A stretch of 64,000 bases of DNA from Alphaproteobacteria bacterium. Lineage in GTDB: Bacteria; Pseudomonadota; Alphaproteobacteria; Rickettsiales; SXRF01. The notes under the pieces are model-generated. The model saw only the letters and a program-made list of their open reading frames with translations. It made no database searches and was not told the DNA's origin. Below are positions 1-64,000 of the stretch, one piece after another. How positions within the stretch are numbered: position 1 is the stretch's first letter; every line of letters starts with the position of its first letter. Both the position numbers and the translations under genes were made by a program. The stretch spans positions 4,923 through 68,922 of the forward strand of contig JABDCD010000001.1 of the NCBI GenBank assembly GCA_013288305.1, in the 5' to 3' direction.

Positions 1-1122
1 GAGATGAGCTTCGTGACCCAAGAGGATGTTTTTGCTGCCATCGAGCCGGTACTGCACGGCGTCTTCACCGAGTTCGGCGGCGATAAAAAAGTAACGCCCG
101 CCCCGTTCCCGCGCATGACCTATAAAGACGCCATGCTGAAATACGGCAGCGACAAGCCGGACTTGCGCAATCCCATTGAAATCGTCGATGTGACGGAAGA
201 ATTTAAACATGAAACCGTTACCTTTAACGCCTTCCGTAAGATCATCGAAGCAGGCGGCGTCGTGCGCGCCATCGCGGCGCCGAAAACCGGCAAGCATCCG
301 CGCAGCTTTTTCGACAAGCTCAACGACTGGGCCACGGAAGAAGGCGCCCCGGGGCTGGGCTATGTCATCCTCGAGCATCCCGAAGGCATGGACGAGCATA
401 CGGGCGGCGGCAGGGTCGTGGGCAAGGGACCGATCGCCAAATTCATCCCCGATACCGTGCTGGCGAAAATCGCCGAGAAGGCCGGCGCGAAAGGCTACGA
501 TACGCTGTTCTTTGCCTGCGACAACCCCTCGCTGGCGGCAAAATTCGCTGGAAAAGTTCGCACCAAGCTCGGCGAGGAATTAAAGTTGCTCGAAAAAAAC
601 GTGTTCAAATTCCTCTGGGTCGTCGATTTCCCGTATTTTGAATATGACGAGGAGGAGAAAAAAATCATCTTCTCGCACAACCCGTTTTCCATGCCGCAGG
701 GCGGGATGGAGGCGCTCACTACCAAAAACCCGCTCGACATTTTGGCCTATCAATACGACATCGTGTGCAACGGCGTCGAGCTTTCGAGCGGCGCGATACG
801 AAACCACAAGCCGGACATCATGTACAAAGCCTTCGAAATCGCGGGTTACGGGCCGGAGGTGGTAGACCGCAAATTCGGCGGCATGATCTCCGCCTTCAAA
901 TTCGGCGCGCCGCCGCATGGAGGTCTCGCGCCGGGCGTCGACCGCATGGTCATGTTGCTCGCCGACGAGCCCAACATCCGCGAGGTCATCGCCTTCCCGA
1001 TGAACCAGAAGGCCGAGGATTTACTGATGAACGCCCCCGCTCCCGCCGATGAAAAACAGTTGCGCGAATTGCATTTGCAGTTAAGTCCGAAAGCGAAGCA
1101 GATATTGGTGGGGGAAGCATGA
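1..1122 (+). CDS. aspS: aspartyl-tRNA synthetase, C-terminal part (5' end lies outside the window)
   Basis: The ORF is open from the window edge. It has a class II aaRS motif-3 region, [19 protein letters not shown]...IREVIAFP, and [10 protein letters not shown] typical of AspRS. Confidence 0.93.
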
Positions 1123-1763
1123 AGAAAAAATCCGCGCTTTCCCGCGTATCCGACGACCAGGTCAGCCGCCTGGTGTTGCAACTGCGTGGCCACAAAGTGA
1201 TGCTCGATTCCGATCTGGCGGCGCTATACGGCGTTCCAACACATAGGTTGAATGAATCCGTTAAACGTAACATCGAGCGTTTTCCAGAAGATTTTATGTT
1301 TCAGCTTACACATCAAGAAGTTGATAACTTGATATCGCAAATTGCGATATCAAGTTTAGAGGATAATCAATCGGTTAGGAACTTGAGGTCGCAAATTGCG
1401 ACCTCAAGTCTGATTAACAAGAATAATCAAATAGTTGATGGCTCTATACCGCGATTTACGACCAAAAATGATGCATATGGTGGTCGCCGCAAGCTCCCCT
1501 ACGCCTTTACCGAGCAGGGCGTGGCCATGTTATCCAGCGTACTTCGCAGCCCGCGCGCGGTGCAGATGAACATCGCCATCATGCGCGCCTTTGTGAGCCT
1601 GCGTGGGATGATGCGCTCGCAGGATACCATCAAGCAGGAGCTGGCGTCGCTGAAGCGCCAATACAAGGATCATGACAATCAGATCAAAACCATTTTCCTG
1701 CTGATCGATGAGATCATGGCGCCGCCGCCGCTGCCTAAGAAACACAAGATCGGTTTTATTTAG
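1119..1763 (+). CDS. ORF6N/KilA-N-type DNA-binding domain protein
   Basis: [17 protein letters not shown]...[20 protein letters not shown] and [22 protein letters not shown] are typical of ORF6N proteins. Its start overlaps the aspS stop (ATGA). The central segment is AT-rich. Confidence 0.8.
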
Positions 1764-1771
1764 CGTAGGCT

Positions 1772-2710
1772 ATGCGTATCGCCCTCATCCAACTCACCAG
1801 CGGTGCAAACATCGCCGCCAATATTGCTAAAATCGAAACGCTGGTGAAACAGGCAGCGGGGCAGGGGGCCGAGCTTGTCGCGCTGCCGGAGAATGCATTC
1901 TACATGCGCGCTGAGGGGGAGGCTGCCGCACCGAAATATACGCAAGTTGAACATCCCGGCGTCGCCGCCGCGGCGCGGATGGCGAAGGAAAATCATATAT
2001 GGCTGTTGGCGGGAAGTGTGGCGGTAAAAAATGCTGAGTGCACAGGGCTGAGTGCAGAGGAAGAAAATAATCCGGGACTTAGCACTCAGCACTCAGCACT
2101 CACTTACAACCGCTCCATTCTCTTCAACCCCGAGGGTGAAATCGCCGCGCAGTACGATAAAATTCACCTCTTCGATGTCGATGTCGGCGACGGGCAGACC
2201 TACCGCGAATCGGCGAGGATATTGCCGGGGGAGAAGGCGGTGGTGGTAAGAATGGATGTGGAGAGATGGAGATGTGAAGATGTGGTAAAAAAAGAAAATT
2301 CTCTTTCTTCACATCCCCACATCCTCACATCCCCACATCCCGCCCTCGGCCTCACCATCTGCTACGACCTCCGCTTCCCGCAGCTATACCGCGCGCTGGC
2401 CAAGGCGGGGGCGCAGATTCTCGCCGTGCCGTCGGCGTTTACGGTAGTGACCGGCGAGGCGCACTGGCACGTGCTGCTGCGCGCACGCGCCATCGAGAAC
2501 GGCTGCTTCGTCATCGCCCCGGCGCAAACCGGTACGCACCCGGGCAACCGCAAAACCTACGGCCATTCGCTCATCGTCGACCCCTGGGGAAAAATCCTGG
2601 CCGACGGCGGGACGGAAGAGGGAGTGGTTATGGCTGAGATTGATCTGGATGAAGTAAAGCGCGTCCGAACGAAATTGCCCAGCCTGGAACATGATAGGGA
2701 GTTTGCTTGA
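1772..2710 (+). CDS. carbon-nitrogen hydrolase (Nit/nitrilase superfamily) carrying two in-frame repeat insertions
   Basis: [21 protein letters not shown] and [18 protein letters not shown] give the Glu-Lys-Cys CN-hydrolase signature. It is interrupted at 2033-2103 and 2254-2340. Confidence 0.88.
2033..2103. repeat. tandem-heptamer-arm hairpin, family B (GCTGAGT), in frame in the Nit hydrolase
   Basis: gctgagtgcacagggctgagtgcagagg / loop aagaaaataatcc / agcactcagcactcagcactcac. Confidence 0.85.
2254..2340. repeat. tandem-unit-arm hairpin, family A (GGATGTGG), in frame in the Nit hydrolase
   Basis: ggatgtggagagatggagatgtgaagatgtgg / loop taaaaaaagaaaatt / cacatccccacatcctcacatccccacatcc. Confidence 0.88.
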
Positions 2711-2770
2711 CAGAAGGTTAATATCTGCTAGCAATGTTGCCCCGCCTCTAAACTAACGACAGGAAAATTT

Positions 2771-3370
2771 ATGGCTCTCCCGCAACGTTACAATATCGAT
2801 TTTGGTCAATATAATCCCGTGAAAGAGACGCTGGGCGACCTTCTACTCGTTTTCAGAGAAATGTACGAGGTTATCGAAAATTGGGATGTTATGGAAGCGA
2901 ATGCAGTGAAACAGGAAGCAATAATGCGAGATTGTGGGGCAATGGAATTTAATCCACGTCCGGGGGAGAGCATCTCCATGTTGCGCAAGCTGCAAAGTGA
3001 CCTGGTCGGTCCCAGGCATATGGATAGGTTGCAGATCAAGGAATTAGCGGGGCGCTGGGAGTCATGCCTAGATAAACTGCTCGGATTTTATCAGGGTAGA
3101 GAAAACCGTCCGGGGGGATTTGCCAATGCACAAGAGGCTGCATCCCTGTTCGATTTCTTGTGGCTTCCCGGTTCAGGGGTGCCACGTCCTGAGGAATCGC
3201 CTTTGCACCGGTTACTTGATGTTGCCTGCGAGATTCGCAATCAACAAGTGGAGTTTGACAGGCACGGAGATTGGTCATGTTCGGGGAAAACTATACGCGA
3301 ATTGCTATATGCTATTCATACCGATATAGCAGCCGATATTCCGAAAGCTAAAAAAGAGGTCACTAGATAG
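2771..3370 (+). CDS. hypothetical protein (orphan, AT-shifted)
   Basis: 199-aa ORF with no motif I recognise. G+C is lower than in the neighbours. It converges on ubiG with an 8-nt overlap. Confidence 0.5.
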   Translation: MALPQRYNIDFGQYNPVKETLGDLLLVFREMYEVIENWDVMEANAVKQEAIMRDCGAMEFNPRPGESISMLRKLQSDLVGPRHMDRLQIKELAGRWESCLDKLLGFYQGRENRPGGFANAQEAASLFDFLWLPGSGVPRPEESPLHRLLDVACEIRNQQVEFDRHGDWSCSGKTIRELLYAIHTDIAADIPKAKKEVTR

Positions 3371-4223
3371 CTTTCCTCCCCGCCACCATATAATTCACCG
3401 CCAAATCCCCCGCATCCAGCCGCCATTCAAACGTCAGCGGATTCATCGCCATCCCGGTCATTTCCAGTATCTCGATATGATGATGGCGCAGATGGGCGCA
3501 GAGTTCCGACGGCCGCAGGAATTTATGCCAGTCATGCGTGCCGACGGGCAGCAAGCCGCACACATATTCCGCGCCGAGAATAGCCAGGGCGAAGGATTTC
3601 GCCGTGCGGTTGAGCGTGGAATAGATGATGAGTCCGCCCGGCTTCAGCAGCGCGCAGCTTGCCGCCACGAACGCCTCGACATCGGCGACATGCTCGATGA
3701 TTTCCAGCGCCAGCACGACGTCATATAGTGCTGAGTGCTGAGCGTTAAGTAGCGAGTTGTTTTTTTTCTCAGCACTCAGCATTGTGCACTCAGCACTTAA
3801 CTCCTCCACCGCCGCGCACCGATAATCAATCTCCAGCCCGCCCCGCTCGGCATGAAGCCTCGCCACCGCGATGTTTTTTTCCGAAGCGTCGATGGCGGTG
3901 ACGCGTGCGCCCAGCCGCGCCATCGGTTCGGCGATCAGCCCGCCGCCGCAGCCGATGTCTAAAAGGCGTAAGCCTTTTAGGGGATGTGGGGATGTGGGGA
4001 TGTGGGGATATGAGGATGAAGCCCTATCGTCTTTTTTCTCCACATCTCCACATCTCCACATCTCCACGTCGCGCTTCGATATCTGCTCCACTATCCACCC
4101 AATCCTTATCGGATTCATCCGATGCAGCGGCTTGAATTTGCCCTGCGGATTCCACCATTCCCCGGCGATGCGCGAGAAGCGCTCGATCTCGTCCTTATCG
4201 ACAGTGCTTGTGGCAGTAACCAT
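3363..4223 (-). CDS. ubiG: ubiquinone biosynthesis O-methyltransferase carrying two in-frame repeat insertions
   Basis: EIERFSRIAGEWWNPQGKFKPLHRMNPIR, the SAM motif LLDIGCGGGLIAEPMARLG, and LKPGGLIIYSTLNRT. Confidence 0.9.
   Translation of the reverse strand: MVTATSTVDKDEIERFSRIAGEWWNPQGKFKPLHRMNPIRIGWIVEQISKRDVEMWRCGDVEKKDDRASSSYPHIPTSPHPLKGLRLLDIGCGGGLIAEPMARLGARVTAIDASEKNIAVARLHAERGGLEIDYRCAAVEELSAECTMLSAEKKNNSLLNAQHSALYDVVLALEIIEHVADVEAFVAASCALLKPGGLIIYSTLNRTAKSFALAILGAEYVCGLLPVGTHDWHKFLRPSELCAHLRHHHIEILEMTGMAMNPLTFEWRLDAGDLAVNYMVAGRKAI
3727..3797. repeat. family B hairpin, in frame in ubiG
   Basis: agtgctgagtgctgagc ... T-run loop ... ctcagcactcagcattgtgcactcagcact. Confidence 0.85.
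3980..4067. repeat. family A hairpin, in frame in ubiG
   Basis: ggggatgtggggatgtggggatgtggggatatgagg ... ctccacatctccacatctccacatctccac. Confidence 0.88.
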
Positions 4224-4273
4224 AATGGTGCTATTGTCCTGCGCAATGATTTCTCAAAAAGGAACTATAACCT

Positions 4274-4660
4274 ATGCCCGGGCAAAAGCCGAATCTAAAA
4301 ACGATGCTGTGGGAACCCCTGGCGCAGGAGGCGTGGACGCTGGGCGATAAGCTGGTGCGCCGGGTATTCGGCGCAGCGGAAGGCTGGGAGAAGCGCCGCG
4401 ACATCGTGAAGAACAATTACGACCTCGGCGTGCGCTACCTCAAAGACGGCTATGTGGGCGATGCCATGTTCCGCTTCAAGCTCGTGACCTGGCTCGACCC
4501 CAGCCATGCCGAGGGCTGGTACGGCCTGGGCGCCGCGTATGTTGCCGGCGGCAAGCAGGCGGCGGCGGAAAAAGCGCTCAAAAAAACCCTGGAGATCAAA
4601 CCCGATTATCCGGAAGCGTCGCAACTGCTGGCAACCCTCGAAGGCAACGCTGCGCAATGA
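4274..4660 (+). CDS. tetratricopeptide-repeat protein
   Basis: TPR-like repeats: GDAMFRFKLVTWLDPSHAEGWYGLGAAYVAGGKQAAAEKALKKTLEIKPDYPEA. The start is uncertain; 4313 is an alternative. Confidence 0.65.
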   Translation: MPGQKPNLKTMLWEPLAQEAWTLGDKLVRRVFGAAEGWEKRRDIVKNNYDLGVRYLKDGYVGDAMFRFKLVTWLDPSHAEGWYGLGAAYVAGGKQAAAEKALKKTLEIKPDYPEASQLLATLEGNAAQ

Positions 4661-5109
4661 CGGAAATAACCCTCCGCCCCGCCACTGAATCCGAGGCGAA
4701 AATACTTACAGCGATACATCAAGAATGCTTTCCAACTTATTGGAGTATAAATTCATTTAATGATTTCTTCTCCGTGGACGGAACGCTGGCGCTGCTAGCT
4801 GAAAATCCCCATGCTGTCGGCATGATGGTCTACCGCCTCCACCATGAGCAGGCCGATATTATCACCATCGCCGTCCGCCCTGCCTGCCGCCGCCGCGGCA
4901 TCGCCCGTGCCCTGCTGGCGCAGGCCATGCAGACCATGGCCTCACGCGGCGTAAACGCCATCTTCCTCGACGTCGAGGACGGCAACGTCGCCGCGCTGCA
5001 ACTCTATGAAACGCATGGCTTTACCGTCATCAACCGCCGCAAGCACTATTATAAGCAAAAGGACGGAAGTTTCACGGATGCGCTTGTCATGACGCGGAAA
5101 TTAAGTTAG
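4657..5109 (+). CDS. rimI: ribosomal-protein-alanine N-acetyltransferase (GNAT)
   Basis: GNAT motif A, IAVRPACRRRGIARALL, and a RimI-like length. Its start overlaps the upstream stop (ATGA). Confidence 0.8.
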   Translation: MTEITLRPATESEAKILTAIHQECFPTYWSINSFNDFFSVDGTLALLAENPHAVGMMVYRLHHEQADIITIAVRPACRRRGIARALLAQAMQTMASRGVNAIFLDVEDGNVAALQLYETHGFTVINRRKHYYKQKDGSFTDALVMTRKLS

Positions 5110-5189
5110 TGGTCAGTGGCCGGTTGTCAGTGGCCAGTCAGACAGCCAGTTTCGCGCCCTTACTGACCACTGGTCACTGATCACTGGAC
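5110..5189. repeat. hairpin family C (GTCAGTGGCC), intergenic rimI|lysC
   Basis: tggtcagtggccggttgtcagtggccagtcag ... ctgaccactggtcactgatcactggac. It starts directly after the rimI stop. Confidence 0.8.
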
Positions 5190-5199
5190 ACTACAAATT

Positions 5200-6429
5200 A
5201 TGGCACTCATAGTTCAAAAATTCGGTGGCACCTCGGTGGCCGACATCGGGCGCATCAAAAACGCCGCGGCCAAGGTCAAAAAAGAACTCGACCTCGGCAA
5301 CCGGGTCGCCGTCGTCGTCTCGGCGATGGCGGGCGTGACCAACCAGTTGGTAAAATTTGTCGAGGAGCTGTCGCCGCTGACGACGGACGAAGCCTGGCGC
5401 GAATACGATCAGGTGGTATCGTCCGGCGAGCAGGTGACGAGCGGGCTTCTGGCGCTGGCCTTGCACGAGATGGGCATCCCGGCCTGGTCGTTCGCCGGCG
5501 GGCAGGTTCCGCTCAAGACCGACATCGTCCACGGCAAGGCACGCATCCACAGCATCGACGCCCAGGCGATCCATAAAGCGCTGGATAACGGCATGGTCGC
5601 CGTCGTCGCCGGGTTCCAGGGCATCACGCCCGACGGCCGCATGGCGACGCTGGGGCGCGGCGGCTCGGATACCTCGGCGGTGGCGTTGGCCGCGGCGCTC
5701 CATGCCGACCGCTGCGATATTTATACCGACGTCGACGGCGTCTACACCACCGACCCGCGCATCGTGCCGGGCGCGCGCAAGCTCGATAAAATCGCCTACG
5801 AGGAAATGCTGGAGATGGCCTCGCTCGGCGCCAAGGTATTGCAGACGCGCTCGGTCGAGATGGCGATGAACCACGGCGTGGTGGTGCAGGTATTGTCCAG
5901 CTTCGCCGACGCGCCGGGAACCTTATTGGTCAAGGAAGAGGAGTCTATGGAACAGCAAAAAATCACCGGCATCGCCTACAGCCGCGACGAAGCGCGCGTC
6001 ACCCTCACCGGCGTACCCGACAAGCCCGGCGTGGCGGCGGGCATTTTCGGGCCGCTGGCCGAAGCCAACATCAATGTCGATATGATCGTCCAAAACATCG
6101 ACGAGATCGGCCGCGTCACCGACATGACCTTCACCGTCGGCAAGGCCGATCTCGACCGCGCCATCGCCGCCCTCGAAAAAGCCCGCCCCGTGCTGCAATA
6201 TAAGGACCTCACCGCCGACAAAAACGTCGCCAAGATTTCGGTGGTCGGCGTCGGGATGCGCAGCCACGCCGGCGTGGCTTTAGACATGTTCAAAACGCTG
6301 GCGGAAAAAGGCATCAACATCCTGGTCATCTCGACCTCGGAAATCAAGATCAGCGTGCTGATTGCGGAGGAGTATACGGAGTTGGCCGTCCGCGCGCTGC
6401 ATCAGGCGTTTGGGCTGGAGAAGGCGTGA
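5200..6429 (+). CDS. lysC: aspartate kinase
   Basis: MALIVQKFGGTSV, GRGGSDTSAVALAAAL, DVDGVYTTDPRIV, and C-terminal ACT domains. Confidence 0.95.
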   Translation: MALIVQKFGGTSVADIGRIKNAAAKVKKELDLGNRVAVVVSAMAGVTNQLVKFVEELSPLTTDEAWREYDQVVSSGEQVTSGLLALALHEMGIPAWSFAGGQVPLKTDIVHGKARIHSIDAQAIHKALDNGMVAVVAGFQGITPDGRMATLGRGGSDTSAVALAAALHADRCDIYTDVDGVYTTDPRIVPGARKLDKIAYEEMLEMASLGAKVLQTRSVEMAMNHGVVVQVLSSFADAPGTLLVKEEESMEQQKITGIAYSRDEARVTLTGVPDKPGVAAGIFGPLAEANINVDMIVQNIDEIGRVTDMTFTVGKADLDRAIAALEKARPVLQYKDLTADKNVAKISVVGVGMRSHAGVALDMFKTLAEKGINILVISTSEIKISVLIAEEYTELAVRALHQAFGLEKA

Positions 6430-6435
6430 GGAAAC

Positions 6436-6912
6436 TTATCTCCCTTGATGTCTAAAGGGACTGGTTTTTTCCTGCCCGGTTGCCGCTCTAAGCAAAATAC
6501 CAAAACTCTGTATGGCATCAGGAGAAAGTTTTTCTGATAATTGATCGAGGATTTCTTGGGCTTTGTCCGAGCTTAGAAATTTTTTGTCCATTGTGGTATT
6601 GCGCGGAGGAGATTGTGCAGGCATTTTCAATGGATATAGTTTTTCTGACTTCAGAGCGTTCTGTATATTGAAGGACGAAAACAAGATGTCTGCTAATAGA
6701 GCGTGGATTTGATTATTGGCGGTATCCAAATTTTGCGTCAGTTTGCTGATGGTGGCAGCGAATTGCCTATAGCGTACCGCGGAGTCTTTACTTCCGCTGA
6801 GGAGGATTGGATTCTCCAAACTATGCAACAAATCATTTAAATTATAACGTCGAAGATTGTATTTTTTTCTCTTTTCATCTTCTGGGTCAACATCGGTTCT
6901 TGGGGTTGCCAT
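6436..6912 (-). CDS. hypothetical protein (orphan, AT-rich)
   Basis: 158-aa ORF in a clearly AT-rich stretch. No motif I recognise. Confidence 0.45.
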   Translation of the reverse strand: MATPRTDVDPEDEKRKKYNLRRYNLNDLLHSLENPILLSGSKDSAVRYRQFAATISKLTQNLDTANNQIHALLADILFSSFNIQNALKSEKLYPLKMPAQSPPRNTTMDKKFLSSDKAQEILDQLSEKLSPDAIQSFGILLRAATGQEKTSPFRHQGR

Positions 6913-7010
6913 CGCTGTATCTTTCCTTGAACAATTAAATCCTACCGCTAGTATAGCCTGACAATGTTACGTATTTTTTAATAAATTTCAATAAAAATAT
7001 TAACACAACT

Positions 7011-8135
7011 ATGACTAACCATTTAAATTCTCTGTGGCGGCGCGGCGCCCACTTCCTTGGCTGCCAGTACGCCATCATGGGCGGGGCGATGTCGTGGGTT
7101 TCCGAGCGCAACCTGGTGGCGGCGCTTTCCAACGCCGGGGCGTTCGGTGTGATTGCCTGTAGTTCAATGTCGCCGGAATTGCTGGATAAGGAGATTACTG
7201 AAACCAAAAAACTTCTTACTTCCCCCTCCCCCGGTCGGGGGGAGGGCCGGGGAGGGGGTGACAAGGGAAATATTACTCGTGAAGCCCCCTCCCTAACCCT
7301 CCCCCCTGCAGGGGGAGGGGACAAGGTGCCCTTCGGCGTCAACCTCATTATCATGCACCCGCAGATGGATGCGCTCATCGAAGTCTGCAAAAAGCACAAC
7401 GTCTCGCACGTCGTGCTGGCGGGCGGCATTCCCAAGGATGGCTGGATCAAGGCGATCAAGGCCTATGGGGCGAAGGTGCTGTGCTTCGCGCCATCGGCCA
7501 TCATCGGCCGCAAGCTGGTGCGCCTCGGCGCCGACGCGCTGGTGATCGAGGGCATGGAGGCGGGCGGCCATATCGGCCCGGTCTCGACCTCGGTGCTGGC
7601 GCAGGAAATCCTGCCGCACATGAAAGACGTGCCGGTGTTCATCGCCGGCGGCATCGGCCGCGGCGAGGCCATCGCCGCCTATCTCGAAATGGGCGCATCC
7701 GGCGTCCAGCTGGGCACGCGCTTTGTCTGCGCCACCGAGTGCATCGCCCACCCGAACTTCAAGGAATGCTTCATCCGCAGCCAGTCGCGCGATGCCATCC
7801 CCTCGGTGCAGATCGACCCGGATTTCCCGGTCATCCCCGTGCGCGCCATCGCCAACAAAGCCACCGACGCCTTCACCCGGATGCAGCACGAAGTCATCGC
7901 CGAATTCAAGAGCGGCAAGCTCGATAAAAAAGAAGCGCAGCTCAAGATCGAACATTTCTGGGCCGGCGCCCTGCGCAAAGCCGTCATCGACGGCGACATC
8001 GAGTACGGCTCAGTCATGGCCGGCCAGAGCGTCGGCATGGTCAGCAAAATCCAGCCGGTGAAGGAGATTCTGGAGGAACTGATCGGGCAGGCGGAGGAGT
8101 ATATTACCGGGCGAAACTTAATCCCCAAAAAGTAA
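7011..8135 (+). CDS. NAD(P)H-dependent flavin oxidoreductase / nitronate monooxygenase family (FabK-like) with an in-frame repeat insertion
   Basis: GGAMSWVSERNLVAALSNAGAFGVIA, ALVIEGMEAGGHIG and FIAGGIGRGEAIAAYLEMGASGVQLGTRF. The insertion is at 7221-7326. Confidence 0.85.
   Translation: MTNHLNSLWRRGAHFLGCQYAIMGGAMSWVSERNLVAALSNAGAFGVIACSSMSPELLDKEITETKKLLTSPSPGRGEGRGGGDKGNITREAPSLTLPPAGGGDKVPFGVNLIIMHPQMDALIEVCKKHNVSHVVLAGGIPKDGWIKAIKAYGAKVLCFAPSAIIGRKLVRLGADALVIEGMEAGGHIGPVSTSVLAQEILPHMKDVPVFIAGGIGRGEAIAAYLEMGASGVQLGTRFVCATECIAHPNFKECFIRSQSRDAIPSVQIDPDFPVIPVRAIANKATDAFTRMQHEVIAEFKSGKLDKKEAQLKIEHFWAGALRKAVIDGDIEYGSVMAGQSVGMVSKIQPVKEILEELIGQAEEYITGRNLIPKK
7221..7326. repeat. two tandem CTTGTC-(C)nTCCCC hairpin modules (family E), in frame in the NMO-like gene
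   Basis: tccccctcccccggtcggggggagggccggggagggggtgacaagg and ccccctccctaaccctcccccctgcagggggaggggacaagg. Confidence 0.85.
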
Positions 8136-9338
8136 CATTTGCCGATTGTCCGTGGCTTTTTGTCTTTTTTTCTTTTGTTGCGTTGGTTTTCTGATTGGAA
8201 GAAATGCGCGTATCATATTTTTACGCGCTTTATATCCGCCTTCTATCAGTTTGATTAAATCCATCTCTACCAATGCATTAATATCTCTTGATATGGTTTT
8301 AGGAGTTTTTTTTGCATAATCTGCAGCTAAATCCGCTGTTAGTTTACTGAGTTGTGCTTTTGGAACAGGTTTGTCAGCCTTCGATAAGGCAAGTACTAAA
8401 GTACGCCTTCTTTTACCTGAGTTAGAATTATCGTTCCGAAATTGAGTATGAACAAAATTAGTCCACGTCACGTCAATTTGTTGTTCCCGTATAACGTCTA
8501 TTTGCTCCTTTAATTGCTCAACAAATCCCGTAACTGCATATTGAATAAAAGGCAATAAATCACCCCCAGACTTACTCGCTACATCTAACTGTCTGTAATA
8601 CTCTGTTCGTGTAAGGTTATAATAATTACTCAAAAGATGGGCTGCATCAGAGGGAACTCCAGATTCCATTAAAAATTTTAGCTCTAATAATCTGGCTGTT
8701 CTTCCATTGCCATCGCCAAAGGGATGTATCCATACAAAGTAAATGTGAGCCACTATAGCCTTGATAATACCATAAACGATTTCATTTCCTGCATTGGTAG
8801 CGAAAGTAGTCCCGTTCATCCATTTGCAAAATTCATTGACCAAATAAGGGCAATCCTCTGGAGGGGGACAGCGGTACCTGCCTACAACACGCGAGTCTTT
8901 GCGAATTTCACCAGGAATTACATCTTCTCCAACCGCTAGCTCGCTAAGAATCTGGCTATTAAAATGTGCGAGTAAATCTGATGATAAAGGAACGATTTCT
9001 CCCTTTTTAATTGGCTCTAAAACTCCGCCGAACGCAGACAAAATGTTTTGTATTTCTTTTATTAGGTATTCTCTAGAACGGGGTAAATGAAGCGTTCCAT
9101 CCAACGATTTCAAAACCTCTTCTTCTGATAGAGTATTGCCTTCTATCGCAGTTGTAGCAAATGCACCTTTAGCCAGATAAAGTCTGTGCAGTTTTTCTGC
9201 CGTGTCCGGACGCAATGGAATACCGGCAATATGCTCGCATTTAGATTGAGCTTCTCCTAGGGCTAACCATAAATGTGGAGATGCAGGTTTAAGATCAATA
9301 TTGAATGTAATCCAAGGATGTGTTTTTTTATATATCAT
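8118..9338 (-). CDS. Fic family protein (AMPylase-type) with a C-terminal winged-helix-like tail
   Basis: Canonical Fic motif HPFGDGNGRTAR. An N-terminal inhibitory-helix motif, TTAIEG, fits [ST]xxxE[GN]. The gene is AT-rich. Confidence 0.88.
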   Translation of the reverse strand: MIYKKTHPWITFNIDLKPASPHLWLALGEAQSKCEHIAGIPLRPDTAEKLHRLYLAKGAFATTAIEGNTLSEEEVLKSLDGTLHLPRSREYLIKEIQNILSAFGGVLEPIKKGEIVPLSSDLLAHFNSQILSELAVGEDVIPGEIRKDSRVVGRYRCPPPEDCPYLVNEFCKWMNGTTFATNAGNEIVYGIIKAIVAHIYFVWIHPFGDGNGRTARLLELKFLMESGVPSDAAHLLSNYYNLTRTEYYRQLDVASKSGGDLLPFIQYAVTGFVEQLKEQIDVIREQQIDVTWTNFVHTQFRNDNSNSGKRRRTLVLALSKADKPVPKAQLSKLTADLAADYAKKTPKTISRDINALVEMDLIKLIEGGYKARKNMIRAFLPIRKPTQQKKKRQKATDNRQMLLFGD

Positions 9339-9516
9339 AATATATGGCCTCCTTAATGTCCGATGAAATGTCTAACACCGTTAGTCATTAATATTTTGAT
9401 ATTAAACACAAATATATATTATATAATAAAAAATGTCCGCATCGATGTCCATATAATAGTCCAATACAATATTCAAAACAAGTAATGACATTGCATATGT
9501 ACTGAAAGCGCATTGA

Positions 9517-9525
9517 TGTTATAAT
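9517..9525 (+). promoter_or_regulatory. candidate extended -10 (TGTTATAAT) upstream of ptsP
   Basis: TGnTATAAT lies 6 nt before the GTG start. I saw no clear -35. Confidence 0.3.
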
Positions 9526-9531
9526 CTTTGC

Positions 9532-11799
9532 GTGCCACGCATAAAAAACACCAAAATCCAGACCTCCTCGCCGCTGCTGTTGCTGCGGCAGATACGCGAC
9601 GTCATGGCGCAGGCGGCGGACGCGCAGGCGCGGCTCGACCAGGTGGTAACCATCATCGCCCGCGGCTTTTCCTCCGAAGTCTGCTCGGTCTATCTGCTGC
9701 GCGCCGGGGACATTCTCGAACTCTATGCCAGCCAGGGTTTGAAAAAATCATCGGTGCATTTGACGCGTTTGCAGGTTGGGCAGGGGCTGGTCGGCTCGAT
9801 TGCCGCCAGCGCCGCGCCGCTCAACCTCGCCGATGCGCAGTCGCATCCCAAATTCGAATACCGCCCGGAAACCGGCGAGGAAATTTACAACTCCTTCGTC
9901 GGTGTGCCGATCCTGCAGGGCGGCAAGGCCATCGGCGTGCTGGTCGTGCAGGGCAAGGCGGCGCGGGAATATTCGCCCGACCAGGTTGAAGTATTGCAGA
10001 CGGTAGCGATGGTGCTCTCCGAGCTGGCGATGTCCGGCCAGTTCGTCGACCGCCAGGAAATCGCGACGGCGACCGGTGGGCTGGTGGCGCAGCAGCTGGC
10101 GGGCGTCCGCCTCGCCCCGGGCATGGCCAAGGCCGTGGCCGTGCTGCATCAGCCGCAGCTGGTCATCACCCAATATGTCTCCGCCGATCCCGACCATGAA
10201 AAAGAGCGCTTCGAGAAAGCACTGCGCTCCCTGCAGGAATCGTTCGACCATTATATCCAATCTTCAGGACTTTCCGAGGACGACGAGCATCGCCAGATCA
10301 TCGAAACCTACCTACTCTTCACACAGGATCGCGGCTGGATTGCCCGCATCAACGAAGCCGTCGTCTCCGGCCTCACGGCGGAAGCGGCGGTGCGCAAAGT
10401 GCAGGAGGAACTCCAGGCGCGCATGAGCCAGATGGCCAGCCCCTACATCAAGGAACGCATCCAGGACCTCGAGGATTTATCGAACCACCTGTTGCAGGCG
10501 CTGCTGGGAAAACCCGTCGTTCCCAAGCCGCACGATCTGCCGGAAAGCTTCATCCTCGTCGCCCGCTCCATCGGCCCCGCCGAATTGCTCGATTACGATC
10601 ACAAGCGCCTCAAGGGCCTCATTCTCGAAGAAGGCTCGATCACCTCGCACACCGCGGTCATCGCCCGCGCCATGGATATTCCGGCCCTGGCCAAGGTGGA
10701 AAAAGCCACCACCGTCATCCGCCCCGGCGACACGGTGATCTTGGACGCCGAGGGCAACCAGGTCTATGTCCGCCCCAGCCCCGAGATCGAACTGGCGATG
10801 AACCGGCACATCGACCAATACGCCGTGCGCGCCGCCGAGTATGAGGGCCTGCGCGACGCCCCGGCGGTGACGCGTGATGGTGTGCGCATCTCGCTCAATG
10901 TCAATGCCGGATTATTTGTCGATAGCAAATCCGTGCTGCAGGCCGGCGTTGACGGCATCGGCCTCTACCGCACCGAACTGCCTTATATGACCTCGCCCAC
11001 TTTTCCCGACGTAGAAACCCAGGCGGCGCTCTATGCGTCGATGTACGCGCAACTGCCGGGAAAGCGCGTTATCTTCCGCAGCTTCGACATCGGCGGCGAC
11101 AAGAAAGTGCCCTATCTCCACGCCGGCGAGGAGGAAAACCCGGCCATGGGCTGGCGCGCCACCCGCATCGGCCTCGACCGCCCGGGCATCCTGCGCACGC
11201 AGTTCCGCGCCCTGATTAACGCCAGCGCCGGGCAGCCGCTCTGGGTCATGTTCCCCTTCATCGCCCAACTATCGGAATTCGATGCCGCCAAGCATTTACT
11301 GGAGCAGGAGCTGGAGACCGCCGAAACGCGCCCGTCTTCGCTCAAAGTCGGGCTGATGCTGGAGATTCCCTCGATCCTGTGGCAACTCGACGCGCTGATG
11401 CAACATGCCGATTTCGTCTCTATCGGCAGCAACGACCTAATGCAGTTTTTATTCGCCTGCGACCGCGGCGCCGCGCACATGGCCGACGCTTACGACACGC
11501 TGTCGCCGGTGATGCTGCGCGTCGTGCACGAGGTGGTAAGCAAAGCGCAGGGCCATAATGTCGAGGTCAGTTTCTGCGGCGAAATGGCGCGCCGCCCGCT
11601 CGACGCGCTGGCGCTGCTGGGGGTAGGCATCCGCAGCCTCTCGGTCTCGGCATCGGGCATCGGCCCCCTCAAGGCGATGATCCGCAGCTTGACACTGTCC
11701 GAACTTACCGATTATTTGCATTACCTGCTGCAATCCAATGAGCCGACGGTGCGCCATTGGCTGGCGGCGTATGCCAAAGATCACGGGATAGTGGTATAA
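9532..11799 (+). CDS. ptsP: phosphoenolpyruvate-protein phosphotransferase PtsP (EI-Ntr), GAF + EI domains
   Basis: N-terminal GAF region (EVCSVYLL...GLVG), EI histidine region GSITSHTAVIARA, and C-terminal SIGSNDLMQF. The start codon is GTG. Confidence 0.93.
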   Translation: MPRIKNTKIQTSSPLLLLRQIRDVMAQAADAQARLDQVVTIIARGFSSEVCSVYLLRAGDILELYASQGLKKSSVHLTRLQVGQGLVGSIAASAAPLNLADAQSHPKFEYRPETGEEIYNSFVGVPILQGGKAIGVLVVQGKAAREYSPDQVEVLQTVAMVLSELAMSGQFVDRQEIATATGGLVAQQLAGVRLAPGMAKAVAVLHQPQLVITQYVSADPDHEKERFEKALRSLQESFDHYIQSSGLSEDDEHRQIIETYLLFTQDRGWIARINEAVVSGLTAEAAVRKVQEELQARMSQMASPYIKERIQDLEDLSNHLLQALLGKPVVPKPHDLPESFILVARSIGPAELLDYDHKRLKGLILEEGSITSHTAVIARAMDIPALAKVEKATTVIRPGDTVILDAEGNQVYVRPSPEIELAMNRHIDQYAVRAAEYEGLRDAPAVTRDGVRISLNVNAGLFVDSKSVLQAGVDGIGLYRTELPYMTSPTFPDVETQAALYASMYAQLPGKRVIFRSFDIGGDKKVPYLHAGEEENPAMGWRATRIGLDRPGILRTQFRALINASAGQPLWVMFPFIAQLSEFDAAKHLLEQELETAETRPSSLKVGLMLEIPSILWQLDALMQHADFVSIGSNDLMQFLFACDRGAAHMADAYDTLSPVMLRVVHEVVSKAQGHNVEVSFCGEMARRPLDALALLGVGIRSLSVSASGIGPLKAMIRSLTLSELTDYLHYLLQSNEPTVRHWLAAYAKDHGIVV

Positions 11800-12362
11800 A
11801 TGACTGCAGAATCATACAACGACATCGGCCAACTCCTCCGCCGCGCGCGAGAGGAGCTGCGGATGCCCCTGGAGGAGGTATCGCGCGCGCTGCATATCCG
11901 TATGCGTTATCTCGACGCGCTGGAATGCGGCCGGCTCACCGAATTGCCGGGGTTGTCCTACGCTAAGGGCTACCTGCAGGCCTATGCCGCCTATGTTGGG
12001 CTGGACCGCGACGAAATCCTGCGCCGTTTCGAAGAGGTGGAAAACCTGCTGGGGCGCCGCGGCTTTTATTTCCCGCAGGTATTCCGCAAGGATAAAACGC
12101 CCAGCCGCTCTATCGTCTGGGGCGGACTGGCCGGCGCTGTGCTCGCCTATGCCTTCTGGCTGGCGGTGCTGCAGCCGCCGCAGATGGCCATCTCGGTCGT
12201 CGAGCCGTTTTCCGACAAAAAGGCCGAAGCCGCGGCGGTTTCAGCGGATGTCGCTTGCCTTAAGCCCCGGCCGCTATACTATCCGCCCTGTACGATGCCG
12301 TGGCAGCCGGGGTTCAGCCTGGTGTCGCTGCAGGCGCGGATGAAATTACCGTGGACGAAACC

Positions 12363-12366
<4 letters not shown>
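11800..12366 (+). CDS. RodZ-like helix-turn-helix membrane protein
   Basis: HTH segment [36 protein letters not shown], followed by a TM segment [20 protein letters not shown]. It abuts the ptsP stop. Confidence 0.7.
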
Positions 12367-13617
<1,251 letters not shown>

Positions 13618-13628
<11 letters not shown>

Positions 13629-14943
13629 ACTCCAGCCCGTCCGCGGTACGCACGATATTTTGCCGGAGGAATTCGAGAAATTCCACGCCGTGGTGACGCG
13701 CGCGCGCGAACTCGCTACGCTGTACGGCTTCCGCGAAATGGCGACGCCGATTTTCGAAGCGACGGAAGTGTTTTCGCGCTCGATGGGCGAAACCTCCGAT
13801 GTAGTGAGCAAGGAAATGTTCACCTTCCAAACCAAAGGCGAGGAAAGCGTCACGCTCCGCCCCGAATTTACGGCGGGCATCGTGCGCGCCTTTCTCTCCA
13901 ACGGAATGCAGCAACATCTGCCACTTAAATTATTCTCCACCGGCTCCTTGTTCCGCTACGAACGCCCGCAAAAAGGCCGCCAGCGCCAGTTCCATCAGGT
14001 GAATTTTGAGTGGCTGGGGGATGATAGCTGGGAAGCGGATGTTGAATTGATCTGTCTTGCCGGACATTTGCTTTTTAGTTTGTCAGGTAAAAAAGGCTGT
14101 ACACTGCTTATCAATACATTAGGAGATCAGGAAAGCCGCGCACGATATCGCGAGGCTCTAGTAGGATATCTCGCCCCATATACCAAAGAATTATCAGAGG
14201 ACAGTCAACGACGGCTTGCCACCAATCCGCTACGCATCCTCGATTCCAAAAGTCCCCAAGATAAAAAAATTATCGATGGTGCTCCCCAAATAACGCATTA
14301 TTTGAATGAATCAGCACGTAAACGCTTCAATACGGTACATGAGGCGCTGAGCCAAAAGGAAGTGCCTTTTTTCCAATCAGTAAAAATTACCCCTTCTTTG
14401 GTGCGTGGGCTTGATTACTATACCGACACAGTTTTTGAATTTGTGGCTGAAGCGGGTGAATTAGGTGCACAGAATACTGTGCTTGCAGGTGGCCGTTATG
14501 ACGGACTGGTGGAGCAGATGGGTGGAAAGCTCACGCCTGCGATTGGCTTTGCCGCGGGCATTGAGCGTTTGTTGTTATTAACGCACGAATTAAAATGGTC
14601 CAAGCTGAATGATATCAGCATAGTGGTTCTACCGTTTGAGGAAATAGAACCTAATGTTGTTTTGTATATAGCTGCGAGTTTACGAAACAGATTGCTGGGT
14701 TGGCATTTACATACAAAAAGAAGATGTACTGTAGAAATAGCATGGCGCGGTAGCGTTAAGAAACGAATGGAACGTGCGGCTCAAAGTGATGTAACACATT
14801 TGATCCTTTTACCTCCTGAAGAGGCAAATCGAGAATCATGCATTATCCGATACATGAAAATACATGAACAACAGGAAATAAAGATTGCTGACCTGTTTGA
14901 CACGGACAAGCTCGCAAAACTATTAGAAATACCAACGAAATGA
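13618..14943 (+). CDS. hisS: histidyl-tRNA synthetase (compositionally chimeric)
   Basis: [28 protein letters not shown] and [10 protein letters not shown] are the class II motifs. Start chosen at MSPKLQ, with AAGGAG 8 nt upstream. Confidence 0.92.
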
Positions 14944-16010
14944 GCTTCTCCGATCGCCTCGACACGCTGGTGCGGCGCCACCAGGAATTGAACGACCTGC
15001 TGGCGGGCGGGCAGGTCAGCGGCTCCGATTTCGCCAAATATTCCAAGGAATATGCCGACCTCACGCCGCTGGTGGGAACTATCCTGGCCTATCAGGGCGC
15101 GCAAAAATCGCTCCTGGACGTGAAGGCTATGATGGCCGACCCCGCCTGCGACGCCGAGATGAAAAAAATCGCCGAGGAGGAGATGCACGACATCCAGCAC
15201 GCGCTGCCGGAGCTGACGCGCGCCGTGCAGCTGGCGCTGTTGCCCAAGGATGCCGCCGACGAGAAAAACGCCATTCTTGAAGTTCGCGCCGGAACGGGCG
15301 GCGAGGAAGCGGCGCTGTTCGCTGCCGATCTGTTCCGCATGTATCAGCGTTACGCCCAGAATCAGGGCTGGAAATTCGAGGTGCTGTCGGTATCCGAATC
15401 CGGCGTCGGCGGCACCAAGGATGCCTCGGCGGAAATCACCGGCAAGGGCGTCTTCGCCCGGATGAAATTCGAATCCGGCGTGCACCGCGTGCAGCGCGTG
15501 CCCAAAACCGAGGCGCAGGGGCGCATCCACACCTCCGCCGCCACCGTCGCCGTGTTGCCCGAGGCCGAGGAGGTGGACATCCACATCGAGGACAAAGACC
15601 TGCGCATCGACGTCTTCCGTTCCAGCGGCCCCGGCGGCCAGTCGGTCAACACCACCGATTCGGCCGTGCGCATCGTGCACCTGCCGACCGGCCTCATCGT
15701 CCAGCAGCAGGACGAAAAATCGCAGCACAAGAACAAAGCCAAGGCGCTCAAAGTCCTGCGCGCGCGGCTGTATGAGATGGAGCGCGAAAAGCTGGCCAGC
15801 GCGCGGGCGGCCTCCCGCAAGGAAATGGTCGGCTCGGGAGACCGCTCCGAGCGCATCCGCACCTATAATTTCCCGCAGGGCCGCGTCACCGACCACCGCA
15901 TCAACCTCACCCTCTATAAAATCGACGAGGTAATGAACGGCGATCTTTCCGAATTCACCGATGCATTGATTGCCGAAGACCAGGCCAGGCAGCTGGCTGA
16001 ACTCAGCTGA
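14940..16010 (+). CDS. prfA: peptide chain release factor 1
   Basis: GGQ motif in [24 protein letters not shown] and an RVPKTE tripeptide-anticodon region. Its start overlaps the hisS stop (ATGA). Confidence 0.96.
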
Positions 16011-16011
16011 T

Positions 16012-16962
16012 ATGCAAAATACCCCTTTGCAATTCCCCTTTTTTTCTGCTAAAGACGCTTTGCGCGATGCGGTAAGGTCGCTCGCGCGGGCCCGGATTGA
16101 AACGGCGTCGCTGGATGCAAGGTTATTGCTCCAGCATGTTTTGAACATAAGCCATGAACGGTTGCTGGCCGATGAAAAGCTGGCATTGATGCCGTTTCAA
16201 GAAGCGGATTATCAGGAGTTGGTTAAAAAGCGCTGCCTTCGTAGGCCGGTCGCGCAACTTATCGGCAAGCGCGAGTTTTATGGCCGGACGTTCAAGGTGA
16301 CGGAAGATACGCTCGATCCGAGGCCGGATAGTGAAACGCTGATCGAGGCGGTGCTGGAATGGGTCAATGGTCATAGGTCACGGGTCATGGGAAAAGAAAA
16401 ATTACCCATGACCTATGACCCAAAACCCATGACTATTCTCGATCTAGGCACGGGAACCGGCTGTTTGCTGCTGACGTTGCTGAAGGAATATGAAAATGCC
16501 AAAGGAGTTGGCGTGGATATTAGCGAAGCGGCGCTGAATGTGGCGCAGGAAAATGCGGAAAGCTTGGATGTGCGGGAACGCGCGGAATTTGTGCATTCGC
16601 ATTGGGATCAAAACATAGAAGGAACATTCGATATTATCGTCGCCAACCCCCCTTATATTCCAACCAATGCCATCGCCGCGCTGGCGCCGGAAGTGGCGCA
16701 GTATGAACCGAAACTCGCGCTCGATGGCGGCGCGGACGGGCTGGAATGCTACCGCGCCATCCTGCCGCCATTGCCGCGATTGCTGGCTGCCGGCGGGTTT
16801 GCCGCCTTTGAGATCGGGCAGGGGCAGGAAGAAGACGTAAAAGAATTAGTTGCTAGTTGCCAGTTGCGGGTTGCTGGCATCAAGAAAGATTTAGGAAATA
16901 TTTCTAGATGCATATTGGTACGGAAATCAGGCAATAACCAGCAACTGGCAACTAGCAACTAG
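16012..16962 (+). CDS. prmC: release-factor glutamine N5-methyltransferase (HemK) carrying repeat-derived segments
   Basis: SAM motif ILDLGTGTGCLLL and catalytic IVANPPYI. It starts 1 nt after the prfA stop. Confidence 0.9.
   Translation: MQNTPLQFPFFSAKDALRDAVRSLARARIETASLDARLLLQHVLNISHERLLADEKLALMPFQEADYQELVKKRCLRRPVAQLIGKREFYGRTFKVTEDTLDPRPDSETLIEAVLEWVNGHRSRVMGKEKLPMTYDPKPMTILDLGTGTGCLLLTLLKEYENAKGVGVDISEAALNVAQENAESLDVRERAEFVHSHWDQNIEGTFDIIVANPPYIPTNAIAALAPEVAQYEPKLALDGGADGLECYRAILPPLPRLLAAGGFAAFEIGQGQEEDVKELVASCQLRVAGIKKDLGNISRCILVRKSGNNQQLATSN
16361..16433. repeat. tandem-heptamer-arm hairpin, family D (GTCATGG), in frame in prmC
   Basis: gggtcaatggtcataggtcacgggtcatggg / loop aaaagaaaaatta / cccatgacctatgacccaaaacccatgac. 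Confidence 0.87.
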
Positions 16963-16973
16963 CAACTAGCAAC
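16849..16973. repeat. heptamer-arm inverted repeat, family F (GCYAGTT), spanning the prmC 3' end
   Basis: gttgctagttgccagttgcgggttgctggc ... ccagcaactggcaactagcaactagcaactagcaac. The arms are about 50 bp apart, and the stop codon lies inside the right arm. Confidence 0.8.
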
Positions 16974-16991
16974 AAAACGGAGTTAACATTC

Positions 16992-17456
16992 ATGAGAAGA
17001 AGACCCACCAACAACGGAAGCTATAGCAACAACAACCAGCACAAGCGCCCGCAGCGCTACCAGCAAAACGGTGGCGGCGAACATCGTTCAGCCCATCACA
17101 ATTCCGGCAACGGCCACCGCCCACGCCGCAATTACGGCGCCGCGCGCGAGAAATACCTGGCGCAGGCGCGCGACGCGTTGGCCTCCGGCGACCGCGTGCT
17201 GGCCGAGAATTATTTCCAACATGCCGATCATTGCTACCGCATGATGGTCGAGGAAGGCCAGACGCGCCCGAATTACACGCCGCCGCCGCAACAAGGCGAT
17301 GAAGCGTCCGCCCCCGCCGTCCCGGCCGAAGGCAACAGCGAACATTTCCCTCCCGAAAACACCAACCAGCTCCCCGCCTTCATCACCGCAACGCACGAAC
17401 TCCCCGGCCAACCCCAACCCGCCGACCCGGTAATTGTGCAAAGCTGGGAGGAATGA
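16992..17456 (+). CDS. DUF4167 domain protein
   Basis: AREKYLAQARDALASGDRVLAENYFQHADHCYRMM is the conserved DUF4167 core. The position after prmC is typical of Alphaproteobacteria. Confidence 0.8.
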   Translation: MRRRPTNNGSYSNNNQHKRPQRYQQNGGGEHRSAHHNSGNGHRPRRNYGAAREKYLAQARDALASGDRVLAENYFQHADHCYRMMVEEGQTRPNYTPPPQQGDEASAPAVPAEGNSEHFPPENTNQLPAFITATHELPGQPQPADPVIVQSWEE

Positions 17457-17461
17457 TTACC

Positions 17462-17513
17462 CCCGCACTTGTTGCGGGATCCGGTTCCAAACCCCTCGTT
17501 CAGTGGGGTTTTA
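17462..17513 (+). terminator. two tandem hairpins after the DUF4167 gene (terminator-like repeat)
   Basis: cccgca-cttgt-tgcggg, then aaacccc-tcgttcagt-ggggttt followed by T. It shares gcgggRtccggtt with the element at 61269-61324. Confidence 0.45.
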
Positions 17514-17578
17514 CAGCAAGCAGCTCTTTCCGTGCGGCATTCCGCCATCAGGCGCTATTTTTGCTAATACAATAATCC

Positions 17579-17607
17579 TTGACACCGCGAATTTTTGCTA
17601 ATACAAT
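17579..17607 (+). promoter_or_regulatory. sigma70-like promoter of brnTA (TTGACA-17-TACAAT); the ATG is 7 nt after the -10
   Basis: TTGACA at 17579-17584, a 17-nt spacer, then TACAAT at 17602-17607. The -10 sits inside the second copy of a 19-bp perfect direct repeat, atttttgctaatacaataa (17557-17575 and 17591-17609). Confidence 0.55.
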
Positions 17608-17613
17608 AAATAC

Positions 17614-17898
17614 ATGAAGATCACGTATGATCTGAAGAAAAACGCCGCCAATATGGCCAAGCACGGCGTTTCATTCGAGGATGCGTACGAGTTTGATTAT
17701 GCCGATTTTGCCGGCTGCCAATATAAGATCGACAGGCGAAGGGATTATGGCGAAGTGCGCTGGATAGCCACCGGCTATCTTCATAACAGGTTGCATGTGC
17801 TTTGTTATGTGGAAAAATTTAATGGTATCCGCGCCATCAGTTTTCGTAAAGCCAACGAAAGGGAAAGGAAAAAATATGAAAAAAGATCAGTACATTGA
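17614..17898 (+). CDS. brnT: BrnT family toxin (DUF497)
   Basis: YDLKKNAANMAKHGVSFEDA...RWIATGYLHNRLHVLCYVE...IRAISFRKANERERKKY. Confidence 0.85.
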   Translation: MKITYDLKKNAANMAKHGVSFEDAYEFDYADFAGCQYKIDRRRDYGEVRWIATGYLHNRLHVLCYVEKFNGIRAISFRKANERERKKYEKRSVH

Positions 17899-18181
17899 AT
17901 ATGAAGATGGAACGCGCGTGCTTCTGGATGAAGACGACGTGCCGGAACTGACCGACGAGGATTTTAAAAGGATGGTGCCGTTCAGCGCGCTACCCAAATC
18001 GCTGCGGCGCAAATTGTCGGCCATACAAAGCCGAGGTCGCCCGCGCTCGAAAGCGCCCAAGAAGATGATCGCCTTCCGCTTCGCGCCGGATTTGCTTGCC
18101 CACATCAAGGCGTCAGGCCGCGGCTATAACGCCCGCGTCGAGAAACTGCTGCGCCAGGCGTGGGAGCAGGGGTTACTGTAG
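17876..18181 (+). CDS. brnA: BrnA family antitoxin (DUF4415-like)
   Basis: It overlaps the brnT 3' end by 23 nt. Contains GRPRSKAPKKMIAFRFAPDLLAHIKASGRGYNARVEKLLR. Confidence 0.8.
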   Translation: MKKDQYIEYEDGTRVLLDEDDVPELTDEDFKRMVPFSALPKSLRRKLSAIQSRGRPRSKAPKKMIAFRFAPDLLAHIKASGRGYNARVEKLLRQAWEQGLL

Positions 18182-18988
18182 CCCCAGCAAACAACTCTCC
18201 CCCGTGCGGCATTCTTTCACTAGCGTGGCGGTAAGCGGGGTGAGCAGGAACGTCGTCTCCACTTTGATGGGAATGAGCCGCTCGTCGTCGCTGAAATAGA
18301 CAGTGAGCGTCGGTTCCCGCGGGTCGAAATCGGCCAGTTCGGAATCGGTGAAACCGGCCAGCAGCTTCCTCCGCAGCCCGGCCTTGATGACCGGCGTCTT
18401 CACGCCATTGTAATGGATGGCGGTTCTGCCTTCGATGCTGAAATCCGCCTGCGTTAGCCGGTTGCCGTCATAAACGTTGATGCTGAACGCATTTTTCCTG
18501 TTTTTCTGCGCTTCCCACACCCCCTGCCGCATTCCGAGCAAAAAGCTGAGCGGATCGATAGCGTCTTTTTTCATGCGGCTAGGCACTTCCGGGCGCTTGG
18601 CATGGGTTTCCGGCGGGATTTGTTCTTCCTCAAGCAGGCCGTCCTTATACATCAGCTTGATGTAATGCTTCTTTTTCTTGGTCTGGTAATGGGTTTCGTA
18701 GGTAATCTGCGGATAGGAAAAATGCCCGCCGCTGCCCTCCGCCGTCGTGTGGCTCCTGTGTTTTACGAACAAATTGACCAGCCCGGAGGAGGCAATATCG
18801 GCCGTGATAGCATAATGCTCCGGCGTCTGCATGGCCTCGATACCCATCGTCCCAAGCGGAATTCCGCCGAACCGGCATTCATAGATTCCTTTGAAATTGA
18901 CCGGCGCCAAAGCCTCCTCAGCCCAAGCGTGGCAGGGGTATAATAAGGTTATAACGAGGATATTGAAAAAACGGCGTTTCATGACCAT
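18173..18988 (-). CDS. DUF3108-like secreted protein
   Basis: N-terminal signal peptide ([14 protein letters not shown]), [10 protein letters not shown], and [17 protein letters not shown]. Confidence 0.6.
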
Positions 18989-18993
18989 ATATA

Positions 18994-19076
18994 AATCCTG
19001 CGGCGCGTGAAACGCGAGCGCAGGATCTCAGCGATGATGCAAGATCCTGTGCCTCGCCTGCGGCTCGCACAGGATT
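18994..19076. repeat. bipartite ATCCTG hairpin repeat, upstream of clpB
   Basis: aatcctgcggcgcgtgaaacgcgagcgcaggatc + gatcctgtgcctcgcctgcggctcgcacaggatt. Confidence 0.85.
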
Positions 19077-19084
19077 GATACAAT

Positions 19085-21682
<2,598 letters not shown>

Positions 21683-21688
21683 TTTTTT

Positions 21689-21785
21689 CTTGTCATCCTC
21701 GGGCCTGACCCGAGGATCCATCCAAAAAATTTACCGCGCTCATGGAGTTTTGATGGATGGTCGGGTCAGGCCCGACCATGACAAA
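21689..21785. repeat. CTTGTCA-hairpin inverted pair (family L), after clpB
   Basis: cttgtcatcctcgggcctgacccgaggatccatcc ... ggatggtcgggtcaggcccgaccatgacaaa. Confidence 0.85.
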
Positions 21786-21789
21786 TGGA

Positions 21790-23172
21790 TTACGGCAAAT
21801 TCATCGCCAGTTTGCCGCCGCTGGGCTGCGGCAGCGAGGCCAGCTGCGCCTCGATGTGCTTTATATTAGTGCGGAAGGCCACGAGTTCCTTCCCGGCCAG
21901 CACCTCGCCGGTTTTGAATTTGATGCCCGCGGGGTTGACCTGTTCGCCGCTCACCAGGATTTCATAATGCAGATGCGGGCCGGTGGCCATGCCGGTCTGG
22001 CCGACATAGGCGACGACCTGCCCTTGCCTGACGTGGCGCCCCGGTGCGATGCCTGACGCGAAATGGCTGATATGGGCATAGGCGCTGGCATAGGTGCCGT
22101 TATGCTTGATGCGCAGGTAATTGCCGTAACCGCCCTTGATGCCCGCCACTTCGACCGTTCCGTCCCCGGCGGCATAGATCGGCGTGCCGACGGGCGCGGC
22201 GAAATCGACGCCGCGATGCATCCGGCTATACCCCAGGATCGGATGGTTGCGCATACCGAAGCCTGAGGAAATACGCGCCCCGTTAACCGGCGTGCGTAAC
22301 AGCGCCTTGCGGACGCTTTCACCTTTTTGGTTATAATAATCGGCGCGGCCGTTTTTATCGACGTAGCGGTAGATTTTCATCTCGCGGTCGCCCAAATCCA
22401 GCTCGGCGAACAGCACGTTGCCATGCCCGGCCACCGTGCCGCTCTCGGTTTGCAGCCGCTCGAACAATACGTCCATCCCGTCGCCGCGCTGGATGTCACG
22501 CTGGAAATCGACGTCATAACTGTAAGCGGCGATAAGCTCTTCCAGCAGCGCCGCCGGAATGCCGGAGTCGACGCCGGTTTCATAAAGGCTGCTGTCGATG
22601 CGTCCCCCGGCGCGCGCCAGTTTGCGCTCCAGCGGCAGGTCTATTTTATGAACGGCAAACGTTCCGTTCTGGCGCACCAGATGCAGCGACGAAATGGGCG
22701 ATATGGGCAGGCTCAAATGGGTAATCACCGGCGTTCCCGCGCCATCGGGACTGCGGTCGAGCCTGAGCGAAACGTCCTGCCCGACATCGAGCTTGCGCAC
22801 GTTATATACCGGTCGGATGGCGTCGACGGCGCGCTGCGCCTCGTCATACGAGACGCCGGCATCGGTCAGTATATTGATCAGCGTATCGCCGTTTTCAACC
22901 TTGAGATCGAGCGACAGCGGGTAAATGATCGCCGGGGTTTCATGGTGGACAGGCGCCGCTGCAGCAACCGTAATTTTCGGCGTGAATGCGGCCATAATGG
23001 CGGCAGGCGCTCGCTCGGCGATTACCCAGGGGGCGGAAGTAAATGCGGAAAAAAGCGCCGACGCGCAGCAAAAAACAACGAGAACGCCGCTGGAAATCCG
23101 GCGAATGCGCCGCTTCGTCACCGAGCGGGAGACGGCTTTGACCGGGTAAAACGCCTCGTAACTGAGCCTCAC
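21790..23172 (-). CDS. M23 family peptidoglycan metalloendopeptidase
   Basis: HRGVDFAAPVGTPIYAAGDG and GMATGPHLHYEI. There is an N-terminal membrane anchor. Confidence 0.88.
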   Translation of the reverse strand: MRLSYEAFYPVKAVSRSVTKRRIRRISSGVLVVFCCASALFSAFTSAPWVIAERAPAAIMAAFTPKITVAAAAPVHHETPAIIYPLSLDLKVENGDTLINILTDAGVSYDEAQRAVDAIRPVYNVRKLDVGQDVSLRLDRSPDGAGTPVITHLSLPISPISSLHLVRQNGTFAVHKIDLPLERKLARAGGRIDSSLYETGVDSGIPAALLEELIAAYSYDVDFQRDIQRGDGMDVLFERLQTESGTVAGHGNVLFAELDLGDREMKIYRYVDKNGRADYYNQKGESVRKALLRTPVNGARISSGFGMRNHPILGYSRMHRGVDFAAPVGTPIYAAGDGTVEVAGIKGGYGNYLRIKHNGTYASAYAHISHFASGIAPGRHVRQGQVVAYVGQTGMATGPHLHYEILVSGEQVNPAGIKFKTGEVLAGKELVAFRTNIKHIEAQLASLPQPSGGKLAMNLP

Positions 23173-23311
23173 CCCACTATGGCTTGACGAAATAATAACG
23201 CTACCCCCTACCTATGGTGTCGCCGCAATGGCAAACGAGTAATCTAATTTCAGTATATTGCCAATAGGATAATAAAAGGTTTAGTTTTTTGGCTTTCGCT
23301 CCAGATTGTGC

Positions 23312-23340
23312 TTGACGTAGCGCCGGAGCAACACTAGATT
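23312..23340 (+). promoter_or_regulatory. candidate str-operon promoter (TTGACG-17-TAGATT)
   Basis: A hexamer pair with 17-nt spacing about 115 nt upstream of rpsL. No other support. Confidence 0.35.
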
Positions 23341-23453
23341 ACGCGCCTCCGCTAAAGCAGGGCGATACTGCTGGCGAGTTTCGTATTAAAATACAGAATG
23401 TTACAGCAAGTCGCCCTGAATAACGCAAAACGATTTTTTATATAAGGAATAGT

Positions 23454-23828
23454 TTGATGCCAACCATCAATCAGTTGGTCCGCAGCCCTCGCCGTGCCGT
23501 TGCCAGGCGCAACAAGGTGCCGGCATTGCAGGCCTGTCCGCAGAAACGCGGCGTATGCACGCAGGTGAAAACGGTGACCCCGAAAAAGCCGAACTCGGCG
23601 CTGCGCAAAGTCGCGCGCATCCGGCTCACCAACGGCCACGAAGTATTCGGCTACATCCCCGGCGAAGGCCACAACCTGCAGGAACACAGCGTCGTGCTGA
23701 TCCGCGGCGGCCGCGTCAAGGATTTGCCCGGCGTGCGCTACCACATCATCCGCGGAACCTTGGATACGCAGGGTGTCAAGAACCGCAAGCAATCGCGCTC
23801 GGCCTATGGCGCGAAGAGACCGAAATAG
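23454..23828 (+). CDS. rpsL: 30S ribosomal protein S12
   Basis: MPTINQLVR...[19 protein letters not shown]. Confidence 0.98.
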
Positions 23829-23838
23829 GGGATGAGTT

Positions 23839-24216
23839 ATGGTTGCGTCGAATATTAAACCGACTGTTTCAGTGACTAATTTTTTGAATGCACACTGGAT
23901 CTTGCGAAGAACGAAGGAAGTAGTGGGAACCGCTGAGGAACAACCTTATCTTGTCGATACTACCGATTTACCTCAAATGAGTGAAAATGAACGAGATCAA
24001 TTTGAGCACATGCTCGATGGTGTGCCCATTTCCCAAATTGGTGGGGGACCGGGCTCGGTTAAAACTACTATTGGCGGGTTTGGATTAGCCGCAAAAGAGA
24101 AGATAGTTGCTCTGGTTCATCCGTCTGAAGAGGTTCTTCCTTTTGACGGCGATCAGAGGCCTCTTCGTTTTGAAGGCGATCAGGGATTCCAGCAAACCGG
24201 AACAAGGTCCAGATAA
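23839..24216 (+). CDS. hypothetical protein (AT-shifted orphan between rpsL and rpsG)
   Basis: 125-aa ORF with GGGGA 7 nt upstream of the ATG. It fills the whole rpsL-rpsG intercistronic space. Confidence 0.55.
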
Positions 24217-24232
24217 TCAGGAGTTTATTATT

Positions 24233-24703
24233 ATGTCACGTCGTCACGCCGCACAAAAACGCCAAGTGTTACCGGATGCCAAATTCGGCGATCTGGTACT
24301 CACCAAGCTCATCAACACCATGATGTATAGCGGCAAGAAATCCGCCTCCGAGGCGATTTGCTACGAAGCGCTCGATATCATCAAGAAAAAAACCAGCGCC
24401 GACCCGCTGAAATTTTTCCACGATGCGCTCAATAACATCAAGCCCTCGATCGAAGTGCGCTCCCGCCGCGTCGGTGGCGCAACCTACCAGGTGCCGACCG
24501 AAGTGCGCGAAGAACGCCGCCTCGCGCTGGCGCTGCGCTGGCTGATCGAAGCCGCCCGCGCCCGCAAGGAAAAAACCATGCGCGACCGCATCGCCAATGA
24601 ACTCATGGACGCGGCGAATGGAAGAGGCGGGGCAGTTACGAAACGCGAAAATACGCACAAGATGGCGGAAGCGAATAAGGCTTTCAGTCATTATAGGTGG
24701 TAG
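24233..24703 (+). CDS. rpsG: 30S ribosomal protein S7
   Basis: [20 protein letters not shown]...[20 protein letters not shown] lies upstream. Confidence 0.97.
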
Positions 24704-24707
24704 ATCA

Positions 24708-24839
24708 AATCCTGCGAGCCGTGAGGCTGCGCAGGATCAAATAGAAAGAAGAGTTATGAAGGTTGTATTTTTGAATCAAATTGACGGGAGGATCCCGTGC
24801 TCACGTCTTTTGCATATGCAAAAGCCGCGCCACGGGATT
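24708..24839. repeat. ATCCTG hairpin plus a variant ATCCCGTG hairpin, rpsG|fusA
   Basis: aatcctgcgagccgtgaggctgcgcaggatc at 24708-24738; gatcccgtgctcacg...gccacgggatt at 24791-24839. Confidence 0.8.
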
Positions 24840-24845
24840 TGAAAT

Positions 24846-26920
<2,075 letters not shown>

Positions 26921-26921
<1 letters not shown>

Positions 26922-26954
26922 ATCCTGTGGGCCGCGAAGCGGCAGCACAGGATC
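26921..26954. repeat. ATCCTG hairpin 1 directly after the fusA stop
   Basis: aatcctgtgggccgcgaagcggcagcacaggatc. Confidence 0.85.
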
Positions 26955-26961
26955 TGGGAAA

Positions 26962-27123
26962 ATGATGAGTGAAATTGTAGAAAAAGGATTGGAAGATCGA
27001 AAAGATAAATTTGGAATTTCTGAACGCGAAGCCCGTGAAATGTACGAGCGGATGCGGATGAAATATCCGGAGTTTCCAATAAAAGAATGGGAAAAGTTGA
27101 CTAAAAAAGAACTAAACAACTGA
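26962..27123 (+). CDS. hypothetical small protein (53 aa, my own translation; below the ORF-track cutoff)
   Basis: It translates as [53 protein letters not shown]. It is AT-rich and sits between the two hairpin halves at 26921-26954 and 27128-27157. The SD is weak. Confidence 0.4.
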
Positions 27124-27127
27124 ACGA

Positions 27128-27157
27128 GATACTGCGCAGGCTTCGCCTCGCAGGATT
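27128..27157. repeat. ATCCTG hairpin 2 (degenerate), upstream of tuf
   Basis: gatactgcgcaggcttcgcctcgcaggatt. Confidence 0.8.
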
Positions 27158-27175
27158 GAAACGAGGAGCACAATT

Positions 27176-28366
27176 ATGACCAAAGAGACCTTCAAACGTA
27201 CGAAGCCGCATTGCAATATTGGCACGATCGGGCACGTGGATCACGGGAAGACGAGCCTGACGGCAGCCATAACAAAAGTCCTGGCCGAGACCGGCAAGGC
27301 GAAATACACCGCCTACGACCAGATCGACGCGGCCCCGGAGGAAAAGGCGCGCGGCATTACGATTAATACGGCGCACGTCGAGTACGAAACCGACAAGCGG
27401 CATTATGCCCATGTCGATTGCCCGGGCCACGCCGACTACGTGAAGAACATGATCACCGGCGCCGCGCAGATGGACGGCGCTATATTAGTAGTCTCTGCCG
27501 CCGATGGCCCTATGCCGCAAACCCGCGAGCACATTCTATTAGCCAGACAGGTCGGCGTCCCCGCCATCGTCGTGTTCTTGAACAAATGCGACATGGTCGA
27601 TGACCCCGAACTGCTGGAACTGGTCGAGATGGAAGTACGCGAGTTGCTCAACAAGTATAAATTCCCCGGCGACACCATCCCCATCATCAAGGGATCGGCT
27701 ACCTGCGCCCTGGAAGGCAAGTCCCCCGAACTGGGCCATGATGCCATCTTGAAGCTGATGGAAGCGGTGGACAGTACCATTCCCCAACCCGAACGCCCGC
27801 TGGACAAACCCTTCCTGATGCCAATCGAAGACGTGTTCAGCATCTCCGGCAGAGGTACTGTCGTCACGGGCCGCGTCGAGCGCGGCATCGTCAAGGTCAA
27901 CGAGGAAATCGAGATCGTGGGACTAAGGCCCACCCAGAAAACCGTCTGCACCGGCGTCGAAATGTTCCGCAAGCTGCTCGACGAAGGAAGAGCGGGTGAT
28001 AACGTCGGCATTCTCCTCAGAGGCACCAAGCGCGAAGAAGTCGAACGCGGCCAGGTGCTGTGCAAGCCGGGCAGCATCACCCCGCACACCAAGTTCACCG
28101 CGGAGATCTACGTGCTGACCAAGGAAGAAGGCGGAAGACATACTCCCTTCTTCAGCAACTACCGCCCGCAATTTTACTTCCGCACCACCGACGTCACCGG
28201 CAGCCTGACCCTGCCCAAAGGCGTCGAGATGATCATGCCCGGCGACAACGTCACCATCGAAGCCACCCTCATCTCCCCCATCGCTATGGAGGAGGGATTG
28301 AGGTTTGCTATTCGTGAGGGTGGTAGGACCATTGGGGCTGGGGTCGTGGCCAAGGTCGTGGAGTAG
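27176..28366 (+). CDS. tuf: elongation factor Tu
   Basis: [28 protein letters not shown] and NKCD. Confidence 0.98.
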
Positions 28367-28374
28367 GAGGAGTT

Positions 28375-28656
28375 ATGATTGAATCTAACAATAAGAGGGA
28401 AACTGCGCTGGTAAGACGCATAAAAGCTGCGACTGATCCGGCGAAACAATCCGAATTTCCACTTGATAAGGCTTTAGTGTTGAATGCCGCGCTTCAGCCT
28501 ATTGCTGAAGCAGTAGACGCACTTTCTGAAAGAGTGCGGCAGATCGAGTCTCATCTCGGTATTGAGCCACCGAGTACTGCAAGTGCCACCGATTTTTTAA
28601 GAGACCGTAGAAAAGCTGAGAAACGTGGTCTTGGCACTAACGGAACAGCTAGGTAA
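28375..28656 (+). CDS. hypothetical protein (AT-shifted orphan between tuf and rpsJ)
   Basis: 93-aa ORF with AGGAGG 5 nt upstream of the ATG. Its stop is 3 nt before the rpsJ ATG. Confidence 0.6.
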
Positions 28657-28659
28657 TTT

Positions 28660-28977
28660 ATGCAAAACCAGAAAATCAGAATTTGGCTCAAGGCTTTCGA
28701 CCACCGCGTGCTCGACCAGAGCACGGCGGAGATCGTGAGCACGGCCAAGCGCACCGGTGCAAATGTGGTGGGGCCGATTCCGCTGCCGCGCCGCATTCAG
28801 CGTTATACGGTCAACCGCTCGCCGCACATCGACAAGAAATCGCGCGAGCAGTTCGAAATCCGCACGCACAAGCGCCTGATCGACATTCTCGATCCGACGC
28901 CGCAGACGGTCGATGCGCTGATGAAATTGGATTTGGCCTCGGGCGTGGATATTAAGATTAAGGCGGAGGCGGCTTAG
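28660..28977 (+). CDS. rpsJ: 30S ribosomal protein S10
   Basis: [18 protein letters not shown]...[23 protein letters not shown]. Confidence 0.98.
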
Positions 28978-28981
28978 TACT

Positions 28982-29039
28982 AATCCTGTGGGCGCGAAGC
29001 GCAGCACAGGATCCTGCGCAGGCTTCGCCTCGCAGGATT
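28982..29039. repeat. bipartite ATCCTG hairpin repeat, rpsJ|rplC
   Basis: aatcctgtgggcgcgaagcgcagcacaggatcctgcgcaggcttcgcctcgcaggattt. Confidence 0.88.
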
Positions 29040-29055
29040 TTGAGAGGAAAGAATT

Positions 29056-29793
29056 ATGAGAACCGGACTGATAGCGAAAAAACTGGGCATGACGACCGTC
29101 TATGGCGACGCGGGCGAGGAAACGCCTGTGACCGTTTTGCAGGTGGAAAACTGCCAGGTCGTGGCGCAGAAGACTTTAGGCAGAGACGGCTATACCGCCG
29201 TGCAGCTGGGCGTCGGCGTGGCCAAGGCAAAAAACACCAGCAAAAGTTTGCGCGGTCATTATGCCAAGGCCAAAGTCGAACCCAAGCGCAAGCTCGCCGA
29301 ATTCCGCGTCGCCGAAAACGCGATTCTCGAGCCGGGCGTCGAGCTCGTCGCCAGCCATTTCGTGCCGGGACAATATGTCGATGTCTCCGGCGACACCGTC
29401 GGCAAGGGCTTCGCGGGCGTGATGAAGCGCTGGAATTTCGCCGGGCTGGAAGCGTCGCACGGCGTGTCGGTATCGCACCGCTCGCACGGATCGACCGGCC
29501 AGCGCCAGGATCCGGGCCGCACCTTCAAAGGCAAGAAAATGGCCGGGCACATGGGCACGCGCCGCCGCACCGTGCAGAATCTGGAAATCATGCAGGTCGA
29601 TGACGAGCAGGGCGTGATCATGGTCAAGGGCGCCGTGCCGGGCGCAGAAAACGGTTACGTGCTGGTCAAGGACGCGGTCAAAAAAGGCGCGCACCCGAAA
29701 GCGCCGTATCCGGCGGGTCTTCGGCAAAGTCCTGTGAGCGCCGAAGGCGCTGCACAGGATCCAGCGCAAGATACTCAGGAGGCCAAAAACTAG
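29056..29793 (+). CDS. rplC: 50S ribosomal protein L3 (C-terminal tail reads through a repeat)
   Basis: [16 protein letters not shown]...[13 protein letters not shown]. Confidence 0.97.
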
Positions 29794-29826
29794 ATCCTGC
29801 GCAATCGCAGAGCGATTCGCAGGATT
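29728..29826. repeat. bipartite ATCCTG hairpin repeat, rplC 3' end|rplD
   Basis: agtcctgtgagcgccgaaggcgctgcacaggatc lies in frame in rplC, followed by gatcctgcgcaatcgcagagcgattcgcaggatt. Confidence 0.88.
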
Positions 29827-29841
29827 TGTACGGAGATAATT

Positions 29842-30459
29842 ATGAAAACCAAAGTCATCACACTGGAAAACAAAGCCGCGGGCGAGATCGAACTCTCCAA
29901 GGAGATTTTCGGCCTCGACGTGCGGCAGGACATTCTGCACCGCATGGTCGAGTGGCAGCGCGCCAAAAAACAGGCGGGCACGCACAAGACGAAAACCATC
30001 AGCGAAATTCAGGGCACCACGAAAAAGCCGTGGAAGCAAAAAGGCACCGGCAACGCCCGTGCCGGCAGCTTGCGCTCGCCGCAGTTCCGCGGTGGCGCTA
30101 CGATTTTCGGCCCCGTCGTGCGCAGCCATGCGCAGGGCCTCAACAAAAAATTCCGCAAGCTGGCGCTCAAAATGGCGCTCTCGGCCAAGCACAAGGAAGG
30201 CGCGTTGTTCATCTTGGAGAACGCGCAGATGAAAAAACCGCAGACCAAGGCCATCGCCGCGTCGTTCAAGAAAAACGGCTGGGACAAGCCGCTCATCATC
30301 GACGGCACGCTGGACGTGGCCTTCGCCAAGGCGGCGCGCAATATCAAGCATGTCGACGTGCTGCCCGGCATCGGCGCCAACGTCTACGACATCCTGCGCC
30401 ACAAGCAGCTGGTGCTGACCAAGGATGCCATCGCGCAGCTGGAAGAGAGGCTCAAATGA
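29842..30459 (+). CDS. rplD: 50S ribosomal protein L4
   Basis: [25 protein letters not shown]. Confidence 0.97.
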
Positions 30460-30797
30460 AACTCGGACGCAAAAAGAAAGATGCTACAGCCGCCGCCCCG
30501 AACGCGCGCGCCTATCATTACGACATTATCGTCTCGCCGGTGATAACGGAGAAATCCACCGCCGCCTCTGAGCATAACAAGGTGCTGTTCAACGTGCATC
30601 TGGACGCCAGCAAGGCCGACATCAAATCGGCGGTGGAAGCGCTGTTCAACGTGAAAGTCGCCAAGGTCAACACGCTGGTGCGCCAGGGCAAGACCAAGCG
30701 TTTCAAGAACGTCATGGGCAAGCATTCGGACGTCAAAAAAGCGATCATCACGCTGGTCGCAGGCCAGACGATTAATTTAGAGGGCGGAGCGAGATAA
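30456..30797 (+). CDS. rplW: 50S ribosomal protein L23
   Basis: [14 protein letters not shown]...NKVLFNV. Its start overlaps the rplD stop (ATGA). It is the 3' part of the long track ORF 29826..30797. Confidence 0.93.
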
Positions 30798-30798
30798 C

Positions 30799-31626
30799 AT
30801 GGCACTCAAATCATTCAAACCCACCACCGCCGCGCAGCGCCAGCTGGTCATCGTTGACCGCTCGGAGTTGCATAAGGGCAAGCCGGTCAAGACGCTGACC
30901 GAAGGCTACAACAAATCCGGCGGGCGCAATAATAACGGGCGGCTGACGGCTTTCCGCGTCGGCGGCGGGCACAAAAAAGCCTACCGCGTCATCGATTTCA
31001 AGCGCCGCAAATTCGACATGCCGGCGGTAGTCGAGCGGCTGGAATACGACCCCAACCGCACCTGTTTCATCGCGCTGATCAAATACCAGGACGGCGAGCA
31101 GGCCTACATCATCGCGCCGCAGCGTATCGCCATCGGCGACAGCGTCATCTCGTCCGACAAGGCCGACATCAAGCCCGGCAACGCTATGCATATCAAAAGC
31201 ATCCCCGTCGGTACCATCATCCACAACGTCGAAATGAAGGAAGGCAAAGGCGGCCAACTCGCGCGCGCCGCCGGAACCTATGTGCAGCTCGTCGGCAAGG
31301 ACGGCGGCTTCGCGCAGGTCAAGCTGCGTTCGGGCGAAGTGCGCCAGATTCGCGGCGAATGTTTGGCCACCATCGGCGCGGTCAGCAATCCCGACCATCA
31401 GAACATCGTCATCGGCAAGGCCGGACGCTCGCGCTGGCTAGGCATCCGCCCATGCGTGCGCGGCGTCGCCATGAACCCGGTCGACCATCCGCACGGCGGC
31501 GGCGAAGGCCGCACCTCCGGCGGCCGCCACCCGGTAACGCCGTGGGGCAAAGGCACCAAGGGCACCAAGACGCGCTCGCGGAAAAAGAAGAACAAAATGA
31601 TTCTCAAGAATCGCCACGGCAAATAG
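30799..31626 (+). CDS. rplB: 50S ribosomal protein L2
   Basis: [15 protein letters not shown]...[14 protein letters not shown]. Confidence 0.98.
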
Positions 31627-31636
31627 GGAGTAAATT

Positions 31637-31933
31637 ATGGCACGTTCAGTTTGGAAAGGCCCGTTCGTCGATGGCTATCTGCTCAAGAAAGCGGATGTGG
31701 CACGCGCGTCGGGAAAGAACCAGATTATCAAGACCTGGTCGCGGCGTTCGACGATTCTGCCGCAGTTCGTGGGGCTGGTGTTCGGCGTTTATAACGGCAA
31801 GAAGTTTATTCCGGTGTCGGTGAACGAAGACATGATCGGCCACAAGCTGGGCGAGTTTGCGCCGACGCGCATCTTCATCGCCCACAGCGCGGCGGAGAAA
31901 AAGTCGGACAAACCGGCGGAGAAGAAGGATTAG
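31637..31933 (+). CDS. rpsS: 30S ribosomal protein S19
   Basis: [18 protein letters not shown]...[11 protein letters not shown]. Confidence 0.97.
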
Positions 31934-31937
31934 TATC

Positions 31938-32016
31938 AATCCTGTGAGCCGCGAAAGCGGCTGCACAGGATCAAAGGTAACAGATCCTGCGCAATCGCTT
32001 CGCGATTCGCAGGATT
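31938..32016. repeat. bipartite ATCCTG hairpin repeat, rpsS|rplV
   Basis: aatcctgtgagccgcgaaagcggctgcacaggatc + gatcctgcgcaatcgcttcgcgattcgcaggatt. Confidence 0.9.
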
Positions 32017-32028
32017 AGGGAGAAGAAT

Positions 32029-32514
32029 ATGAGCAAGAAAAGTTTAGAGCGCCAACTGGAGGCAACGGAAGCCAAAGCGGTCATCAACCGCCTGCGCATT
32101 TCGCCGCGCAAGTTGAACCTGGTGGCGGGCTTGATCCGCGGCATGGATGTCAGCAGCGCGCTGACGCAGCTTTCTTTCAGCGGCAAGCGCATTGCCAATG
32201 ACGTGCGGAAGGGGCTGCAATCGGCCATCGCCAATGCCGAGAATAACCATAATCTGAACGTCGATTCGCTCTATGTGAAAGAGGCCTATGTCGGCAAGAA
32301 CATCGTCATGAAGCGCATGCACACGCGCGGCCGCGGCCGCTCGGCGCGCATCTTGAAACCGTTCGCCAATTTGACGCTGATCGTGCGCGAGCGCGGCGAG
32401 GAAAGTATCAATCCTGTGAGCCGTAAGGCTGCACGGGATCAAGCGAAAAAGTCGAAAGATCCTGTGCAGCGCAAAAAGCGCTCACAGGATTCAAAGAAAA
32501 AGGAGTCCAACTAA
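32029..32514 (+). CDS. rplV: 50S ribosomal protein L22 (long repeat-derived C-terminal tail)
   Basis: [20 protein letters not shown]. The tail from about 32404 is encoded by ATCCTG hairpins. Confidence 0.95.
32410..32491. repeat. bipartite ATCCTG hairpin repeat translated as the rplV C-terminal tail
   Basis: aatcctgtgagccgtaaggctgcacgggatc + gatcctgtgcagcgcaaaaagcgctcacaggatt. Confidence 0.88.
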
Positions 32515-33227
32515 TGGGTCAGAAAGTAAACGCAATCAGCTTCCGCGTCGGCGTCAACAAGAATTGGGATTCGCGCTGGTACGCCAATGATGCCAATTAT
32601 GCCGACCGGTTGCACGAGGATCTGCAGATCACCAAGTATCTGAAAAAGACGCTCGATGCCGCCGGCGTGAGCAAAATCGTCATCGAGCGCCCGACCAAAA
32701 AGGCGCACGTCACGATCCATACGGCGCGTCCCGGCGTGGTGATCGGCAAGAAGGGCGCCGACATCGACAAGATCAAAAAGGACCTCGCCCAATTCACCAA
32801 GGACGAGATCCACGTCAACATCGTGCCGGTGCCCAAGCCCGAGCTGGACGCCACGCTGATCGCCGAATCCGTGGCGCAGCAATTGGAAAAGCGCGTCGCC
32901 TTCCGCCGCGCCATGAAACGCGCCGTGCAGTCGTGCCTGCGTTTGGGCGCGCTCGGCATCCGCATCAACGTCAGCGGCCGCCTCGGCGGCGCCGAAATCG
33001 CGCGCATGGAATGGTACCGCGAGGGCCGCGTGCCGCTGCACACGCTGCGCGCCGACGTCGATTACGGCGTCGCCGAAGCCAAAACCACCTACGGCGTCAT
33101 CGGCGTCAAAGTATGGGTGTTCAAGGGCGAGATCATCGGCAAGAAAAAAGACACGATACATGAGGAACCGGCGGTGGCGAATGAAAATCTGCCGCCTGTG
33201 GAACCGACGCTGGAAACCAAGGAATAA
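32514..33227 (+). CDS. rpsC: 30S ribosomal protein S3
   Basis: [24 protein letters not shown]; KH domain. Confidence 0.98.
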
Positions 33228-33239
33228 CGAGCAACGCAT

Positions 33240-33653
33240 ATGATGAGTCCTAAAAAAACCAAGTACCGCAAGGCGCATAAAGGCCGCATCCGCGGCAACG
33301 CCAAGGGCGGCTTTACGCTGAATTTCGGCGAGTATGGCTTAAAAGCCCTGCAGCCGGAGCGCGTCACGGCGCGGCAGATCGAGGCGGCGCGGCGCGCCAT
33401 TTCGCGCCACGTCAAGCGCGTCGGGCGCATGTGGATCCGCATATTCCCCGACCTGCCGGTGACCAAAAAACCGGCCGAAGTGCGCATGGGCAGCGGCAAG
33501 GGCAGCGTGGAATTCTGGGCCTGCCGCGTCGAGCCGGGCCGCATCATGTTCGAGATCGACGGCGTGCCGGAAGCCGTGGCGCGCGAAGCGTTCGACCGCG
33601 CCAGCGCCAAGCTGCCGATCAAGACCAAATTTGTTGCCAGATTAGCGGAGTAA
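33240..33653 (+). CDS. rplP: 50S ribosomal protein L16
   Basis: [13 protein letters not shown]...[12 protein letters not shown]. Confidence 0.97.
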
Positions 33654-33656
33654 ACT

Positions 33657-33941
33657 ATGAAAATCGCCGAATTACGCGCCAAGAGCGCCGAAGAATTGAA
33701 AGACCTGGTGCTGTCGCTCAAGAAAGAACAGTTCAACCTGCGGATGCAGGCGGCCACCGGTGCGCTGGAAAATAAAGGCCGCTTCAAGATCGCCCGCCGC
33801 ACCATCGCGCGCGCGAAAACTTTATTGGGTGAAACGCCGGGAGCGGTGAAGGCTCCGTCTGCGCCTAAGGCCAAGACTGAGAAAAAGGCTGCGCCGGAGA
33901 AGGCCAAAAAGACCGTAAAAGCCAAGAAAGAAAAGGAATAG
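33657..33941 (+). CDS. rpmC: 50S ribosomal protein L29 (Lys/Ala-rich C-terminal extension)
   Basis: ELRAKSAEELKDLVLSLKKEQFNLRMQ. Confidence 0.93.
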   Translation: MKIAELRAKSAEELKDLVLSLKKEQFNLRMQAATGALENKGRFKIARRTIARAKTLLGETPGAVKAPSAPKAKTEKKAAPEKAKKTVKAKKEKE

Positions 33942-33944
33942 CCT

Positions 33945-34175
33945 ATGCCGAAACGAGTATTGACCGGAGTCGTCGTCAGCGACAAGAACGAGAAAACGGT
34001 GACCGTGCGCGTTGACCGCCGCATGTCGCACCCGATTTACAAAAAAACCATCCAGCGCTCGAAAAAATACGCGGCGCACGACGAGAAGGAACAGTTCAAG
34101 GTCGGCGACAAGGTACAGATCATCGAATCCAAGCCCATCTCCAAGACCAAGCGCTGGGCTGTGGTGTATGAATAA
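33945..34175 (+). CDS. rpsQ: 30S ribosomal protein S17
   Basis: [21 protein letters not shown]...HPIYKK. Confidence 0.97.
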
Positions 34176-34241
34176 TAGGTTCTAGGTGCTAGAGGCTAGG
34201 TTCTAGTTTTAACTAGCACCTAGAACCTAGCCCCTAGCACC
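34176..34241. repeat. tandem-heptamer-arm hairpin, family G (TAGGTTC), rpsQ|rplN
   Basis: taggttctaggtgctagaggctaggttctag tttt aactagcacctagaacctagcccctagcacc. Confidence 0.88.
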
Positions 34242-34264
34242 TTAATGAAAAAACAGAGGAATTT

Positions 34265-34633
34265 ATGATACAGCAACAAACCAATCTCGAAGTCGCCGAC
34301 AATTCCGGTGCGCGGCGTGTGATGTGCATCAAGGTATTGGGCGGTTCGCAGCGGCGGTACGGCTCGGTCGGCGACGTCATCGTCGTCTCGATCAAGGACG
34401 CCATTCCGCGCGGCAAGGTCAAAAAAGGCGAGGTGCACAAGGCCGTCATCGTGCGCACGCGCCGCGATATCCGCCGTCCCGACGGCAGCACGATCCGTTT
34501 CGACAAGAACGCAGCGGTGCTGCTCACGGCGCAAAACGAGCCGATCGGCACGCGCATCTTCGGACCCGTAACGCGCGAACTGCGCGCCAAGCAGTTCATG
34601 AAGATCGTGTCGCTGGCGCCGGAGGTATTATGA
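34265..34633 (+). CDS. rplN: 50S ribosomal protein L14
   Basis: [28 protein letters not shown]. Confidence 0.98.
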
Positions 34634-34690
34634 GGTTCTAGGGACTGGGTTCTAGGTTCTAGTAGCACCTAGCCCCTAGAACCTAGCACC
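34634..34690. repeat. family G hairpin, rplN|rplX
   Basis: ggttctagggactgggttctaggttctag tagcacctagcccctagaacctagcacc. Confidence 0.88.
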
Positions 34691-34712
34691 TAAATTTATA
34701 AGGAATGAGAAA

Positions 34713-35033
34713 ATGACAAAGGCAAAGTTTAAAGTAAAAAAAGGCGACGAAGTCATCGTCATCGCCGGCCGCGAAAAAGGCAAAAAGGGTAAGATCACGC
34801 AGGTGATCACCGAGTCGTCGCGCGTCGTCGTCGAGGGTGTCAACAAGGTGAAGCGCCACCAGAAACCGTCCAAGCTTTCCGGCGGCGGCATCGTCGAGAA
34901 AGAAATGTCGCTGCACGTGTCCAACGTCATGCTGCTCGACCCCAAATCGGGCAAGGGCACGCGCGTCGGCTATAAAATCGAAGGCGAGCGCAAGCTGCGC
35001 ATCGCGCGGAGTTCAGGAGCACCAATCCTGTGA
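34713..35033 (+). CDS. rplX: 50S ribosomal protein L24
   Basis: KVKKGDEVIVIAGREKGKKGKI; KOW motif. Confidence 0.96.
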   Translation: MTKAKFKVKKGDEVIVIAGREKGKKGKITQVITESSRVVVEGVNKVKRHQKPSKLSGGGIVEKEMSLHVSNVMLLDPKSGKGTRVGYKIEGERKLRIARSSGAPIL

Positions 35034-35083
35034 GGCGTGAGCCTGCACAGGATCCTGTGCAGTCGCTTCGCGCCTCGCAGGAC
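35024..35083. repeat. bipartite ATCCTG hairpin repeat, rplX 3' end|rplE
   Basis: aatcctgtgaggcgtgagcctgcacaggatcctgtgcagtcgcttcgcgcctcgcaggact. Confidence 0.85.
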
Positions 35084-35108
35084 TAAGTAAATAGAGAAGG
35101 AAAAGAAT

Positions 35109-35711
35109 ATGGCTAAAACAAATGCAATGAAAAAAGATCCTGCGCCGCCTGGCGGCTCGCAGGATAAATACACGCCGCGCCTCCAGGCCGCCTACGAAAA
35201 AGAGGTGCGTGCGGCGCTGCAGAAGCAGTTCAATTACAAGAACGCCATGCAGGTGCCCAAGCTCGACAAAATCGTCATCAACATGGGCGTCGGCGAAAAC
35301 GTCAACGACAGCAAAACCATCCAGGCGGCGGTCAGCGACATGACGTTGATTGCCGGCCAGAAGCCGCTCATCACCAAGTCGAAAAAAGCCATCGCCAGCT
35401 TCAAGCTGCGCGAAAACCTGGCCATCGGCTGCAAGGTGACGCTGCGCAAGCAGAAGATGTACGAGTTCCTTGACCGGCTGATCAACACCGCCCTGCCGCG
35501 CGTGCGCGATTTCCGCGGCGTGAAAAACAACAGCTTCGACGGCCGCGGCAATTACGCGCTCGGCCTCAAAGAGCAAATCGTGTTCCCCGAGATCAATTAC
35601 GACAAAATCGATCAGGTGCGCGGTATGGACATCATCATCTGCACCACCGCGGGCACCGACGCCGAGGCGAAGGCATTGCTCACCGGCTTCAACATGCCTT
35701 TCATTAAATAG
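35109..35711 (+). CDS. rplE: 50S ribosomal protein L5 (N-terminal extension contains a translated hairpin repeat)
   Basis: [13 protein letters not shown]...[17 protein letters not shown]. There is no ATG downstream of the repeat at 35136-35165, so the repeat must be translated. Confidence 0.95.
35136..35165. repeat. single ATCCTG hairpin inside the rplE 5' coding region
   Basis: gatcctgcgccgcctggcggctcgcaggat, which encodes [10 protein letters not shown]. Confidence 0.85.
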
Positions 35712-35728
35712 AGACGAGTGAGGTGAAT

Positions 35729-35986
35729 ATGTCGATCAATGTCAGTAAAGCGAATGAGCAGATGGAACAGGATTTGCCACTATACCCGGAGAGGCAAAAA
35801 GATGAAAGCTGGGTAGCTTATGTTGAGAACGGTCAGGATGGAGTCAAGAGATTTGGTTTCCATAAAGATAGGGATAAACTATATGCGGCATTGCATAAAA
35901 AAGGCTATACGGATGCTCAGCTGCTGGTCAGCCGTTTCATGCCGCGTGACGACAGTCCTATAGAAGAATATCTTTTGAATAGATAA
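35729..35986 (+). CDS. hypothetical protein (AT-shifted orphan between rplE and rpsN)
   Basis: GAGGTG lies 5 nt upstream of ATG 35729; the track alternative is GTG 35723. 85-87 aa with no motif I recognise. Confidence 0.55.
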   Translation: MSINVSKANEQMEQDLPLYPERQKDESWVAYVENGQDGVKRFGFHKDRDKLYAALHKKGYTDAQLLVSRFMPRDDSPIEEYLLNR

Positions 35987-36004
35987 TTTTAAAGAGAGGT
36001 TATT

Positions 36005-36310
36005 GTGGCTAAAAAAAGTTCGATCAATAAAGGTAAAAACCGCGACAAGCTGGTGAAAAAATTCGCCGTCAAGCGCGCTGCGCTCAAAAAAATTATTATG
36101 AAGCGCGACCTGGCGTTCGACGAGCGCCTGCAGGCCCAGATCGCATTGTCGAAACTGCCGCGCAACAGCAGCAAAGTGCGCCACCGCAATCGCTGTGAGC
36201 TGACCGGCCGCGCGCGCGGCACCTATCGCAAATTTAAATTATCGCGCATCAAATTGCGCGAACTTGGCTCGTTCGGCCGCATTCCGGGGTTGACGAAAGC
36301 GAGTTGGTAG
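36005..36310 (+). CDS. rpsN: 30S ribosomal protein S14
   Basis: GTG start. [25 protein letters not shown]. Confidence 0.96.
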
Positions 36311-36318
36311 AGAGTGTA

Positions 36319-36393
36319 AATCCTGTGAGCCGCGAGGCTGCACAGGATCTAGGAAAAAGAGATCCTGCGCAATCGCATGGCGATTCGCAGGAT
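36319..36393. repeat. bipartite ATCCTG hairpin repeat, rpsN|rpsH
   Basis: aatcctgtgagccgcgaggctgcacaggatc + gatcctgcgcaatcgcatggcgattcgcaggat. Confidence 0.9.
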
Positions 36394-36413
36394 GTAACGA
36401 AGGAGAAGATACT

Positions 36414-36812
36414 ATGTCAATGAACTATAGATTAGCCGACATGCTCGCTCTGATCAAGAACGGCCAGCAGGCTCGCCTTGCCACGGTGCGCTGCCAGGCG
36501 TCGCATTTTCTCGGCGACGTGCTTGACGTACTCAAGAACGAGGGCTTCATCAACGATTACCGCCGCGTCGACCTCGAAAACAACAAGTCCGAATTCGAGA
36601 TCGATCTGAAATACCACGAGGGTGAGCGTGTGATTAAGGAAATCAAGTGCATCTCCAAGCCGGGACGGCGCGTCTATTACAAAATCTCGCGCCTGCCGAA
36701 ATTTTTCAACGGGCTGGGCATCGCCATTTTGTCCACCTCCAAAGGCGTGATGTCGGATTTCGACGCCCGCGTCGCCGGGGTGGGTGGTGAGATATTGTGC
36801 AGTGTGTTTTAG
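36414..36812 (+). CDS. rpsH: 30S ribosomal protein S8
   Basis: ADMLALIKNGQQA...GIAILSTSKGVMSD. Confidence 0.97.
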   Translation: MSMNYRLADMLALIKNGQQARLATVRCQASHFLGDVLDVLKNEGFINDYRRVDLENNKSEFEIDLKYHEGERVIKEIKCISKPGRRVYYKISRLPKFFNGLGIAILSTSKGVMSDFDARVAGVGGEILCSVF

Positions 36813-36816
36813 TTTA

Positions 36817-36873
36817 AATCCTGCGAGCCGCAAGGCTGCGCAGGATACTGTGCAGGCTTCGCCTCACAGGATT
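36817..36873. repeat. bipartite ATCCTG hairpin repeat, rpsH|rplF
   Basis: aatcctgcgagccgcaaggctgcgcaggatactgtgcaggcttcgcctcacaggattt. Confidence 0.88.
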
Positions 36874-36889
36874 TGTAAAGGAGAATAAA

Positions 36890-37423
36890 ATGTCAAGAGT
36901 AGGCAAACAGCCGGTAGCAATCCCTCAAGGCGTCACCGTTACGGTGACCGGCCCGGACGTCGCCGTCAAGGGCGGCAAGGGTGAACTCAAATTCCGCCTG
37001 GCGCCGGAAGTCACCGTCGAAGTCAAGGACGGCAAGGCCTGGGTCAAGCCCGTGAGCAAAGCCGCCCGCGCCCGCATGATGTGGGGCACGTCGCGCCGCC
37101 AGCTTGGCAACATGATCGAAGGCGTGTCGAAAGGCTTCACCACGCGCATGGAAATCCAGGGCGTCGGCTTCCGCGCCAGCGCCGATAAAAATTATCTCAG
37201 CATGGCGCTGGGCTTTTCGCACGAAATCAAATACGCTATTCCCGCCGGCATCGAAATCAAATGCGCCAAGCCGACCGAAATCACCATCAGCGGCTCCGAC
37301 CGCAAGCTGGTCGGCCAGGTCGCCGCGGAAATCCGCTCGCTGCGCAAGCCGGAGCCCTACAAGGGCAAGGGCGTGCGCTATGAAGGGGAATATGTGAGAA
37401 TGAAGGAAGGGAAGAAGAAATAG
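36890..37423 (+). CDS. rplF: 50S ribosomal protein L6
   Basis: [17 protein letters not shown]...[11 protein letters not shown]. Confidence 0.97.
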
Positions 37424-37427
37424 CTTA

Positions 37428-37520
37428 AATCCTGTGAGCCGCGTAAGCGGCTGCACAGGATCATGTAAAACTATTAAAAATGAAAGGATCCTGCGCAACT
37501 GCTCCGCAGTTCGCAGGATT
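37428..37520. repeat. bipartite ATCCTG hairpin repeat, rplF|rplR
   Basis: aatcctgtgagccgcgtaagcggctgcacaggatc + 24-nt AT-rich spacer + gatcctgcgcaactgctccgcagttcgcaggatt. Confidence 0.9.
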
Positions 37521-37529
37521 GATGGAAAT

Positions 37530-37889
37530 ATGACCCAATCCGTAAAATCCAAAGCCCTGTTCGCCCGCCGCAAGCAGCGCGTGCGCACGCACATCAAGAA
37601 GCATGGCCGTGTGCGCCTCAGCGTGTTCCGTTCGGGCAAGCATATCTATGCCCAGCTGATCGACGACGGCAAGGGCGTCACGCTCGCCGCCGCCTCGTCG
37701 CTGGAAAAGGGCAAAAAAGGCAAAGCGGGCGCTACCATCGAATCGGCCAAGGCTGTGGGCGAAGCGATCGCCAAGGCAGCGCAGAAAGCCAACGTCAAAG
37801 AAGTCGTGTTCGACCGCGGCGGCTACCTCTTCCACGGGCGCGTCAAGGCGCTGGCGGACGCGGCGCGCGCCGGCGGATTATCATTCTAA
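37530..37889 (+). CDS. rplR: 50S ribosomal protein L18
   Basis: [13 protein letters not shown]...[18 protein letters not shown]...[20 protein letters not shown]. Start chosen downstream of the repeat at 37428-37520. Confidence 0.95.
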
Positions 37890-37901
37890 CGGAGAAATAA
37901 A

Positions 37902-38477
37902 ATGGCACGTGAACAACGCAACGAAGAACGCAAAGACCGTGAAGGCAGCGAGCTGATCGACAAATTAGTGTCGATCAACCGCGTCGCCAAGGTGGTGAAG
38001 GGCGGTCGGCGCTTCGGTTTCGCGGCGCTGGTCGTCGTCGGCGACGGCAAGGGCAAGGTCGGCTACGGCTCGGGCAAGGCCAAGGAAGTCTCCGACGCCA
38101 TGCGCAAGGCGCTCGACGACGCCAAGAAAAAAATGGTGCGCATCCCGCTACGCGAAGGCCGCACGCTGCACCACGATCTCTATGGCCGCTTCGGCGCCGG
38201 AAAAGTCATCATCCGCACCGCGCCCGTCGGCACCGGCATTATCGCCGGCGGCCCGATGCGTGCCGTGTTCGAGGCACTGGGCGTGCAGGATGTCGTCGCC
38301 AAGTCGGTCGGCACCAGCAACCCGCACAACATGCTCAAAGCCACCTTCAACGCGCTGCACGACATGCGCTCGCCACGCGCGGTGGCCGCCAAGCGCGGCA
38401 AAAAAGTCGGCGAAATCGTCGAACGCCGCGAGGGCAAACCGGCGGAGGAGAATAATAATAAGGAGAAGAAAGCCTAG
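37902..38477 (+). CDS. rpsE: 30S ribosomal protein S5
   Basis: [32 protein letters not shown]. Confidence 0.97.
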
Positions 38478-38484
38478 GCGTCGT

Positions 38485-38573
38485 CGCCCGAATCGCTCTT
38501 GCGATTCTAGGGCGAACTAGAAACTGGATCCCCCTAGAATTTTGCAAGGGCAAAATTCGGAGGATGACGGAAA
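38485..38573. repeat. degenerate two-hairpin element, rpsE|rpmD
   Basis: cgcccgaatcgctcttgcgattctagggcg and ccccctagaattttgcaagggcaaaattcggagg. The stems are imperfect. Confidence 0.55.
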
Positions 38574-38594
38574 TTGATAATAAAGGAATGCAGT

Positions 38595-38879
38595 ATGACA
38601 AGTGAAGCAGCAAAAAAAGAAACCAAGCCGAAAACGGCAAAGCCCGTTGCGGAAAAACCCGCACCGAAAAAACCTGAGGTAAAAAAAGCTCCCTCCGGTG
38701 CAACGGTAAAGATAACGCAAACCACCGGCAGCATCGCGCGCCGCTGGGACCAGGAAGCGACGCTGATCGGGTTGGGCCTGAACAAGCGCCATAAGACGCG
38801 CGTGCTGCAGGATACGCCGGAAGTGCGCGGCATGATTTATAAGGTACGGCATTTGGTGAAGGTGGAGGCAGTTCAATGA
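38595..38879 (+). CDS. rpmD: 50S ribosomal protein L30 (Lys/Pro/Ala-rich N-terminal extension)
   Basis: VKITQTTGSIARRWDQEATLIGLGLNKRHKTRVLQDTPEVRGMIYKVRHLV. Confidence 0.9.
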   Translation: MTSEAAKKETKPKTAKPVAEKPAPKKPEVKKAPSGATVKITQTTGSIARRWDQEATLIGLGLNKRHKTRVLQDTPEVRGMIYKVRHLVKVEAVQ

Positions 38880-39253
38880 GCAAACTCAAGCCCGTTCCTC
38901 CTGCATTTGAAGTGGTTTTCAGTGGAATTGAAAAACCGTTAAACACACGTTCTGTTCGTGGCGGAACATTTGCTGAACAGTTGGCAGCGGGACACATGGA
39001 AGATGCCTACCTACACCTGAAATATTCCGAGCGTGTTAGCGGGATTGATATAGATAAGGTACTGGCGCCATTGAGGGATGCTTTAGAAAATATCTACGAA
39101 AGAATTAGTTTAACATATCATATGGGTACCATAATGTCAGCCGCGCAGCCAGGTCAAAAGCCATTGGGTTCTATGGTTGAAACATTTGATGAGGCCATAA
39201 GATTACGGCTAGACCGCTATTTCCCAAAAGAACAAGTAAGAGCACGAGGATAA
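38876..39253 (+). CDS. hypothetical protein (AT-shifted orphan between rpmD and rplO)
   Basis: Its start overlaps the rpmD stop (ATGA), with GGAGG 9 nt upstream. Its stop is 4 nt before the rplO ATG. 125 aa with no motif I recognise. Confidence 0.6.
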
Positions 39254-39257
39254 TTTT

Positions 39258-39722
39258 ATGCAACTCAACGAACTCAAATCCAATCCCGGCTCGCACCATC
39301 GCAAGATGCGCGTGGGTCGCGGCATCGGCAGCGGCAAGGGCAAAACCTGCGGCCGCGGCGGCAAAGGACAAACCGCGCGCACCGGCGTGCGCATCAACGG
39401 CTTCGAGGGCGGCCAGACGCCGATCCATCGCCGCCTGCCCAAGCGCGGCTTCAACAACCCGACGCGCAAGGAAATCGCCACCGTCAATCTCGGCGCCATC
39501 GAAAAAGCCATCACCGCAGGCAAACTCGACGCCAAGAAGGACATCAACCTGGACGCGCTGAAAGCCGCCGGATTGCTGCGCAAAAATGCTTCGGAAGTCA
39601 AACTGCTGGCCAAGGGCGAACTGAAAGCTAAGATTTCGCTGCACGTCAATTTTGCGTCTGAAGGCGCGAAGGCTGCGGTGGAGAAGGCGGGTGGCAGTGT
39701 CGTCATGAGTCATGGGTCATGA
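39258..39722 (+). CDS. rplO: 50S ribosomal protein L15 (last codons lie in a repeat arm)
   Basis: [21 protein letters not shown]. Confidence 0.97.
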
Positions 39723-39785
39723 GTCATGGGGTTCAAGCGATTCACTCATGACCAATGACCAAAAACCCATGACCCACTTATGACC
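39702..39785. repeat. family D hairpin spanning the rplO 3' end and the secY start codon
   Basis: gtcatgagtcatgggtcatgagtcatgggg ... ctcatgaccaatgaccaaaaacccatgacccacttatgacc. Confidence 0.88.
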
Positions 39786-41126
39786 ACCTCCGCCGCTGAA
39801 CGTCTCGCCGCCAACATGAATTTCGGGGTGTTCTCGCGCGCCACCGACCTGAAGAAGCGCCTGTGGTTTTTGCTGGGCGCGCTCATCGTCTGCCGCATCG
39901 GCACCTACATCCCCGTCCCCGGCATCGACCCGCACATCCTGGCCGAAATCTACGCCAAGCAGCAGGGCGGCGTGCTCGGCGTGTTCAACATGTTCACCGG
40001 CGGCGCGCTGTCGCGCATGAGCATTTTCGCGCTGGCCGTCATGCCCTATATCTCCTCCTCCATCATCATCCAGATCCTGACCGTCGCCGTGCCGCACCTG
40101 GCCACACTCAAAAAAGAAGGCGCGGCGGGCTACCGCAAGATCAACCAATATACGCGCTACGGCACGGTGGTGCTGGCCGCATTCCAGGGTTACGGCATCG
40201 CGGTGGGCCTGCAGGGCATGAGCGGTGCGCACGGCTCGGCGGTGATCGACCCCGGCGCGTTTTTCCTGTTCACCACGACGATAACGCTGGCCGGCGGCAC
40301 GCTGTTTTTAATGTGGCTGGGTGAGCAGATCACGGCGCGCGGCATCGGCAACGGCATCTCGATGATCATCTTCACCGGCATCATCGCCAACCTGCCCAAC
40401 GCCATCGGCCGGACATTGGAATTAGGCCGCACCGGCGTCATCTCGACGCCGTTCATTTTCCTGATTATTATCATCGTGCTGGGCTTGATCGCCTTCATCG
40501 TCTTCATGGAGCGCGCCCAGCGCCGCATCGTCGTGCAATACCCCAAACGCCAGCAGGGCAATAAAATGTTCGGCGGCGAAGCGACGCACATGCCGCTGAA
40601 ACTCAACACCTCCGGTGTCATCCCGCCCATCTTCGCCAGCTCGATTCTGCTGTTTCCGCTCACCATCGCCAGCTTCCATGCTAACGGCGGCACCGGCATC
40701 CTCGCCACCCTGAGCAGCTATCTCGCGCACGGCCAGCCGCTCTACATCGCCTGCTACGTCGCACTCATCGTGTTTTTCAGCTTCTTCTACACCTCCATCG
40801 TGTTCAACCCGGCCGAAAAAGCCGACGACCTCAAAAAAGGCGGCGGCTTCATCGCCGGCATCCGCCCCGGCCAGCAGACGGCGGAATATCTCGATTACGT
40901 GCTGACGCGGTTAACCGCGGTGGGCGCGCTTTACATCGCCCTGGTCTGCGCCATGCCGGAACTCTTCGTCGCTAAATATTCCGTGCCGTTCCAGCTCGGT
41001 GGCACCGGCCTCATGATCGTCGTCAACGTCACCATCGATTTCGTGACGCAGGTGCAGTCGCATCTCTTCGCGCACCAATATGAGGGCTTGATCAAAAAAG
41101 CGAAGCTGAAAGGGAGACTCAAATGA
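39780..41126 (+). CDS. secY: preprotein translocase subunit SecY
   Basis: [28 protein letters not shown]; 10-TM pattern. The ATG lies inside the right arm of the repeat at 39702-39785. Confidence 0.96.
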
Positions 41127-41794
41127 AGATCATTCTTTTAGGGCCGCCGGGCGCCGGCAAAGGCACGCAAGCGGATATTCTCAGGAAGAAGCTCAACATC
41201 GGCAAAATCGCTACCGGCGACATGCTGCGTGAGGCAGTGGCATCCGGCACGCCGCTGGGCAAGCAGGTGCAGGACATCATGGCCAAGGGCCATCTCGTGC
41301 CCGACAAAACGATGATCGATGTGCTGTTCGGCCGCATCCACAAGGCGGATTGCGCGCTGGGCTTTGTCCTCGACGGCTTTCCGCGCACGCTGGCGCAGGC
41401 CGAGGCGCTCGATAGGGCACTGGCCTTTGAGGACGCCGCTATCGACCGCGTCATCGAGTTAAAGGTGGATGACGAAAAGCTGATGAAGCGCATTGTCGGC
41501 CGCTATGCCTGCGCCAAATGCGGCGCCGGCTATCACGACAGCTTCAAGCGCCCGATGCAGGCGGGCGTGTGCGACGCCTGCGGCAGCAAGGAATTTATCC
41601 GTCGCGAGGATGACAAGGCGCAGACGGTGGCCAAGCGTCTGGAGACCTACCATATGCAGACCGAGCCGCTGCTCCCCTATTACCGCGTGCAAGGTAAGCT
41701 ACTGAGTGTCGACGGCATGGCGGAGATCGAGGAAGTAGCCCGGCAGATCGACGAAGTGATGGGAATGGGTAAAAAAAATGCGAAAAACAGTTGA
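41123..41794 (+). CDS. adk: adenylate kinase (Cys4 zinc-lid type)
   Basis: ILLGPPGAGKGTQA, and a lid with CAKCG...CDACG. Its start overlaps the secY stop (ATGA). Confidence 0.96.
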   Translation: MKIILLGPPGAGKGTQADILRKKLNIGKIATGDMLREAVASGTPLGKQVQDIMAKGHLVPDKTMIDVLFGRIHKADCALGFVLDGFPRTLAQAEALDRALAFEDAAIDRVIELKVDDEKLMKRIVGRYACAKCGAGYHDSFKRPMQAGVCDACGSKEFIRREDDKAQTVAKRLETYHMQTEPLLPYYRVQGKLLSVDGMAEIEEVARQIDEVMGMGKKNAKNS

Positions 41795-41840
41795 CGCGGC
41801 CGTAAATATGACTAAAATCCCCATTCCTTTTAACAAAATC

Positions 41841-41915
41841 GGGATTGGGGATTAGGGATTAGGGATTGGAAAATAATGATTTTTTCCCAATCCCCAATCC
41901 CCAATCCCCATCCCC
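41841..41915. repeat. tandem-heptamer-arm hairpin, family H (GGGATTR), adk|rpsM
   Basis: gggattggggattagggattagggattgg / aaaataatgatttttt / cccaatccccaatccccaatccccatcccc. Confidence 0.9.
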
Positions 41916-41930
41916 TAAAAAGAGGTTTCT

Positions 41931-42308
41931 GTGGCTCGTATCGCTGGCGTAAATATTCCCTCGGCCAAACGGCTCGACATCGCGCTGACCTATATTCACG
42001 GCATCGGCCACGTCAAGGCCGCCGAAATCTGCAAAAAGGCCGATCTGGGAGCGGAAAAACGCGTGCATCAGCTGACCGAATCGGAAGTCAGCCGCCTGCG
42101 CGAAATCATCGACCGCGACTACACGGTCGAGGGCGACCTGCGCCGCGAAGTGTCGATGAACATCAAGCGCCTGGTCGATCTCGGCTGCTACCGCGGCCTG
42201 CGCCACCGCAAAAAACTGCCCACCCGCGGCCAGCGCACGCATACTAATGCGAGAACCCGCAAGGGCAAGGCAAAGCCGATTGCGGGCAAGAAGATAGTTA
42301 CGAAGTAA
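41931..42308 (+). CDS. rpsM: 30S ribosomal protein S13
   Basis: GTG start. [10 protein letters not shown]...[26 protein letters not shown]. Confidence 0.96.
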
Positions 42309-42312
42309 AATT

Positions 42313-42404
42313 GGATGTGGGGATGTGGAAGGATGTGGAGATGTGGGGAATAAGAAAGATTTTTTCTTTCTCCACATCCCCACATCTCCATCTCCCCACA
42401 TCCC
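42313..42404. repeat. family A hairpin, rpsM|rpsK
   Basis: ggatgtggggatgtggaaggatgtggagatgtgggg / aataagaaagattttttctttc / tccacatccccacatctccatctccccacatccc. Confidence 0.9.
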
Positions 42405-42418
42405 TCTAGGAGTTTAGA

Positions 42419-42847
42419 ATGGCCAAAGAAGCAACCGCAACCAAAGACGCCGCCGCCCCCGCCGCCGGTCCGGCGAAAATTAAAAAGAAAGAGCGCAAGA
42501 ACATCACCACCGGCGTGGCGCATGTCAACGCCTCGTTCAACAACACCATCGTCACCATTACGGACACGCAGGGCAACACCGTGGCATGGTCGTCGGCCGG
42601 GCATCACGGTTTCAAAGGCTCGCGCAAATCGACGCCTTACGCCGCGCAGGTCACAGCCGAGAGTGCCGGAAAGAAAGCGCAGGAGCACGGCATGAAAACG
42701 CTGGCGGTCCTGGTCAAAGGCCCCGGCTCCGGCCGCGAATCGGCCCTGCGCGCGCTGCAGGCGGTAGGTTTCCAGGTCACGTCGATTAAAGACGTCACTC
42801 CCGTGCCGCATAACGGTTGTCGGCCGCCGAAAAGACGGAGAGTTTAA
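42419..42847 (+). CDS. rpsK: 30S ribosomal protein S11
   Basis: [19 protein letters not shown]...[18 protein letters not shown]. Confidence 0.97.
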
Positions 42848-42853
42848 GAAGAC

Positions 42854-42919
42854 GTACCCGGTACACGGTACTCGGTACCCGGTGAAGATTTTGAGTACCG
42901 TGTACTGAGTACCATGTAC
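42854..42919. repeat. tandem-heptamer-arm hairpin, family I (GGTACNC), rpsK|rpoA
   Basis: gtacccggtacacggtactcggtacccggtg / aagattttga / gtaccgtgtactgagtaccatgtac. Confidence 0.88.
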
Positions 42920-42940
42920 GACTTAATTTTAGGAGCAAAC

Positions 42941-43948
42941 ATGTTAGCAAAAAACTGGCAAGACCTGATCAAACCGTCGAAGCTCGATATCGCGGCTTCC
43001 AAAAGCAACCCGCGCCAGGCGACGATTGTGGCCGAGCCGCTGGAGCGTGGCTTCGGCCATACGCTGGGCGTGGCGCTGCGCCGCATCTTGCTGTCGTCGC
43101 TGCAGGGCGCGGCCGTGACCTCGGTCAAAATCGAGGGCGTGCTGCATGAATTCTCATCCGTCCCCGGCGTGCGCGAGGACGTCACCGACATCATCCTCAA
43201 CATCAAGGAACTGCGCCTCAAGGCCGGAAGCGGCGACAAAAAGCGCATCACGCTCACCGCCAGCGGCCCCGGCGAAGTCAAGGCCGGCGCCATCGACGGC
43301 GATGTCGAGATCATCAACAAGGATCACGTCATCTGCACGCTCGACAAGGGCGCCAAGCTTAACATGGAAATGACCGTCGAAACCGGCAAGGGCTACGTCC
43401 GCGCCAGCAAGCAGAGCGACGCCGCCATCGGCCTCATCCCGGTCGATGCGCTGTTCTCGCCCGTGGTCAAGGTATCGTACAAGGTCGACAACGCCCGCGT
43501 CGGCCAGATCACCGACTACGACAAACTGTCGATGACAGTCGAAACCGACGGCTCGATGACGGCCGAGGACGCCGTGGCGCTGGCCGCACGCATCCTGCAG
43601 GATCAGCTGCAGCTCTTCATCAACTTCGAGGAATCGAAGCTGGAGAAAAAAGAAGAAGCCAAGCCCGAGCTGCCCTTCAGCCCGTACCTGCTCAAGAAGG
43701 TCTACGACCTCGACGAGCTTTCCGTGCGCGCTACCAACTGCCTCAAGAACGACAATATCGTCTATGTCGGCGACCTCGTGCAGAAGACCGAAAGCGAAAT
43801 GCTCAAGACGCCCAATTTCGGCCGCAAATCGCTCAACGAAATCAAGGAAAAACTGGCCAAGATCGGCCTCAAGTTCGGCATGGAAGTCACCGGCTGGCCG
43901 CCCGAGAATATTGAGGAGTTGGCGAGGAAGTATGAGGATCCGTATTGA
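42941..43948 (+). CDS. rpoA: DNA-directed RNA polymerase subunit alpha
   Basis: [15 protein letters not shown]...[18 protein letters not shown] lies 6 nt upstream of ATG 42941. The track start 42914 lies inside a repeat arm. Confidence 0.95.
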
Positions 43949-43953
43949 GTATA

Positions 43954-44013
43954 AATCCTGTGAGCCGTAAGGCTGCACAGGATCCTGCGCAATCGCTTGG
44001 CGCTTCGCAGGAT
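43954..44013. repeat. bipartite ATCCTG hairpin repeat, rpoA|rplQ
   Basis: aatcctgtgagccgtaaggctgcacaggatcctgcgcaatcgcttggcgcttcgcaggattt. Confidence 0.9.
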
Positions 44014-44032
44014 TTGAACTAGGAGAAATAAA

Positions 44033-44509
44033 ATGCGCCATCAAATGAGCGGCCGTAAACTCGGCAGAAAAAGCGGCCATCGCAAGGCGATGTTCATGAA
44101 CCTCGCGCAGGCGCTGATCAAGCACGAGCAGATTTCGACCACCCTGCCCAAGGCCAAGGATCTCAAGCCCGTCGCGGAAAAGCTGGTGACGCTGGCCAAG
44201 CGCGGCGGCTTACATGCCCGCCGCCAGGTGCTGGCGACGCTCAAGGATGCGGCGCTCACCGAAAAATTATTCTCCACCCTCGCCGAGCGTTATAAAACGC
44301 GGCAAGGCGGCTATACCCGCGTGCTCAAGGCCGGTTTCCGCTACGGCGACAAGGCGCCGATGGCCATCATCGAATTCGTCGACCGCGACGAATCCGCCAA
44401 GGGCAAGGATTCCGGGCCGGTTGAGACTGCGCCGGCTGAACCCGTCACGCTCGGACTCAAGACGGATACGGATAAGCCGGCTAAAACCAAGAAAGCAAAA
44501 GCAGCATAA
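44033..44509 (+). CDS. rplQ: 50S ribosomal protein L17
   Basis: [44 protein letters not shown]. Confidence 0.97.
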
Positions 44510-44513
44510 TTTT

Positions 44514-44626
44514 CTTGTCATTCCCGCGAAGGCAGGAATCCAGCAAAAGCGCCATGGGCGCGGTATAGAATTCTTCTGCGCCGCAGACGCGGCGCGCTGG
44601 ATTCCCGTTTTCACGGGAATGACAGG
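44514..44626. repeat. CTTGTCA-hairpin inverted pair (family L; ATTCCC-N8-GGGAAT cores), rplQ|crcB
   Basis: cttgtcattcccgcgaaggcaggaatccagc ... gctggattcccgttttcacgggaatgacagg. Confidence 0.87.
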
Positions 44627-44656
44627 GTTTGACATTTGCCCTTTGACATTTGATGA

Positions 44657-45052
44657 TTGCCTATGAATTTCCTCCCCCTCATGTACGTCGCCATCGGCGG
44701 GGCGTTCGGCTCAATGTGCCGCTATGTGGTCGGCGTCTGGGTCGGCGTGGTCAACCCCACCGGCTTTCCCTTCGGGACGCTCGTCATCAATGTCAGCGGC
44801 TCGTTCCTGATGGGGGTGTGGATCGGCGTCATGGTGCTGGTGCTGCCGGAAAAATCGAAGGACATGCACCTGCTGATGGCCATCGGCGTGCTCGGCGGCT
44901 ATACAACCTTTTCCACCTTCTCGCTCGAATCCTACCTGCTCATCGAAAAAGGCCTGTGGCTGCAGGCGGCGGCCTATATCTTCGGTTCGGTCATCGTCTC
45001 CATCGCCGCTTTGTTCGCCGGCATGTGGCTGATGCGTTCGCTCAATGGATAA
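44657..45052 (+). CDS. crcB: fluoride ion channel CrcB/FluC
   Basis: AIGGAFGSMCRY...FPFGTLVINVSGSFLMG...GGYTTFSTFS. Confidence 0.9.
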   Translation: MPMNFLPLMYVAIGGAFGSMCRYVVGVWVGVVNPTGFPFGTLVINVSGSFLMGVWIGVMVLVLPEKSKDMHLLMAIGVLGGYTTFSTFSLESYLLIEKGLWLQAAAYIFGSVIVSIAALFAGMWLMRSLNG

Positions 45053-46034
45053 AATTATTATCACTGAAGCCGACGGCGGCATCCGCCTCGACCGCTGGTT
45101 CAAGCGCCATTATCCCGGACTGCAACATGCGTGGCTCGAAAAAAACCTGCGCAAGGGATTGATTCGCGTGGGCGGCAAAAAAGCGAAATCGTCAGACCGG
45201 GTAGAAATAGGGCAGGTGGTAGATATCAAATGCCCGATGCCGGATGTCACAAAAAATTCCCCGAATCCTGAATCCCGAATCCTGAATCCTGATGACATCC
45301 GCATGATCCAAAATGCCGTCCTCTATAAAGACGCCAACCTCATCGTCCTGGGCAAGCCATACGGCCTGGCGGTGCAGGGCGGCAGCAAAATCGTCAAAAG
45401 CATCGACGGAATGCTCGACGCCCTGCGCGACGGCGGCAAGGAACGCCCCAAGCTCGTCCACCGCCTCGACCGCGACACCAGCGGCTGCCTGGTGCTGGCG
45501 CGCAGTGCCAAAGTCGCCACGGCCATCATGCATCTTTTTTCCTCCCGCCGCGTCGAAAAAACTTATTGGGCGCTGGTCAATAACGCGCCGCTGCCGCCGG
45601 AGGGCGTCATCAACCTGCCGCTCTTAAAAAAAGAAAATCCCAAAGCCAGCGGACGTGCTGGCGGCCCCGAAGGAAGGGACTACGAAATCGTGCAGGTCAA
45701 CGAGGAAGGCCAGAAAGCGACCACCGAATACCGCGTCATCGACCAGCTCGCGCGCAAATTCGCGCTGGTCGAGATGAAGCCGCTCACCGGCCGTATGCAC
45801 CAGCTGCGCGTCCATATGTCGGCCATCGGCTGCCCCATCGTCGGCGATCACAAATATGGCGGCGGCACCGAAGACGCCCGTTCGCTGGGCGTCGAAAACA
45901 TCCTGCATCTTCATGCGCGGCGCATCGTCATCCCGGCCTTGCCTGGCGGCAAGAAAGTCGATGTCCTGGCACCGCTGCCCGACCATATGCGGCGCAGTTT
46001 CAAAGCACTGGGGCTGGACGTTCCGAAGAAATGA
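45045..46034 (+). CDS. RluA-family 23S rRNA pseudouridine synthase (S4 domain + catalytic domain) with an in-frame repeat insertion
   Basis: Catalytic HRLDRDTSGCLVLAR and GRMHQLRVHM. The insertion at 45242-45300 lies between the S4 and catalytic domains. Confidence 0.88.
   Translation: MDKIIITEADGGIRLDRWFKRHYPGLQHAWLEKNLRKGLIRVGGKKAKSSDRVEIGQVVDIKCPMPDVTKNSPNPESRILNPDDIRMIQNAVLYKDANLIVLGKPYGLAVQGGSKIVKSIDGMLDALRDGGKERPKLVHRLDRDTSGCLVLARSAKVATAIMHLFSSRRVEKTYWALVNNAPLPPEGVINLPLLKKENPKASGRAGGPEGRDYEIVQVNEEGQKATTEYRVIDQLARKFALVEMKPLTGRMHQLRVHMSAIGCPIVGDHKYGGGTEDARSLGVENILHLHARRIVIPALPGGKKVDVLAPLPDHMRRSFKALGLDVPKK
45242..45300. repeat. GAATCCY x4 tandem heptamer flanked by the inverted repeat ggatgtcac/gtgacatcc-like, in frame in the pseudouridine synthase gene
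   Basis: ggatgtcacaaaaaattccccgaatcctgaatcccgaatcctgaatcctgatgacatcc. Confidence 0.75.
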
Positions 46035-46693
46035 AACCTATGACACAAACCGTATACATAAATGGCAAAACCCTGGTAACGCCCGGCAAGCAGCCTTTGG
46101 CCGTGCCGACGCAAGCGCTGGCCGAGGCGATTGCCGCCGAGTGGCAGGCGCACAAAAAATTCAATCCGGGCAAAATGCCCCTCACCACCCTTGCCTATAC
46201 CGCCATCGACCGCATATGCGGCCATGAAGCGCAGATTATCGAAGCCCTGCTCGTCTATGTCGATACCGATACGCTGAGTTACCGCGCCAGCGGCTCGGAA
46301 AAACTGTACCGACAGCAGGAAGCCCAGTGGAACCCCATCCTCGCCTGGGCGGAGAAAAAATTCGGCGCTGCATGGGAAACCACCACCGGCGTCATGCCGC
46401 TGGAACAACCGCCGTCGCTGCATAAAGCCCTACAAACCTGCTTGCAAAAAATGAACGCCATGCAGCTTTCGGCGGCCTGCCTGCTCGCCTCCGGCCTGTC
46501 GTCGCTGGCGCTGGCGCTGGCGGTGCTGGAAAAACATGTGGACGCCGCCGAAGCCTTCCGCCTATCCAGGCTCGAAGAAGACGCCCAGGCCGAGCAATGG
46601 GGCCGCGATCCCGAGACGCAGCAGCGCGCCCGGCGTTTACGGGAGGAAGTGTTAACGGCGGAACGTTTTTTAGGCTTGCTTGAGGGGCCATAA
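46031..46693 (+). CDS. ATP12 family F1-ATPase assembly chaperone
   Basis: AEAIAAEWQAHKKFNPGKMPLTTLAYTAIDRI. Its start overlaps the upstream stop (ATGA). Confidence 0.8.
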   Translation: MKPMTQTVYINGKTLVTPGKQPLAVPTQALAEAIAAEWQAHKKFNPGKMPLTTLAYTAIDRICGHEAQIIEALLVYVDTDTLSYRASGSEKLYRQQEAQWNPILAWAEKKFGAAWETTTGVMPLEQPPSLHKALQTCLQKMNAMQLSAACLLASGLSSLALALAVLEKHVDAAEAFRLSRLEEDAQAEQWGRDPETQQRARRLREEVLTAERFLGLLEGP

Positions 46694-46732
46694 ATTGCTT
46701 ACCTTCCTCCTGAACTTCGAGGGACAAAACCT

Positions 46733-48340
46733 ATGGCTCTGATCCGAAAAAAATCGTCTCCCGCCGATGCGTCGCCGGAGGCGTCCAAAGGCAGCAAGCC
46801 GGTGCGCAGCAGCACCATCATCGGCGAGCTTGAGCATAAGCGCGACCGCGCCCGCGAAGGCGGCGGGCAGGCGCGCGTCGAGGCGCAGCACAGCAAGGGC
46901 AAGCTCACCGCGCGCGAGCGGCTGGAAGTGCTGCTCGATCCCGATTCCTTCGAGGAATACGACATGTTCGTCGAGCATCGCTGCACTCATTTCGGCATGG
47001 AAGCCAACAAAACCCCGGGCGACGGCTGCGTCACCGGCCACGGCACCATCAATGGCCGCCTCGCCTTCGTCTACAGCCAGGATTTTACCGTCTTCGGCGG
47101 CAGCTTGTCGGAAACCAACGCGCTTAAAATCTGCAAAATCCTCGACATGGCGATGAAAACCGGCGCGCCGGTCATCGGCCTGTGCGATTCCGGCGGCGCG
47201 CGCATCCAGGAAGGCGTCGATTCGCTCGGCGGCTATGCCGAAATTTTCCAGAGAAATGTTCTGGCCAGCGGCGTCATCCCGCAGATTTCCGTCATCATGG
47301 GGCCCTGCGCCGGCGGCGCAGTCTATTCCCCGGCGCTGACCGATTTCATCGTCATGGTGCGCGGCACCAGCTATATGTTCGTCACCGGCCCCGAGGTCGT
47401 AAAGACCGTCACTCATGAAATCGTAACGCAGGAACAACTCGGCGGCGCCGATACGCATACGCATAAAACCGGCGTCGCCGATCTCGCCTATGCCAACGAC
47501 ATCGAGGCGCTGCTGCAGACGCGCCGCATGTTCAATTTCCTGCCGCTGTCGAATAAATCCGGCGTGCCGGTGCGCCCGACCAGCGACCCCGCCGACCGCA
47601 TCGAAATGTCGCTCAACACCCTGGTGCCGGAAAACGCCAACCGCGCCTACAACATGAAGGAGCTGATCGAGCGCGTCGCCGACGAGGGGGATTTTTTCGA
47701 GATACAGCCGGATTACGCCAAGAACATCATCACCGGCTTCGGCCGCATGGAAGGCCACACGGTGGGCTTCGTCGCCAACCAGCCGATGCAACTCGCCGGC
47801 TGCCTCGACATCGACTCGGCGCGCAAAGGCGCGCGCTTCGTGCGTTTCTGCGACGCCTTCAACATCCCCATCGTCACCTTCGTCGATGTGCCGGGCTTCA
47901 TGCCGGGGACGTACCAGGAACATAACGGCATCATCAAGCACGGCGCGAAATTATTATACGCCTACGCCGAAGCGACCGTGCCCAAAATCACCGTCATCAC
48001 CCGCAAAGCCTATGGCGGCGCCTATGACGTCATGAGTTCCAAGCATCTGCGCGGCGACCTGAATTACGCCTGGCCCAGCGCCGAAATCGCTGTGATGGGC
48101 CCCAAAGGCGCCGTCGAAATCATCTTCCGCGGCAAGTTCAAAAGCGAAGAAGAAGAGCAGAAGCTGATCGACGACTACCGTGCCAAGTTCGCCAGCCCCT
48201 TCGTCGCCGCCAGCCGCGGCTTCATCGACGACGTCATCCGCCCGCAAAACACCCGCTGGCGCATCTGCCGGTCGCTCGCCGTCCTGCGCGACAAGGACGT
48301 CAAAAATCCGTGGAAGAAGCATGACAATTTGCCGTTGTGA
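46733..48340 (+). CDS. pccB: propionyl-CoA carboxylase beta subunit (acyl-CoA carboxyltransferase)
   Basis: [28 protein letters not shown], and [26 protein letters not shown]. Confidence 0.92.
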
Positions 48341-48456
48341 GGCCAAATAAAATGCAGACAGTTGAAACCGGAATCTCGTATGACGAAACTCCTTGCGTTG
48401 CCTGACGCTAATGTGTATAATGAATATAATCTATACACATAAACAGAGAATACATT

Positions 48457-48750
48457 ATGCGCACCAATATCATCGTCAATGACCGTCTGATGAAACAGGC
48501 CATGCAGCTATCCGGTCTGCATACCAAAAAATCGGTGGTGGAGGAAAGCCTCAAGCTTTTCGTGCAAATGCAGAAGCAAAAAAAGCTTTCCGCGTGGTTC
48601 AGAATACGTGGCAGGCAAAAGAGCGGACAGCCTTTGCCACAACCAGATCGGCTTTTGGCGCTTGCCGGGTCCATTAGTGATGAGGACGCTAATGGTATGA
48701 TGCGCGTTATTTATGAAGATCGTTCTGCGGATTGGGATGCGCGTACGTGA
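48457..48750 (+). CDS. vapB: VapB-type antitoxin (type II TA) with a C-terminal extension
   Basis: MRTNIIVNDRLMKQAMQLSGLHTKKSVVEESLKLFVQMQKQ. Confidence 0.75.
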   Translation: MRTNIIVNDRLMKQAMQLSGLHTKKSVVEESLKLFVQMQKQKKLSAWFRIRGRQKSGQPLPQPDRLLALAGSISDEDANGMMRVIYEDRSADWDART

Positions 48751-49148
48751 CGGGCTGCATCCTTGATAGCGATGTGCTCATCCAGTTGCTTCGTAAAGAC
48801 GCGAAAGCTGTCGGCGATATTGCATCTATCCCCATCCCGGCGCGCCACACCACTATCATTACCTGCTCTGAATTATTGTACGGCGCCTATAATTCCGCCG
48901 CTGTGGAAAGAAATCTTGCTGTTACGCACCAGCTATTGAATGAATTAACCATCTTGCCGCTAACTTACGAATGCTGCGAACAATACGGCGCGTTAAAAGC
49001 GTTGCTTCGCAAGCGGGGCATCACCATCGGCGACAAGGACTTATTGATTGCCGCTATTGCCGTCAGCCATAATCTTCCGATTTTTACTTATAATCTGCGT
49101 GACTTTGGGCGCGTTCCCGGCTTAAAGTTGCACCCGTTATCACGCTAA
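48732..49148 (+). CDS. vapC: PIN-domain ribonuclease toxin VapC
   Basis: ILDSDVLIQLL...DLLIAAIAVSHNLPIFTYNLRDF. The start is uncertain: TTG 48732, or GTG 48747 which overlaps the vapB stop. Confidence 0.78.
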   Translation: MGCAYVTGCILDSDVLIQLLRKDAKAVGDIASIPIPARHTTIITCSELLYGAYNSAAVERNLAVTHQLLNELTILPLTYECCEQYGALKALLRKRGITIGDKDLLIAAIAVSHNLPIFTYNLRDFGRVPGLKLHPLSR

Positions 49149-49162
49149 GAGGGACATAAGCC

Positions 49163-51154
49163 ATGTTCTCTAAAATCCTCATCGCCAATCGCGGCGAAAT
49201 CGCCGTGCGCATCATGCGCACGTGCAAGAAGATGGGCATCCGCACAGTGGCGGTGTATTCTGAGGCCGACACCAACGCGCTGCATGTGCGCGAGGCTGAC
49301 GAGGCGATTTACATCGGCCCCAGCCCATCGATCAAAAGTTACCTCAACATCGACAGCCTTCTCTCCGCCATCGACCATAGCGGCGCCGAGGCGGTGCATC
49401 CCGGCTACGGATTTTTGTCGGAGAACGGCGAGTTCGCCCGCCGCCTGGAGCACGCCGGTATCACGCTGATCGGCCCCAGCGCCGAGGCCATACGCCTGAT
49501 GGGCGACAAGATCGAATCGAAAAAAATCGCCATCAAGGCTGGAGTGTCCAGCGTCCCCGGCACGCTCGACGTCGTGACCTCCGACGAAGAAGCCAAACGC
49601 ATCGTCAAGGAAATCGGCTTCCCGGTAATGATCAAAGCGGCGGCCGGCGGCGGCGGCAAGGGGATGCGCGTCGCCCGCAACGAAAAAGAATTGCATGACG
49701 GCCTCATTTCTTCCGCCTCCGAGGCAACGTCGAGCTTCAAGGATGGCCGCGTTTTCATCGAGCGCTTCTTCGAAAATCCGCGCCACATCGAAATCCAGGT
49801 GCTGGGCGACAAGCACGGCCACACGCTGTGGCTGGGCGAACGCGAATGCTCCATCCAGCGCCGCCACCAGAAGGTGATCGAGGAAGCGCCGAGCAGTTTC
49901 CTCGACGACAAAACCCGCAAGGCCATGGGCGAACAGGCCGTGTCGCTGGCCAAGGAGGTCGGCTATTATTCCGCCGGCACCGTCGAATTCATCATGGATC
50001 AGGACAAGCGCTTTTATTTCCTCGAAATGAATACGCGCCTGCAGGTCGAACACCGCGTCACCGAACTCGTCACCGGCATCGACTTGGTCGAGCAGATGAT
50101 CCGCGTCGCCGCCGGGGAGGAACTTTCCTTCACCCAGAAGGACGTCAAGCTGCACGGCTCGGCGCTGGAAGCCCGCATCTACGCCGAGGATCCGCGCCGC
50201 GCCTTCCTGCCCTCCACCGGCCGCATCACACGCTACCTGGAACCGGAAAACATGGAAAACGTGCTCATCGACACCGGCATTTACGAAGGCGGCGAAGCCA
50301 GCATGTTCTACGACCCCATGGTGGCCAAAGTCTGTTCCTACGGCGAAACGCGCGACGAGGCCATCGAGACGCTGAAGGAAGCGCTGTCGGCCTTCATCAT
50401 CGAGGGCATCTCGCATAATGCCAGCTTCCTCGAAGCCATTCTCGCCCACCCGCGCTTCGCCGCCGGCGACATCTCGACCAATTTCATCGAGCAGGAATAT
50501 CCCGGCGGCTTCATCGGCGCCGAGATGACCAGCGAAAGCACGAAAGTATTTCTCGGCACGGCGATCACCGTTTTCCTGCGCGACGCCGAGCGCGCCGCCC
50601 GCATCAGCCAGCAATTGCCCGGCCGCGAACGCGCCATCGGTGCGCACTGGGTCGCCAATGTCGACGGCGAGGATTACCCGGTCTATGTCCGCCACGACCA
50701 GGACCAGGGCTATTTCATCACCCACAACCGCAAGCTGATCTCGGTGAAAAGCGCGTGGAAGCTGGGCCGCCGCCTGTTCCAGGCCACCGTCAACGGCAAG
50801 CCGGTCAGCGTGCAGATCAAGCATCTCGAAGAGGGCTACGTGCTGACCTACGGCGGCTCCGACGTGACGGTACGCGTGCGCACGCCGCGCGTCGCCGAGC
50901 TGGCGCAGTTCATGCCCAAGCCGCAGGACCAGGGCAAAAAGAAAAACCTCGTCGCCCCCATCGCCGGCCTCATCGTCAGCATGAAGGTGAAGCAGGGCGA
51001 GCCGGTCAAAGCCGGGCAGGAGCTGGTGGTGATCGAGGCAATGAAAATGGAAAACGTCATCTACGCCGACCGCGACACCACGGTAGAAAAAATCTGCGTC
51101 GCCGACCGCGACAGCGTGCAGGTCGACCAGGTGCTGATAGAGTTCGCGGCGTGA
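49163..51154 (+). CDS. pccA: propionyl-CoA carboxylase alpha subunit (biotin carboxylase + BCCP)
   Basis: MFSKILIANRGEIAVRI, KAAAGGGGKGMR, and the biotinylation site EAMKMEN. Confidence 0.93.
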   Translation: MFSKILIANRGEIAVRIMRTCKKMGIRTVAVYSEADTNALHVREADEAIYIGPSPSIKSYLNIDSLLSAIDHSGAEAVHPGYGFLSENGEFARRLEHAGITLIGPSAEAIRLMGDKIESKKIAIKAGVSSVPGTLDVVTSDEEAKRIVKEIGFPVMIKAAAGGGGKGMRVARNEKELHDGLISSASEATSSFKDGRVFIERFFENPRHIEIQVLGDKHGHTLWLGERECSIQRRHQKVIEEAPSSFLDDKTRKAMGEQAVSLAKEVGYYSAGTVEFIMDQDKRFYFLEMNTRLQVEHRVTELVTGIDLVEQMIRVAAGEELSFTQKDVKLHGSALEARIYAEDPRRAFLPSTGRITRYLEPENMENVLIDTGIYEGGEASMFYDPMVAKVCSYGETRDEAIETLKEALSAFIIEGISHNASFLEAILAHPRFAAGDISTNFIEQEYPGGFIGAEMTSESTKVFLGTAITVFLRDAERAARISQQLPGRERAIGAHWVANVDGEDYPVYVRHDQDQGYFITHNRKLISVKSAWKLGRRLFQATVNGKPVSVQIKHLEEGYVLTYGGSDVTVRVRTPRVAELAQFMPKPQDQGKKKNLVAPIAGLIVSMKVKQGEPVKAGQELVVIEAMKMENVIYADRDTTVEKICVADRDSVQVDQVLIEFAA

Positions 51155-51157
51155 ACC

Positions 51158-52393
51158 ATGGCTGACGTTGCGGTGAAAATCGATTCTTCAACAGAGGCTC
51201 AGAATCCAGGGTCTGAATCCGAATCGCCTATCTATAGTACAGGCGTTCTGCCCTATCAGGCGCTCAAGGAGATGGTGAAGAGCGGCGAAATTAAGACGGA
51301 AATTCTTACTGAAATTATTGAAGATCAGATTCAACCCGCCAGCATCGACTTGCGATTGGGACATTTTGCCTATCCTGTAGATACCAGTTTTCTTCCGGGG
51401 TCAGGTATAAAAGTACTGGAAAAAATGCGACAACTGGATGAGCGCTTTGACGATTTTAAAATCGACCTGAGATCGGGCGCGGTTCTTGAAAGAGGAAGGG
51501 TATATGTCATTCCTCTTTTGGAAGAGGTCAATTTAAAGAGCAGTATGAAAAGTGAAATGCGGGGATTTGCCAATCCCAAAAGCTCCACGGGCAGGCTCGA
51601 TATTCTTACGCGTTTGATCACTGATGAAGGCACTAAGTTTGACCAGGTAAGAAGTGGCTACGAAGGAAAACTCTATGTTGAAGTGGCGCCACGCAGCTTC
51701 AGTATTATTGTTAAAACGGGCACCTGCCTCAACCAATTGCGATTTCGTCGTACCCGAGGTGCTGAATTACAGGCTATTACCTCGGAGAAATGGAAAAGCC
51801 TTCTCGAAAGTGGGCAAATTGCCTACACCCAAGATAACCAAAAACAGTCTAGTGAAGAGACCGGGAAGCTACGCTTTACTATTGATTTGCAAGGATCGGG
51901 GGCGGAAGGGGAGATTGTTGGATGGCGAGCCAAAAAACATGCTAAACGCATTGATCTGGCAAAAATCAACCATTACGACCCGCTCGATTTTTGGGAGCCT
52001 ATCTGCTTCCACAAAAGCGCCTCACTTATCCTCGACCCGGATGAATTCTATATTTTGATGACCAAGGAAGCCATCGCCGTGCCGCCCGATTATGCTGCCG
52101 AGATGCTGCCGTACGACACCCGCGCTGGCGAATTCCGCGTACATTACGCCGGGTTTTTCGATCCCGGCTTCGGCTGGGACGCCCTCACTGGCAAGGCGGG
52201 TAGCAGCCGCGGCGTCCTCGAAGTCCGTTCGCACGAAGTGCCGTTTTTATTGGAGCACGGCCAAACCGTTGGTTGGCTGCGCTATGAACGCATGATGGCC
52301 TGCCCGGATAAACCTTATGGTCAGGGCATTAGCTCAAATTACCAGAACCAAACGCTCAAACTCGCCAAGCAGTTCCGGGCGATGAGCGCCTAG
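51158..52393 (+). CDS. 2'-deoxycytidine 5'-triphosphate deaminase (DCD, two-domain PF06559-like) family protein
   Basis: IQPASIDLRLG, GAVLERGRVYVIPLLE, ANPKSSTGRLDILTR, and PRSFSIIVKTGTCLNQLRFRR. The gene is AT-shifted. Confidence 0.75.
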   Translation: MADVAVKIDSSTEAQNPGSESESPIYSTGVLPYQALKEMVKSGEIKTEILTEIIEDQIQPASIDLRLGHFAYPVDTSFLPGSGIKVLEKMRQLDERFDDFKIDLRSGAVLERGRVYVIPLLEEVNLKSSMKSEMRGFANPKSSTGRLDILTRLITDEGTKFDQVRSGYEGKLYVEVAPRSFSIIVKTGTCLNQLRFRRTRGAELQAITSEKWKSLLESGQIAYTQDNQKQSSEETGKLRFTIDLQGSGAEGEIVGWRAKKHAKRIDLAKINHYDPLDFWEPICFHKSASLILDPDEFYILMTKEAIAVPPDYAAEMLPYDTRAGEFRVHYAGFFDPGFGWDALTGKAGSSRGVLEVRSHEVPFLLEHGQTVGWLRYERMMACPDKPYGQGISSNYQNQTLKLAKQFRAMSA

Positions 52394-53607
52394 TGGATAC
52401 GCGCCGGCTCCGGCTTATATTCTTTTAGAATGGCGCCGTATAGCTCGCTGCCCAGTAACTCTTTCATACGCTTTGACCGCTCATATTGCCTGATCAGTTT
52501 TTCATGCCCCCTGGGATCGTTCTTGGGATTAGGAAGGTCATAGCTGGTTGCTTTTACAGTCTCCAGTTTTTCATTCAGCAATCTATCCTCCAGCGCCTTA
52601 TGGGCAAAACAAGGCTTGCCGCCGTCCCTGTCGCGCCCGCGCACGGCATCGACGAGCGCCGCCATGCTGACAGCCATGCTGACAAAAGGATCGGCATCCA
52701 CGCCGGGAAGGCGATTTTCGATACGGGTTTGATCGAACACTTCTTGCGGATGATTGGCGCCGTAGGCTTTTACGATGCGTACGGAAATGGGAAGCCTGCC
52801 GCGATTATTCTTGGCATCTTCATATCTGTTGTGACCTGTGCTGATCCCAATGCCGTTAGGTGTGGAATTATTGGCATGGATGCGCCATAGCGATTCCTCC
52901 GTTGGCAGCATTGAAATGGCTGCTTCGTTTTGCACTTCGAGCAAAGCATGGGCGCAGCGATACAGCAGATCATGATCAGTGCCGAAGACATTGCGGTTTT
53001 TATCGTCATACAGGCTGACATTGATGTGTAGCGCCGAAGTCAGGTCGCCGTAATTCTCATATTTTGTATTGGACTTTTTGGCGATCTCGCTGCCTCGATA
53101 GGGACGGACGCTGAAATTGGGCTCTATGTAAGGCGCTCTGTCATTGCTGATTTGCGTCAGGCAGGTAGTATGGAGAAGCGCATCTTTCAGCGCCTGTTTT
53201 TTAAGCAGGTGAGTAACGTGGGCTACCGCTTCGGGCCTGAAGGCCGCGCTGTTGAATCCCTGCTTTCGATCTGCCGGCTCGGCAATATTGATTTCGTATT
53301 GCTCCGGAACCATGGGCTGGCTGCGCCCCGGCAATCCAAGCCCGCCTATCGCCTCGTAACCTGTTTTTTCAAGATATTTTTTTCCATCCGCCAGTGTATC
53401 TATAAGCATTTGATTGAGACCGGGTAAATAAATCCGGCGGGCTATGGGTCTTTTATGCTCGTCTTCAGCCATGAATTCCAGCTCGATAGCCGAACGCACA
53501 TATAGGCCGCGCGCCGCCAATTCTTTCTTATATTCGCCAATGCGCTTCAGCGCTGTTTTTTGCAGCTCCGTTAAATTCGAAAAATCGATGTCGCGGGTTT
53601 TTGCCAT
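52390..53607 (-). CDS. divergent glutamine-synthetase-fold ligase (catalytic domain only)
   Basis: GS catalytic motifs appear in the expected order: IELEFMA, SALHINVSL, SVRIVKA, TRIENRLPGVDADPFV, and a C-terminal ELLGSELYGAILKEYK. No N-terminal beta-grasp domain is visible. The gene is AT-rich. Confidence 0.6.
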   Translation of the reverse strand: MAKTRDIDFSNLTELQKTALKRIGEYKKELAARGLYVRSAIELEFMAEDEHKRPIARRIYLPGLNQMLIDTLADGKKYLEKTGYEAIGGLGLPGRSQPMVPEQYEINIAEPADRKQGFNSAAFRPEAVAHVTHLLKKQALKDALLHTTCLTQISNDRAPYIEPNFSVRPYRGSEIAKKSNTKYENYGDLTSALHINVSLYDDKNRNVFGTDHDLLYRCAHALLEVQNEAAISMLPTEESLWRIHANNSTPNGIGISTGHNRYEDAKNNRGRLPISVRIVKAYGANHPQEVFDQTRIENRLPGVDADPFVSMAVSMAALVDAVRGRDRDGGKPCFAHKALEDRLLNEKLETVKATSYDLPNPKNDPRGHEKLIRQYERSKRMKELLGSELYGAILKEYKPEPARIH

Positions 53608-53767
53608 GGTATCTATGATCTTAGGCTATGATTATTAATATATCTTTTTATTCGTAAAATATATCGCCTTTTCCCCTTCCTGGCCATTTCTACTGCTCTT
53701 ATACTCATCCTTGAATGACCACCACCGCTGGCCGGAATGATTAACTAAACATTAAAAAAGTCAAAAA

Positions 53768-54205
53768 ATGTCAAGAAAATTGAGAACAAAACAGATAAAA
53801 GCGGCACGGCTGGTATTGGAAAATTACTCCGCTAATGGCATCGCGCGTGAACTTAAAATACGCCCGGAAACACTATCGCGTTGGAAAAAACTTCCCGCTT
53901 TTAAGAAAATAATAGAACAGGTTACGCAAAGTGAACTGGAGGAGGCGCGTTGTCAATTTGTGCATCTGGTCGATGCTTCGTTAGCGGCATTATGGTCGGT
54001 TGTCAAAGGGAGGCATTGCGATCCGGTTCGCCTCAAAGCCGCTTTAAGCGTGCTCAAACTGGCCGGAATCGAGCGCATTTCGGTGCCCAACGTGTCCGAA
54101 ACGGTGGATAACGCGCCCAAACAGGAGCAAAACGCGCCCGCAAGCGCGGCACCTAATGAAACGCCCGGCCAAACTCCTCCCGCAGCATCCTGTCGAATGT
54201 TGTGA
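53768..54205 (+). CDS. hypothetical protein with an N-terminal HTH-like segment
   Basis: [21 protein letters not shown] resembles a helix-turn-helix. The C-terminus is low-complexity and overlaps the lipB 3' end by about 50 nt. Confidence 0.45.
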
Positions 54206-54893
54206 GCGAAACATCGGCGCCCAGCGCCTTAAGCGACGTCACGCCCGCGTCGGCAATGCCGCAGGGGACGATGCCGCCGTAATGCGACAGGTCAGGATGG
54301 ACGTTGACCGAAATGCCATGATACGCCACCCATTTGCGCACGCGGATGCCGATGGCGGCGATTTTGGCTTCCCCAAAATCAGGTATCGGGTATCGGGCAT
54401 CGGGTATCAGTATTTTTTTTTCTGATTCCTGATTCCCGATTCCTGATTCCCGATTTACCCAAACGCCCACCCGCCCCTCGTGCGTAAACCCTTCCACGCC
54501 GAAGCGGGCAAGCGTGGCGATAATCCATTGCTCCAGCGTATGTACGTACGTACGTACGTCGCGCCCGCGCCGGTTGAGATCGAGCATGGCGTAGGCGACG
54601 CGCTGGCCGGGGCCGTGATAGGTGAATTGCCCGCCGCGGCCTGAGGGGTAAACCGGAAAGCGGGCATCGAGCAGGTCGGCGGCATTGGCGCTGGTGCCCG
54701 CCGTGTAGAGCGGCGGATGCTCCAGCAGCCACACCATCTCCGCCGCCCGCCCGGCCAGAATATCCTCGACCCGCCGCTCCATCGTTTCGACGGCAGCGGG
54801 GTAATCGACCGGCGCGGTGGATATTTTCCATTCCAATCCCCCCTCCCCTTGAGGGAGGGGGTTAGAGGGAGGGGACTTTGTTATTATATTCAT
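54153..54893 (-). CDS. lipB: octanoyltransferase LipB carrying repeat-derived insertions
   Basis: [23 protein letters not shown], and [17 protein letters not shown]. Start set at ATG 54893; TTG 54836 is an alternative. The track start 55004 would overlap the tRNA. Confidence 0.88.
54379..54453. repeat. tandem-heptamer-arm hairpin, family J (GGTATCG / GGAATCR), in frame in lipB
   Basis: tcaggtatcgggtatcgggcatcgggtatcag / T-run loop / ctgattcctgattcccgattcctgattcccga. The arms are only partly complementary. Confidence 0.75.
54838..54876. repeat. family E module (CCCCTCCCC hairpin) in the lipB 5' region
   Basis: cccccctccccttgagggagggggttagagggaggggac. Confidence 0.75.
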
Positions 54894-54976
54894 AGAAAGG
54901 AGATTTTTGTAACGCTTGCCAAAAGACGCATATTGGCCTACATAACTCGCTCTTGTCAATAAAGCCCAACGGATAT

Positions 54977-55061
54977 GCGGCCGTGGCGGAATTGGTAGAC
55001 GCACTACCTTGAGGTGGTAGCGCCGCGAGGCGTGGAAGTTCGAGTCTTCTCGGCCGCACCA
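54977..55061 (+). tRNA. tRNA-Leu (anticodon GAG), CCA encoded
   Basis: I folded the cloverleaf by hand. Acceptor GCGGCCG/CGGCCGC, anticodon stem CTACC/GGTAG with loop TTGAGGT, a long variable arm, and T-arm GGAAG TTCGAGT CTTCT. Confidence 0.9.
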
Positions 55062-55071
55062 CCCGTTTCCC

Positions 55072-55092
55072 CCGCGCCTTTGGCGCGGTTTT
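55072..55092 (+). terminator. rho-independent terminator after tRNA-Leu
   Basis: ccgcgcc-ttt-ggcgcgg followed by tttt. Confidence 0.6.
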
Positions 55093-55207
55093 GCGAAACG
55101 GAGTGTCCGCCGTCGAAGTCCCCCGAAGCCCCTTGGCGTAGGGGGAAGCTATCGAGCGTTTAGCGAGATAGCAAAGGCGGACTGGTAAATCCAGGAAAGA
55201 ACGCACC

Positions 55208-55690
55208 TTATCCCGCGATCAGCCTTAAATTCTCCAGCACCTTGGGGTCGGCCGTGTCGTCGTCATAGGTGAATTCGACGTCGTCCTTGGTGCGCACCTT
55301 GTCGGTGCGCTTGAACTTGCCGTCGACGAAGGCGCCGTCTTCGATGGTGATGGCTTCGTGCATGATGATGCCCTCGACGTTGCACGACGCGAAAAGCTGC
55401 ACGATCTTGGCGCGGATCAGCCCGCGGATCTTGCCGTAGGCGAGCACGGTGTTGGCCATGATTTCGCCCTTGATGAAGCTCTGCTCGCGCAGCGTCAGCG
55501 TGGTGCAGCGGATATTGCCGTCGAGCGTGCCGTTGAAGTCGATATTGCCCTCGCTGACGATATTGCCCAGGATGCTGACGTCCCGGGTGATGATCGACGG
55601 GATGGCGTCTTTCTTGCCGCTGGCGGCGGGGCGGGAAGTCACGGTGGCTTGGGTGGTGCTGTTATTCTTCAGAAACATAATGGCCTGCAT
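55208..55690 (-). CDS. bactofilin family cytoskeletal protein
   Basis: Repetitive beta-helix pattern: ILGNIVSEGNIDFNGTLDGNIRC...IKGEIMANTVLAYGKIRGLI...VEGIIMHEAITIEDGAFVDG. Confidence 0.85.
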   Translation of the reverse strand: MQAIMFLKNNSTTQATVTSRPAASGKKDAIPSIITRDVSILGNIVSEGNIDFNGTLDGNIRCTTLTLREQSFIKGEIMANTVLAYGKIRGLIRAKIVQLFASCNVEGIIMHEAITIEDGAFVDGKFKRTDKVRTKDDVEFTYDDDTADPKVLENLRLIAG

Positions 55691-56768
55691 CTAAGAAGTT
55701 GGCGGGATTCATGGGATGGTCGTGGTAGCGCACTTCGTAATGCAGGTGCGGGCCGGTGCTGCGCCCGGTCGAGCCCTGGATGCCGATGACATCGCCCTTA
55801 TGCACGGTCTGGCCTTCCTTGACCCGGATTTCGCTCAAATGGCCGTAACGCGTGGTGATGCCGAAGCCGTGGTCGATGTCGACGGCATTGCCGTAAGCGC
55901 CGCTGATACCGGCGAAAGCCACCGTGCCCTCGGCCGTGCTGTATATTTTGGAGCCGGTCGGCCCGGCCAGGTCAAGCCCGGAATGAAAAGCGAGATGGCC
56001 GGTGAACGGATCGATGCGGTGGCCGAACGGGCTTTGCGGCTCGGCGTCGGCGATGGGCTTGCCTAGCGGCAGGTTGCCCACGATCTGGCGCAGGACGGCC
56101 AGCTTGTCGAGATTGCCGTACATGGCGTATTCCTGTGACGACATCGCCGCCGGGATATACGGCCCGCCTTCGGATTTCGCGTTTGCGGCGGGTTTGCCCT
56201 CGGTAGCCTGTTTGCCGCCGTTGAGTTCGTGCTTCAAGTCTTCCACCTTGAGGCCGGTCTGGCGGATGACCGATTCGAGATCGCTGATGCGCCCCGACGT
56301 TTTATCGCTGACGCGCCGGATGATCGCATCGGTATTGGTTTTGAGCTCCATGACCTTATGTTCGAGAAACGCGATGCGCGCAAACATCTTGTTATGGTCG
56401 AGCGACGACAGGGTATACATCGGGTCGCTGAGCGAGGTGACGGTCGGATTGCCGGGCGCGTTGGCGTTGACATTCGTAAGTTCGGAGGTGGGGAACATGG
56501 TGTTGAAATTGGTATCGACGCGGGCGCTGGCGACGGAGCGCAGCGTCTGGCGCTGTTCCTTGAGCACGGAGCGCGCCGCCATGAAACTTCCGGTCGAATA
56601 GGACGCCCAGCATACGCCGAAGATGAGCAAGGCCAGCGTCACGAACTGCGTTTTTCCGCCGACAGGGAGATGTTTTACTTTGCGTTCGGAGATGATGATG
56701 ATGTTGCGCTTGGGAAACCAACGCTTGAAATACTCGGCTAAAGCCGCGACGGAAGAAATCATCCGCAT
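55662..56768 (-). CDS. M23 family metallopeptidase (membrane-anchored, coiled-coil linker)
   Basis: FHSGLDLAGPTGSKIYSTAEG and GSTGRSTGPHLHYEV. It overlaps the downstream bactofilin start. Confidence 0.88.
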   Translation of the reverse strand: MRMISSVAALAEYFKRWFPKRNIIIISERKVKHLPVGGKTQFVTLALLIFGVCWASYSTGSFMAARSVLKEQRQTLRSVASARVDTNFNTMFPTSELTNVNANAPGNPTVTSLSDPMYTLSSLDHNKMFARIAFLEHKVMELKTNTDAIIRRVSDKTSGRISDLESVIRQTGLKVEDLKHELNGGKQATEGKPAANAKSEGGPYIPAAMSSQEYAMYGNLDKLAVLRQIVGNLPLGKPIADAEPQSPFGHRIDPFTGHLAFHSGLDLAGPTGSKIYSTAEGTVAFAGISGAYGNAVDIDHGFGITTRYGHLSEIRVKEGQTVHKGDVIGIQGSTGRSTGPHLHYEVRYHDHPMNPANFLDAGHYVSEE

Positions 56769-56795
56769 AGTTTACCTCAGGTTGTTCAACGCAAA

Positions 56796-58142
56796 TCAGG
56801 AAGTTCCCTCCGCCTGGCGCTCAAGCGCCGCTGCGAAAAAACCATCCACCCCGTCTTGGTGCGGGTTTAGCCACAGGTACGAAACCTCATCCGTTTTATC
56901 CGTGGCGCTTGTCTTATCCCATATTTTTTTAGCGCAGACAACCCTGAAATTATTTCCGCTTTTTAAGAACTCCGTGATTTGTTTTTCATTTTCATTTTTC
57001 AAAATCGAGCACGTCGCGTAAATCAACCGCCCACCGGGCTTCACCAGCCGCGACGCGCTTTGCAGAATGGATTGCTGCAGCGCCAGCACCTCCTCCAAAT
57101 CTTTTTTTGTGAAGCGCCATTTTAAATCCGGATTGCGCCGCCACGTGCCCGTTCCGCTGCACGGCGCATCGACCAGTACGCGGTCGGCGCTGGCTTTGTG
57201 GCGCTTGATGAACGCGTCATGCTCGGAGGTGAGCACATGCGTCTGCACGTTATCGACGCCCGCGCGCCGGAGCCGCTGCACGATCTGCTCCAGCCGTTTT
57301 TCCGAATTATCCCAGGCCAGGATGCGCCCTTTATTTTGCATCGCCGCCGCCATCGCCAGCGTCTTGCCGCCTGCACCCGCGCAAAAATCGATGACTTTCA
57401 TTCCCGGCTTCGCATCGACCAGCAGCGCCACCATCTGCGAGCCTTCGTCCTGCACTTCGAAATGTCCCTGCTTGAACGGCGCCGAGGTAAAAATCGGTCC
57501 CCGCTTGGAAAGCCGCAGGCCGATGGGCGACAGTGCCGTCGGCACTGCCTCGAAACCTTCCTTGTGCAGATCGCTCTGTAATTGCTCGCGCGTCGTCTTC
57601 AACGTGTTGACGCGCAGGTCGGTCGGCGCCTGCTCATTCAGCGCGAGCAACGCTTTGTCAAAATCATCGCCCAGGCTCTGGCGCAACATGGGTTCCATCC
57701 ACTCGGGATAATTGAGTCGAATATGCGAAGGCATATTCGACTCATCCCCGCGAAGGGGGGGATCTCGTGCAGCAAGCTCCTCGCAGCGCTTCATCTCCAT
57801 CGGCGTCAATCTAGGCAGGGAATATTTACTGTCCTGCGTAATCGCATCCAACGCGCTCACCGTATAATCCCTGCGCAGCATCAAAGCAGTCAAGACGATG
57901 GCGCGCGCATGAACGGGCGATTTCAGTTTTTCCTTGAGCCACCATTCCAGCGATGCTTTGTGTCGTAAGCACCAATACACCAACTCCCCTACATACGCCC
58001 GATCCTTCGAGCCGATATAGCGATGCGATTTGAAATGCTGCTCAAGCAGCTTATCGGCGGGAAAGCGTTTTTCCGACTGCCATGCGATGAAAATCTGTTC
58101 GAGCAACTCGATGGCCGATTGAACGCGGGAGCCGGGGGTCAT
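56796..58142 (-). CDS. rsmB: 16S rRNA (cytosine-C5)-methyltransferase RsmB/Sun family
   Basis: VIDFCAGAGGKT, DRVLVDAPCSGTGTWRRNPD and ATCS. Start chosen at MTPGSRV, downstream of the repeat at 58148-58216. Confidence 0.88.
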   Translation of the reverse strand: MTPGSRVQSAIELLEQIFIAWQSEKRFPADKLLEQHFKSHRYIGSKDRAYVGELVYWCLRHKASLEWWLKEKLKSPVHARAIVLTALMLRRDYTVSALDAITQDSKYSLPRLTPMEMKRCEELAARDPPLRGDESNMPSHIRLNYPEWMEPMLRQSLGDDFDKALLALNEQAPTDLRVNTLKTTREQLQSDLHKEGFEAVPTALSPIGLRLSKRGPIFTSAPFKQGHFEVQDEGSQMVALLVDAKPGMKVIDFCAGAGGKTLAMAAAMQNKGRILAWDNSEKRLEQIVQRLRRAGVDNVQTHVLTSEHDAFIKRHKASADRVLVDAPCSGTGTWRRNPDLKWRFTKKDLEEVLALQQSILQSASRLVKPGGRLIYATCSILKNENEKQITEFLKSGNNFRVVCAKKIWDKTSATDKTDEVSYLWLNPHQDGVDGFFAAALERQAEGTS

Positions 58143-58147
58143 GAGGA

Positions 58148-58216
58148 GTGCCTTGTGCTTAGTGCTTTGTGCCTTGTAAGAAAATAACGAATTACTAGCC
58201 ACAAGGCACGAGGCAC
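58148..58216. repeat. tandem-heptamer-arm hairpin, family K (GTGCYTT), guaB|rsmB
   Basis: gtgccttgtgcttagtgctttgtgccttgt / aagaaaataacgaattactag / ccacaaggcacgaggcac. Confidence 0.85.
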
Positions 58217-58220
58217 ACTC

Positions 58221-59735
<1,515 letters not shown>

Positions 59736-59992
59736 TCATCAGGATTCTGCGGATGCGACATTCCGGCAACGCTATGAGGCGTAGATGATTTTCTCGAAAA
59801 AAAATGCTATATAAACGCAATTTTTACTTTATTATGCCTATGATTCTTATTATATAAGAGTCGTTTTGTTAACAATGCATAGGGTGTTTATGATTTTTAT
59901 CATTACAAAACAAGGATTTAAAAACAGGTTCGTGACGTTTCTCTGCCGCGAGCCTTAGAGTAGCAACATTTTCATAGAATGGACCATACGCG

Positions 59993-61264
59993 ATGAAAAA
60001 CAACACCTCCGAACCTCCGGGTTCCCGCCTCGAGCTTTCTCCCCAACTGGCAAGACGTTCCAACGTCATCTCCCTACCCACACCTCTTATCAGCGAAGAC
60101 TATTCGCCCGACCGCAGCTACCGCTCGGTCGACGACATGGTGCATGAGCTGCGCCCGGAAACGCCGGTGCAGTGCCTGCGCCCGGCGACCATCGTGGCCA
60201 CTGCCAAGCGCTTCTTGAAAGCCTTTCCTGGCGAGGTGATGTACGCCGTCAAAACCAATCCCGACCGCCGCGTGCTGGCCTATCTGGCGCGCGCCGGCGT
60301 CACGCATTACGACGTGGCGTCGCTGTCCGAAATCAAGCTGGTGGCCGATGCGCTGCCCGGCGCTGAGATGCATTTCATGCACCCGGTCAAGAGCCGCGAA
60401 GCCATTGCTGTCGCTTACGACGAATACGGCATCCGCGACTTTTCGCTCGATACGCATGAGGAGCTGCAAAAAATCCTCGACGTCACCGGTCATGCCACCG
60501 ACCTCAACCTCTATGTCCGTCTGGCCATTCCCAATGACGGCGCGGCGATGAGCCTGGCCGGGAAATTCGGCGTGCCCCTCGCTGAGGCGGCGGAATTGCT
60601 GAAAGCCACACGCGAAGCGGCCTATCATCTGGGCGTATGTTTCCATGTCGGCTCGCAATGCATGAAGCCCGACGCCTATATTTCCGCTGTCCAGCTCGTC
60701 GCCGATGTGCTGGCGGAAAGCAACGTCCGCCTCGATATCTTTGATATCGGCGGCGGCTTCCCGTCGATCTATCCGGGCATGACGCCGCCGCCGCTGTCGA
60801 ACTACATGCGGGCGGTCAAGAAAGCGCTGAAGCTCCATCCCACGCTCGCCGAATGCCAGGTGGTATGCGAACCGGGGCGCGCGCTGGTGGCCGAAGGCGG
60901 CTCGGTCGTCGCCCGCGTCGAAGCGCGCAAGGGCAACATGCTCTACATCAACGACGGCATCTACGGCAGCCTGTTCGACGCCGGAACGCCCGGCTTCGTC
61001 TTCCCGGTCAAGGCCATGCGCCCGGGCGGCACCTTGTCGCAGGAGCTGGCGGAATTCGGCTTCTTCGGCCCGACCTGCGACAGCCTCGACGCCATGAAAG
61101 GCCCGTTCCACCTGCCCAGGGACATCGCCGAAGGCGACTGGATCGAGATCGGCCAGCTCGGTGCCTACGGCGCCACCATGCGCACCAGCTTCAACGGCTT
61201 CTACTCCGACCTCACGGTTGAGGTGGCGGACAAGCCGATATTAAGCGTGACGGGTGTCAACTGA
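59993..61264 (+). CDS. PLP-dependent ornithine/lysine decarboxylase (group IV, alanine-racemase fold)
   Basis: YAVKTNPDRRVL carries the PLP lysine. Also DIGGGFP, EPGRALVA, and GPTCDSLD. Confidence 0.88.
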   Translation: MKNNTSEPPGSRLELSPQLARRSNVISLPTPLISEDYSPDRSYRSVDDMVHELRPETPVQCLRPATIVATAKRFLKAFPGEVMYAVKTNPDRRVLAYLARAGVTHYDVASLSEIKLVADALPGAEMHFMHPVKSREAIAVAYDEYGIRDFSLDTHEELQKILDVTGHATDLNLYVRLAIPNDGAAMSLAGKFGVPLAEAAELLKATREAAYHLGVCFHVGSQCMKPDAYISAVQLVADVLAESNVRLDIFDIGGGFPSIYPGMTPPPLSNYMRAVKKALKLHPTLAECQVVCEPGRALVAEGGSVVARVEARKGNMLYINDGIYGSLFDAGTPGFVFPVKAMRPGGTLSQELAEFGFFGPTCDSLDAMKGPFHLPRDIAEGDWIEIGQLGAYGATMRTSFNGFYSDLTVEVADKPILSVTGVN

Positions 61265-61268
61265 TTAT

Positions 61269-61324
61269 CCCCGCCGAATGGCGGGGTCCGGTTTTAGCCC
61301 CGCCCTAGGGCGGGGCTTAATTTT
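61269..61324 (+). terminator. two tandem GC hairpins plus a T-tract after the decarboxylase gene
   Basis: ccccgcc-gaat-ggcgggg, then gccccgcc-ctag-ggcggggc followed by ttaatttt. Confidence 0.6.
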
Positions 61325-61335
61325 AGGAGAATGTA

Positions 61336-62409
61336 ATGAAGCAAAACATTAAAGCTGTTGCTAAATCTAACCAGACCCCGCAACAAGTGCGGGGAGTAAA
61401 GCACAACCTGCTCACCAACCCCGTCGAGCATATCGACATCACCTCATTCGACGCGCGGCCGATCATCGACCAGATGCGCCGCATGTCGTTCACCTCGCGC
61501 GACCTCGCCAAGGCTGCCGAGATTTACAACATGATGCTGGCGGATAAAAAATGCAGCGTCATCCTGACGCTGGCCGGCTCTACCTCTGCGGGCGGCTGCA
61601 TGAGGCTCTATGCCGACCTTGTGAAGTTCGGCATGGTCGATGCCATCGTGGCAACGGGTGCCTCCATCGTCGATATGGATTTCTTCGAGGCGCTCGGTTT
61701 TCGCCACTATCAGGGCAGCCCGTTCGTCGACGACAAAGTCCTGCGCGAAAATTACGTCGACCGCATTTACGACACCTATATCGACGAAGAACAGCTCCAG
61801 TCCTGCGACCACACCATCAAAAAAATCGCCGATTCCCTGCCGCCCAAGCCCTATTCCAGCCGCGCCTTCATCCGCGAGATGGGCAGGTGGCTGACTAAAA
61901 ATTCCAAGAAAAAAGATTCGCTGGTTGAACTTGCATACCGCCATGACGTGCCGATTTTCTGCCCGGCCTTCACCGATTCTTCCGCCGGTTTCGGCCTCGT
62001 CGTGCACCAGGCCAAAAATCCCAAAAAGCACATGACCATCGATTCCGTGGCTGATTTCCGCGAGCTGACCGACATTAAAATCAAAGCCGGCACCACCGGC
62101 CTGCTCATGATCGGCGGCGGCGTGCCGAAAAATTTTGCGCAGGACACCGTCGTCTGCGCCGAAATCCTCGGCAAGGAAGTCGACATGCATAAATACGCCG
62201 TGCAAATCACCGTCGCCGATTCGCGCGATGGCGCCTGCAGTTCGTCTACGCTTAAGGAAGCCTGCAGCTGGGGCAAGGTGGACACCGCCTATGAACAAAT
62301 GGTCTTCGCCGAAGCCGGAAGCGTATTGCCGCTGCTGGCCAGCGACGCCTATCACCGTGGGCATTGGAAGAAACGCACCAAGAGAAATTTTGCAAAGCTG
62401 TTTTCATGA
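61336..62409 (+). CDS. deoxyhypusine synthase-like protein (homospermidine-synthase-like)
   Basis: LTLAGSTSAGGCMRLYADLVKFGMVDAIVATGASIVD and GGGVPKNF. Confidence 0.82.
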   Translation: MKQNIKAVAKSNQTPQQVRGVKHNLLTNPVEHIDITSFDARPIIDQMRRMSFTSRDLAKAAEIYNMMLADKKCSVILTLAGSTSAGGCMRLYADLVKFGMVDAIVATGASIVDMDFFEALGFRHYQGSPFVDDKVLRENYVDRIYDTYIDEEQLQSCDHTIKKIADSLPPKPYSSRAFIREMGRWLTKNSKKKDSLVELAYRHDVPIFCPAFTDSSAGFGLVVHQAKNPKKHMTIDSVADFRELTDIKIKAGTTGLLMIGGGVPKNFAQDTVVCAEILGKEVDMHKYAVQITVADSRDGACSSSTLKEACSWGKVDTAYEQMVFAEAGSVLPLLASDAYHRGHWKKRTKRNFAKLFS

Positions 62410-63641
62410 AAAAACCTTCCGCCAAAACCAAATCCCTCATCGCCAAGGGACGCAAATATTATACGCACGCCTACAAGCCGCGCGAAATGATTCTGGCGCG
62501 CGGCGTCGGCGCGATGGTGTGGGACGTGGACGGCAACGATTATATCGATCTCGGCGCGGGCATCGCCGTCACCGGCCTTGGCCATCATAATAAGGATTTG
62601 CTGAACGCGCTCACCGCACAGGCGAAAAAACTCTGGCACACCAGCAATATTTTCTTCACCGAACCGCCGATCCTGCTCGCCGAGGAACTGGTCAAAGCCT
62701 CGCGTTTCGCCAAGCGCGTGTTCTTCACCAACTCAGGTACCGAGGCCAACGAAGCGGCGATCAAGCTGGCGCGCAAATACGCCGCCGACAATGGCCGCCC
62801 GCCCGAGCGCCGCGAGATTATTTCCTTCACCGGCTCGTTCCACGGGCGCACGCTGGCGGCGGTCACGGCCACCGCCCAGCCCAAATACCATCTCGGTTTC
62901 GAACCGCTTCCGCCCGGTTTCCGTTATTGCAAATTCAACGATTTCGACGCCATCGCCAAAATGGTGAACGAAAACACCTGCGCCGTCATGCTCGAAGTCG
63001 TGCAGGGCGAGGGCGGCATCGTGCCCGCGGCAGCAGGCTTCGTGAAGCACGTGCAGGAACTCTGCCGCAAGCATGACGCGCTGCTCATCCTCGATGAAAT
63101 CCAGTGCGGCATGGGGAGATGCGGAAAATTATTCGCCTACATGGTAGAAAGCGGCGTCACGCCCGATGTGGTAACGCTGGCCAAATCCCTGGGCGGCGGC
63201 ATCCCCATCGGCGCCATGCTGGTCGGGAGCAAAGTGGAAAACACCTTTCAGTTCGGCAGCCACGGCTCGACCTTTGGTGGCAACCCTTTGGCCTGCGCCG
63301 TCGCCCGCGTCGTACTCAAAAAATTGCAGACCCCGGCGCTACAAAAAAACATCCGCGAGCGCGGCAAGCAGCTGGTATCGGCGCTAACCGCCATCAACAA
63401 GCAACATAAATTCTTCGCCGAAATCCGCGGCCGCGGCTTAATGATCGGCGCGGAACTGGCCGAACGCTATAAAGGCAAAGCCGGCGACATCACCGATTGC
63501 GCGCGAAGCCACGGTGTCCTCATCCTTCAGGCTGGCCCCAACGTCCTGCGCTTCTTGCCGCCGCTCACTATCACCGAGAAGGAGATGAAAGAGGGGACGG
63601 CAAGGCTTGTTCGTGCTATAAAAGCGTATCTTTCTAAATAA
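62406..63641 (+). CDS. astC: acetylornithine/succinylornithine aminotransferase (class III)
   Basis: FTNSGTEANEAAIKLARKY, LDEIQCGMGRCG, and TLAKSLGGG carrying the PLP lysine. Its start overlaps the upstream stop (ATGA). It is followed by astA. Confidence 0.85.
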   Translation: MKKPSAKTKSLIAKGRKYYTHAYKPREMILARGVGAMVWDVDGNDYIDLGAGIAVTGLGHHNKDLLNALTAQAKKLWHTSNIFFTEPPILLAEELVKASRFAKRVFFTNSGTEANEAAIKLARKYAADNGRPPERREIISFTGSFHGRTLAAVTATAQPKYHLGFEPLPPGFRYCKFNDFDAIAKMVNENTCAVMLEVVQGEGGIVPAAAGFVKHVQELCRKHDALLILDEIQCGMGRCGKLFAYMVESGVTPDVVTLAKSLGGGIPIGAMLVGSKVENTFQFGSHGSTFGGNPLACAVARVVLKKLQTPALQKNIRERGKQLVSALTAINKQHKFFAEIRGRGLMIGAELAERYKGKAGDITDCARSHGVLILQAGPNVLRFLPPLTITEKEMKEGTARLVRAIKAYLSK

Positions 63642-63655
63642 AAATGGGTTTTCCC

Positions 63656-64000
63656 ATGCTCCTCATCCGTCCCGTCGCCCTCTCCGATCATGCTGAAATC
63701 CTGGCGCTGGCGCGCGAGGCGGGAATCGGCATGACGTCGCTGCCGCCGGATTCAGAGGTACTGGAGCGCAAGATCGCGCGGTCGGTGGCGAGTTTTTCGG
63801 GGCTTGCGGAAGCCGAAAAAGACGAGAGTTTTTTATTCGTCCTCGAAGACGCCGAAAAGAAAAAACTGGTCGGCACCTGCGGCATCGTTGCCCATGTCGG
63901 CCTGCGCCATCCGTTTTATTCCTACAAGCTCTCAACTATCGTGCAGGCATCGGGAAACTTAGGCATTTACTCGCTGCAGCGCGTGCTGCACATGGTCAAT
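63656..64000 (+). CDS. astA: arginine N-succinyltransferase, N-terminal part (runs off the window)
   Basis: My own translation, MLLIRPVALSDHAEILALAREAGIGMTSLPPDSEVLERKIARS...FVLEDAEKKKLVGTCGI, aligns with my recollection of the E. coli AstA N-terminus. ATG 63644 is an alternative start. Confidence 0.85.
   Translation, partial: MLLIRPVALSDHAEILALAREAGIGMTSLPPDSEVLERKIARSVASFSGLAEAEKDESFLFVLEDAEKKKLVGTCGIVAHVGLRHPFYSYKLSTIVQASGNLGIYSLQRVLHMVN

What the first reader, a model, noticed from the sequence alone, without database searches (positions are those of the whole stretch)
2033..58216. A class of hairpin elements whose arms are tandem 7-8 bp units: many sequence families, one architecture
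At least 15 loci share one design. The left arm has 3-5 degenerate tandem units, the loop is short and A/T-rich, and the right arm is the reverse-complement units.

The unit sequence differs by family:
- GGATGTGG at 2254, 3980 and 42313
- GCTGAGT at 2033 and 3727
- GTCATGR at 16361 and 39702
- TAGGTTC at 34176 and 34634
- GGGATTR at 41841
- GGTACNC at 42854
- GTGCYTT at 58148
- GCYAGTT at 16849
- GGTATCG/GGAATCR at 54379
- GTCAGTGGCC at 5110

Loops from families with unrelated arms share an AAGAAAAT-like core:
- 2291 aaagaaaatt
- 2061 aagaaaataa
- 16393 aaaagaaaaatt
- 41868 ggaaaataatga
- 58178 aagaaaataacg

A conserved loop and architecture with family-specific arms is not what simple duplication of one MITE would give. 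It suggests a common generating or mobilising mechanism that recognises structure or periodicity rather than sequence. I saw no transposase or REP-associated (RAYT-like) gene in this window.
Basis: seen in the sequence. Interest (0 to 1): 0.85.

Follow-up and report, generated by a model that had tools for sequence, protein, structure and literature searches.

The report
Heptamer-armed hairpin elements inside genes
An uncultured alphaproteobacterium carries about fifteen small hairpin insertions per 64 kb, some translated in frame inside housekeeping genes, and in related bacteria the same hairpin design encloses a small four-helix-bundle gene also known from ribosomal RNA intervening sequences.

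Summary
Fifteen hairpins with arms made of 3-5 tandem 7-8 nt units lie at the stated coordinates, against none in 20 simulated windows. Seven sit inside genes for conserved enzymes, in frame and without stops. Eight sit between genes, six of them in the ribosomal-protein operon.

The shared loop motif is only partly real: 5 of 15 loops match it.

The design is not new in itself. Cyanobacterial heptamer repeats (STRR, Nostoc trnL intron P6b), Xanthomonas GGGAATC inverted arrays and the Coxiella 23S rRNA intervening sequence all show it.

What I add:
- In 18 of 24 cases examined across four phyla, a TIGR02436/PF05635 four-helix-bundle gene (S23p, related to Avd) lies between such inverted arrays.
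- Three unit families in the window match the arms of S23p cassettes in other bacteria.
- GCTGAGT hairpins align in register with both cassette ends.

My best reading is that these are ORF-less members of an S23p/intervening-sequence-type palindromic cassette. They persist where in-frame translation or an RNA hairpin is tolerated, and their arms change in concert. How they move, and whether S23p is involved, is not shown.

The parts
2033..2102 (+). e1. GCTGAGT-family hairpin (arms 2033-2060 and 2077-2102, loop AAGAAAATAATCCGGG). In frame inside the C-N hydrolase (Nit) ORF 1772-2710, where it encodes [24 protein letters not shown].
   Evidence: Absent at this site in L082, L163 and L001. Present in L165 and L083.
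2254..2341 (+). e2. GGATGTGG-family (8-mer) hairpin, in frame in the same Nit ORF. Encodes [30 protein letters not shown].
   Evidence: The same protein site holds AGATGAGA (L082), GGGGATGT (L163) and GCAGATA (L167) arms, and is empty in 8 other relatives.
3727..3797 (-). e3. GCTGAGT-family hairpin, in frame in the UbiG-like methyltransferase ORF 3363-4223 (minus strand). A near copy of e1, including the irregular unit GCACA.
   Evidence: Only the window has an element at this site; 11 relatives are empty there.
3980..4067 (-). e4. GGATGTGG-family hairpin, in frame in the UbiG-like ORF.
   Evidence: The L082 ortholog has the same family with compensatory changes on both arms.
5108..5192 (+). 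e5. AGTGGYC-family hairpin between the GNAT acetyltransferase gene (4657-5109) and the aspartokinase gene (5200-6429).
   Evidence: Same unit as the arms of the S23p cassette in L188.
16359..16433 (+). e6. GTCATGG-family hairpin, in frame inside the PrmC ORF 15970-16962, between the N-terminal and methyltransferase domains. Loop GGGAAAAGAAAAATT.
16846..16976 (+). e7. GCYAGTT-family hairpin with a 58-nt loop. It supplies the C-terminal tail and the stop codon (16962) of PrmC.
34176..34242 (.). e8. TAGGTKC-family hairpin upstream of rplN (L14).
34633..34692 (.). e9. TAGGTTC-family hairpin without a loop, between rplN and rplX.
39702..39776 (.). e10. GTCATGR-family hairpin between rplO and secY. 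The stop codon of rplO lies in the left arm.
41841..41915 (.). e11. GGGATTR-family hairpin between adk and rpsM.
42313..42404 (.). e12. GGATGTGG-family hairpin between rpsM and rpsK.
42854..42919 (.). e13. GGTACNC-family hairpin between rpsK and rpoA.
   Evidence: Same unit (GGTACTC/GAGTACC) as the arms of the S23p cassette in L005.
54378..54455 (-). e14. GGTATCG / GGAATCR hairpin, in frame inside the LipB ORF 54153-55004 (minus strand). The loop is A-rich on the coding strand.
58148..58216 (+). e15. GTGCYTT-family hairpin between guaB and rsmB, both on the minus strand. The A-rich loop is on the + strand, making this the only copy opposed to host transcription.
45260..45292 (+). Single-arm tandem heptamer array (GAATCCT x4.3, complement GGATTCA), in frame in the pseudouridine synthase ORF 45045-46034. 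It has no inverted partner.
   Evidence: The same unit forms single arms in L167 and L008 and full hairpins in L163.

Best explanation
The hairpins are ORF-less members of a widespread class of small palindromic cassettes. The full-length form carries a roughly 120-aa four-helix-bundle gene between two inverted arrays of tandem 7-8 nt units. That gene belongs to TIGR02436/PF05635 (S23p, the '23S rRNA intervening-sequence protein'), a relative of Avd, the cofactor of diversity-generating retroelements. When such a cassette sits in 23S rRNA it is called an intervening sequence. The bare arrays are what cyanobacterial work calls STRR heptamers.

**Shown**
- The shared architecture.
- The S23p association.
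- Matching unit families between the window and S23p cassettes.
- In-register alignment of ORF-less GCTGAGT copies with both cassette ends.
- Presence and absence between related genomes.
- In-frame, stop-free persistence inside genes.
- Compensatory change on the two arms.

**Inferred**
- ORF-less copies arise from cassettes by internal deletion and disperse as whole units.
- Within genes, only copies that keep the frame, avoid stops, put the A-rich loop on the sense strand (Lys/Glu/Asn codons) and land in surface loops survive. These are translated as disordered inserts of 20-30 residues, as with Rickettsia palindromic elements.
- Between operon genes they act as RNA hairpins. By analogy with intervening sequences they may be RNase III substrates.
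- Arms gain and lose units by slippage. They stay complementary through templated correction within the hairpin or through selection. At a given site one family can be replaced by another.

**Speculative**
- The pentameric S23p ring binds the repeated units or the hairpin and promotes spread, possibly together with a reverse transcriptase, as Avd does.
For: 1. **Reality.** 15 elements in 64 kb against 0 in 20 simulations. My detector made no period-7/8 calls in the 79 more distant metagenome loci (about 808 kb of the 824 kb scanned) and only a few in the 1.3 Mb of GTDB loci, but 1-5 per 13-21 kb in most syntenic relatives: L082, L163, L165, L167, L083, L001, L189. L190 had none.
2. **S23p inside the same architecture.**
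   - L165 14562-14945 has GCTGAGT arms. L005 has GGTACTC arms. Nostoc pNPUN01 has TCAGGAG arms.
   - 18 plasmid-borne homologs from Nostocales, Pseudanabaena, Stanieria, Picosynechococcus, Geminocystis, Leptolyngbya, Azospirillum, Riemerella and Gemmatirosa were examined, plus L188-L190.
   - Result: 18 of 24 with inverted tandem 7/8-mer arrays, 2 with arrays in direct orientation, 3 one-sided, 1 with none.
   - Control: among 42 genes on Nostoc pNPUN01, only the S23p gene and its immediate neighbour score.
3. **Family matches.** Window e1/e3 match the arms of the S23p clade P0121-P0136 (N-termini 'LSAE...'). e13 matches L005. e5 matches L188/P0142.
4. **In-register alignment.** Six ORF-less GCTGAGT elements align with both ends of three S23p cassettes, including the irregular second unit.
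5. **Dispersal and polymorphism.** e3 is a near copy of e1 and is present only in the window, with 11 relatives empty at that site. Nit site 1 is filled in the window, L165 and L083 and empty in the others.
6. **Translation tolerated.** ORFs run through 7 elements. The AlphaFold model has a confident core (128 residues with pLDDT of 90 or more) and pLDDT 46-55 across the inserts. The loop has A > T on the sense strand in 7 of 7 intragenic copies.
7. **Concerted arm evolution.** At UbiG site 1, the window and L082 arms are 77-79% identical to each other but 86-97% complementary within each hairpin.
8. **Published parallels.**
   - The Coxiella 23S intervening sequence has GACAGAT x2-3 upstream of S23p and is excised by RNase III (PMC4990558).
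   - The Nostoc trnL P6b stem is built of 7-nt repeats, with repeated replacement of one class by the other at the same site (PMC4476775).
   - Xanthomonas has 70-75 convergent GGGAATC array pairs (PMC4692102).
Against: - No S23p gene or remnant is in the 64-kb window. I could not examine the rest of this genome.
- The window holds at least 10 unit families. If each needs a cognate S23p, that implies many paralogs.
- No target-site duplication or clean insertion junction was seen. Filled sites look like replacement of 6-7 codons.
- At two protein sites, different lineages carry different families. In-situ turnover explains this as well as re-insertion does.
- Single-arm arrays (window 45260, L167, L008) and direct-orientation arrays around S23p (L173, L179) show that arrays can exist without hairpins.
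- The S23p leader matches the AAGAAAAT motif in only about 5 of 21 cassettes.
- The direction of derivation is not settled: an ORF lost from a cassette, or an ORF captured by a hairpin.
- Nothing shows that S23p acts on these repeats. In Coxiella, S23p is probably not even expressed (PMC4990558).
Confidence: 0.6

Rival explanations
1. **Local origin without mobility.** Heptamer microsatellites arise by polymerase slippage. They become palindromic through template switching at quasi-palindromes, so each locus is home-grown and S23p genes are bystanders.
For: - Unit number varies between strains and orthologs (Coxiella 2 against 3 units, PMC4990558; Xanthomonas, PMC4692102).
- Single-arm arrays exist.
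- Orthologous sites carry related units differing by one base or one indel: GGAGATGT, AGATGAGA, GGGGATGT, GCAGATA.
- The L008 array replaces a loop with no change in length.
- Heptamers are the commonest long simple repeats in bacteria, and slippage was proposed as the cause (Mrazek 2007, as cited in PMC4679880).
Against: - e1 and e3 share the same irregular unit and loop start at unrelated loci.
- The same families recur in different genes, genomes and phyla.
- There is a strong and specific association with one gene family: 18 of 24 against 1 of 41 other genes on the control plasmid, that one being the S23p gene's immediate neighbour.
- The G-rich arm comes first in 14 of 15 elements.
Confidence: 0.2
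2. **Host-selected structural elements.** The hairpins are RNA processing or stability hairpins, attenuators, or G-quadruplex/cruciform DNA signals, kept at each site for a regulatory function.
For: - Six copies lie in spacers of the ribosomal-protein operon, and others lie between co-transcribed genes.
- Folds are very stable, from -30 to -64 kcal/mol.
- Pairing is maintained by compensatory change.
- Intervening-sequence stems are RNase III sites (PMC4990558).
- G-rich heptamers can form quadruplexes (PMC4692102).
Against: - Seven copies are inside coding regions of unrelated enzymes, where a regulatory hairpin is not expected.
- Most relatives lack an element at any given site.
- Unit sequence is free to change.
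- No U-tract follows the stems.
- On the sense RNA the fold is usually weaker than on the antisense strand.
Confidence: 0.12
3. **Conventional hairpin-dependent elements.** These are REP/BIME elements mobilised by a RAYT, IS200/IS605-derived palindromes, or MITEs of a transposase-bearing IS.
For: They are small, palindromic, dispersed and non-coding. The genome does carry a separate REP-like family, ATCCTGYG...CRCAGGAT.
Against: - No RAYT, IS200 or other transposase gene was found in the window ORFs I scanned with Pfam, and none appears among the genes called, with precomputed Pfam hits, on the relatives' contigs fetched by exact protein look-up.
- Arms are tandem arrays with no conserved terminal motif.
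- No target-site duplication is visible.
- Orientation follows the host gene even for oppositely oriented neighbouring genes 2 kb apart, not the direction of replication.
Confidence: 0.05
4. **Assembly or sequencing artefact.**
For: Repeats and hairpins can be mis-assembled, and L082 is a nanopore-based assembly.
Against: - A second assembly record is identical.
- The elements preserve reading frames.
- Orthologous copies occur in contigs from many samples and platforms.
- The same architecture occurs in finished plasmids of cultured strains.
Confidence: 0.01

Closest known systems
23S rRNA intervening sequences carrying an S23p ORF (Coxiella burnetii, Leptospira, Xanthomonas, Brucella; PMC4990558)
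   Same: - A long stem made from inverted repeats.
- Tandem heptamers (GACAGAT x2-3, variable between strains) next to the S23p start.
- A TIGR02436/PF05635 four-helix-bundle ORF in the loop.
- Regarded as a selfish, horizontally transferred insertion into a host transcript.
- Relatives of this window's organism carry the same cassette outside rRNA.
   Different: - The window's copies have no ORF.
- They lie in protein-coding genes and operon spacers, not in rRNA helix 25 or 45.
- The intragenic ones must be translated rather than excised.
- RNase III processing is untested here.
Cyanobacterial tandem heptamer repeats: STRR of Calothrix/Anabaena, and the Nostoc trnL(UAA) intron P6b stem-loop of Class I/II 7-nt repeats (PMC4476775)
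   Same: - Arms built of degenerate 7-nt units that pair with their complement.
- Very different unit sequences give one structure.
- Repeated replacement of one repeat class by another at the same site.
- Unit-number indels on both sides of the stem.
- I found three such hairpins in 50 kb of Nostoc pNPUN01 with the same detector.
   Different: - A different phylum.
- Those repeats are described as intergenic or intronic, not as in-frame inserts in enzymes.
- None of the papers I could read links them to a gene.
Xanthomonas GGGAATC and Nostoc GGGGAYT heptamer arrays (Rehm et al. 2015, PMC4692102)
   Same: - G-rich heptamer arrays.
- 70-75 pairs per genome in convergent (inverted) orientation, able to form stem-loops.
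- Positions conserved between species while lengths vary.
- Units GGGAATC and GGGGATT also occur here (e14, e11).
   Different: - Interpreted there as G-quadruplex motifs of a single family.
- Here there are many families, most of them not G4-prone, and some copies lie inside genes.
Rickettsia palindromic elements (RPE; Ogata et al. 2000, from my own knowledge, not read here)
   Same: Small palindromic repeats inserted in frame into conserved protein-coding genes of an alphaproteobacterium. They are translated as extra surface segments, and no transposase is known.
   Different: As I recall them, RPEs are 100-150 bp families defined by sequence, without tandem-unit arms and with no associated S23p gene. 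Sequence similarity was not tested.
REP/BIME elements with RAYT, and MITEs
   Same: Short, dispersed, hairpin-forming and non-autonomous.
   Different: - No RAYT or parent IS.
- No conserved terminal tetranucleotide.
- No visible target-site duplication.
- Arms are tandem arrays.

Membership tests
S23p / intervening-sequence-type palindromic cassette | Stem formed by inverted repeats containing tandem heptamers | tested here: met
   15 window elements. Cassettes in L165, L005, L188-L190 and 13 plasmid or Nostoc loci. Coxiella description in PMC4990558.
S23p / intervening-sequence-type palindromic cassette | TIGR02436/PF05635 four-helix-bundle ORF in the loop | tested here: not met
   hmmsearch of all six-frame ORFs and tblastn found no S23p or remnant in the window. 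It is met in relatives. The window's copies can therefore only be ORF-less derivatives.
S23p / intervening-sequence-type palindromic cassette | Sequence continuity between ORF-less copies and cassette ends | tested here: met
   For the GCTGAGT family, an in-register MAFFT alignment of 6 ORF-less elements with both ends of 3 cassettes. For the AGTGGYC and GGTACTC families, only the unit match was shown.
S23p / intervening-sequence-type palindromic cassette | Insertion in 23S rRNA helix 25/45 and excision by RNase III | not testable with these tools
   The window has no rRNA gene, and no RNA data are available.
STRR-type tandem heptamer repeats | Tandem 7-nt units, several families per genome, often as inverted pairs | tested here: met
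   TRF and the detector on the window. The same detector on Nostoc pNPUN01.
STRR-type tandem heptamer repeats | Host is a (heterocystous) cyanobacterium; location intergenic | tested here: not met
   The closest genomes are uncultured 'Rickettsiales/Alphaproteobacteria bacterium' MAGs. 7 of 15 copies are intragenic.
Rickettsia palindromic elements (RPE) | In-frame insertion of a palindromic repeat into conserved protein genes | tested here: met
   Nit, UbiG-like, PrmC and LipB ORFs read through the elements. Ortholog alignments show them as insertions. Inserts have low pLDDT.
Rickettsia palindromic elements (RPE) | Sequence similarity to an RPE family consensus | not tested
Rfam has no match to the hairpins.
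REP / RAYT | Associated RAYT (IS200-like Y1 transposase) gene and a conserved terminal tetranucleotide | tested here: not met
   No such Pfam hit among the window ORFs I scanned, nor among the genes called, with precomputed Pfam hits, on the relatives' contigs fetched by exact protein look-up. Arm ends differ by family. The rest of the genome was not seen.
MITE | Terminal inverted repeats matching a transposase-bearing IS, plus a target-site duplication | tested here: inconclusive
   Comparisons of filled and empty sites show replacement of 6-7 codons with no recognisable duplication. The compared genomes are only 60-70% identical in protein, which is too diverged to see junctions.

The most novel reading that the evidence does not exclude
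Tandem-heptamer hairpins form one cross-phylum class of mobile element. The class would include cyanobacterial STRR, Xanthomonas GGGAATC pairs, short and long 23S rRNA intervening sequences, and these in-frame inserts. Its dedicated protein would be the TIGR02436 four-helix-bundle pentamer (S23p). Each S23p lineage would recognise its own repeated unit, as a ring protein binding tandem repeats does, and drive copying or insertion, perhaps through a reverse-transcriptase partner as its homolog Avd does. That would give a function to a very large orphan protein family. It would also explain why that family appears 'CRISPR-associated': the cassettes insert between cas genes.
Probability: 0.3. Interest if true: 0.85.

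Novelty: new variant of a known kind. Interest (0 to 1): 0.7.

Why it matters
Three puzzles have been treated separately since about 1990, and each is still called unexplained in the papers I could read:
- the origin of cyanobacterial and Xanthomonas heptamer repeats;
- the origin of 23S rRNA intervening sequences;
- the function of the abundant 'four helix bundle protein' family.

This window and its relatives put all three into one architecture. They also supply matched pairs, ORF-bearing and ORF-less, of the same unit family in the same lineage. That makes the question testable.
- Computationally, by a census of TIGR02436 flanks and of family matching within genomes.
- At the bench, by S23p binding to its own arrays and by a mobilisation assay.

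The window also shows a second bacterial lineage, besides Rickettsia, in which palindromic DNA has been written into the surface loops of core enzymes.

Tried and rejected
**Interpretations considered and rejected**
- Eukaryotic-style or spliced introns. GTAAGA-like starts first caught my eye, but ORFs read straight through in frame and the gene order is bacterial.
- IS200/IS605-type strand bias. Orientation follows the host gene even for neighbouring genes on opposite strands.
- 'G-rich arm first' as an orientation marker. It is symmetric between strands for a hairpin, so only the loop gives an orientation.

**Searches that found nothing**
- Rfam: no family matches the hairpins.
- Phage carriage: two family patterns gave 0 hits in 2.9 million viral contigs.
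- Window 6436-6912 and 2771-3370: no family in Pfam or NCBIfam.

**Data I could not get**
- Exact-protein look-ups to extend the contig beyond the window failed.
- The GTDB representative set does not contain this genome. The best Nit match there is 59%.
- The metagenome scan gave only two insert-bearing relatives.

**Method and literature**
- My first tandem-array detector was too strict, finding 9 of 15, and was replaced.
- Several literature searches were unproductive.
- Elhai et al. 2008 on small dispersed repeats in Nostoc could not be retrieved. I could not check whether it already links heptamer hairpins to a gene.

**Weak result**
- The S23p leader as the source of the AAGAAAAT motif: about 5 of 21 cassettes match.

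Full report
**1. What is in the window**

The 64-kb window is bacterial, 57% G+C, with dense genes.
- It includes the S10-spc-alpha ribosomal-protein operon: L16, L14, L24, L15, SecY, Adk, S13, S11, RpoA.
- It also has the block Nit, UbiG-like methyltransferase, GNAT, aspartokinase, NMO, PtsP, IspG.
- The nearest database relatives of its C-N hydrolase are metagenome-assembled genomes labelled 'Rickettsiales bacterium' or 'Alphaproteobacteria bacterium'.
- The genome itself is not among the GTDB representatives. The best match there is 59%.

**2.

- A detector asking for a stem of at least 16 bp and for the same 5-11 nt periodicity in both arms finds 13 of them. It finds none in 20 Markov-simulated windows.
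- The two GCTGAGT elements escape it only because one irregular unit gives a 14-nt period.
- Predicted folds are -25 to -64 kcal/mol.
- Units are 7 nt in eleven elements and 8 nt in the three GGATGTGG copies. The '10-mer' at 5110 is a 7-mer.
- A second assembly record (Logan, SRR8432341) is 100% identical over 11.7 kb containing five elements.

**3. Seven copies are inside genes and in frame**

| Element(s) | Host ORF |
|---|---|
| e1, e2 | C-N hydrolase (Nit), 1772-2710 |
| e3, e4 | UbiG-like methyltransferase, 3363-4223, minus strand |
| e6, e7 | PrmC |
| e14 | LipB |

- None of these breaks the frame or introduces a stop.
- The same family gives the same peptide in different proteins:
  - [29 protein letters not shown] and DVEMWRCGDVEKKDDRASSSYPHIPTSPHP;
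  - [18 protein letters not shown] and LSAEKKNNSLLNAQHSAL.
- An alignment of 28 Nit homologs shows two insertion hot spots where orthologs have no insert, the same family, or a different family or class.
- An AlphaFold model has a confident core and pLDDT 46-55 over the inserts, consistent with exposed and disordered loops.
- In all seven intragenic copies the loop has more A than T on the sense strand, so it encodes Lys/Glu/Asn.
- The remaining eight copies lie between genes, six of them in the ribosomal-protein operon.

**4. The loop motif is only partly real**

- AAGAAAAT with at most one mismatch occurs in 5 of 15 loops, against 0.95 after shuffling each loop (P = 0.0004). In four of them it lies on the host-sense strand. 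In e15 it lies on the + strand, opposite to the flanking genes.
- Five loops have nothing like it.
- Part of the shared-word excess is just runs of A.

**5. Relatives**

Syntenic contigs from other samples carry the same kind of element, and often at the same protein positions.

| Site | Filled | Empty |
|---|---|---|
| Nit site 1 | GCTGAGT in window, L165, L083. The window and L083 copies align codon by codon, including the loop GAAGAAAATAAT, although the proteins are only 61% identical. | L082, L163, L001 and others |
| Nit site 2 | GGAGATGT (window), AGATGAGA (L082), GGGGATGT (L163), GCAGATA (L167) | Eight relatives |
| UbiG site 1 | GGATGTGR (window, L082), GCTGAGT (L165), GCAGTTC (L167), single-arm GGATTCA array (L008) | L083, L002, L003, L004 (L001 is 8 residues longer there, with no recognisable array) |
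| UbiG site 2 | Window only (e3) | All 11 relatives |

- e3 is a near copy of e1, down to the irregular unit GCACA that removes an in-frame TGA. This points to copying of whole elements, not to independent slippage.
- At UbiG site 1 the window and L082 arms are 77-79% identical to each other. Each hairpin is 86-97% self-complementary, and L082 has 29 perfect base pairs. Changes on one arm are therefore mirrored on the other.
- Outside this clade the architecture is rare. My detector made no period-7/8 calls in the 79 more distant metagenome loci, about 808 kb of the 824 kb scanned, and a handful, mostly G+C-rich false positives, in 1.3 Mb of GTDB loci.

**6. The associated gene**

In L165 a 127-aa gene lies between aspartokinase and NMO.
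- It carries Pfam PF05635 (23S_rRNA_IVP) and PF22296 (bAvd), and matches NCBIfam TIGR02436, 'four helix bundle protein', at E = 1e-38.
- It is flanked on the left by GAGTGCTGCGTGCTGAGTGCGGAGTGCAGAGT and on the right by TTCAGCACTCAGCACTCAGCACGCAGCAC. So it sits in the loop of a GCTGAGT hairpin.

The other homologs in my loci behave the same way.
- L005 has GGTACTC/GAGTACC arms, the unit of window e13.
- Nostoc punctiforme pNPUN01 has TCAGGAG arms.
- tblastn against PLSDB found 36 plasmids with a homolog. I fetched 18 and later three more metagenomic cassettes.

Counting each S23p gene, the L165/L166 duplicate once:

| Flank pattern | Cassettes (of 24) |
|---|---|
| Inverted tandem 7- or 8-mer arrays abutting the gene | 18 |
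| Arrays on both sides in direct orientation | 2 |
| Array on one side only | 3 |
| None | 1 |

- The hosts span Nostocales, Pseudanabaena, Stanieria, Picosynechococcus, Geminocystis, Leptolyngbya, Azospirillum, Riemerella, Gemmatirosa and the alphaproteobacterial MAGs.
- The units all differ: TAGGGAG, AGGTGAC, GGGAACA, TAGGGTG, GGGAAAA, GGAGATAA, GGACGGA, GGAGATGG, AAGGTTC and others.
- As a control, among 42 genes in 50 kb of pNPUN01 only the S23p gene and its immediate neighbour have such flanks.
- The cassettes sit between operon genes: nrdB|nrdA, cas6|cas4, cas10|cmr3.

**7. Link between ORF-less hairpins and cassettes**

- The S23p clade P0121-P0136 (70-99% identical) always begins 'M(L/Q)SAE...'. 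That is, the left arm is GCTGAGT and is read into the protein.
- P0142 begins VSGQWPVVSGQ, encoded by AGTGGCC/AGTGGTC units. This is the family of window e5 (tblastn E = 0.01; DNA).
- A MAFFT alignment places six ORF-less GCTGAGT elements in register with the left and right ends of three cassettes. The elements are window e1 and e3, L083, and three from L165. The cassettes are L189, L190 and L165.
- Following the left arm, the ORF-less copies read LSAE-KENNK / -EEENN / -KKNN. The cassettes read LSAE-YKENK-IESF, which is the start of S23p.
- In L165 all four elements on a 21-kb stretch, three ORF-less and one with the gene, are of this one family.
- No S23p gene or remnant is present in the window itself. 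At the lysC|NMO position, where L165, L189 and L190 carry the cassette, the window has an unrelated 158-aa ORF.

**8. What was already known**

- Warrier et al. 2016 (PMC4990558) describe the Coxiella 23S rRNA intervening sequence.
  - It is a selfish hairpin excised by RNase III.
  - It has two or three tandem GACAGAT heptamers, varying between strains, just upstream of its S23p ORF.
  - They quote the old idea that the ORF might serve mobility, and note that S23p is a toroidal homopentamer of four-helix bundles.
- S23p/PF05635 is homologous to Avd, the cofactor of diversity-generating retroelements (PMC10053308).
- Kaasalainen et al. 2015 (PMC4476775) show that the P6b stem-loop of the Nostoc trnL intron is built from 7-nt repeats of two classes.
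  - The class has been replaced repeatedly at the same site while the structure stays.
  - The origin of the repeats is unknown.
- Rehm et al. 2015 (PMC4692102) report about 186 GGGAATC arrays in Xanthomonas.
  - 70-75 pairs are in convergent orientation, able to form stem-loops.
  - Nostoc 7120 has GGGGAYT arrays.
  - They state that no function is known.
- MacGregor 2015 (PMC4679880) reports TAACTGA heptamers in Beggiatoaceae, cyanobacteria and Bacteroidetes, and cites the polymerase-slippage idea.
- None of these papers connects the arrays to TIGR02436 genes in general.
- I could not retrieve Elhai et al. 2008, the paper most likely to overlap.

**9. Explanation**

I conclude, with confidence about 0.6, that the window's hairpins are ORF-less members of this S23p/intervening-sequence-type cassette class.

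Shown:
- the architecture;
- the gene association;
- the family matches;
- the in-register alignment;
- presence and absence between genomes;
- in-frame persistence inside genes;
- compensatory arm change.

Inferred:
- derivation by loss of the ORF;
- dispersal as whole units;
- purifying filters inside genes (frame, no stops, hydrophilic loop, surface site);
- an RNA-hairpin role between genes;
- slippage plus intra-hairpin templating as the source of concerted arm evolution and family turnover.

Speculative: that the S23p pentamer binds the repeated units and promotes spread.

The main rival, confidence about 0.2, is purely local birth by slippage and palindromisation. It explains unit-number variation, single-arm arrays and site-specific turnover. 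It does not explain the near-identical irregular copies at unrelated loci or the gene association.

**10. Other observations**

- On most elements the RNA fold is more stable on the strand antisense to the host gene.
  - e2: -39 sense, -52 antisense.
  - e4: -41 sense, -64 antisense.
  - The mismatches are A·C on the sense strand and G·U on the other.
  - This could reflect selection against long perfect duplexes in mRNA, or simply A-enrichment of coding strands. I did not resolve it.
- The G-rich arm is 5' of the C-rich arm in 14 of 15 elements, and in almost all S23p cassettes.

**11. Verdict**

- The finding is a real, non-random and lineage-enriched class.
- Its design is a new variant of something already described in pieces.
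It now has a concrete candidate gene, though that gene's role is unproven.

Noticed in passing
window 18994-19076, 24706-24838, 26927-26952, 28982-29037, 31940-32014, 32412-32490, 35043-35164, 36321-36373, 36818-36846, 37429-37518, 43954-44014: A second, unrelated palindromic family, often in pairs: ATCCTGYGAGCCG...GGCTGCRCAGGAT followed by ATCCTGCGCA...GCAGGAT. It fills many spacers of the ribosomal-protein operon and looks like REP/BIME. No RAYT gene is in the window.
   Followed up: no
window 7223-7320 (inside NMO ORF 7011-8135); also 54840-54861: A G/C-rich palindrome (CCCCTCCCCC...GGGGGAGGGG) lies in frame inside the NMO gene and splits its Pfam match in two. Nit homologs P0016 and P0100 carry what looks like the same class as peptide inserts ('FPSPLAGEGG...'). 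L165 has two copies.
   Followed up: partly
window 13550-13604, 21690-21784, 44516-44624: A third palindromic family, TGTCATYCC...GGRATGACA. Peptides of the type 'VIPSEAEGS / VIPNEVRD' occupy Nit site 1 in other MAGs (P0006, P0010, P0026, P0034).
   Followed up: no
L170, L173, L174, L181 (cyanobacterial plasmids): S23p cassettes are inserted between nrdB and nrdA, cas6 and cas4, and cas10 and cmr3. Insertion of a small mobile cassette into cas operons could account for the 'CRISPR association' of 23S rRNA IVP listed in PMC10910872.
   Followed up: partly
L173 (Pseudanabaena galeata pPg_01) and L179 (Gemmatirosa plasmid): Here S23p is flanked by heptamer arrays in direct, not inverted, orientation: AAAAGCT x14 upstream with AAAAGCC x9 downstream, and CTCCTGC on both sides. 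The hairpin is therefore not obligatory.
   Followed up: no
L008 UbiG region; L167 Nit site 1; window 45260-45292: Single-arm GGATTCA arrays lie inside coding loops. In L008, four units replace the loop sequence and the region has exactly the same length (37 codons) as in relatives without the array. A simple insertion does not explain that.
   Followed up: partly
window elements e2, e4, e6, e8, e10, e11, e14: The predicted RNA hairpin is 5-22 kcal/mol more stable on the strand antisense to the host gene than on the mRNA strand (A·C mismatches on the sense strand, G·U on the antisense).
   Followed up: partly
window 1326-1356 and 1382-1407 (inside ORF6N-domain gene 1119-1763): Two near-identical perfect palindromes 26-31 bp long (CTTGATATCGCAAATTGCGATATCAAG and CTTGAGGTCGCAAATTGCGACCTCAAG) lie 25 bp apart inside a coding region.
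   Followed up: no
window 8000-10000: A low-G+C island (44.5% against about 57%) holds a Fic-domain gene (8118-9338, minus strand) and an AT-rich palindromic spacer at 9325-9457.
   Followed up: no
window 54537-54559 and 54977-55058: A (CGTA)x5.8 microsatellite lies inside the LipB ORF. A tRNA gene overlaps the 5' end of the longest LipB ORF, so the true LipB start is probably downstream of 55004.
   Followed up: no

Follow-up and report, generated by a model that had tools for sequence, protein, structure and literature searches.

Among the closest described systems are the Rickettsia palindromic elements (RPEs), which are about 105-150 bp long, fall into ten defined families, have no tandem-unit arms and occur only in Rickettsia. 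To our knowledge, they have no known transposase. RPEs are in-frame palindromic repeats inside unrelated genes (PMC10969869). REP/REPIN sequences and MITEs (Correia, ERIC, Nezha, QMITE) are short, abundant hairpin repeats that are mostly intergenic (PMC3184786). Repeats of the REP/MITE type occasionally form in-frame fusions with ORFs (PMC3184786), as do the MITEs of Coxiella (PMC5896051, in part). Heptamer direct repeats have also been described (PMC4679880, in part). Template switching creates and maintains hairpins and homogenises the arms of inverted repeats, coding DNA included (PMC8794818, PMC8604942 and PMC7202029, each in part). Finally, the mitochondria of Nematomorpha have long inverted repeats within protein genes, with both arms translated (PMC6649704, in part).

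We analyzed a 64-kb stretch of alphaproteobacterial DNA, referred to here as the window. The earlier note had claimed that two hairpin families, A and B, are inserted in frame in two unrelated enzymes of this window and yield near-identical peptides. Both ORFs and the quoted peptides were reproduced exactly (Table 1), and the peptide pairs share 67-70% identity (16/23 positions in family B, 20/30 in family A). The Nit ORF matched PF00795 in Pfam (E 8e-58) and mouse Nit2 in the PDB (2w1v, E 6e-45), and its catalytic residues E40, K130 and C197 are invariant in the homologue alignment. The UbiG-like ORF has Pfam methyltransferase domains, matched E. coli UbiG (4kdc, E 2.5e-55) and retains the cofactor-binding motif DIGCGGG; its homologues are named UbiG in their source records. 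Exact-match look-ups of the window's Nit and LysC proteins gave no record. With both frames intact and these catalytic and cofactor-binding residues kept, neither gene looks like a pseudogene.

Table 1. Hairpin elements and their two principal host ORFs, in window positions. Peptides are predicted translations.
Feature	Position	Strand	Units or arms	Location and product
Nit ORF	1772..2710	+		Carbon-nitrogen hydrolase (Nit-type), 312 aa; hosts B1 and A1
B1 (family B)	2033..2102	+	Heptamer, GCTGAGT / ACTCAGC	In Nit; 23-residue peptide
A1 (family A)	2254..2341	+	Octamer, GATGTGGR / YCCACATC	In Nit; 29-residue peptide
UbiG-like ORF	3363..4223	-		Class I methyltransferase, 286 aa; hosts B2 and A2
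B2 (family B)	3727..3801	-		In UbiG-like ORF; AECTMLSAEKKNNSLLNAQHSAL
A2 (family A)	3980..4070	-		In UbiG-like ORF; DVEMWRCGDVEKKDDRASSSYPHIPTSPHP
h5	5108..5192		AGTGGTC	Fills rimI-lysC spacer
h6	16369..16429	+	GGTCATG	In frame in prmC; GHRSRVMGKEKLPMTYDPKP
h7	16847..16973	+	Inverted heptamer arrays, AGTTGCY / RGCAACT	Around last 16-19 prmC codons
h8	34176..34242		CTAGGTK	S17-L14 spacer
h9	34633..34692		h8 family	L14-L24 spacer
h10	39700..39776		GTCATGR (h6 family)	L15-secY spacer; overlaps final L15 codons
h11	41837..41917		GGGATTR	adk-S13 spacer
A3 (family A)	42313..42404			S13-S11, intergenic; third family-A copy
h13	42853..42919		GTACNCG	S11-rpoA spacer; overlaps rpoA start
Half element	45259..45294	+	GAATCCY	In frame in RluD-like pseudouridine synthase; NSPNPESRILNP
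h15	54376..54458	-	ATCGGGW	In frame in lipB; 24-residue peptide
h16	58147..58217		GTGCCTT	guaB-rsmB spacer; overlaps rsmB start region

When folded as DNA, B1, B2, A1 and A2 formed hairpins with z scores of -4.0 to -5.1, and 0 of 200 shuffled sequences folded as well. The units are strongly over-represented. With up to 2 mismatches, GCTGAGTGCTGAGT had 7 matches against 0.29 expected and GATGTGGRGATGTGG had 16 against 0.19, numbers that no shuffle reached. The window holds three copies of family A and two of family B. DNA identity is 79% for the A1/A2 pair and likewise 79% for the B1/B2 pair, and is 75-81% among same-family copies. At this level of divergence, nothing points to recent transposition. 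B1 and B2 have a deviant second unit, GCAC(A)RK, in common. The two arms of family A differ systematically by one base, as do those of the lipB copy.

The elements had further been said to sit in the same orientation and reading frame relative to both host genes. Polarity and reading phase do match on the two coding strands, but this agreement carries little evidential weight. Each of the two family-B copies has only 1 open frame of 6, so the shared orientation and frame are largely forced. The orientation is also weak evidence because the palindrome is nearly strand-symmetric, and the frame because a 7-8-nt period gives an identical cyclic peptide in all three frames. Open frames number 2/6 and 4/6 in the two intragenic family-A copies, 1/6 in the prmC hairpin h6 and 2/6 in the lipB hairpin h15. 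In the coding copies of family B, the TGA-bearing units of the 5' arm are mutated (GCACAGG, GCAGAGT, GCGGAGA) and the stop-free 3' arm remains perfect. The center is A-rich on the coding strand in 14/14 intragenic copies, and Lys/Glu centers are found in dozens of the inserts of homologues. The G-rich arm lies 5' (G-first polarity) in 25/26 hairpins.

Alignment with solved structures placed the elements in gaps. Nit aligned with 2w1v in three blocks, skipping residues 88-109 and 156-186. The UbiG-like protein aligned with 4kdc except for residues 48-81 and 144-160, and B2 matches the 17-residue gap in that alignment. Searching metagenome contigs with insert-free Nit as the query returned mostly distant orthologues, which were used as a negative control. 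The inserts are missing from almost all of the 80 orthologues listed (50-66% identity), about 75 of which are distant. The nit matches listed were mostly ~800 nt (~267 aa), with longer ones only in relatives such as L127. In the close relative L120, nit has neither insert; B1 stands in place of its 8-residue loop IGKSVDHK and A1 in place of its loop ELPWCR. At the B2 site, the hairpin is absent from L122, L123 and L124. The solved homologues and distant orthologues, and for nit also L120, thus largely answer the question of whether the segments are ancestral. By these comparisons, the segments in Nit and the UbiG-like protein are lineage-specific additions. They are not simple insertions, however, as they replace the ancestral loop and are not merely added to it.

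In predicted models, the Nit and UbiG inserts fall between secondary-structure elements at low pLDDT. B1 was modeled at pLDDT ~50 between strands 77-86 and 111-118. A1 lies just ahead of the strand bearing C197, 8 residues before that residue. A2, modeled as coil with pLDDT below 50-60, is immediately N-terminal to SAM-binding motif I (LLDIGCGGG).

It is highly improbable that we are looking at ancestral or selected protein modules, at decaying pseudogenes or at assembly artefacts. Similar peptides in two proteins, and family-B-like peptides at the B1 site of Nit in several MAGs, would suit a module; however, the similarity follows the palindromy and unit periodicity of the DNA, not protein structure, and the segments are absent from the homologues above. 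Decay is opposed by the intact ORFs, the conserved catalytic residues and the avoidance of stops in the 5' arms. Artefact was ruled out with a relative, L124: nine more contigs, drawn from different samples (ENA, Logan), reproduce its hairpins identically wherever they cover them, and so represent independent re-assemblies. Within the L124 lineage, the population comparison gave zero polymorphism, which has no bearing on rates of gain or loss.

Families A and B belong to a larger class of tandem-unit hairpins that runs through the lineage, in spacers and tolerant loops. A strict census found 11 hairpins in the window and a manual one about 16, whereas control loci totalling 683 kb yielded a single genuine hairpin. 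Relatives L120-L124 have 1-4 hairpins per 15-20 kb. Members of the class are 60-130 bp long, and each arm consists of 3-5 tandem units of 7 or 8 nt, with a G/T-rich arm 5', an A-rich center and a C/A-rich arm 3'. The 64 kb hold at least 10 unit families, in a host genome of 57% G+C. Besides A and B, the units GGTCATG and CTAGGTK each occur twice. In frame within genes (nit, ubiG, prmC, lipB and the rluD-like gene) lie 7-8 of the 16 hairpins. The others are in spacers, six of them in the ribosomal-protein/secY/rpoA cluster, where gene assignments rest on Pfam checks.

The h6 insert precedes PrmC motif I (ILDLGTGTG) and is missing from the HemK structure 1sg9, and the h15 insert falls between the two aligned blocks of the LipB structure 1w66. 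The peptide type of the RluD-like half element recurs at the A2 site of UbiG in P0124. The 3' arm of h7 is itself the tail of prmC and includes the stop codon. Because h7 encloses genuine coding sequence, it could not be produced by a single cut-and-paste event.

In related metagenome genomes, the same protein loops hold hairpins of differing units. In L120, L123 and L124, the rimI-lysC spacer likewise has hairpins, built from units other than that of h5, and the family-B unit occurs three times in L124. Some contigs of the L124 population break off in or next to stretches with hairpins, among them L208 at the rimI-lysC hairpin and L211 inside ubiG. At the A2 site, the window has GATGTGGA four times and L122 has GATGTGAAGATAGAAAGATGTGAA in both arms; the L122 copy forms a perfect 29-bp stem with 70% identity to A2. 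At the A1 site of Nit, L122 has GATGAGRA in both arms where the window has the unit GATGTGRA. Thus both arms of orthologous copies change together, with compensatory changes between A2 and L122. The h7 arrangement is also present in L205 and L206, and its arm units covary across the three genomes. In other MAGs, the same insert sites carry unrelated, non-tandem REP-like peptides. A contig search with the octamer found at least one relative (CAZNPA01) with true hairpins among the matches listed. Among these matches there were also hairpins of the same architecture in Gemmatimonadota and Chloroflexota, and long direct arrays of GATGTGGR in many Bacteroidota and cyanobacterial genomes.

The earlier note had likened the elements to RPEs, a comparison that stands in part. 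Like RPEs, they are found in Alphaproteobacteria and are multicopy palindromic repeats (fold z -4 to -5; three copies of A, two of B) that occur in spacers and, in frame, in unrelated housekeeping genes, here the five named above (PMC10969869; PMC3184786). In both cases each family would give its own peptide and the host ORF stays intact; RPE peptides are thought to be compatible with the fold (PMC10969869; PMC3184786). Size, tandem-unit arms and the many families differ. The elements measured here are 60-92 bp, with families A and B at 70-92 bp, or 127 bp for h7 with its spacer, and the host is not Rickettsia. By description, the 60-130 bp range of the class and its arms of 7-8-nt units set it apart. 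Unlike in RPEs, the same loop sites hold different families from one genome to the next and the arms evolve in concert.

The hairpins resemble REP/REPIN sequences and MITEs in being short and abundant. REPs are palindromes of 20-40 bp that a RAYT transposase recognizes and mobilizes. However, the present hairpins are without the GTAG/CGTC tag that defines REPs (PMC3733652, in part): their ends vary by family (GCTGAGT, GGATGTGG, AGTGGTC, GGTCATA, AGGTTCT and others). There is also no single conserved sequence that one enzyme could recognize. A codon-level comparison of filled and empty orthologous sites revealed no target-site duplication, the hairpins have no termini distinct from their arms, and the ORFs scanned in the 64-kb window include no transposase, RAYT or IS gene. 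Cyanobacterial STRR, the TAACTGA repeat of Beggiatoaceae and the Bacteroidota arrays have the same unit size of 7-8 nt. Those arrays are direct and intergenic, whereas each hairpin of the present class consists of a pair of short arrays in inverted orientation, and translation is predicted for many copies. As in template-switch hairpins, arm-to-arm homogenization would explain one-step compensatory changes and the growth of inverted repeats (PMC8794818 and PMC8604942, both in part), and the predicted translation of both arms recalls Nematomorpha mitochondria. Such cases are isolated or organelle-specific, in contrast to the multi-copy unit families seen here across bacterial loci. A literature search found no published description of hairpins with tandem-unit arms.

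An intrinsic terminator was also considered and rejected. No T-run follows the stems (TAATGAAAAA, AAATTTAT, TAAAAAG, ACAAATTATG), and a number of the hairpins are within ORFs or separate ribosomal-protein genes that run in the same direction. A covariance-model search of the window with Rfam at the gathering score gave a tRNA at 54977-55058 as the sole match.

These results bear on whether the hairpins are functional structured elements under selection, such as signals for mRNA processing or stability or protein-binding cruciforms, with the loop copies as by-products or regulatory. Covariation, site persistence and G-first polarity could reflect selection on RNA or DNA structure. The compensatory changes between orthologous hairpins, the occupation of the same spacers and loops across several genomes, the six copies in the ribosomal-protein cluster and the uniform polarity all agree with this. 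On the other side, no sequence is conserved across families and units turn over freely, the stems have neither an Rfam match nor a T-tract, and L120 nit and the B2 site of L122 have no hairpin, with no visible consequence. Template switching alone yields covariation without function (PMC8794818, in part). We therefore consider selection for function unlikely.

Could each hairpin instead have grown where it stands, with slippage and template switching extending a short inverted repeat and no movement between loci? Highly diverse units that drift at persistent sites fit this proposal, as do the homogenization of units within arms, the one-base arm difference of family A and the lipB copy, and the native coding sequence that lies between the h7 arms in each of three genomes. 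What makes a purely in-situ origin rather improbable is that the same units, with similar centers, recur at unlinked loci: family A at 2254, 3980 and 42313, GTCATGR at both 16369 and 39700, and family B three times in L124. Three unit-sharing pairs were seen where hand arithmetic gives about 0.03 expected (13 heptamer hairpins, ~2,300 heptamer classes), and B1 and B2 have their deviant second unit in common.

The explanation we favor, and consider probable, is that these are selfish or neutral palindromic repeats that translation filters and that slippage and template switching homogenize. Members of a single unit family would reach several loci of a genome; as target-site duplications, distinct termini and, in the window, a transposase are lacking, this spread is suggested only by the shared units. 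Hairpins would persist only where they are harmless, in intercistronic spacers and structurally tolerant protein loops. The open frames suggest that intragenic copies are translated, and because of this, we propose, selection would retain frame-preserving lengths, the absence of stops and a center reading as Lys/Glu. This filter, with palindromic symmetry and a non-triplet period, may account for the closely similar peptides of nit and ubiG in the same orientation and frame. A hairpin, once in place, would evolve in concert, with slippage homogenizing the units within an arm and intramolecular template switching most probably acting between arms. Orthologous sites would therefore keep the hairpin while its unit sequence drifts.

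A further proposal, which we put forward as a tentative possibility, is that self-homogenizing, G-first tandem-unit palindromes are an undescribed kind of bacterial repeat. Their unit would drift while hairpin and site persist, they would spread without a sequence-specific transposase, and they would have remodeled the surface loops of many core enzymes across a clade of uncultured Alphaproteobacteria. The route of spread might then be copying or conversion guided by structure, with hairpins already present or tolerant AT-rich sites as the targets.

On the practical side, inserts of this kind make proteins in MAG catalogues look more variable in length and cause assemblies to break. They also amount to a ready-made list of places in conserved enzymes, namely Nit, UbiG, PrmC, LipB and RluD, where a loop can take on 20-30 more residues. 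The compensatory evolution of hairpins can be followed within coding sequence, which separates homogenization at the DNA level from selection on RNA structure. The G-first polarity and the recurring sites point to an undescribed mechanism of origin or spread. If our explanation is true, RPE-like selfish DNA in proteins would extend beyond Rickettsia to uncultured Alphaproteobacteria.

The ORFs and the four peptides that the earlier note quoted in nit and the UbiG-like gene were matched exactly on re-reading. UbiG is the name given by the sources to homologues of the second enzyme. When all four hairpins were folded as DNA, z-scores ranged from -4.0 to -5.1 and 0 of 200 shuffles were equal. Unit-pattern counts in the window are 7 for family B and 16 for family A, compared with 0.29 and 0.19 expected. 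In both families the paired copies share 79% DNA identity, and the nit and UbiG peptides share 16/23 residues for family B and 20/30 for family A. Each unit of the two family-A coding copies has one A.C mismatch on the sense strand that becomes G.U on the antisense strand. As a result, folding is far more stable for the antisense RNA (-50.9 and -63.9 kcal/mol) than for the sense RNA (-38.2 and -41.4).

Features of the window, with two counterparts in relatives
Feature	Position	Strand	Description
ORF6N-domain ORF	1119-1763	+	between aspS and nit; also one in relative L122
Carbon-nitrogen hydrolase (nit) ORF	1772-2710	+	PF00795, E 8e-58; best solved relative mouse Nit2, 2w1v
Family B hairpins	2033-2102 and 3727-3801		arms of heptamer GCTGAGT and complement
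Family A hairpins	2254-2341 and 3980-4070		arms of octamer GATGTGGR and complement
ORF between nit and ubiG	2771-3370		199 aa, low GC3, no Pfam match
Class I methyltransferase (UbiG-like) ORF	3363-4223	-	best solved relative E. coli UbiG 4kdc, E 2.5e-55
TPR-only ORF	4274-4660		128 aa
Fic/DOC-family ORF	8118-9338	-	GC3 0.30
In-frame hairpin, prmC	16369-16429		directly before SAM motif I
h7, inverted AGTTGCY arrays	16847-16973 (L205 6805-6942; L206 934-1060)		around last prmC codons
h10, L15-secY spacer	39700-39776		5' arm includes final codons of ribosomal protein L15
Third family-A copy	42313-42404		intergenic, S13-S11 genes
h13, S11-rpoA spacer	42853-42919		rpoA start falls in 3' arm
In-frame half element, RluD-like gene	45259-45294
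In-frame hairpin, lipB	54376-54458
tRNA gene	54977-55058	+	upstream of lipB, opposite strand; overlaps long upstream extension of lipB ORF

Distant orthologues and solved homologues do not carry the segments, the opposite of the outcome that the earlier note named as a refutation. The alignment of Nit with mouse Nit2 is broken into three blocks, leaving out residues 88-109 and 156-186, and the UbiG-like protein aligns with E. coli UbiG with 48-81 skipped and a 17-residue gap at 144-160. In most of 80 listed orthologous metagenome loci (50-66% identity), the nit match is insert-free (about 800 nt, 267 aa). Relative L120 (GCA_028873525.1) has the same gene order, aspS-nit-ubiG-rimI-lysC, and in its Nit two short loops, IGKSVDHK and ELPWCR, stand at the positions of B1 and A1, the two nit inserts. 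These comparisons show that the B and A segments are lineage-specific additions. Neither host looks like a pseudogene: the ORFs are intact, and the alignments show no variation at E40, K130 and C197 (the nitrilase triad positions) or in the UbiG SAM motif. AlphaFold gave confident cores, with low-confidence inserts between secondary-structure elements (Nit residues 88-110 and 159-188; UbiG 51-81, before beta-1, and 143-165).

Neighboring loci also vary. Between nit and ubiG, L120 and L123 have other unknown ORFs (211 aa and 407 aa, respectively), and L122 and L124 have none; this is a variable insertion slot. At the place of the TPR-only ORF, L120, L123 and L124 have a methyltransferase of 340-348 aa, with a TPR region added in L123 and L124, and the window appears to have lost the methyltransferase part. 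The Fic/DOC-family ORF looks foreign because of its low GC3 in a genome of 57% G+C. The annotated lipB GTG start at 55004 is doubtful, since the tRNA gene overlaps the upstream extension.

The shared orientation and frame of the inserts, which the earlier note stressed, are real but of little weight as evidence. Six-frame translation showed that the frame in use is the sole stop-free frame of both family-B copies, and 2/6 and 4/6 frames are open in family A. Similar peptides are almost automatic, because a palindrome is near-identical on both strands and a 7- or 8-nt period gives one cyclic peptide in any frame (3 x 8 nt, for example, gives HIPTSPHP). A perfect GCTGAGT array has TGA in all three frames. 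In both family-B coding copies the second unit is deviant (GCACAGG or GCACAAT). In the relatives, TGA-bearing units of the family-B 5' arm have been altered by mutation (GCAGAGT, GCGGAGA), and the 3' arm, which contains no stops, is still perfect; this is direct evidence that selection keeps the host ORFs open.

The elements of nit and ubiG are one instance of a wider class: Tandem Repeats Finder and a custom detector identified, across the 64 kb, about 16 hairpins with arms of tandem 7-8-nt units and at least 10 unit sequences. About eight lie in spacers: one fills rimI-lysC, one is between guaB and rsmB, and six are within the S17-L14-L24 and L15-secY-adk-S13-S11-rpoA cluster. The family-B hairpin of L124 contains the rimI stop codon. 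No T-tract was found after the window hairpins and none matched Rfam, whose only hit in the window was the tRNA. Relatives L120-L124 have 1-4 such hairpins per 15-20 kb, compared with one genuine hairpin, itself from a relative, in 683 kb of control nit neighborhoods. Thus, the class is enriched in this lineage by roughly two orders of magnitude. Among the matches listed, many from Bacteroidota, both MAGs and isolates (Rufibacter, Robertkochia, Algoriphagus), and some from cyanobacteria have GATGTGGR repeated head to tail in long direct arrays that are not hairpins. Four copies of GGGGATGT make a G-quadruplex-type motif.

Polarity was surveyed on tandem-arm hairpins of the window, L120-L124 and L127, and of L018, L032, L035 and L037, four contigs matching the family-A octamer. 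The G-rich arm was 5' and the C-rich arm 3' in 14/15 window hairpins and 11/11 in relatives (25/26 scored), the 5' arm being G/T-rich and the 3' arm C/A-rich. No C-first hairpin was seen; among the matches listed, all true hairpins read from Gemmatimonadota and Chloroflexota also had the G-rich arm 5'. In 14/14 intragenic copies the A-rich center is on the coding strand and read as Lys/Glu, and intergenic copies tend to a symmetric A-run/T-run center. Neither rule is forced by symmetry. The center rule is consistent with selection against runs of Phe and Leu in surface loops; for polarity, one tentative idea is that the order may avoid exposing a C-rich, Rho-loading RNA segment.

The top 120 homologues per enzyme come almost entirely from uncultured Alphaproteobacteria, and many of them have inserts at identical loops with differing peptides. 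At least 8 extra residues are present in 17/115 Nit homologues at site 1 and 24/119 at site 2. UbiG homologues have inserts at two analogous sites and PrmC homologues in the loop preceding motif I, and DNA of the relatives confirmed homologue inserts as tandem-arm hairpins. The rimI-lysC spacer is occupied in every relative examined by a different unit (window, AGTGGTC; L120, GGTGCTT-like; L123, GGATTCA; L124, family B), with only a decayed remnant in L122. Non-tandem REP-like peptides (RAQRSNPE..IASS..PRND and SEAEGS..RLAQDD types) are found at the same Nit/UbiG loops in P0026, P0034, P0159, P0010, P0031, P0045 and P0083, which points to a "tolerant loop" filter rather than to target specificity. 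Between Nit homologues P0011 and P0040, most of the site-1 family-B insert is deleted (36 residues versus TQHSALKTHSPL) despite 89% identity, which indicates that hairpins decay or turn over rapidly.

Orthologous copies keep their junctions while the units change in both arms. The window copy at UbiG site 1 has GATGTGGA four times; in L122 both arms carry GATGTGAAGATAGAAAGATGTGAA and form a perfect 29-bp stem, yet identity to the window copy is only 70%. For Nit site 2, the window unit is GATGTGRA, L122 carries GATGAGRA in each of its two arms, and L123 has GATGTGGG. In some hairpins the arm units differ throughout by one base (family A, GATGTGGA versus the complement of GATGTGGG; lipB, ATCGGGA versus ATCGGGT), so units are homogenized within each arm too. 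The h7 arms enclose the final 16-19 prmC codons, which encode conserved C-terminal strands; the 5' arm falls in a conserved coding stretch (VASCQLRVAG), and the 3' arm supplies the C-terminal tail together with the stop codon. This arrangement, with covarying unit variants, is also present in L205 and L206 (58% and 69% identity, respectively). One cut-and-paste insertion is ruled out for h7, because the arms enclose conserved coding sequence in three genomes. Replication template switching between the arms of an inverted repeat is a documented route by which hairpins arise, lengthen and become "compensated", coding DNA included (PMC8794818, PMC8604942, PMC7202029).

Units common to unlinked window loci (A three times; B, GTCATGR and CTAGGTK twice each) are far above chance and argue that some copying between loci probably takes place. 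L124 has family B three times. Its population is clonal in further samples and the hairpin sequence is identical wherever the contig covers it, which excludes an assembly artefact. Within a family, copies are only 75-81% identical. Comparison of window copies with orthologous sites in relatives revealed no target-site duplication or distinct termini, and no transposase was found in the 64-kb window. In target-site duplication and end tags the elements differ from MITEs and REPs.

RPEs are palindromic repeats, in frame in unrelated genes, that encode a family-specific peptide (PMC10969869). The earlier note likened the inserts to them, and the likeness holds for palindromy, in-frame position in unrelated genes and family-specific peptide, but not for size, architecture or host. 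Overall, its observation was confirmed and its interpretation supported only in part. A full-text literature search found no published description of such hairpins, and there is a fair, though less than even, chance that the class is a mechanistically distinct, undescribed repeat type.

What the first reader, a model, noticed from the sequence alone, without database searches (positions are those of the whole stretch)
2061..54420. Orientation bias: in all six intragenic hairpins with A/T-rich loops the purine-rich loop strand is the sense strand
The six copies and the loop peptides they encode:
- Nit hydrolase at 2033: EEENN
- Nit hydrolase at 2254: VKKEN
- ubiG at 3727: EKKNN
- ubiG at 3980: EKKDD
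- prmC at 16361: GKEKL
- lipB at 54379: SEKKI

In each case the sense strand carries GAAAAA/AAGAAA, never the TTTCTT (Phe/Leu) complement. Genes on both genomic strands are represented, so the bias follows the coding strand. That fits selection retaining only copies that encode a charged, surface-tolerated loop. Alternatively the insertion itself is coupled to transcription or replication direction.
Basis: seen in the sequence. Interest (0 to 1): 0.6.

Follow-up and report, generated by a model that had tools for sequence, protein, structure and literature searches.

The report
Protein-coding hairpin repeats with oriented loops
Short hairpin-forming repeats sit inside intact housekeeping genes of this bacterium, and they almost always keep the A-rich side of their loop on the coding strand, most likely because the other way round would put greasy phenylalanine/leucine stretches or stop codons into the protein.

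Summary
All six hairpins, their coordinates and their loop peptides check out, and all six are true insertions relative to solved homologues.

They belong to a dispersed class with 14-17 copies in this window and none in shuffled sequence. The stem arms are imperfect tandem 7- or 8-base units, and the loop usually starts with an A-run.

Six of six is weak on its own: p=0.03 against 50:50, and unremarkable against the ordinary 83% excess of A-runs on coding strands here. I added about 160 kb from related genomes. The count then became 22-23 intragenic copies with the A-rich loop strand as sense against 1 opposite, across 12 distinct host-gene sites. Copies between co-directional genes split 3:6.

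Opposite-strand genes 1 kb apart carry opposite polarity, which excludes coupling to replication. The intergenic mix argues against coupling to transcription.

Flipping only the loop gives a stop in 7 of 23 cases. The other 16 stay open but turn hydrophobic.

The closest known things are Rickettsia palindromic elements and intragenic REPs. This is a new variant of them. Its origin and its always-G/T-rich 5' arm remain unexplained.

The parts
2032..2102 (+). Intragenic hairpin in the Nit hydrolase (site 1). Arms are GCTGAGT/ACTCAGC 7-mers; the sense loop is GAAGAAAATAAT (EEENN).
   Evidence: It is an insertion relative to Nit2 2W1V and is absent in relatives L134, L137 and L140.
2254..2342 (+). 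Intragenic hairpin in the Nit hydrolase (site 2). Arms are GGATGTGG/CCACATCC 8-mers. The loop TAAAAAAAGAAAATTCTCTTTCT (VKKENSLS) is quasi-palindromic.
   Evidence: An orthologous, diverged copy in L134 has compensatory arm changes.
3727..3800 (-). Intragenic hairpin in UbiG (site 2). GCTGAGT family; the sense loop is GAGAAAAAAAACAAC (EKKNN).
   Evidence: It aligns to a 17-aa gap in E. coli UbiG 4KDC. In the AlphaFold model, residues 142-166 lie between helix H139-155 and strand E167.
3980..4065 (-). Intragenic hairpin in UbiG (site 1). GGGGATGT/ACATCTCC 8-mer arms; the sense loop is GAGAAAAAAGACGAT (EKKDD).
   Evidence: AlphaFold residues 51-85 are coil with pLDDT 54-68. An ortholog in L134 keeps a diverged copy.
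5108..5192 (.). Intergenic hairpin between rimI and lysC. Arms are GTGGTCA/TGACCAC-type 7-mers; the loop has no A/T run.
7223..7320 (+). A second class of intragenic palindrome (CCCCTCCCCC...GGGGGAGGGG) inside FabK/NMO. The sense loop GACAAGGGAAATATTACTCGTGAAG (DKGNITRE) is purine-rich.
   Evidence: It is a 34-aa insertion relative to FabK 7L00. The same class sits inside genes in L135 and L141.
16359..16433 (+). Intragenic hairpin in PrmC. Arms are GGTCATG/CATGACC 7-mers; the sense loop is GGGAAAAGAAAAATTA (GKEKL).
   Evidence: It aligns to a gap in HemK 1SG9. The relative L140 has a different insert at the same site.
16845..16977 (+). Split element. An AGTTGCT array and an AGCAACT array flank the native PrmC C-terminal motif (IKKDLGNISRCILV). 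The stop codon lies in the 3' array.
34176..34242 (.). Intergenic hairpin between rpmC (ribosomal protein L29) and rplN. TAGGTTC/GAACCTA family, with stop codons in both arms.
34633..34692 (.). Intergenic hairpin between rplN and rplX, of the same TAGGTTC family.
39700..39776 (.). Intergenic hairpin between rplO and secY. GAGTCAT/GGGTCAT 7-mers; the loop is not A/T-rich.
41837..41917 (.). Intergenic hairpin between adk and rpsM. GGGATTG/CAATCCC 7-mers; the loop runs A-run then T-run (GGAAAATAATGATTTTTTCC).
42314..42395 (.). Intergenic hairpin between rpsM and rpsK. GGATGTGG family; the loop is AATAAGAAAGATTTTTTCTTTCT (A-run then T-run).
42853..42919 (.). Intergenic hairpin between rpsK and rpoA. 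GTACNCG 7-mers; the loop is GAAGATTTTGAG.
45240..45294 (+). Half-decayed intragenic copy in RluC: an A-run (ACAAAAAATT) plus a GAATCCY 3' array, encoding DVTKNSPNPESRILNP.
54376..54456 (-). Intragenic hairpin in LipB. GGAATCR/CGATRCC 7-mers; the sense loop is TCAGAAAAAAAAATACTG (SEKKI).
   Evidence: It is a 24-aa insertion relative to LipB 1W66.
58147..58217 (.). Intergenic hairpin between guaB and rsmB (both on the - strand). The A-rich loop AAGAAAATAACGAATTAC is on the + strand, opposite to transcription.

Best explanation
The six hairpins belong to a dispersed family of 55-135 bp palindromic repeats.

**Anatomy.** Each arm is an imperfect tandem array of a 7- or 8-base unit. The 5' arm is G/T-rich and the 3' arm is A/C-rich. 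This holds on both strands, so only the loop defines orientation. The loop usually begins with an A-run directly after the 5' arm.

**Why they can sit in genes.** A 7-mer array encodes the same cyclic 7-residue peptide in all three frames. A copy can therefore sit in any frame, provided the unit has no stop codon or one unit in three has mutated. Such copies persist in housekeeping genes only at permissive inter-element loops of the protein.

**Why the loop is oriented (inferred).** The loop can lie either way, through random insertion or through inversion between the arms. With the A-run on the sense strand it encodes Lys/Glu/Asn/Asp, which is tolerated. With the T-run on the sense strand it encodes Phe/Leu/Ile runs, or in about 30% of cases a stop, and is purged. 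Intergenic copies feel no such filter and keep both polarities.

**Shown.** The anatomy, the status as insertions, the bias, the intragenic-versus-intergenic contrast, the consequences of flipping, and compensatory array-wide evolution of the two arms.

**Inferred.** That selection on the peptide is the cause, and that loops can flip in place.
For: - **Anatomy and abundance.**; 14 hairpins against 0 in shuffles.
- **Frame independence of arrays.**. The families with stops in both arms (TAGGTTC, AGTTGCT) do not occur as complete in-frame inserts inside a gene body here; TAGGTTC is purely intergenic and the AGTTGCT/AGCAACT arrays overlap only the PrmC C-terminus, where the 3' array supplies the stop codon.
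- **True insertions.** Alignments to solved structures.
- **Census over the window plus 14 related loci (about 227 kb).** 22-23 intragenic copies have the A-rich strand as sense against 1 opposite. These cover 12 distinct host sites: Nit x2, UbiG x2, PrmC, LipB, SucA, HemF, UDG, IMPase x2 and MnmA.
- **Intergenic control.** 3 same and 6 opposite. Fisher p=6e-4. A-run/T-run counts are 22:1 intragenic against 7:14 intergenic, p=1.4e-5.
- **Loop-only flips.** 7/23 give stops. The rest switch hydropathy from -1.55 to +1.07 (Wilcoxon p=3e-5).
- **Independent protein-level census.** Of 120 UbiG orthologs, 56 carry inserts at the same two sites. In 36 of these the centre is K/E/N/D-rich, and in only 3 is it hydrophobic.
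- **Structure.** The AlphaFold UbiG model places both inserts between core elements.
- **Same direction in ordinary coding DNA.** A5+ to T5+ runs on the sense strand are 144:29.
Against: - One intact UbiG (L139 1061-1137) carries the T-rich orientation (GLFL) in a nearly perfect 31/33 hairpin. The filter is therefore leaky or slow.
- The independence of events is uncertain. Inserts at the two UbiG sites may descend from few ancient insertions whose arms evolved in place.
- The intergenic sample is small (9 informative copies), and three of them sit just upstream of start codons.
- Several added cases were found with queries that contained K-rich loops: HemF and UDG.
- No complete genome could be censused.
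- No experiment shows that the flipped peptide is harmful.
Confidence: 0.75

Rival explanations
1. The element inserts, or is generated, in a strand-specific way tied to transcription. The A-run would then always end up on the non-template strand, and selection on the peptide would be irrelevant.
For: The intragenic data alone (22-23:1) are equally compatible with this. Three intergenic copies directly upstream of start codons have the same polarity as the downstream gene (L048, L133 and L121-12236).
Against: Six copies lying between co-directional genes, inside likely operons, have the opposite polarity: window 58147, L003-5575, L121-16414, L135-5773, L135-15936 and L137-8428. On the transcribed strand of intergenic copies, T4+ runs outnumber A4+ runs 14:7. 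One intragenic copy is opposite.
Confidence: 0.08
2. Polarity follows the direction of replication, as with IS200/IS605-type single-strand transposition into the lagging-strand template. The apparent link to coding strand would arise because genes are co-oriented with replication.
For: It is known from established work on IS608-type elements that single-strand transposons show replication-linked orientation (my knowledge, not tested here).
Against: Nit (+; copies at 2032 and 2254) and UbiG (-; copies at 3727 and 3980) lie within 2 kb, hence on one replichore, yet have opposite genomic polarity. The same is seen for UbiG (+) and Nit (-) in L134 and L141. No transposase was found among the unassigned ORFs of the window.
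Confidence: 0.02
3. The constraint is on the mRNA rather than the protein. A U-rich loop inside a strong hairpin in a coding region would be harmful, for example as an RNase E or Hfq target or as a pause or termination signal. An A-rich loop would be harmless.
For: Hairpin complementarity is actively kept in coding copies. Compensatory, array-wide arm changes between the window and L134 leave dG near -40 kcal/mol. This shows some constraint or mechanism at the nucleic-acid level. Intergenic copies in the ribosomal-protein operon sit between cistrons, where RNA processing is plausible.
Against: In the flipped orientation the T-run lies inside the loop, not after the stem, so it is not a terminator-like arrangement (reading). 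Transcribed intergenic copies tolerate T-runs (14 against 7). No Rfam family matches. The amino-acid consequence is large and consistent.
Confidence: 0.1
4. There is nothing specific to the elements. The pattern is the ordinary compositional asymmetry of coding strands (A over T, purine loading), plus a small sample.
For: Sense-strand AT skew is +0.12, and A5+ to T5+ runs are 144:29 (83%) in coding DNA outside the elements. At p=0.83, six of six has probability 0.33, and 22 or more of 23 has probability about 0.08.
Against: This describes the same outcome rather than offering a different cause. Newly arising loops have no reason to start at 83%. Intergenic copies of the same elements show no A-excess. 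The flip test gives a direct reason for the asymmetry.
Confidence: 0.05

Closest known systems
Rickettsia palindromic elements (RPE-1 to RPE-8+; Ogata et al. 2000 Science 290:347; Claverie & Ogata 2003), as summarised in PMC10969869, PMC1779305 and PMC3733652
   Same: Both are dispersed palindromic repeats found in intergenic DNA and in-frame inside unrelated housekeeping genes of an alphaproteobacterial lineage. In both, the genes stay open and the insert adds 20-45 residues at places compatible with the fold. In both, each family encodes a recognisable peptide, so orientation and frame are effectively fixed in coding copies. One relative here is labelled a Rickettsiales MAG.
   Different: - RPEs are 100-150 bp families with a conserved consensus (PMC1779305). 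Most copies here are 55-90 bp.
- The arms here are arrays of 7/8-base units that differ from copy to copy and evolve in concert.
- The host genome has 57% GC.
- No sequence comparison with RPE consensus sequences was possible here.
Intragenic REPs (GTAG- and CGTC-tagged palindromes, mobilised by RAYT transposases; Di Nocera et al. 2013, PMC3733652)
   Same: Both are short stem-loop repeats, mostly between co-directional or convergent genes, with a minority inside genes encoding 20-30 extra residues. Multiple insertions in one gene occur in both.
   Different: - There is no consistent GTAG or CGTC tag at either end; 5 of 15 copies have one within 8 nt, about the chance level.
- No RAYT was seen in the window.
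- The arms are tandem arrays rather than a fixed 20-40 bp palindrome.
Heptamer simple-sequence arrays: cyanobacterial STRR, GGGAATC (Xanthomonas) and GGGGA(C/T)T (Nostoc) repeats (PMC4692102), and TAACTGA repeats (PMC4679880)
   Same: The unit length of 7 is shared, as are some identical units (GGGAATC in the LipB copy, GGGGATT at 41837). Both show a scattered distribution over distant phyla: the CCACATCY array alone was found in more than 119 places.
   Different: - Those are described as plain direct arrays, mostly non-coding and under-represented on coding strands.
- Here two inverted arrays with an A-run loop form a hairpin, and half of the copies are in genes.
- Only 22 hairpins were found in 852 kb around such arrays in other phyla, against 14 in 64 kb here.
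MITEs with intragenic copies (ERIC, Correia, BOX; review PMC10969869)
   Same: Both are small non-autonomous-looking inverted-repeat elements that can create in-frame fusions.
   Different: There are no consistent target-site duplications (0-6 bp, irregular). There is no terminal inverted repeat distinct from the body. There is no partner transposase.
[quoted passage not shown]
   Same: In both, coding DNA has dyad symmetry that is tolerated in ORFs.
   Different: PARCELs are tandem 25-residue amphipathic domains in proteins of unknown function. They are not single hairpins inserted into enzymes.

Membership tests
Protein-coding palindromes of the RPE kind | A dispersed repeat that can fold as a hairpin, present in many copies in one genome | tested here: met
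   There are 14-17 copies in 64 kb against 0 in 20 shuffles. Fold energies are -21 to -68 kcal/mol.
Protein-coding palindromes of the RPE kind | Copies inserted in-frame in otherwise conserved genes that stay open | tested here: met
   Eight or nine intragenic copies were found in the window. All align as insertions against solved homologues.
Protein-coding palindromes of the RPE kind | Insert located where it does not disturb the fold (surface loop) | tested here: inconclusive
   In the AlphaFold UbiG model both inserts lie between core elements. Insert 1 is coil with pLDDT 54-68; insert 2 is a helix extension plus coil. Solvent exposure was not computed, and the other hosts were judged only from alignment gaps.
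Protein-coding palindromes of the RPE kind | Sequence similarity to an RPE family consensus; length 100-150 bp | not testable with these tools
   No RPE consensus or model was available, and Rfam has no match. Length was tested and mostly does not fit (55-98 bp; one of 133 bp).
REP / BIME (RAYT-mobilised) | Conserved GTAG or CGTC tetranucleotide at one end | tested here: not met
   Five of 15 copies have such a tetramer within 8 nt of an end, about the chance level, and at no fixed position.
REP / BIME (RAYT-mobilised) | Associated RAYT (IS200/IS605-like Y1 transposase) gene in the genome | not testable with these tools
   Only the 64-kb window is available. Pfam on its unassigned ORFs gave BrnT/BrnA, DUF4167, ORF6N and TPR, but no transposase.
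MITE | Terminal inverted repeats with target-site duplication of fixed length | tested here: not met
   The best flanking direct repeats are 0-6 bp and irregular. Filled-versus-empty comparison with L134, L139 and L140 shows replacement of a few native codons, not a duplication.
Heptamer SSR arrays (STRR-like) | Two or more tandem copies of a 7-nt unit | tested here: met
   Period-7 or period-8 self-match of 0.6-0.96 in the arms.
Heptamer SSR arrays (STRR-like) | Plain direct arrays, predominantly non-coding | tested here: not met
   The arrays come as inverted pairs around a loop, and about half are inside genes.

The most novel reading that the evidence does not exclude
These hairpins may not be classical copy-and-paste elements. 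They may be self-maintaining palindromes that are generated and reshaped in place.

Three rules hold across all unit types:
- The 5' arm is G/T-rich on both strands in 43 of 43 elements.
- An A-run sits directly 3' of that arm.
- Several intergenic copies have loops that run A-run then T-run.

All three are what one would get if two broken DNA ends were each extended at the 3' end by reiterated copying of a 7-8 nt template plus an A-tail, and then joined head to head.

Concerted, compensatory change of both arms then keeps the hairpin intact and creates new 'families' at fixed sites. One example is GATGTGG/CCACATC changing to GATGAGA/TCTCATC between orthologous inserts. The process repeatedly hits or persists at the same permissive protein loops, as at the two UbiG sites in about 45% of orthologs. 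That would be an undescribed route by which bacteria add peptide segments to enzymes.
Probability: 0.12. Interest if true: 0.8.

Novelty: new variant of a known kind. Interest (0 to 1): 0.5.

Why it matters
The orientation bias itself is what purifying selection predicts, so it teaches little new. The carrier is more interesting.

- It is a class of hairpin repeats built from 7/8-base arrays.
- It lives inside essential enzymes: UbiG, PrmC, LipB, FabK, SucA, HemF and MnmA.
- It occupies the same protein loops in many related lineages.
- It keeps its stem complementary while the stem sequence changes.

This gives a natural experiment on which protein loops accept 20-35 extra residues, and on which residues are accepted.

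It extends the 'protein-coding palindrome' phenomenon of Rickettsia to a higher-GC, apparently free-living or poorly known alphaproteobacterial lineage.

It also links that phenomenon to the unexplained, phylum-spanning heptamer repeats of cyanobacteria, Xanthomonas and Beggiatoaceae. If the arms really are produced in place, it would point to an unknown DNA-repair or synthesis activity.

Tried and rejected
1. **Protein search with the six insert peptides concatenated.** It found only the window's own UbiG, Nit and LipB. These exact peptides are not widespread, and short inserts cannot reach E<=10 in a database of 5.8e9 sequences.
2. **Genome-contig scan with CCACATCYCCACATCYCCA.** A genome-wide census of this organism was therefore not possible. 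Most of those arrays are not hairpins.
3. **Metagenome-contig scan with an arm + A-run + arm pattern.** Only 3 of 10 hits were real elements.
4. **Extending the contig beyond the window.** The protein was not on record.
5. **Whole-element flip test.** All six flips give stops. I rejected this as a fair test because the native arms have already been purged of stops in the native phase. I replaced it with loop-only flips.
6. **Longest-ORF gene calling for the window.** It picks antisense ORFs in the ribosomal operon. I replaced it with family-supported genes.
7. **Nit homologues at 50% clustering.** Too coarse: few relatives with array-type inserts.
8. **Other checks with a negative result.** GTAG/CGTC tags and target-site duplications showed nothing consistent. 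Rfam gave no match to the elements. Literature searches for the assemblies and for this element type found nothing.

Full report
**What is there**

The window has 57% GC. It reads as a housekeeping region of a probable alphaproteobacterium, with gene order hisS-ispG-ptsP-lysC-ubiG followed by a ribosomal-protein operon. The taxon is not established. It is inferred only from the gene content and from relatives, one of which is labelled a Rickettsiales MAG.

The six hairpins lie in four genes:
- a Nit-type CN hydrolase (1772-2710, +)
- UbiG (3363-4223, -)
- PrmC (15970-16962, +)
- LipB (54153-55004, -)

Alignment to solved homologues shows each is an insertion of 17-34 residues. The homologues are UbiG 4KDC, LipB 1W66, HemK 1SG9 and Nit2 2W1V.

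**Anatomy of the elements**

The stems are not arbitrary palindromes. Each arm is an imperfect tandem array of a 7- or 8-base unit. Units seen include GCTGAGT, GGRGATGT, GGTCATG, GGAATCR, GGGATTG, TAGGTTC, AGTTGCT, GTACNCG and GTGCCTT.

My detector finds 14 such periodic-arm hairpins in the window and none in 20 dinucleotide-preserving shuffles. With manual additions there are 17:
- Eight or nine are inside genes.
- Eight or nine lie between genes, several between cistrons of the ribosomal-protein operon.

The reverse complement of X-loop-X' is X-loop'-X'. The arms therefore read the same on both strands, and only the loop, plus arm imperfections, defines orientation.

A perfect 7-mer array also encodes the same cyclic 7-residue peptide in every frame. 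This explains how such DNA can be accommodated in any reading frame. Units containing a stop (GCTGAGT, CATGACC) occur in genes only with one unit in three mutated. The families with stops in both arms do not occur as complete in-frame inserts inside a gene body here: TAGGTTC is purely intergenic, and the AGTTGCT/AGCAACT arrays only overlap the PrmC C-terminus, where the 3' array supplies the stop codon.

**Is the orientation bias more than chance?**

In the window alone it is weak. Six of six gives p=0.031 against 50:50, and one of the six loops (2254-2342) is an A-run followed by a pyrimidine run, hence nearly symmetric. Coding DNA outside the elements already carries 144 A5+ runs against 29 T5+ runs on the sense strand. 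Against that background, six of six is unremarkable.

I therefore looked for more copies. The window's genome could not be retrieved as a whole. Relatives could:
- Two loci of a MAG labelled Rickettsiales (L003, L048).
- Loci found through insert-bearing proteins (L121-L123).
- Loci found through a DNA pattern (L124, L131, L133).
- Six syntenic loci found through UbiG orthologs (L134, L135, L137, L139, L140, L141).

I applied an automatic rule over about 227 kb: periodic arms, with polarity called when A minus T in the inter-arm region is at least 3. The result was 22 intragenic copies with the A-rich strand as sense (23 counting the split PrmC element) against 1 opposite. They cover 12 distinct host sites: Nit x2, UbiG x2, PrmC, LipB, SucA, HemF, UDG, inositol monophosphatase x2 and MnmA. 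That is p=6e-6 per copy and p=5e-4 per site.

The single exception is an apparently intact UbiG (L139 1061-1137). Its sense loop is GCTTATTTCTT, its peptide is RGLFLH, and its hairpin is nearly perfect at 31/33.

An independent protein-level view agrees. Of the 120 best UbiG orthologs, 33 carry an insert at the window's site 1 and 23 at site 2. Their arm peptides differ. In 36 of the 56 the centre is K/E/N/D-rich, and in only 3 is it hydrophobic-dominated.

**Which explanation?**

*Replication coupling is excluded.* Nit and UbiG lie 1 kb apart on opposite strands and carry opposite genomic polarity. The same holds in L134 and L141.

*Transcription coupling predicts the same bias in transcribed intergenic copies.* Instead, copies between co-directional genes are 3 same and 6 opposite, with many ambiguous A-run-then-T-run loops. 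This differs from the intragenic ratio (Fisher p=6e-4). Counting runs without any threshold gives the same picture. Intragenic elements hold 22 A4+ runs and 1 T4+ run on the sense strand. Intergenic elements hold 7 and 14 on the transcribed strand (p=1.4e-5).

*Flipping only the loop mimics inversion between the arms.* It creates a stop in 7 of 23 genes. The other 16 stay open, but the loop peptide changes from strongly hydrophilic (mean Kyte-Doolittle -1.55) to hydrophobic (+1.07), with FF or FFF in most. Stop avoidance alone would therefore leave many opposite copies. Intolerance of Phe/Leu runs in an exposed loop explains their absence.

*Structure.* An AlphaFold model of UbiG built on 120 homologues (pLDDT 89.8) places insert 1 as low-confidence coil between helix 31-50 and strand 86-90. 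Insert 2 is a helix extension plus coil before strand 167-173.

The bias is the same kind, and about the same strength, as the ordinary coding-strand preference for A-runs. It is ordinary selection acting on an unusual insert.

**What goes beyond the finding**

1. *Concerted arm evolution.* Orthologous inserts in the window and in L134 (UbiG 70% identical) differ at many arm positions, yet both keep about -40 kcal/mol hairpins. The changes are compensatory and array-wide. At Nit site 2, GATGTGG/CCACATC has become GATGAGA/TCTCATC. At UbiG site 1 it has become GATAGAA/TTCTATC. The arms therefore evolve in concert, and unit 'families' can arise in place.
2. *The same protein sites are used again and again.*
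   - Nit site 2 carries an array hairpin (window, L134), a GC-rich palindrome (L135), or nothing (L137, L139, L140).
   - PrmC in L140 has a different insert at the window's site.
   - One UbiG (P0132, L135) has near-identical copies at both sites.
   - The GCTGAGT type sits at site 2 in the window but at site 1 in other lineages. Copying between sites therefore also occurs.
3. *A fixed arm order.* In all 43 periodic-arm hairpins the 5' arm is G/T-rich (mean 0.69), which by symmetry holds on both strands. The A-run sits directly 3' of it whatever the unit. I have no tested explanation. An end-extension-and-joining origin would produce these rules, but it is speculation. Common descent from a G-rich ancestor is the sober alternative.

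**Comparison with known systems**

In behaviour these elements match the 'protein-coding palindromes' of Rickettsia (RPEs) and the intragenic REPs described by Di Nocera et al. (PMC10969869, PMC1779305, PMC3733652).

They fail or cannot be tested on the features that define membership:
- No GTAG/CGTC tag and no regular target-site duplication.
- No transposase in the window.
- No Rfam match.
- Mostly shorter than RPEs.
- Arms built of arrays.

The units overlap those of known heptamer repeats, namely GGGAATC and GGGGATT (PMC4692102) and, in kind, TAACTGA (PMC4679880). Those are described as plain, mostly non-coding arrays. The CCACATCY array alone occurs in many phyla, but rarely as a hairpin: 22 in 852 kb against 14 in 64 kb here.

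I file this as a new variant of a known kind.

**Limits**

- No complete genome of the lineage was censused.
- The number of independent insertion events is uncertain, because arms evolve in place.
- Two added cases (HemF, UDG) were found with a query that contained K-rich loops.
- Intergenic polarity was judged from flanking gene direction, not from transcripts.
- The harm of a flipped loop is inferred, not measured.

Noticed in passing
proteins P0010-P0120; same unit as window 41837-41917: More than 80 predicted proteins from AT-rich, eukaryote-like contigs (actin, cathepsin F, Ras/Arf, RCC1) begin or end with GIGDWGLGIGDW-AQSPIPNPQSPIPNP. This is a loop-less (GGGGATT)n(AATCCCC)n palindrome. 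It is probably a repeat read through by gene callers at gene ends.
   Followed up: partly
window 7223-7320; L135 10695-10786 and 15686-15783; L141 6467-6531, 12149-12234 and 15678-15780: A second class of GC-rich palindromes (CCCCTCCCCC...GGGGGAGGGG) also sits in-frame inside genes: FabK/NMO, Nit, an APH kinase and an FAD oxidoreductase. It encodes ...SPSPGRGEGRG...PSLTLPPAGGGD-like peptides. In L135 it occupies the same Nit site that holds an array hairpin in the window.
   Followed up: partly
window 21690-21784 and 44516-44624; L140 17430-17536; L134 4422-4512: A REP-like hairpin family with ends TGTCATTCCCGCGAAGGC...GGGAATGACA recurs in the window and in relatives. It is unrelated to the array hairpins.
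   Followed up: no
L139 2239-3096 (Nit), element near 2744-2791: At Nit site 1 of this relative, only a 5' array (GGATTCR x4) plus AAAAG is present. It is complementary to native downstream codons (ILFNPE), a hint that arrays may be templated from nearby sequence.
   Followed up: no
window 16845-16977: The two inverted arrays at the end of prmC are 63 nt apart and enclose the native, conserved C-terminal motif of PrmC. The gene's stop codon (TAG) lies inside the 3' array, so the repeat has remodelled the C-terminus.
   Followed up: partly
window 2771-3370: A 199-aa ORF with no Pfam match lies between Nit and UbiG. The slot is empty in L134 and L137 and holds unrelated genes in L135 (434 aa) and L140 (211 aa), so it is a variable slot.
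   Followed up: partly
window 54977-55058 and 54153-55004: A tRNA gene (+) overlaps the 5' end of the long LipB ORF. The real LipB start is probably the Met at 54893, matching the database protein of 246 aa.
   Followed up: partly
window 17614-18181: A BrnT/BrnA toxin-antitoxin pair lies just downstream of prmC and a DUF4167 gene.
   Followed up: no
UbiG orthologs P0158 and P0175 (site 2); Nit homologue P0240 (site 1): Another in-frame hairpin type, encoding LRAQRSNP...IASS(A)PPRNDG, occupies the same permissive sites in other lineages.
   Followed up: no
window 2023-2031, 2245-2253, 16837-16846, 42305-42313: Four copies are preceded by a similar GTAA(A/G)A(A)AAT-like stretch just outside the 5' arm. 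This could be part of the element or a target preference.
   Followed up: no
loci L002-L120: The 8-mer array CCACATCY/GGRGATGT occurs in Bacteroidota, Chloroflexota, Acidobacteriota, Cyanobacteriota, Patescibacteria, Actinomycetota and others. Some MAGs carry many copies, for example the Sphingobacteriales MAG JADKCK01 and the Lentimicrobiaceae MAG SKPS01.
   Followed up: partly

Follow-up and report, generated by a model that had tools for sequence, protein, structure and literature searches.

The histidine--tRNA ligase gene (hisS) of the window, i.e. the whole stretch of 64,000 nucleotides analysed, consists of two modules with abruptly different silent-site composition, and this step is inherited, clade-wide, and positioned at an old boundary near codon ~138-140; it is no scar private to the window genome. 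The 5' module (13618..14019, + strand; codons 1-134) carries motifs 1 and 2, and its silent sites match the rest of the genome. The 3' module (14020..14943, + strand; codons 135-441) comprises the insertion domain, the HisA/HisB motifs, motif 3, and the anticodon-binding domain. The compositional and evolutionary junction between them (14020..14040, unstranded; codons ~134-141) lies right after the residues NFEWLGDD. The explanation favoured here, to which, taken as a whole, we give roughly even confidence, is that of a two-module hisS gene with a fast, AT-shifted 3' module that recombines within the clade, complemented by a biased-conversion step.

The hisS coding sequence (13618..14943, + strand; 441 codons plus stop) specifies an intact, canonical bacterial HisRS of class IIa, a putative ligase as judged from its sequence and predicted fold. 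The protein scored 424.4 bits against the TIGR00442 hisS equivalog model (cutoff 286.75), residues 6-422 matching model positions 1-405 of 406. In addition, Pfam tRNA-synt_His spans residues 10-318, and the best sequence matches in the PDB were the HisRS of E. coli, T. thermophilus, and S. aureus. Similarly, the AF2 model (pLDDT 82.8) aligned over ~437 columns to full-length HisRS structures (1adj, 4e51, and 4rdx). Class II motif 2 with its tRNA-binding loop (13951..13998, + strand; residues 112-127; read from the sequence), the histidine-binding motif RGLDYY (14404..14421, + strand; residues 263-268), and the GGRYD motif (14488..14502, + strand; residues 291-295) are all intact and in frame. 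In a 54-sequence clade alignment, the latter two are invariant, as are 14 of the 16 positions of motif 2, with K119 and Q122 nearly so. The intactness of the reading frame and the class II motifs, already claimed by an earlier, sequence-only reading of this DNA, is hence borne out by direct reading. The anticodon-binding domain (14614..14940, + strand; residues ~333-441) is hypervariable in the clade, and its match to Pfam HGTP_anticodon (PF03129) was sub-threshold (12.5 bits versus a cutoff of 21). Its presence as a C-terminal alpha/beta domain is predicted by the structure model, in which residues 333-435 form the alternating strand/helix arrangement of an anticodon-binding domain with a pLDDT mostly above 90. 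HisZ, a HisRS paralogue that regulates ATP phosphoribosyltransferase, resembles the window HisRS in its 5' motifs and in the fold of the class II catalytic domain, but the window protein possesses an anticodon-binding domain and scores above the cutoff of the hisS equivalog. An identity as HisZ was rejected, as TIGR00443 matched only partially (165.3 bits versus a cutoff of 271.65) and the anticodon-binding domain is retained. No tRNA-His gene was found within the 64-kb window.

The gene occupies its ancestral position in a conserved synteny, the order ptsP-rodZ-ispG-hisS-prfA-prmC being conserved in the clade. Its left anchor, ispG (12363..13628, + strand; GC3 0.75), is 80-87% identical to the clade orthologues and its right anchor, prfA (14940..16010, + strand; GC3 0.83), 72-88%. 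The start of prfA and the stop of hisS share an ATGA overlap (14940..14943, + strand), at which the low-GC segment ends on its 3' side; just downstream of it, the GC content is back at 0.63.

The overall GC content drops from 0.575 (13618-14019) to 0.434 (14020-14943), the flanks standing at 0.615 (part of ispG) and 0.631 (prfA). The maximum-likelihood changepoint fell at 14039 for all positions and at codon 134 (14020) for third positions. The GC shift sits almost wholly at silent sites. Indeed, GC1, GC2, and GC3 are 0.59, 0.41, and about 0.71 before the step and 0.55, 0.38, and about 0.36 after it, and GC at fourfold sites (GC4) drops from 0.90 to 0.40. The latter value is atypical for the host, GC4 being 0.84 in the other genes of the window and 0.87 in the hisS flanks; intergenic DNA has a GC of 0.48. 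The GC3 counts of the two parts, 97/134 versus 113/307, differ with a Fisher p of 4e-12, and the log-likelihood ratio of the GC3 changepoint was 24.2 versus a maximum of 12.0 among 5000 codon shuffles, making this the strongest intragenic GC3 step of the 74 ORFs of the window (runners-up 13.0 and 12.7). The sequence-only reading had counted 40/60 G+C in 13681-13740 and 23/60 in 14041-14100, which is exact. It had placed the switch near 14030 (codon 137), in line with the changepoints at 14020-14039, and had followed the low G+C level up to the stop codon, which is correct too; prfA begins at 14940. Its description of a compositionally chimeric gene stands, with a shift of emphasis: the 5' third is not exceptionally GC-rich, GC3 of the 5' module being 0.72 versus 0.75 in the flanks, and the 3' two-thirds are the anomaly. 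No direct repeats, mobile-element signatures, or excess of promoters or terminators were found at the junctions, nor was a conserved nucleotide motif, and a literature search retrieved no account of a step of this kind in the gene. Elsewhere in the window, a Fic gene, which is an accessory gene, has a low GC3 as well (0.29).

The relatives compared were loci of an uncultured alphaproteobacterial clade (given L-numbers), all metagenome-assembled. In each of the 20 clade loci tested, the 5' part has a higher GC3 than the 3' part (Wilcoxon p = 2e-6), indicating that the step is not private to the window genome. In the clade loci, GC3 of the 5' part equals that of the flanks (difference 0.01) and GC3 of the 3' part lies 0.20 under it. 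The changepoint per locus fell at window codons 118-151 in 11 of the 16 full-length loci, and the clade-mean GC3 decreases from 0.57 (bin 121-140) to 0.35 (bin 141-160), after which it stays low through the conserved motif-3 island. The nearest relatives are stepped too, GC3 of L089 falling from 0.64 to 0.34 at window codon 137 and L001 behaving likewise. Beside the 0.87, 0.90, and 0.40 of the window, GC4 of the flanks, the 5' part, and the 3' part amounts to 0.88, 0.88, and 0.40 in L085, 0.81, 0.80, and 0.35 in L089, and 0.79, 0.79, and 0.31 in L004. The step was seen in hosts with a locus GC of 42-60%; in the low-GC relatives L081, L082, L086, L093, and L008, the 3' part roughly equals the flanks. 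The hisS genes of 64 other alphaproteobacteria are flat (differences of -0.07 to +0.12). A recently imported anomaly is tested by its absence from close relatives, and here L089, L001, and L085 all share the step. The sequence-only reading had regarded a gradual pattern shared with relatives as evidence against its own claim of replacement; the pattern is indeed shared, but the step of the relatives is abrupt and not gradual.

Amino-acid composition was rejected as the cause of the step, as the 3' GC3 expected from the codon usage of the window is 0.71 and the observed value 0.37. Residue conservation was rejected likewise: within the 3' part, invariant residues have a GC3 of 0.42 and variable ones of 0.34, the corresponding values of the 5' part being 0.71 and 0.74, and the AT shift is regional, not site-wise. 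The conserved motif-3 island of the window hisS has a GC3 of only 0.27-0.63, and the conserved island of codons 261-320, which holds RGLDYY, still has a clade GC3 of 0.40-0.45 at a conservation of 0.82-0.91. A general tracking of protein conservation by GC3 was dismissed too, the correlation in the flanks being weak (rho 0.33-0.54) and the poorly conserved rodZ keeping a GC3 of 0.7-0.85. Expression or translational selection does not account for the step, as both halves are on one mRNA and the GC3 of EF-G (0.79) and EF-Tu (0.77) equals the window average. Import from low-GC clade members was discarded, as the 3' part lies under the flanks even in the lowest-GC hosts (0.15 versus 0.36 in L092). 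In addition, a GC-rich 3' allele was absent in nine GC-rich hosts, so that a simple common-pool model fails to explain the AT shift. Polarised substitution counts in trios, intended as a gauge of ongoing amelioration, mirror composition through parsimony bias.

The placement of the two halves was assessed with bootstrap trees of 41 taxa, built separately for residues 1-134 and 135-441. The core clade was monophyletic in 100 of 100 bootstraps for each half, and L001 and L089 were the nearest relatives of both. The 5' module is 94-96% identical in amino acids to its best relatives. Outside the clade, a search of 1.84 billion representative proteins gave no better match to the 3' part than HisRS of the ordinary alphaproteobacterial type (~44-45% identity), and these loci also rank with the best outgroups for the 5' part. 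The divergence of the 3' relative to the 5' protein in the window is not outlying in the clade (residual -0.017). The grouping of the window with L001 and L089 has a support of 74 in the tree of the 3' part versus 88 for prfA, and neighbour-joining trees of the 3' part keep the major groups of the flanks. The sequence-only reading had proposed that the 3' portion was replaced by a foreign allele and that separate phylogenies of the two residue ranges could reveal this. Those phylogenies give the same placement, which speaks against the proposal, and a foreign allele is unsupported, given the shared clade and nearest relatives of the halves, the lack of an outside donor, and the stepped relatives. 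The proposal is supported in kind, in that replacement of the 3' portion by recombination at the junction seems to occur within the lineage; its foreign origin and the GC step as its diagnostic sign did not hold.

The 3' module nevertheless appears to have had a history of its own compared with its flanks. Synonymous excess identity between the window and L089 is 0.34 for ptsP, 0.42 for rodZ, 0.33 for ispG, and 0.47 for the 5' part of hisS, falls to 0.09 for its 3' part, and is 0.26 for prfA and 0.43 for prmC. Also with L001 the 5' module is flank-like (0.35; prmC 0.23). Similarly, pS between the window and L089 is 0.40 for the 5' part and 0.76-0.78 for the 3' part; of the six flanking genes, five have 0.45-0.50 and the sixth, the DUF4167 gene, has 0.60. 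To judge from these alignments, the 3' silent sites are saturated with respect to both L089 and L001, unlike those of the 5' module and of most flanking genes. Neither a donor nor a nearly identical allele turned up for the 3' module of the window, whose synonymous excess exceeds 0.17 with none of the relatives. L006 and L084, which are closer to each other than any other pair of relatives, have identities of 0.96 for PrfA, 0.97 for the 5' part (1-134), 0.76 for residues 135-320, and 0.34 for the anticodon-binding domain, versus 0.92, 0.91, 0.81, and 0.73 in the more distant pair L082 and L086, a contrast that involves one calibrating reference pair and, for L084, a short metagenome contig. 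Along hisS, the identity of L006 and L084 is 0.90-1.00 up to window codon 140, 0.45 in codons 141-160, and 0.17-0.30 over most of the anticodon-binding domain, with recovery at prfA; L082 and L086 show a flank-like synonymous similarity (0.23). For the anticodon-binding domain, clade pairs are 27-52% identical, except for L082 and L086 with 73%. Branch patterns of three taxa differ from those of the flanks with p ~0.001 for the window, L001, and L089 ([83,168,76] for the flanks versus [18,9,23] for the anticodon-binding domain) and 3e-10 for L006, L084, and L082, under sparse sampling; for residues 135-320, the pattern of the former trio is the same as that of the flanks. A sharp-edged block of raised divergence between close relatives, by which mosaic genes are recognised, is found both between L006 and L084 and between the window and L089. 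Sequence comparison thus suggests that replacement of the 3' portion at the junction does seem to occur in the clade.

In the favoured explanation, codons 1-~138, with motifs 1 and 2, are under extreme conservation, with silent sites like those of the surrounding genome, and codons ~139-441 evolve fast and are AT-shifted in essentially every member, regardless of host GC. The boundary is old and occupies one codon position throughout the clade, the window having inherited its step and bearing no fresh scar. Homologous recombination would swap the 3' module among clade members, crossovers taking place within the conserved 5' module and around the border of hisS and prfA. The exchange can be followed in L006 and L084; for the window lineage, as no 3' donor allele was found, we infer it from silent-site saturation and the discordant anticodon-binding domain. 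A divergent cassette of this kind would probably escape whatever keeps silent sites GC-rich elsewhere, by which the AT shift would be maintained. The candidate force favoured is GC-biased gene conversion, which requires a heteroduplex of similar sequences; without it, the cassette would settle near AT-biased mutational equilibrium, as intergenic DNA does. With a GC4 of 0.40, set against an intergenic GC of 0.48, the 3' module is neutral-like in composition. Exemption from GC-biased gene conversion, the weakest step of the explanation, may be the reason why the AT shift persists. As a separate observation, the GC3 of the poorly conserved rodZ goes against gene conversion as a general rule at this locus. 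A related, rather unlikely possibility is a trans-species polymorphism, in which ancient, divergent allele classes of the tRNA-binding rear half of HisRS, i.e. its insertion and anticodon-binding domains, would be shuffled between species of the clade under diversifying or balancing selection, driven for example by an arms race against toxins or phage factors that target HisRS or tRNA-His, the codon-sharp AT shift being the long-term mark of a conversion-free segment.

As the major 3' groupings agree with the flanks and residues 135-320 are flank-like, much of the signal is also compatible with vertical descent and fast evolution. In a purely vertical history, doubtful but to be reckoned with, the 3' protein would be under relaxed constraint and its silent sites would evolve fast and AT-ward for a local reason, such as a regional AT-biased hypermutation or a local lack of the GC-favouring force, without exchange. 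This fits the recovery of the major groups of the flanks, the clade-typical 3' versus 5' divergence of the window, the branch pattern of residues 135-320, and the L082/L086 pair, of which the 3' part is neither AT-shifted nor more diverged at silent sites. It fits less well that the anticodon-binding domain of L006 and L084 is at clade background (0.34), with a dN of 0.61 versus 0.20 in L082 and L086, which is not clock-like, and the same domain would need a dN/dS of ~0.9 between the window and L089 despite its confidently predicted fold; moreover, a 900-bp mutational hotspot with one edge at a codon and the other at a stop codon has no known mechanism. Selection on the nucleic acid itself, favouring AT-rich or rare 3' codons, could explain why the step is positionally conserved, regional, and independent of residue conservation across hosts of differing GC, and benefits such as slow translation for folding or dimerisation, unstructured mRNA, or an AT-rich DNA target regulating prfA-prmC can be thought of. 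It is improbable all the same, as neither a conserved motif nor a repeat nor an excess of promoters or terminators was detected, saturated silent sites are unconserved ones, several clade members lack the offset, and the 64 other alphaproteobacterial hisS genes are flat.

Three further explanations see the step as a fusion. A single chimera in the clade ancestor, with a foreign, AT-rich 3' part joined after motif 2 and not yet ameliorated, would account for a junction position kept clade-wide, including in the deeper branches L007 and L092, and for the ~0.18 identity of the anticodon-binding domain to other alphaproteobacteria, where an equal 5' divergence typically goes with ~0.40. Its probability is low, since an inherited composition should have equilibrated in 3' parts with silent sites saturated among members, flank GC4 varies by ~0.3 between GC-rich and low-GC members and the 3' part far less, and residues 135-320 are no farther from outgroup HisRS than expected, with best outgroups as for the 5' part. 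A recent foreign, AT-rich replacement in the window genome, leaving the step as an unameliorated scar, would be in keeping with an abrupt step that reaches exactly the stop codon, with 3' silent sites saturated with respect to the nearest relatives, and with a low GC resembling that of accessory genes of the window, such as the Fic gene. It is very improbable, though, with L089, L001, and L085 stepped at the same codon, the 3' part belonging to the same clade and nearest relatives as the 5' part, no outside lineage nearer than ordinary alphaproteobacterial HisRS, and junctions without repeats or mobile-element signatures. Finally, an assembly or binning chimera, joining a GC-rich locus to the 3' hisS of an AT-rich relative across the conserved 5' region, can be imagined where all relatives are metagenome-assembled and a 5' part with 75-93% nucleotide identity could mislead assemblers locally. 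That is scarcely credible, for a further crossover would be needed precisely where hisS and prfA meet, which is a poorly conserved site. Moreover, 20 independent assemblies, stemming from different studies and habitats, show this pattern, and the exact protein is recorded in three source collections.

Mosaic genes formed by homologous recombination are known from pbp2x and pbp2b of Streptococcus pneumoniae and penA of Neisseria. They resemble the hisS case in having abrupt-edged divergent blocks in a conserved essential gene, swapped between related lineages via conserved flanks; they differ in that hisS has no known selective agent, that its edge lies at one codon across a deep clade, and that every allele of its block is AT-shifted at silent sites. 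Islands of atypical composition are, in the model of Lawrence and Ochman, reportedly the mark of imported DNA undergoing amelioration. The 3' codon usage of hisS is indeed far from that of the host, with a GC4 (0.40) like that of the low-GC accessory genes of the window, but, unlike imported islands, the 3' part is orthologous and syntenic in all relatives and unameliorated despite silent-site saturation. Lassalle et al. 2015 are said to have proposed that GC-biased gene conversion linked to recombination drives GC3 in bacteria. Common to that proposal and hisS are a regional silent-site GC unrelated to expression and normal regions with a GC far above intergenic DNA; the former is gene-scale and statistical, whereas hisS shows 0.90 versus 0.40 within one gene at a codon-sharp edge, and its link to recombination is inferred. 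Among Alphaproteobacteria, the RRCH clade underwent a horizontal replacement of its HisRS (Ardell and Andersson 2006, relayed in PMC3937112), where, in that account, a whole-gene foreign HisRS has an altered motif-2 loop and a co-diverged tRNA-His. The window hisS is similar in that the history of an aminoacyl-tRNA synthetase is decoupled from that of the genome and tRNA-binding parts are involved. Unlike in the RRCH clade, its motif-2 loop is canonical bacterial (GRQRQFHQ), both halves are clade-native, and the 3' part alone is decoupled.

In annotation, a GC content that changes abruptly inside a gene is commonly taken for the sign of a recent foreign import or an assembly chimera, an inference that fails for the hisS gene of this clade. 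One gene with two silent-site regimes (GC4 of 0.90 and 0.40) under the same expression constitutes a natural experiment on bacterial GC content. The pattern argues against uniform mutation pressure and translational selection, and points to a regional force, for example recombination-linked biased conversion. A hypervariable, apparently exchangeable module of insertion and anticodon-binding domains in an essential HisRS would be unusual.

The hisS gene (13618-14943, plus strand) encoded a canonical HisRS of 441 residues. Indeed, TIGR00442 matched residues 6-422 with 424 bits (cutoff, 287), the HisZ model stayed below its cutoff on this protein, and motif 2 and the histidine-binding motifs were intact. 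An ATG at 13600, in frame with hisS, was not used by relatives. The AlphaFold2 model, based on 54 clade sequences, had a pLDDT of 82.8, with residues 333-435 mostly above 90, and solved HisRS structures aligned with it across about 437 columns. The motif-2 loop was of the canonical bacterial type, in contrast with the derived loop found in RRCH alphaproteobacteria, in which HisRS was replaced via horizontal transfer (PMC3937112). The anticodon-binding domain (14614-14940) fell under the Pfam PF03129 threshold (12.5 bits only), and precomputed annotations of the clade proteins (P0001-P0120) give this domain for some relatives only, although its fold is still a high-confidence prediction. The anticodon-binding domain of the clade HisRS would be under-called in domain-based annotation. 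Past the conserved ispG end and ahead of the hisS start, the window contains the single copy of a perfect 12-nt inverted repeat (13550-13606; TTGTCATCCCGA ... TCGGGATGACAA, 33 nt apart); the ispG ORF runs through it and gains a low-GC tail. The ispG match of the clade locus L003 likewise ends in ...GNCHPER, indicating that a similar element may occupy the same place in relatives.

The G+C content dropped abruptly inside hisS. The counts of 40/60 and 23/60 of the sequence-only reading were exact, and overall GC was 0.575 in 13618-14019 (codons 1-134, 5' part) and 0.434 in 14020-14943 (codons 135-441, 3' part), with the flanking ispG and prfA at 0.62-0.63. The best two-segment changepoint lay at 14039 for all positions and at codon 134 (14020) for third positions. 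The change fell nearly completely on silent sites, with GC1/GC2/GC3 going from 0.59/0.41/0.71 to 0.55/0.38/0.36 across the step. Similarly, fourfold-site GC was 0.90 before and 0.40 after the step; it was 0.84 in the other window genes, and intergenic DNA had a GC of 0.48. The GC3 contrast was highly significant (Fisher p = 4e-12), the changepoint (LLR 24.2) exceeded those of all 5000 codon shuffles (maximum 12.0), and the step was the strongest intragenic one among the 74 window ORFs. A GC3 of 0.71 was predicted for the 3' part from its amino acids under window codon usage, versus 0.37 observed. Exact counts, changepoints, and Fisher and shuffle tests thus show that the drop is real, and the low GC does persist up to the stop codon, where it ends; this codon and the prfA start overlap in ATGA. 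What had been described as a GC-rich 5' third is, however, normal for the genome, the 3' two-thirds being the anomaly.

The window protein itself was on record, and the next best proteins were 72-74% identical, the few named ones being labelled as uncultured Alphaproteobacteria, 'Rickettsiales' or Pseudomonadota MAGs. A scan of genome and metagenome collections yielded 23 clade loci (L001-L008, L081-L098) and many ordinary alphaproteobacterial loci. The gene order ptsP-rodZ-ispG-hisS-prfA-prmC-DUF4167 was kept among the clade loci, L089 being the closest relative overall (PtsP 89%, PrfA 86%). HisRS conservation decreased from about 95% in the 5' part and about 72% in the middle to about 35-45% in the anticodon-binding domain, a steep gradient equally present between the relatives, with the window no outlier (residual -0.017). 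In 20 clade loci, GC3 of the 5' part equalled that of the flanks (difference 0.01 ± 0.11), that of the 3' part was 0.20 ± 0.13 below the flanks, and the 5' part exceeded the 3' part in all 20 (Wilcoxon p = 2e-6). For instance, GC4 of flanks, 5' part and 3' part was 0.87/0.90/0.40 in the window, 0.88/0.88/0.40 in L085, 0.81/0.80/0.35 in L089, 0.79/0.79/0.31 in L004, and 0.50/0.56/0.24 in L006. Clade-mean GC3 fell from 0.57 at codons 121-140 of the window gene to 0.35 at codons 141-160 and then stayed at 0.34-0.47 to the gene end, the conserved island of codons 261-320 included; per-locus changepoints lay at codons 118-151 in 11 of 16 loci. For 64 hisS genes of other alphaproteobacteria, the difference between the two parts ranged from -0.07 to +0.12. 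The step is therefore not private to the window genome, and it is highly probable that it is lineage-wide and reflects no private foreign import.

Neighbour-joining trees (100 bootstraps) of residues 1-134 and 135-441 apart placed both halves in the same clade, the core clade being recovered in 100/100 replicates each time, with L001 and L089 as the nearest relatives of the window in both. Support for this trio was 88 for PrfA, 65 for the 5' part and 74 for the 3' part. A HMMER search with residues 135-441 against 1.84 billion representative proteins retrieved one clade representative (307 bits), below which an ordinary HisRS continuum followed (at most 209 bits). The best non-clade matches of the 3' part (L010, L009 and P0122; 44-45%) were alphaproteobacterial HisRS that also ranked among the best matches of the 5' part. 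As both halves share one placement and the relatives share the step, these findings in substance contradict the proposed replacement of the 3' portion by a foreign allele; the step does not record a recent import into this genome, which is very improbable.

The 3' part probably had a history of its own. Synonymous-codon identity at identical residues, compared with an amino-acid-specific null, showed an excess of 0.26-0.47 between the window and L089 for ptsP, rodZ, ispG, prfA, prmC, the DUF4167 gene and the hisS 5' part, versus only 0.09 for the 3' part; the pairs window-L001 and L001-L089 behaved alike. Over 66 clade pairs, the 3' part was under the flank mean (p = 2e-6) and the 5' part was not. 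In the window-L089 comparison, Nei-Gojobori pS reached saturation in the 3' part (0.76-0.78), whereas the 5' part had 0.40, five of the flanking genes 0.45-0.50, and the DUF4167 gene 0.60. The closest sampled pair, L006 (4001-5299) and L084 (187-1422), shared 96% (PrfA), 77% (PrmC), 97% (HisRS residues 1-134) and 76% (residues 135-320) identity, and their anticodon-binding domains were 34% identical, a value at the clade background. L082/L086, although more distantly related, retained 92% (PrfA), 91% (5' part), 81% (residues 135-320) and 73% (anticodon-binding domain), with a flank-like silent-site similarity of 0.23. Between L006 and L084, amino-acid identity was 0.90-1.00 up to codon 140 of the window gene and then fell to 0.45 in the following bin. 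At the DNA level, identity averaged over 60-base windows was roughly 0.63 from nucleotide ~415 through the stop codon, compared with roughly 0.85 both upstream of this stretch and in prfA. These alignments indicate that the 3' module was replaced in this pair and that the junction coincides with the GC step. In addition, L081 (WBZO01011700.1; hisS at 3017-4318) is a candidate for whole-gene replacement, its entire hisS being discordant with its flanks: silent-site similarity to L006 and L084 was about zero in both parts, versus 0.13-0.27 in ispG, prfA and prmC. For the window, L001 and L089, branch-pattern counts in the anticodon-binding domain [18,9,23] differed from those in the flanks [83,168,76] (p about 0.001); those of residues 135-320 [11,18,10] agreed with the flanks. 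None of the relatives compared carried a 3' module near that of the window at silent sites (at most 0.17). An exchange in the lineage of the window is, accordingly, inferred from silent-site saturation and the discordant anticodon-binding domain.

Clade-wide, hisS is a two-module gene whose module edge coincides with the compositional step and whose 3' module is replaceable independently of the 5' module and prfA. Recombination of this module within the clade is rather probable. Its most likely route of exchange is homologous recombination anchored in two highly conserved neighbours, namely prfA and hisS codons 1-138, the latter with 75-95% DNA identity across the clade. The cassette between these anchors would be too divergent for pairing, would be transferred whole, and would never lie in mismatched heteroduplex, the substrate of GC-biased repair. 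Its silent sites would therefore relax toward an AT-biased mutational equilibrium. This is the weakest step, and biased conversion as cause of the AT shift is doubtful; it fits the 3' GC4 of 0.40, near the intergenic GC of 0.48, but leaves the GC-rich rodZ and some low-GC relatives without the offset unexplained.

Other causes accounted less well for the step. Residue conservation was rejected, as 3' GC3 was 0.42 at invariant versus 0.34 at variable residues (5' part, 0.71 versus 0.74) and the neighbouring rodZ is poorly conserved, its GC3 still being 0.7-0.85. The same holds for expression, one mRNA carrying both halves and EF-G (0.79) and EF-Tu (0.77) having ordinary GC3, and for uniform mutation pressure, flank GC4 ranging from 0.36 to 0.91 across hosts and the 3' part tracking it weakly (slope 0.37, r 0.42). 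Repeats were absent from the junctions of the 3' segment, where promoters and terminators were not enriched either. An assembly chimera is hardly conceivable, since a second crossover would have to fall on the hisS/prfA junction, which is not conserved, and recur in 20 independent assemblies. Purely vertical fast evolution, combined with a regional mutational or selective peculiarity, agrees with the congruence of the major groups but fits the L006/L084 contrast poorly and is fairly unlikely. A single ancient chimera, still unameliorated, conflicts with the silent-site saturation and is improbable, as is selection at the nucleic-acid level.

Several other regions of the window deviated in composition. 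The prmC gene (15970-16962) had a GC3 of 0.58, versus 0.73-0.83 for its neighbours, as was also the case in L089, L004 and L001 and not in L002 and L005; together with the AT-shifted hisS 3' part, this makes prfA a GC-rich conserved island between two fast-evolving AT-shifted segments. A dCTP-deaminase-like gene (51158-52393; DCD_N, DCD and DCD_C domains) contained the third strongest step of the window (GC3 0.44 to 0.70 at codon ~269; LLR 12.7), and an ORF6N-domain gene (1119-1763) a step in the direction opposite to that of hisS (0.46 to 0.80 at codon ~122; LLR 13.0). A Fic/DOC-family gene (8118-9338, minus strand; GC3 0.29) and the 193-nt spacer that follows it (28% GC) and immediately precedes ptsP form a low-GC island of accessory character (8118-9531) in a window of 57% GC. 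Just past the DUF4167 gene, a low-GC patch (17614-18181) contained a BrnT-type ribonuclease toxin gene (Pfam, 68 bits), overlapping a small downstream ORF that may encode its antitoxin.

The hisS pattern works as do mosaic genes arising from homologous recombination (pbp/penA type) and is reminiscent of the mobility known for aaRS genes. Three features set it apart: throughout a deep clade the block edge is fixed at the same codon, the two halves are clade-native, and the block is AT-shifted in every allele; no description of such a hisS pattern was found in the searchable literature. The step provides a natural experiment on the determinants of silent-site GC in bacteria, and hisS of this clade may be a case of a hypervariable tRNA-binding module within an essential synthetase.
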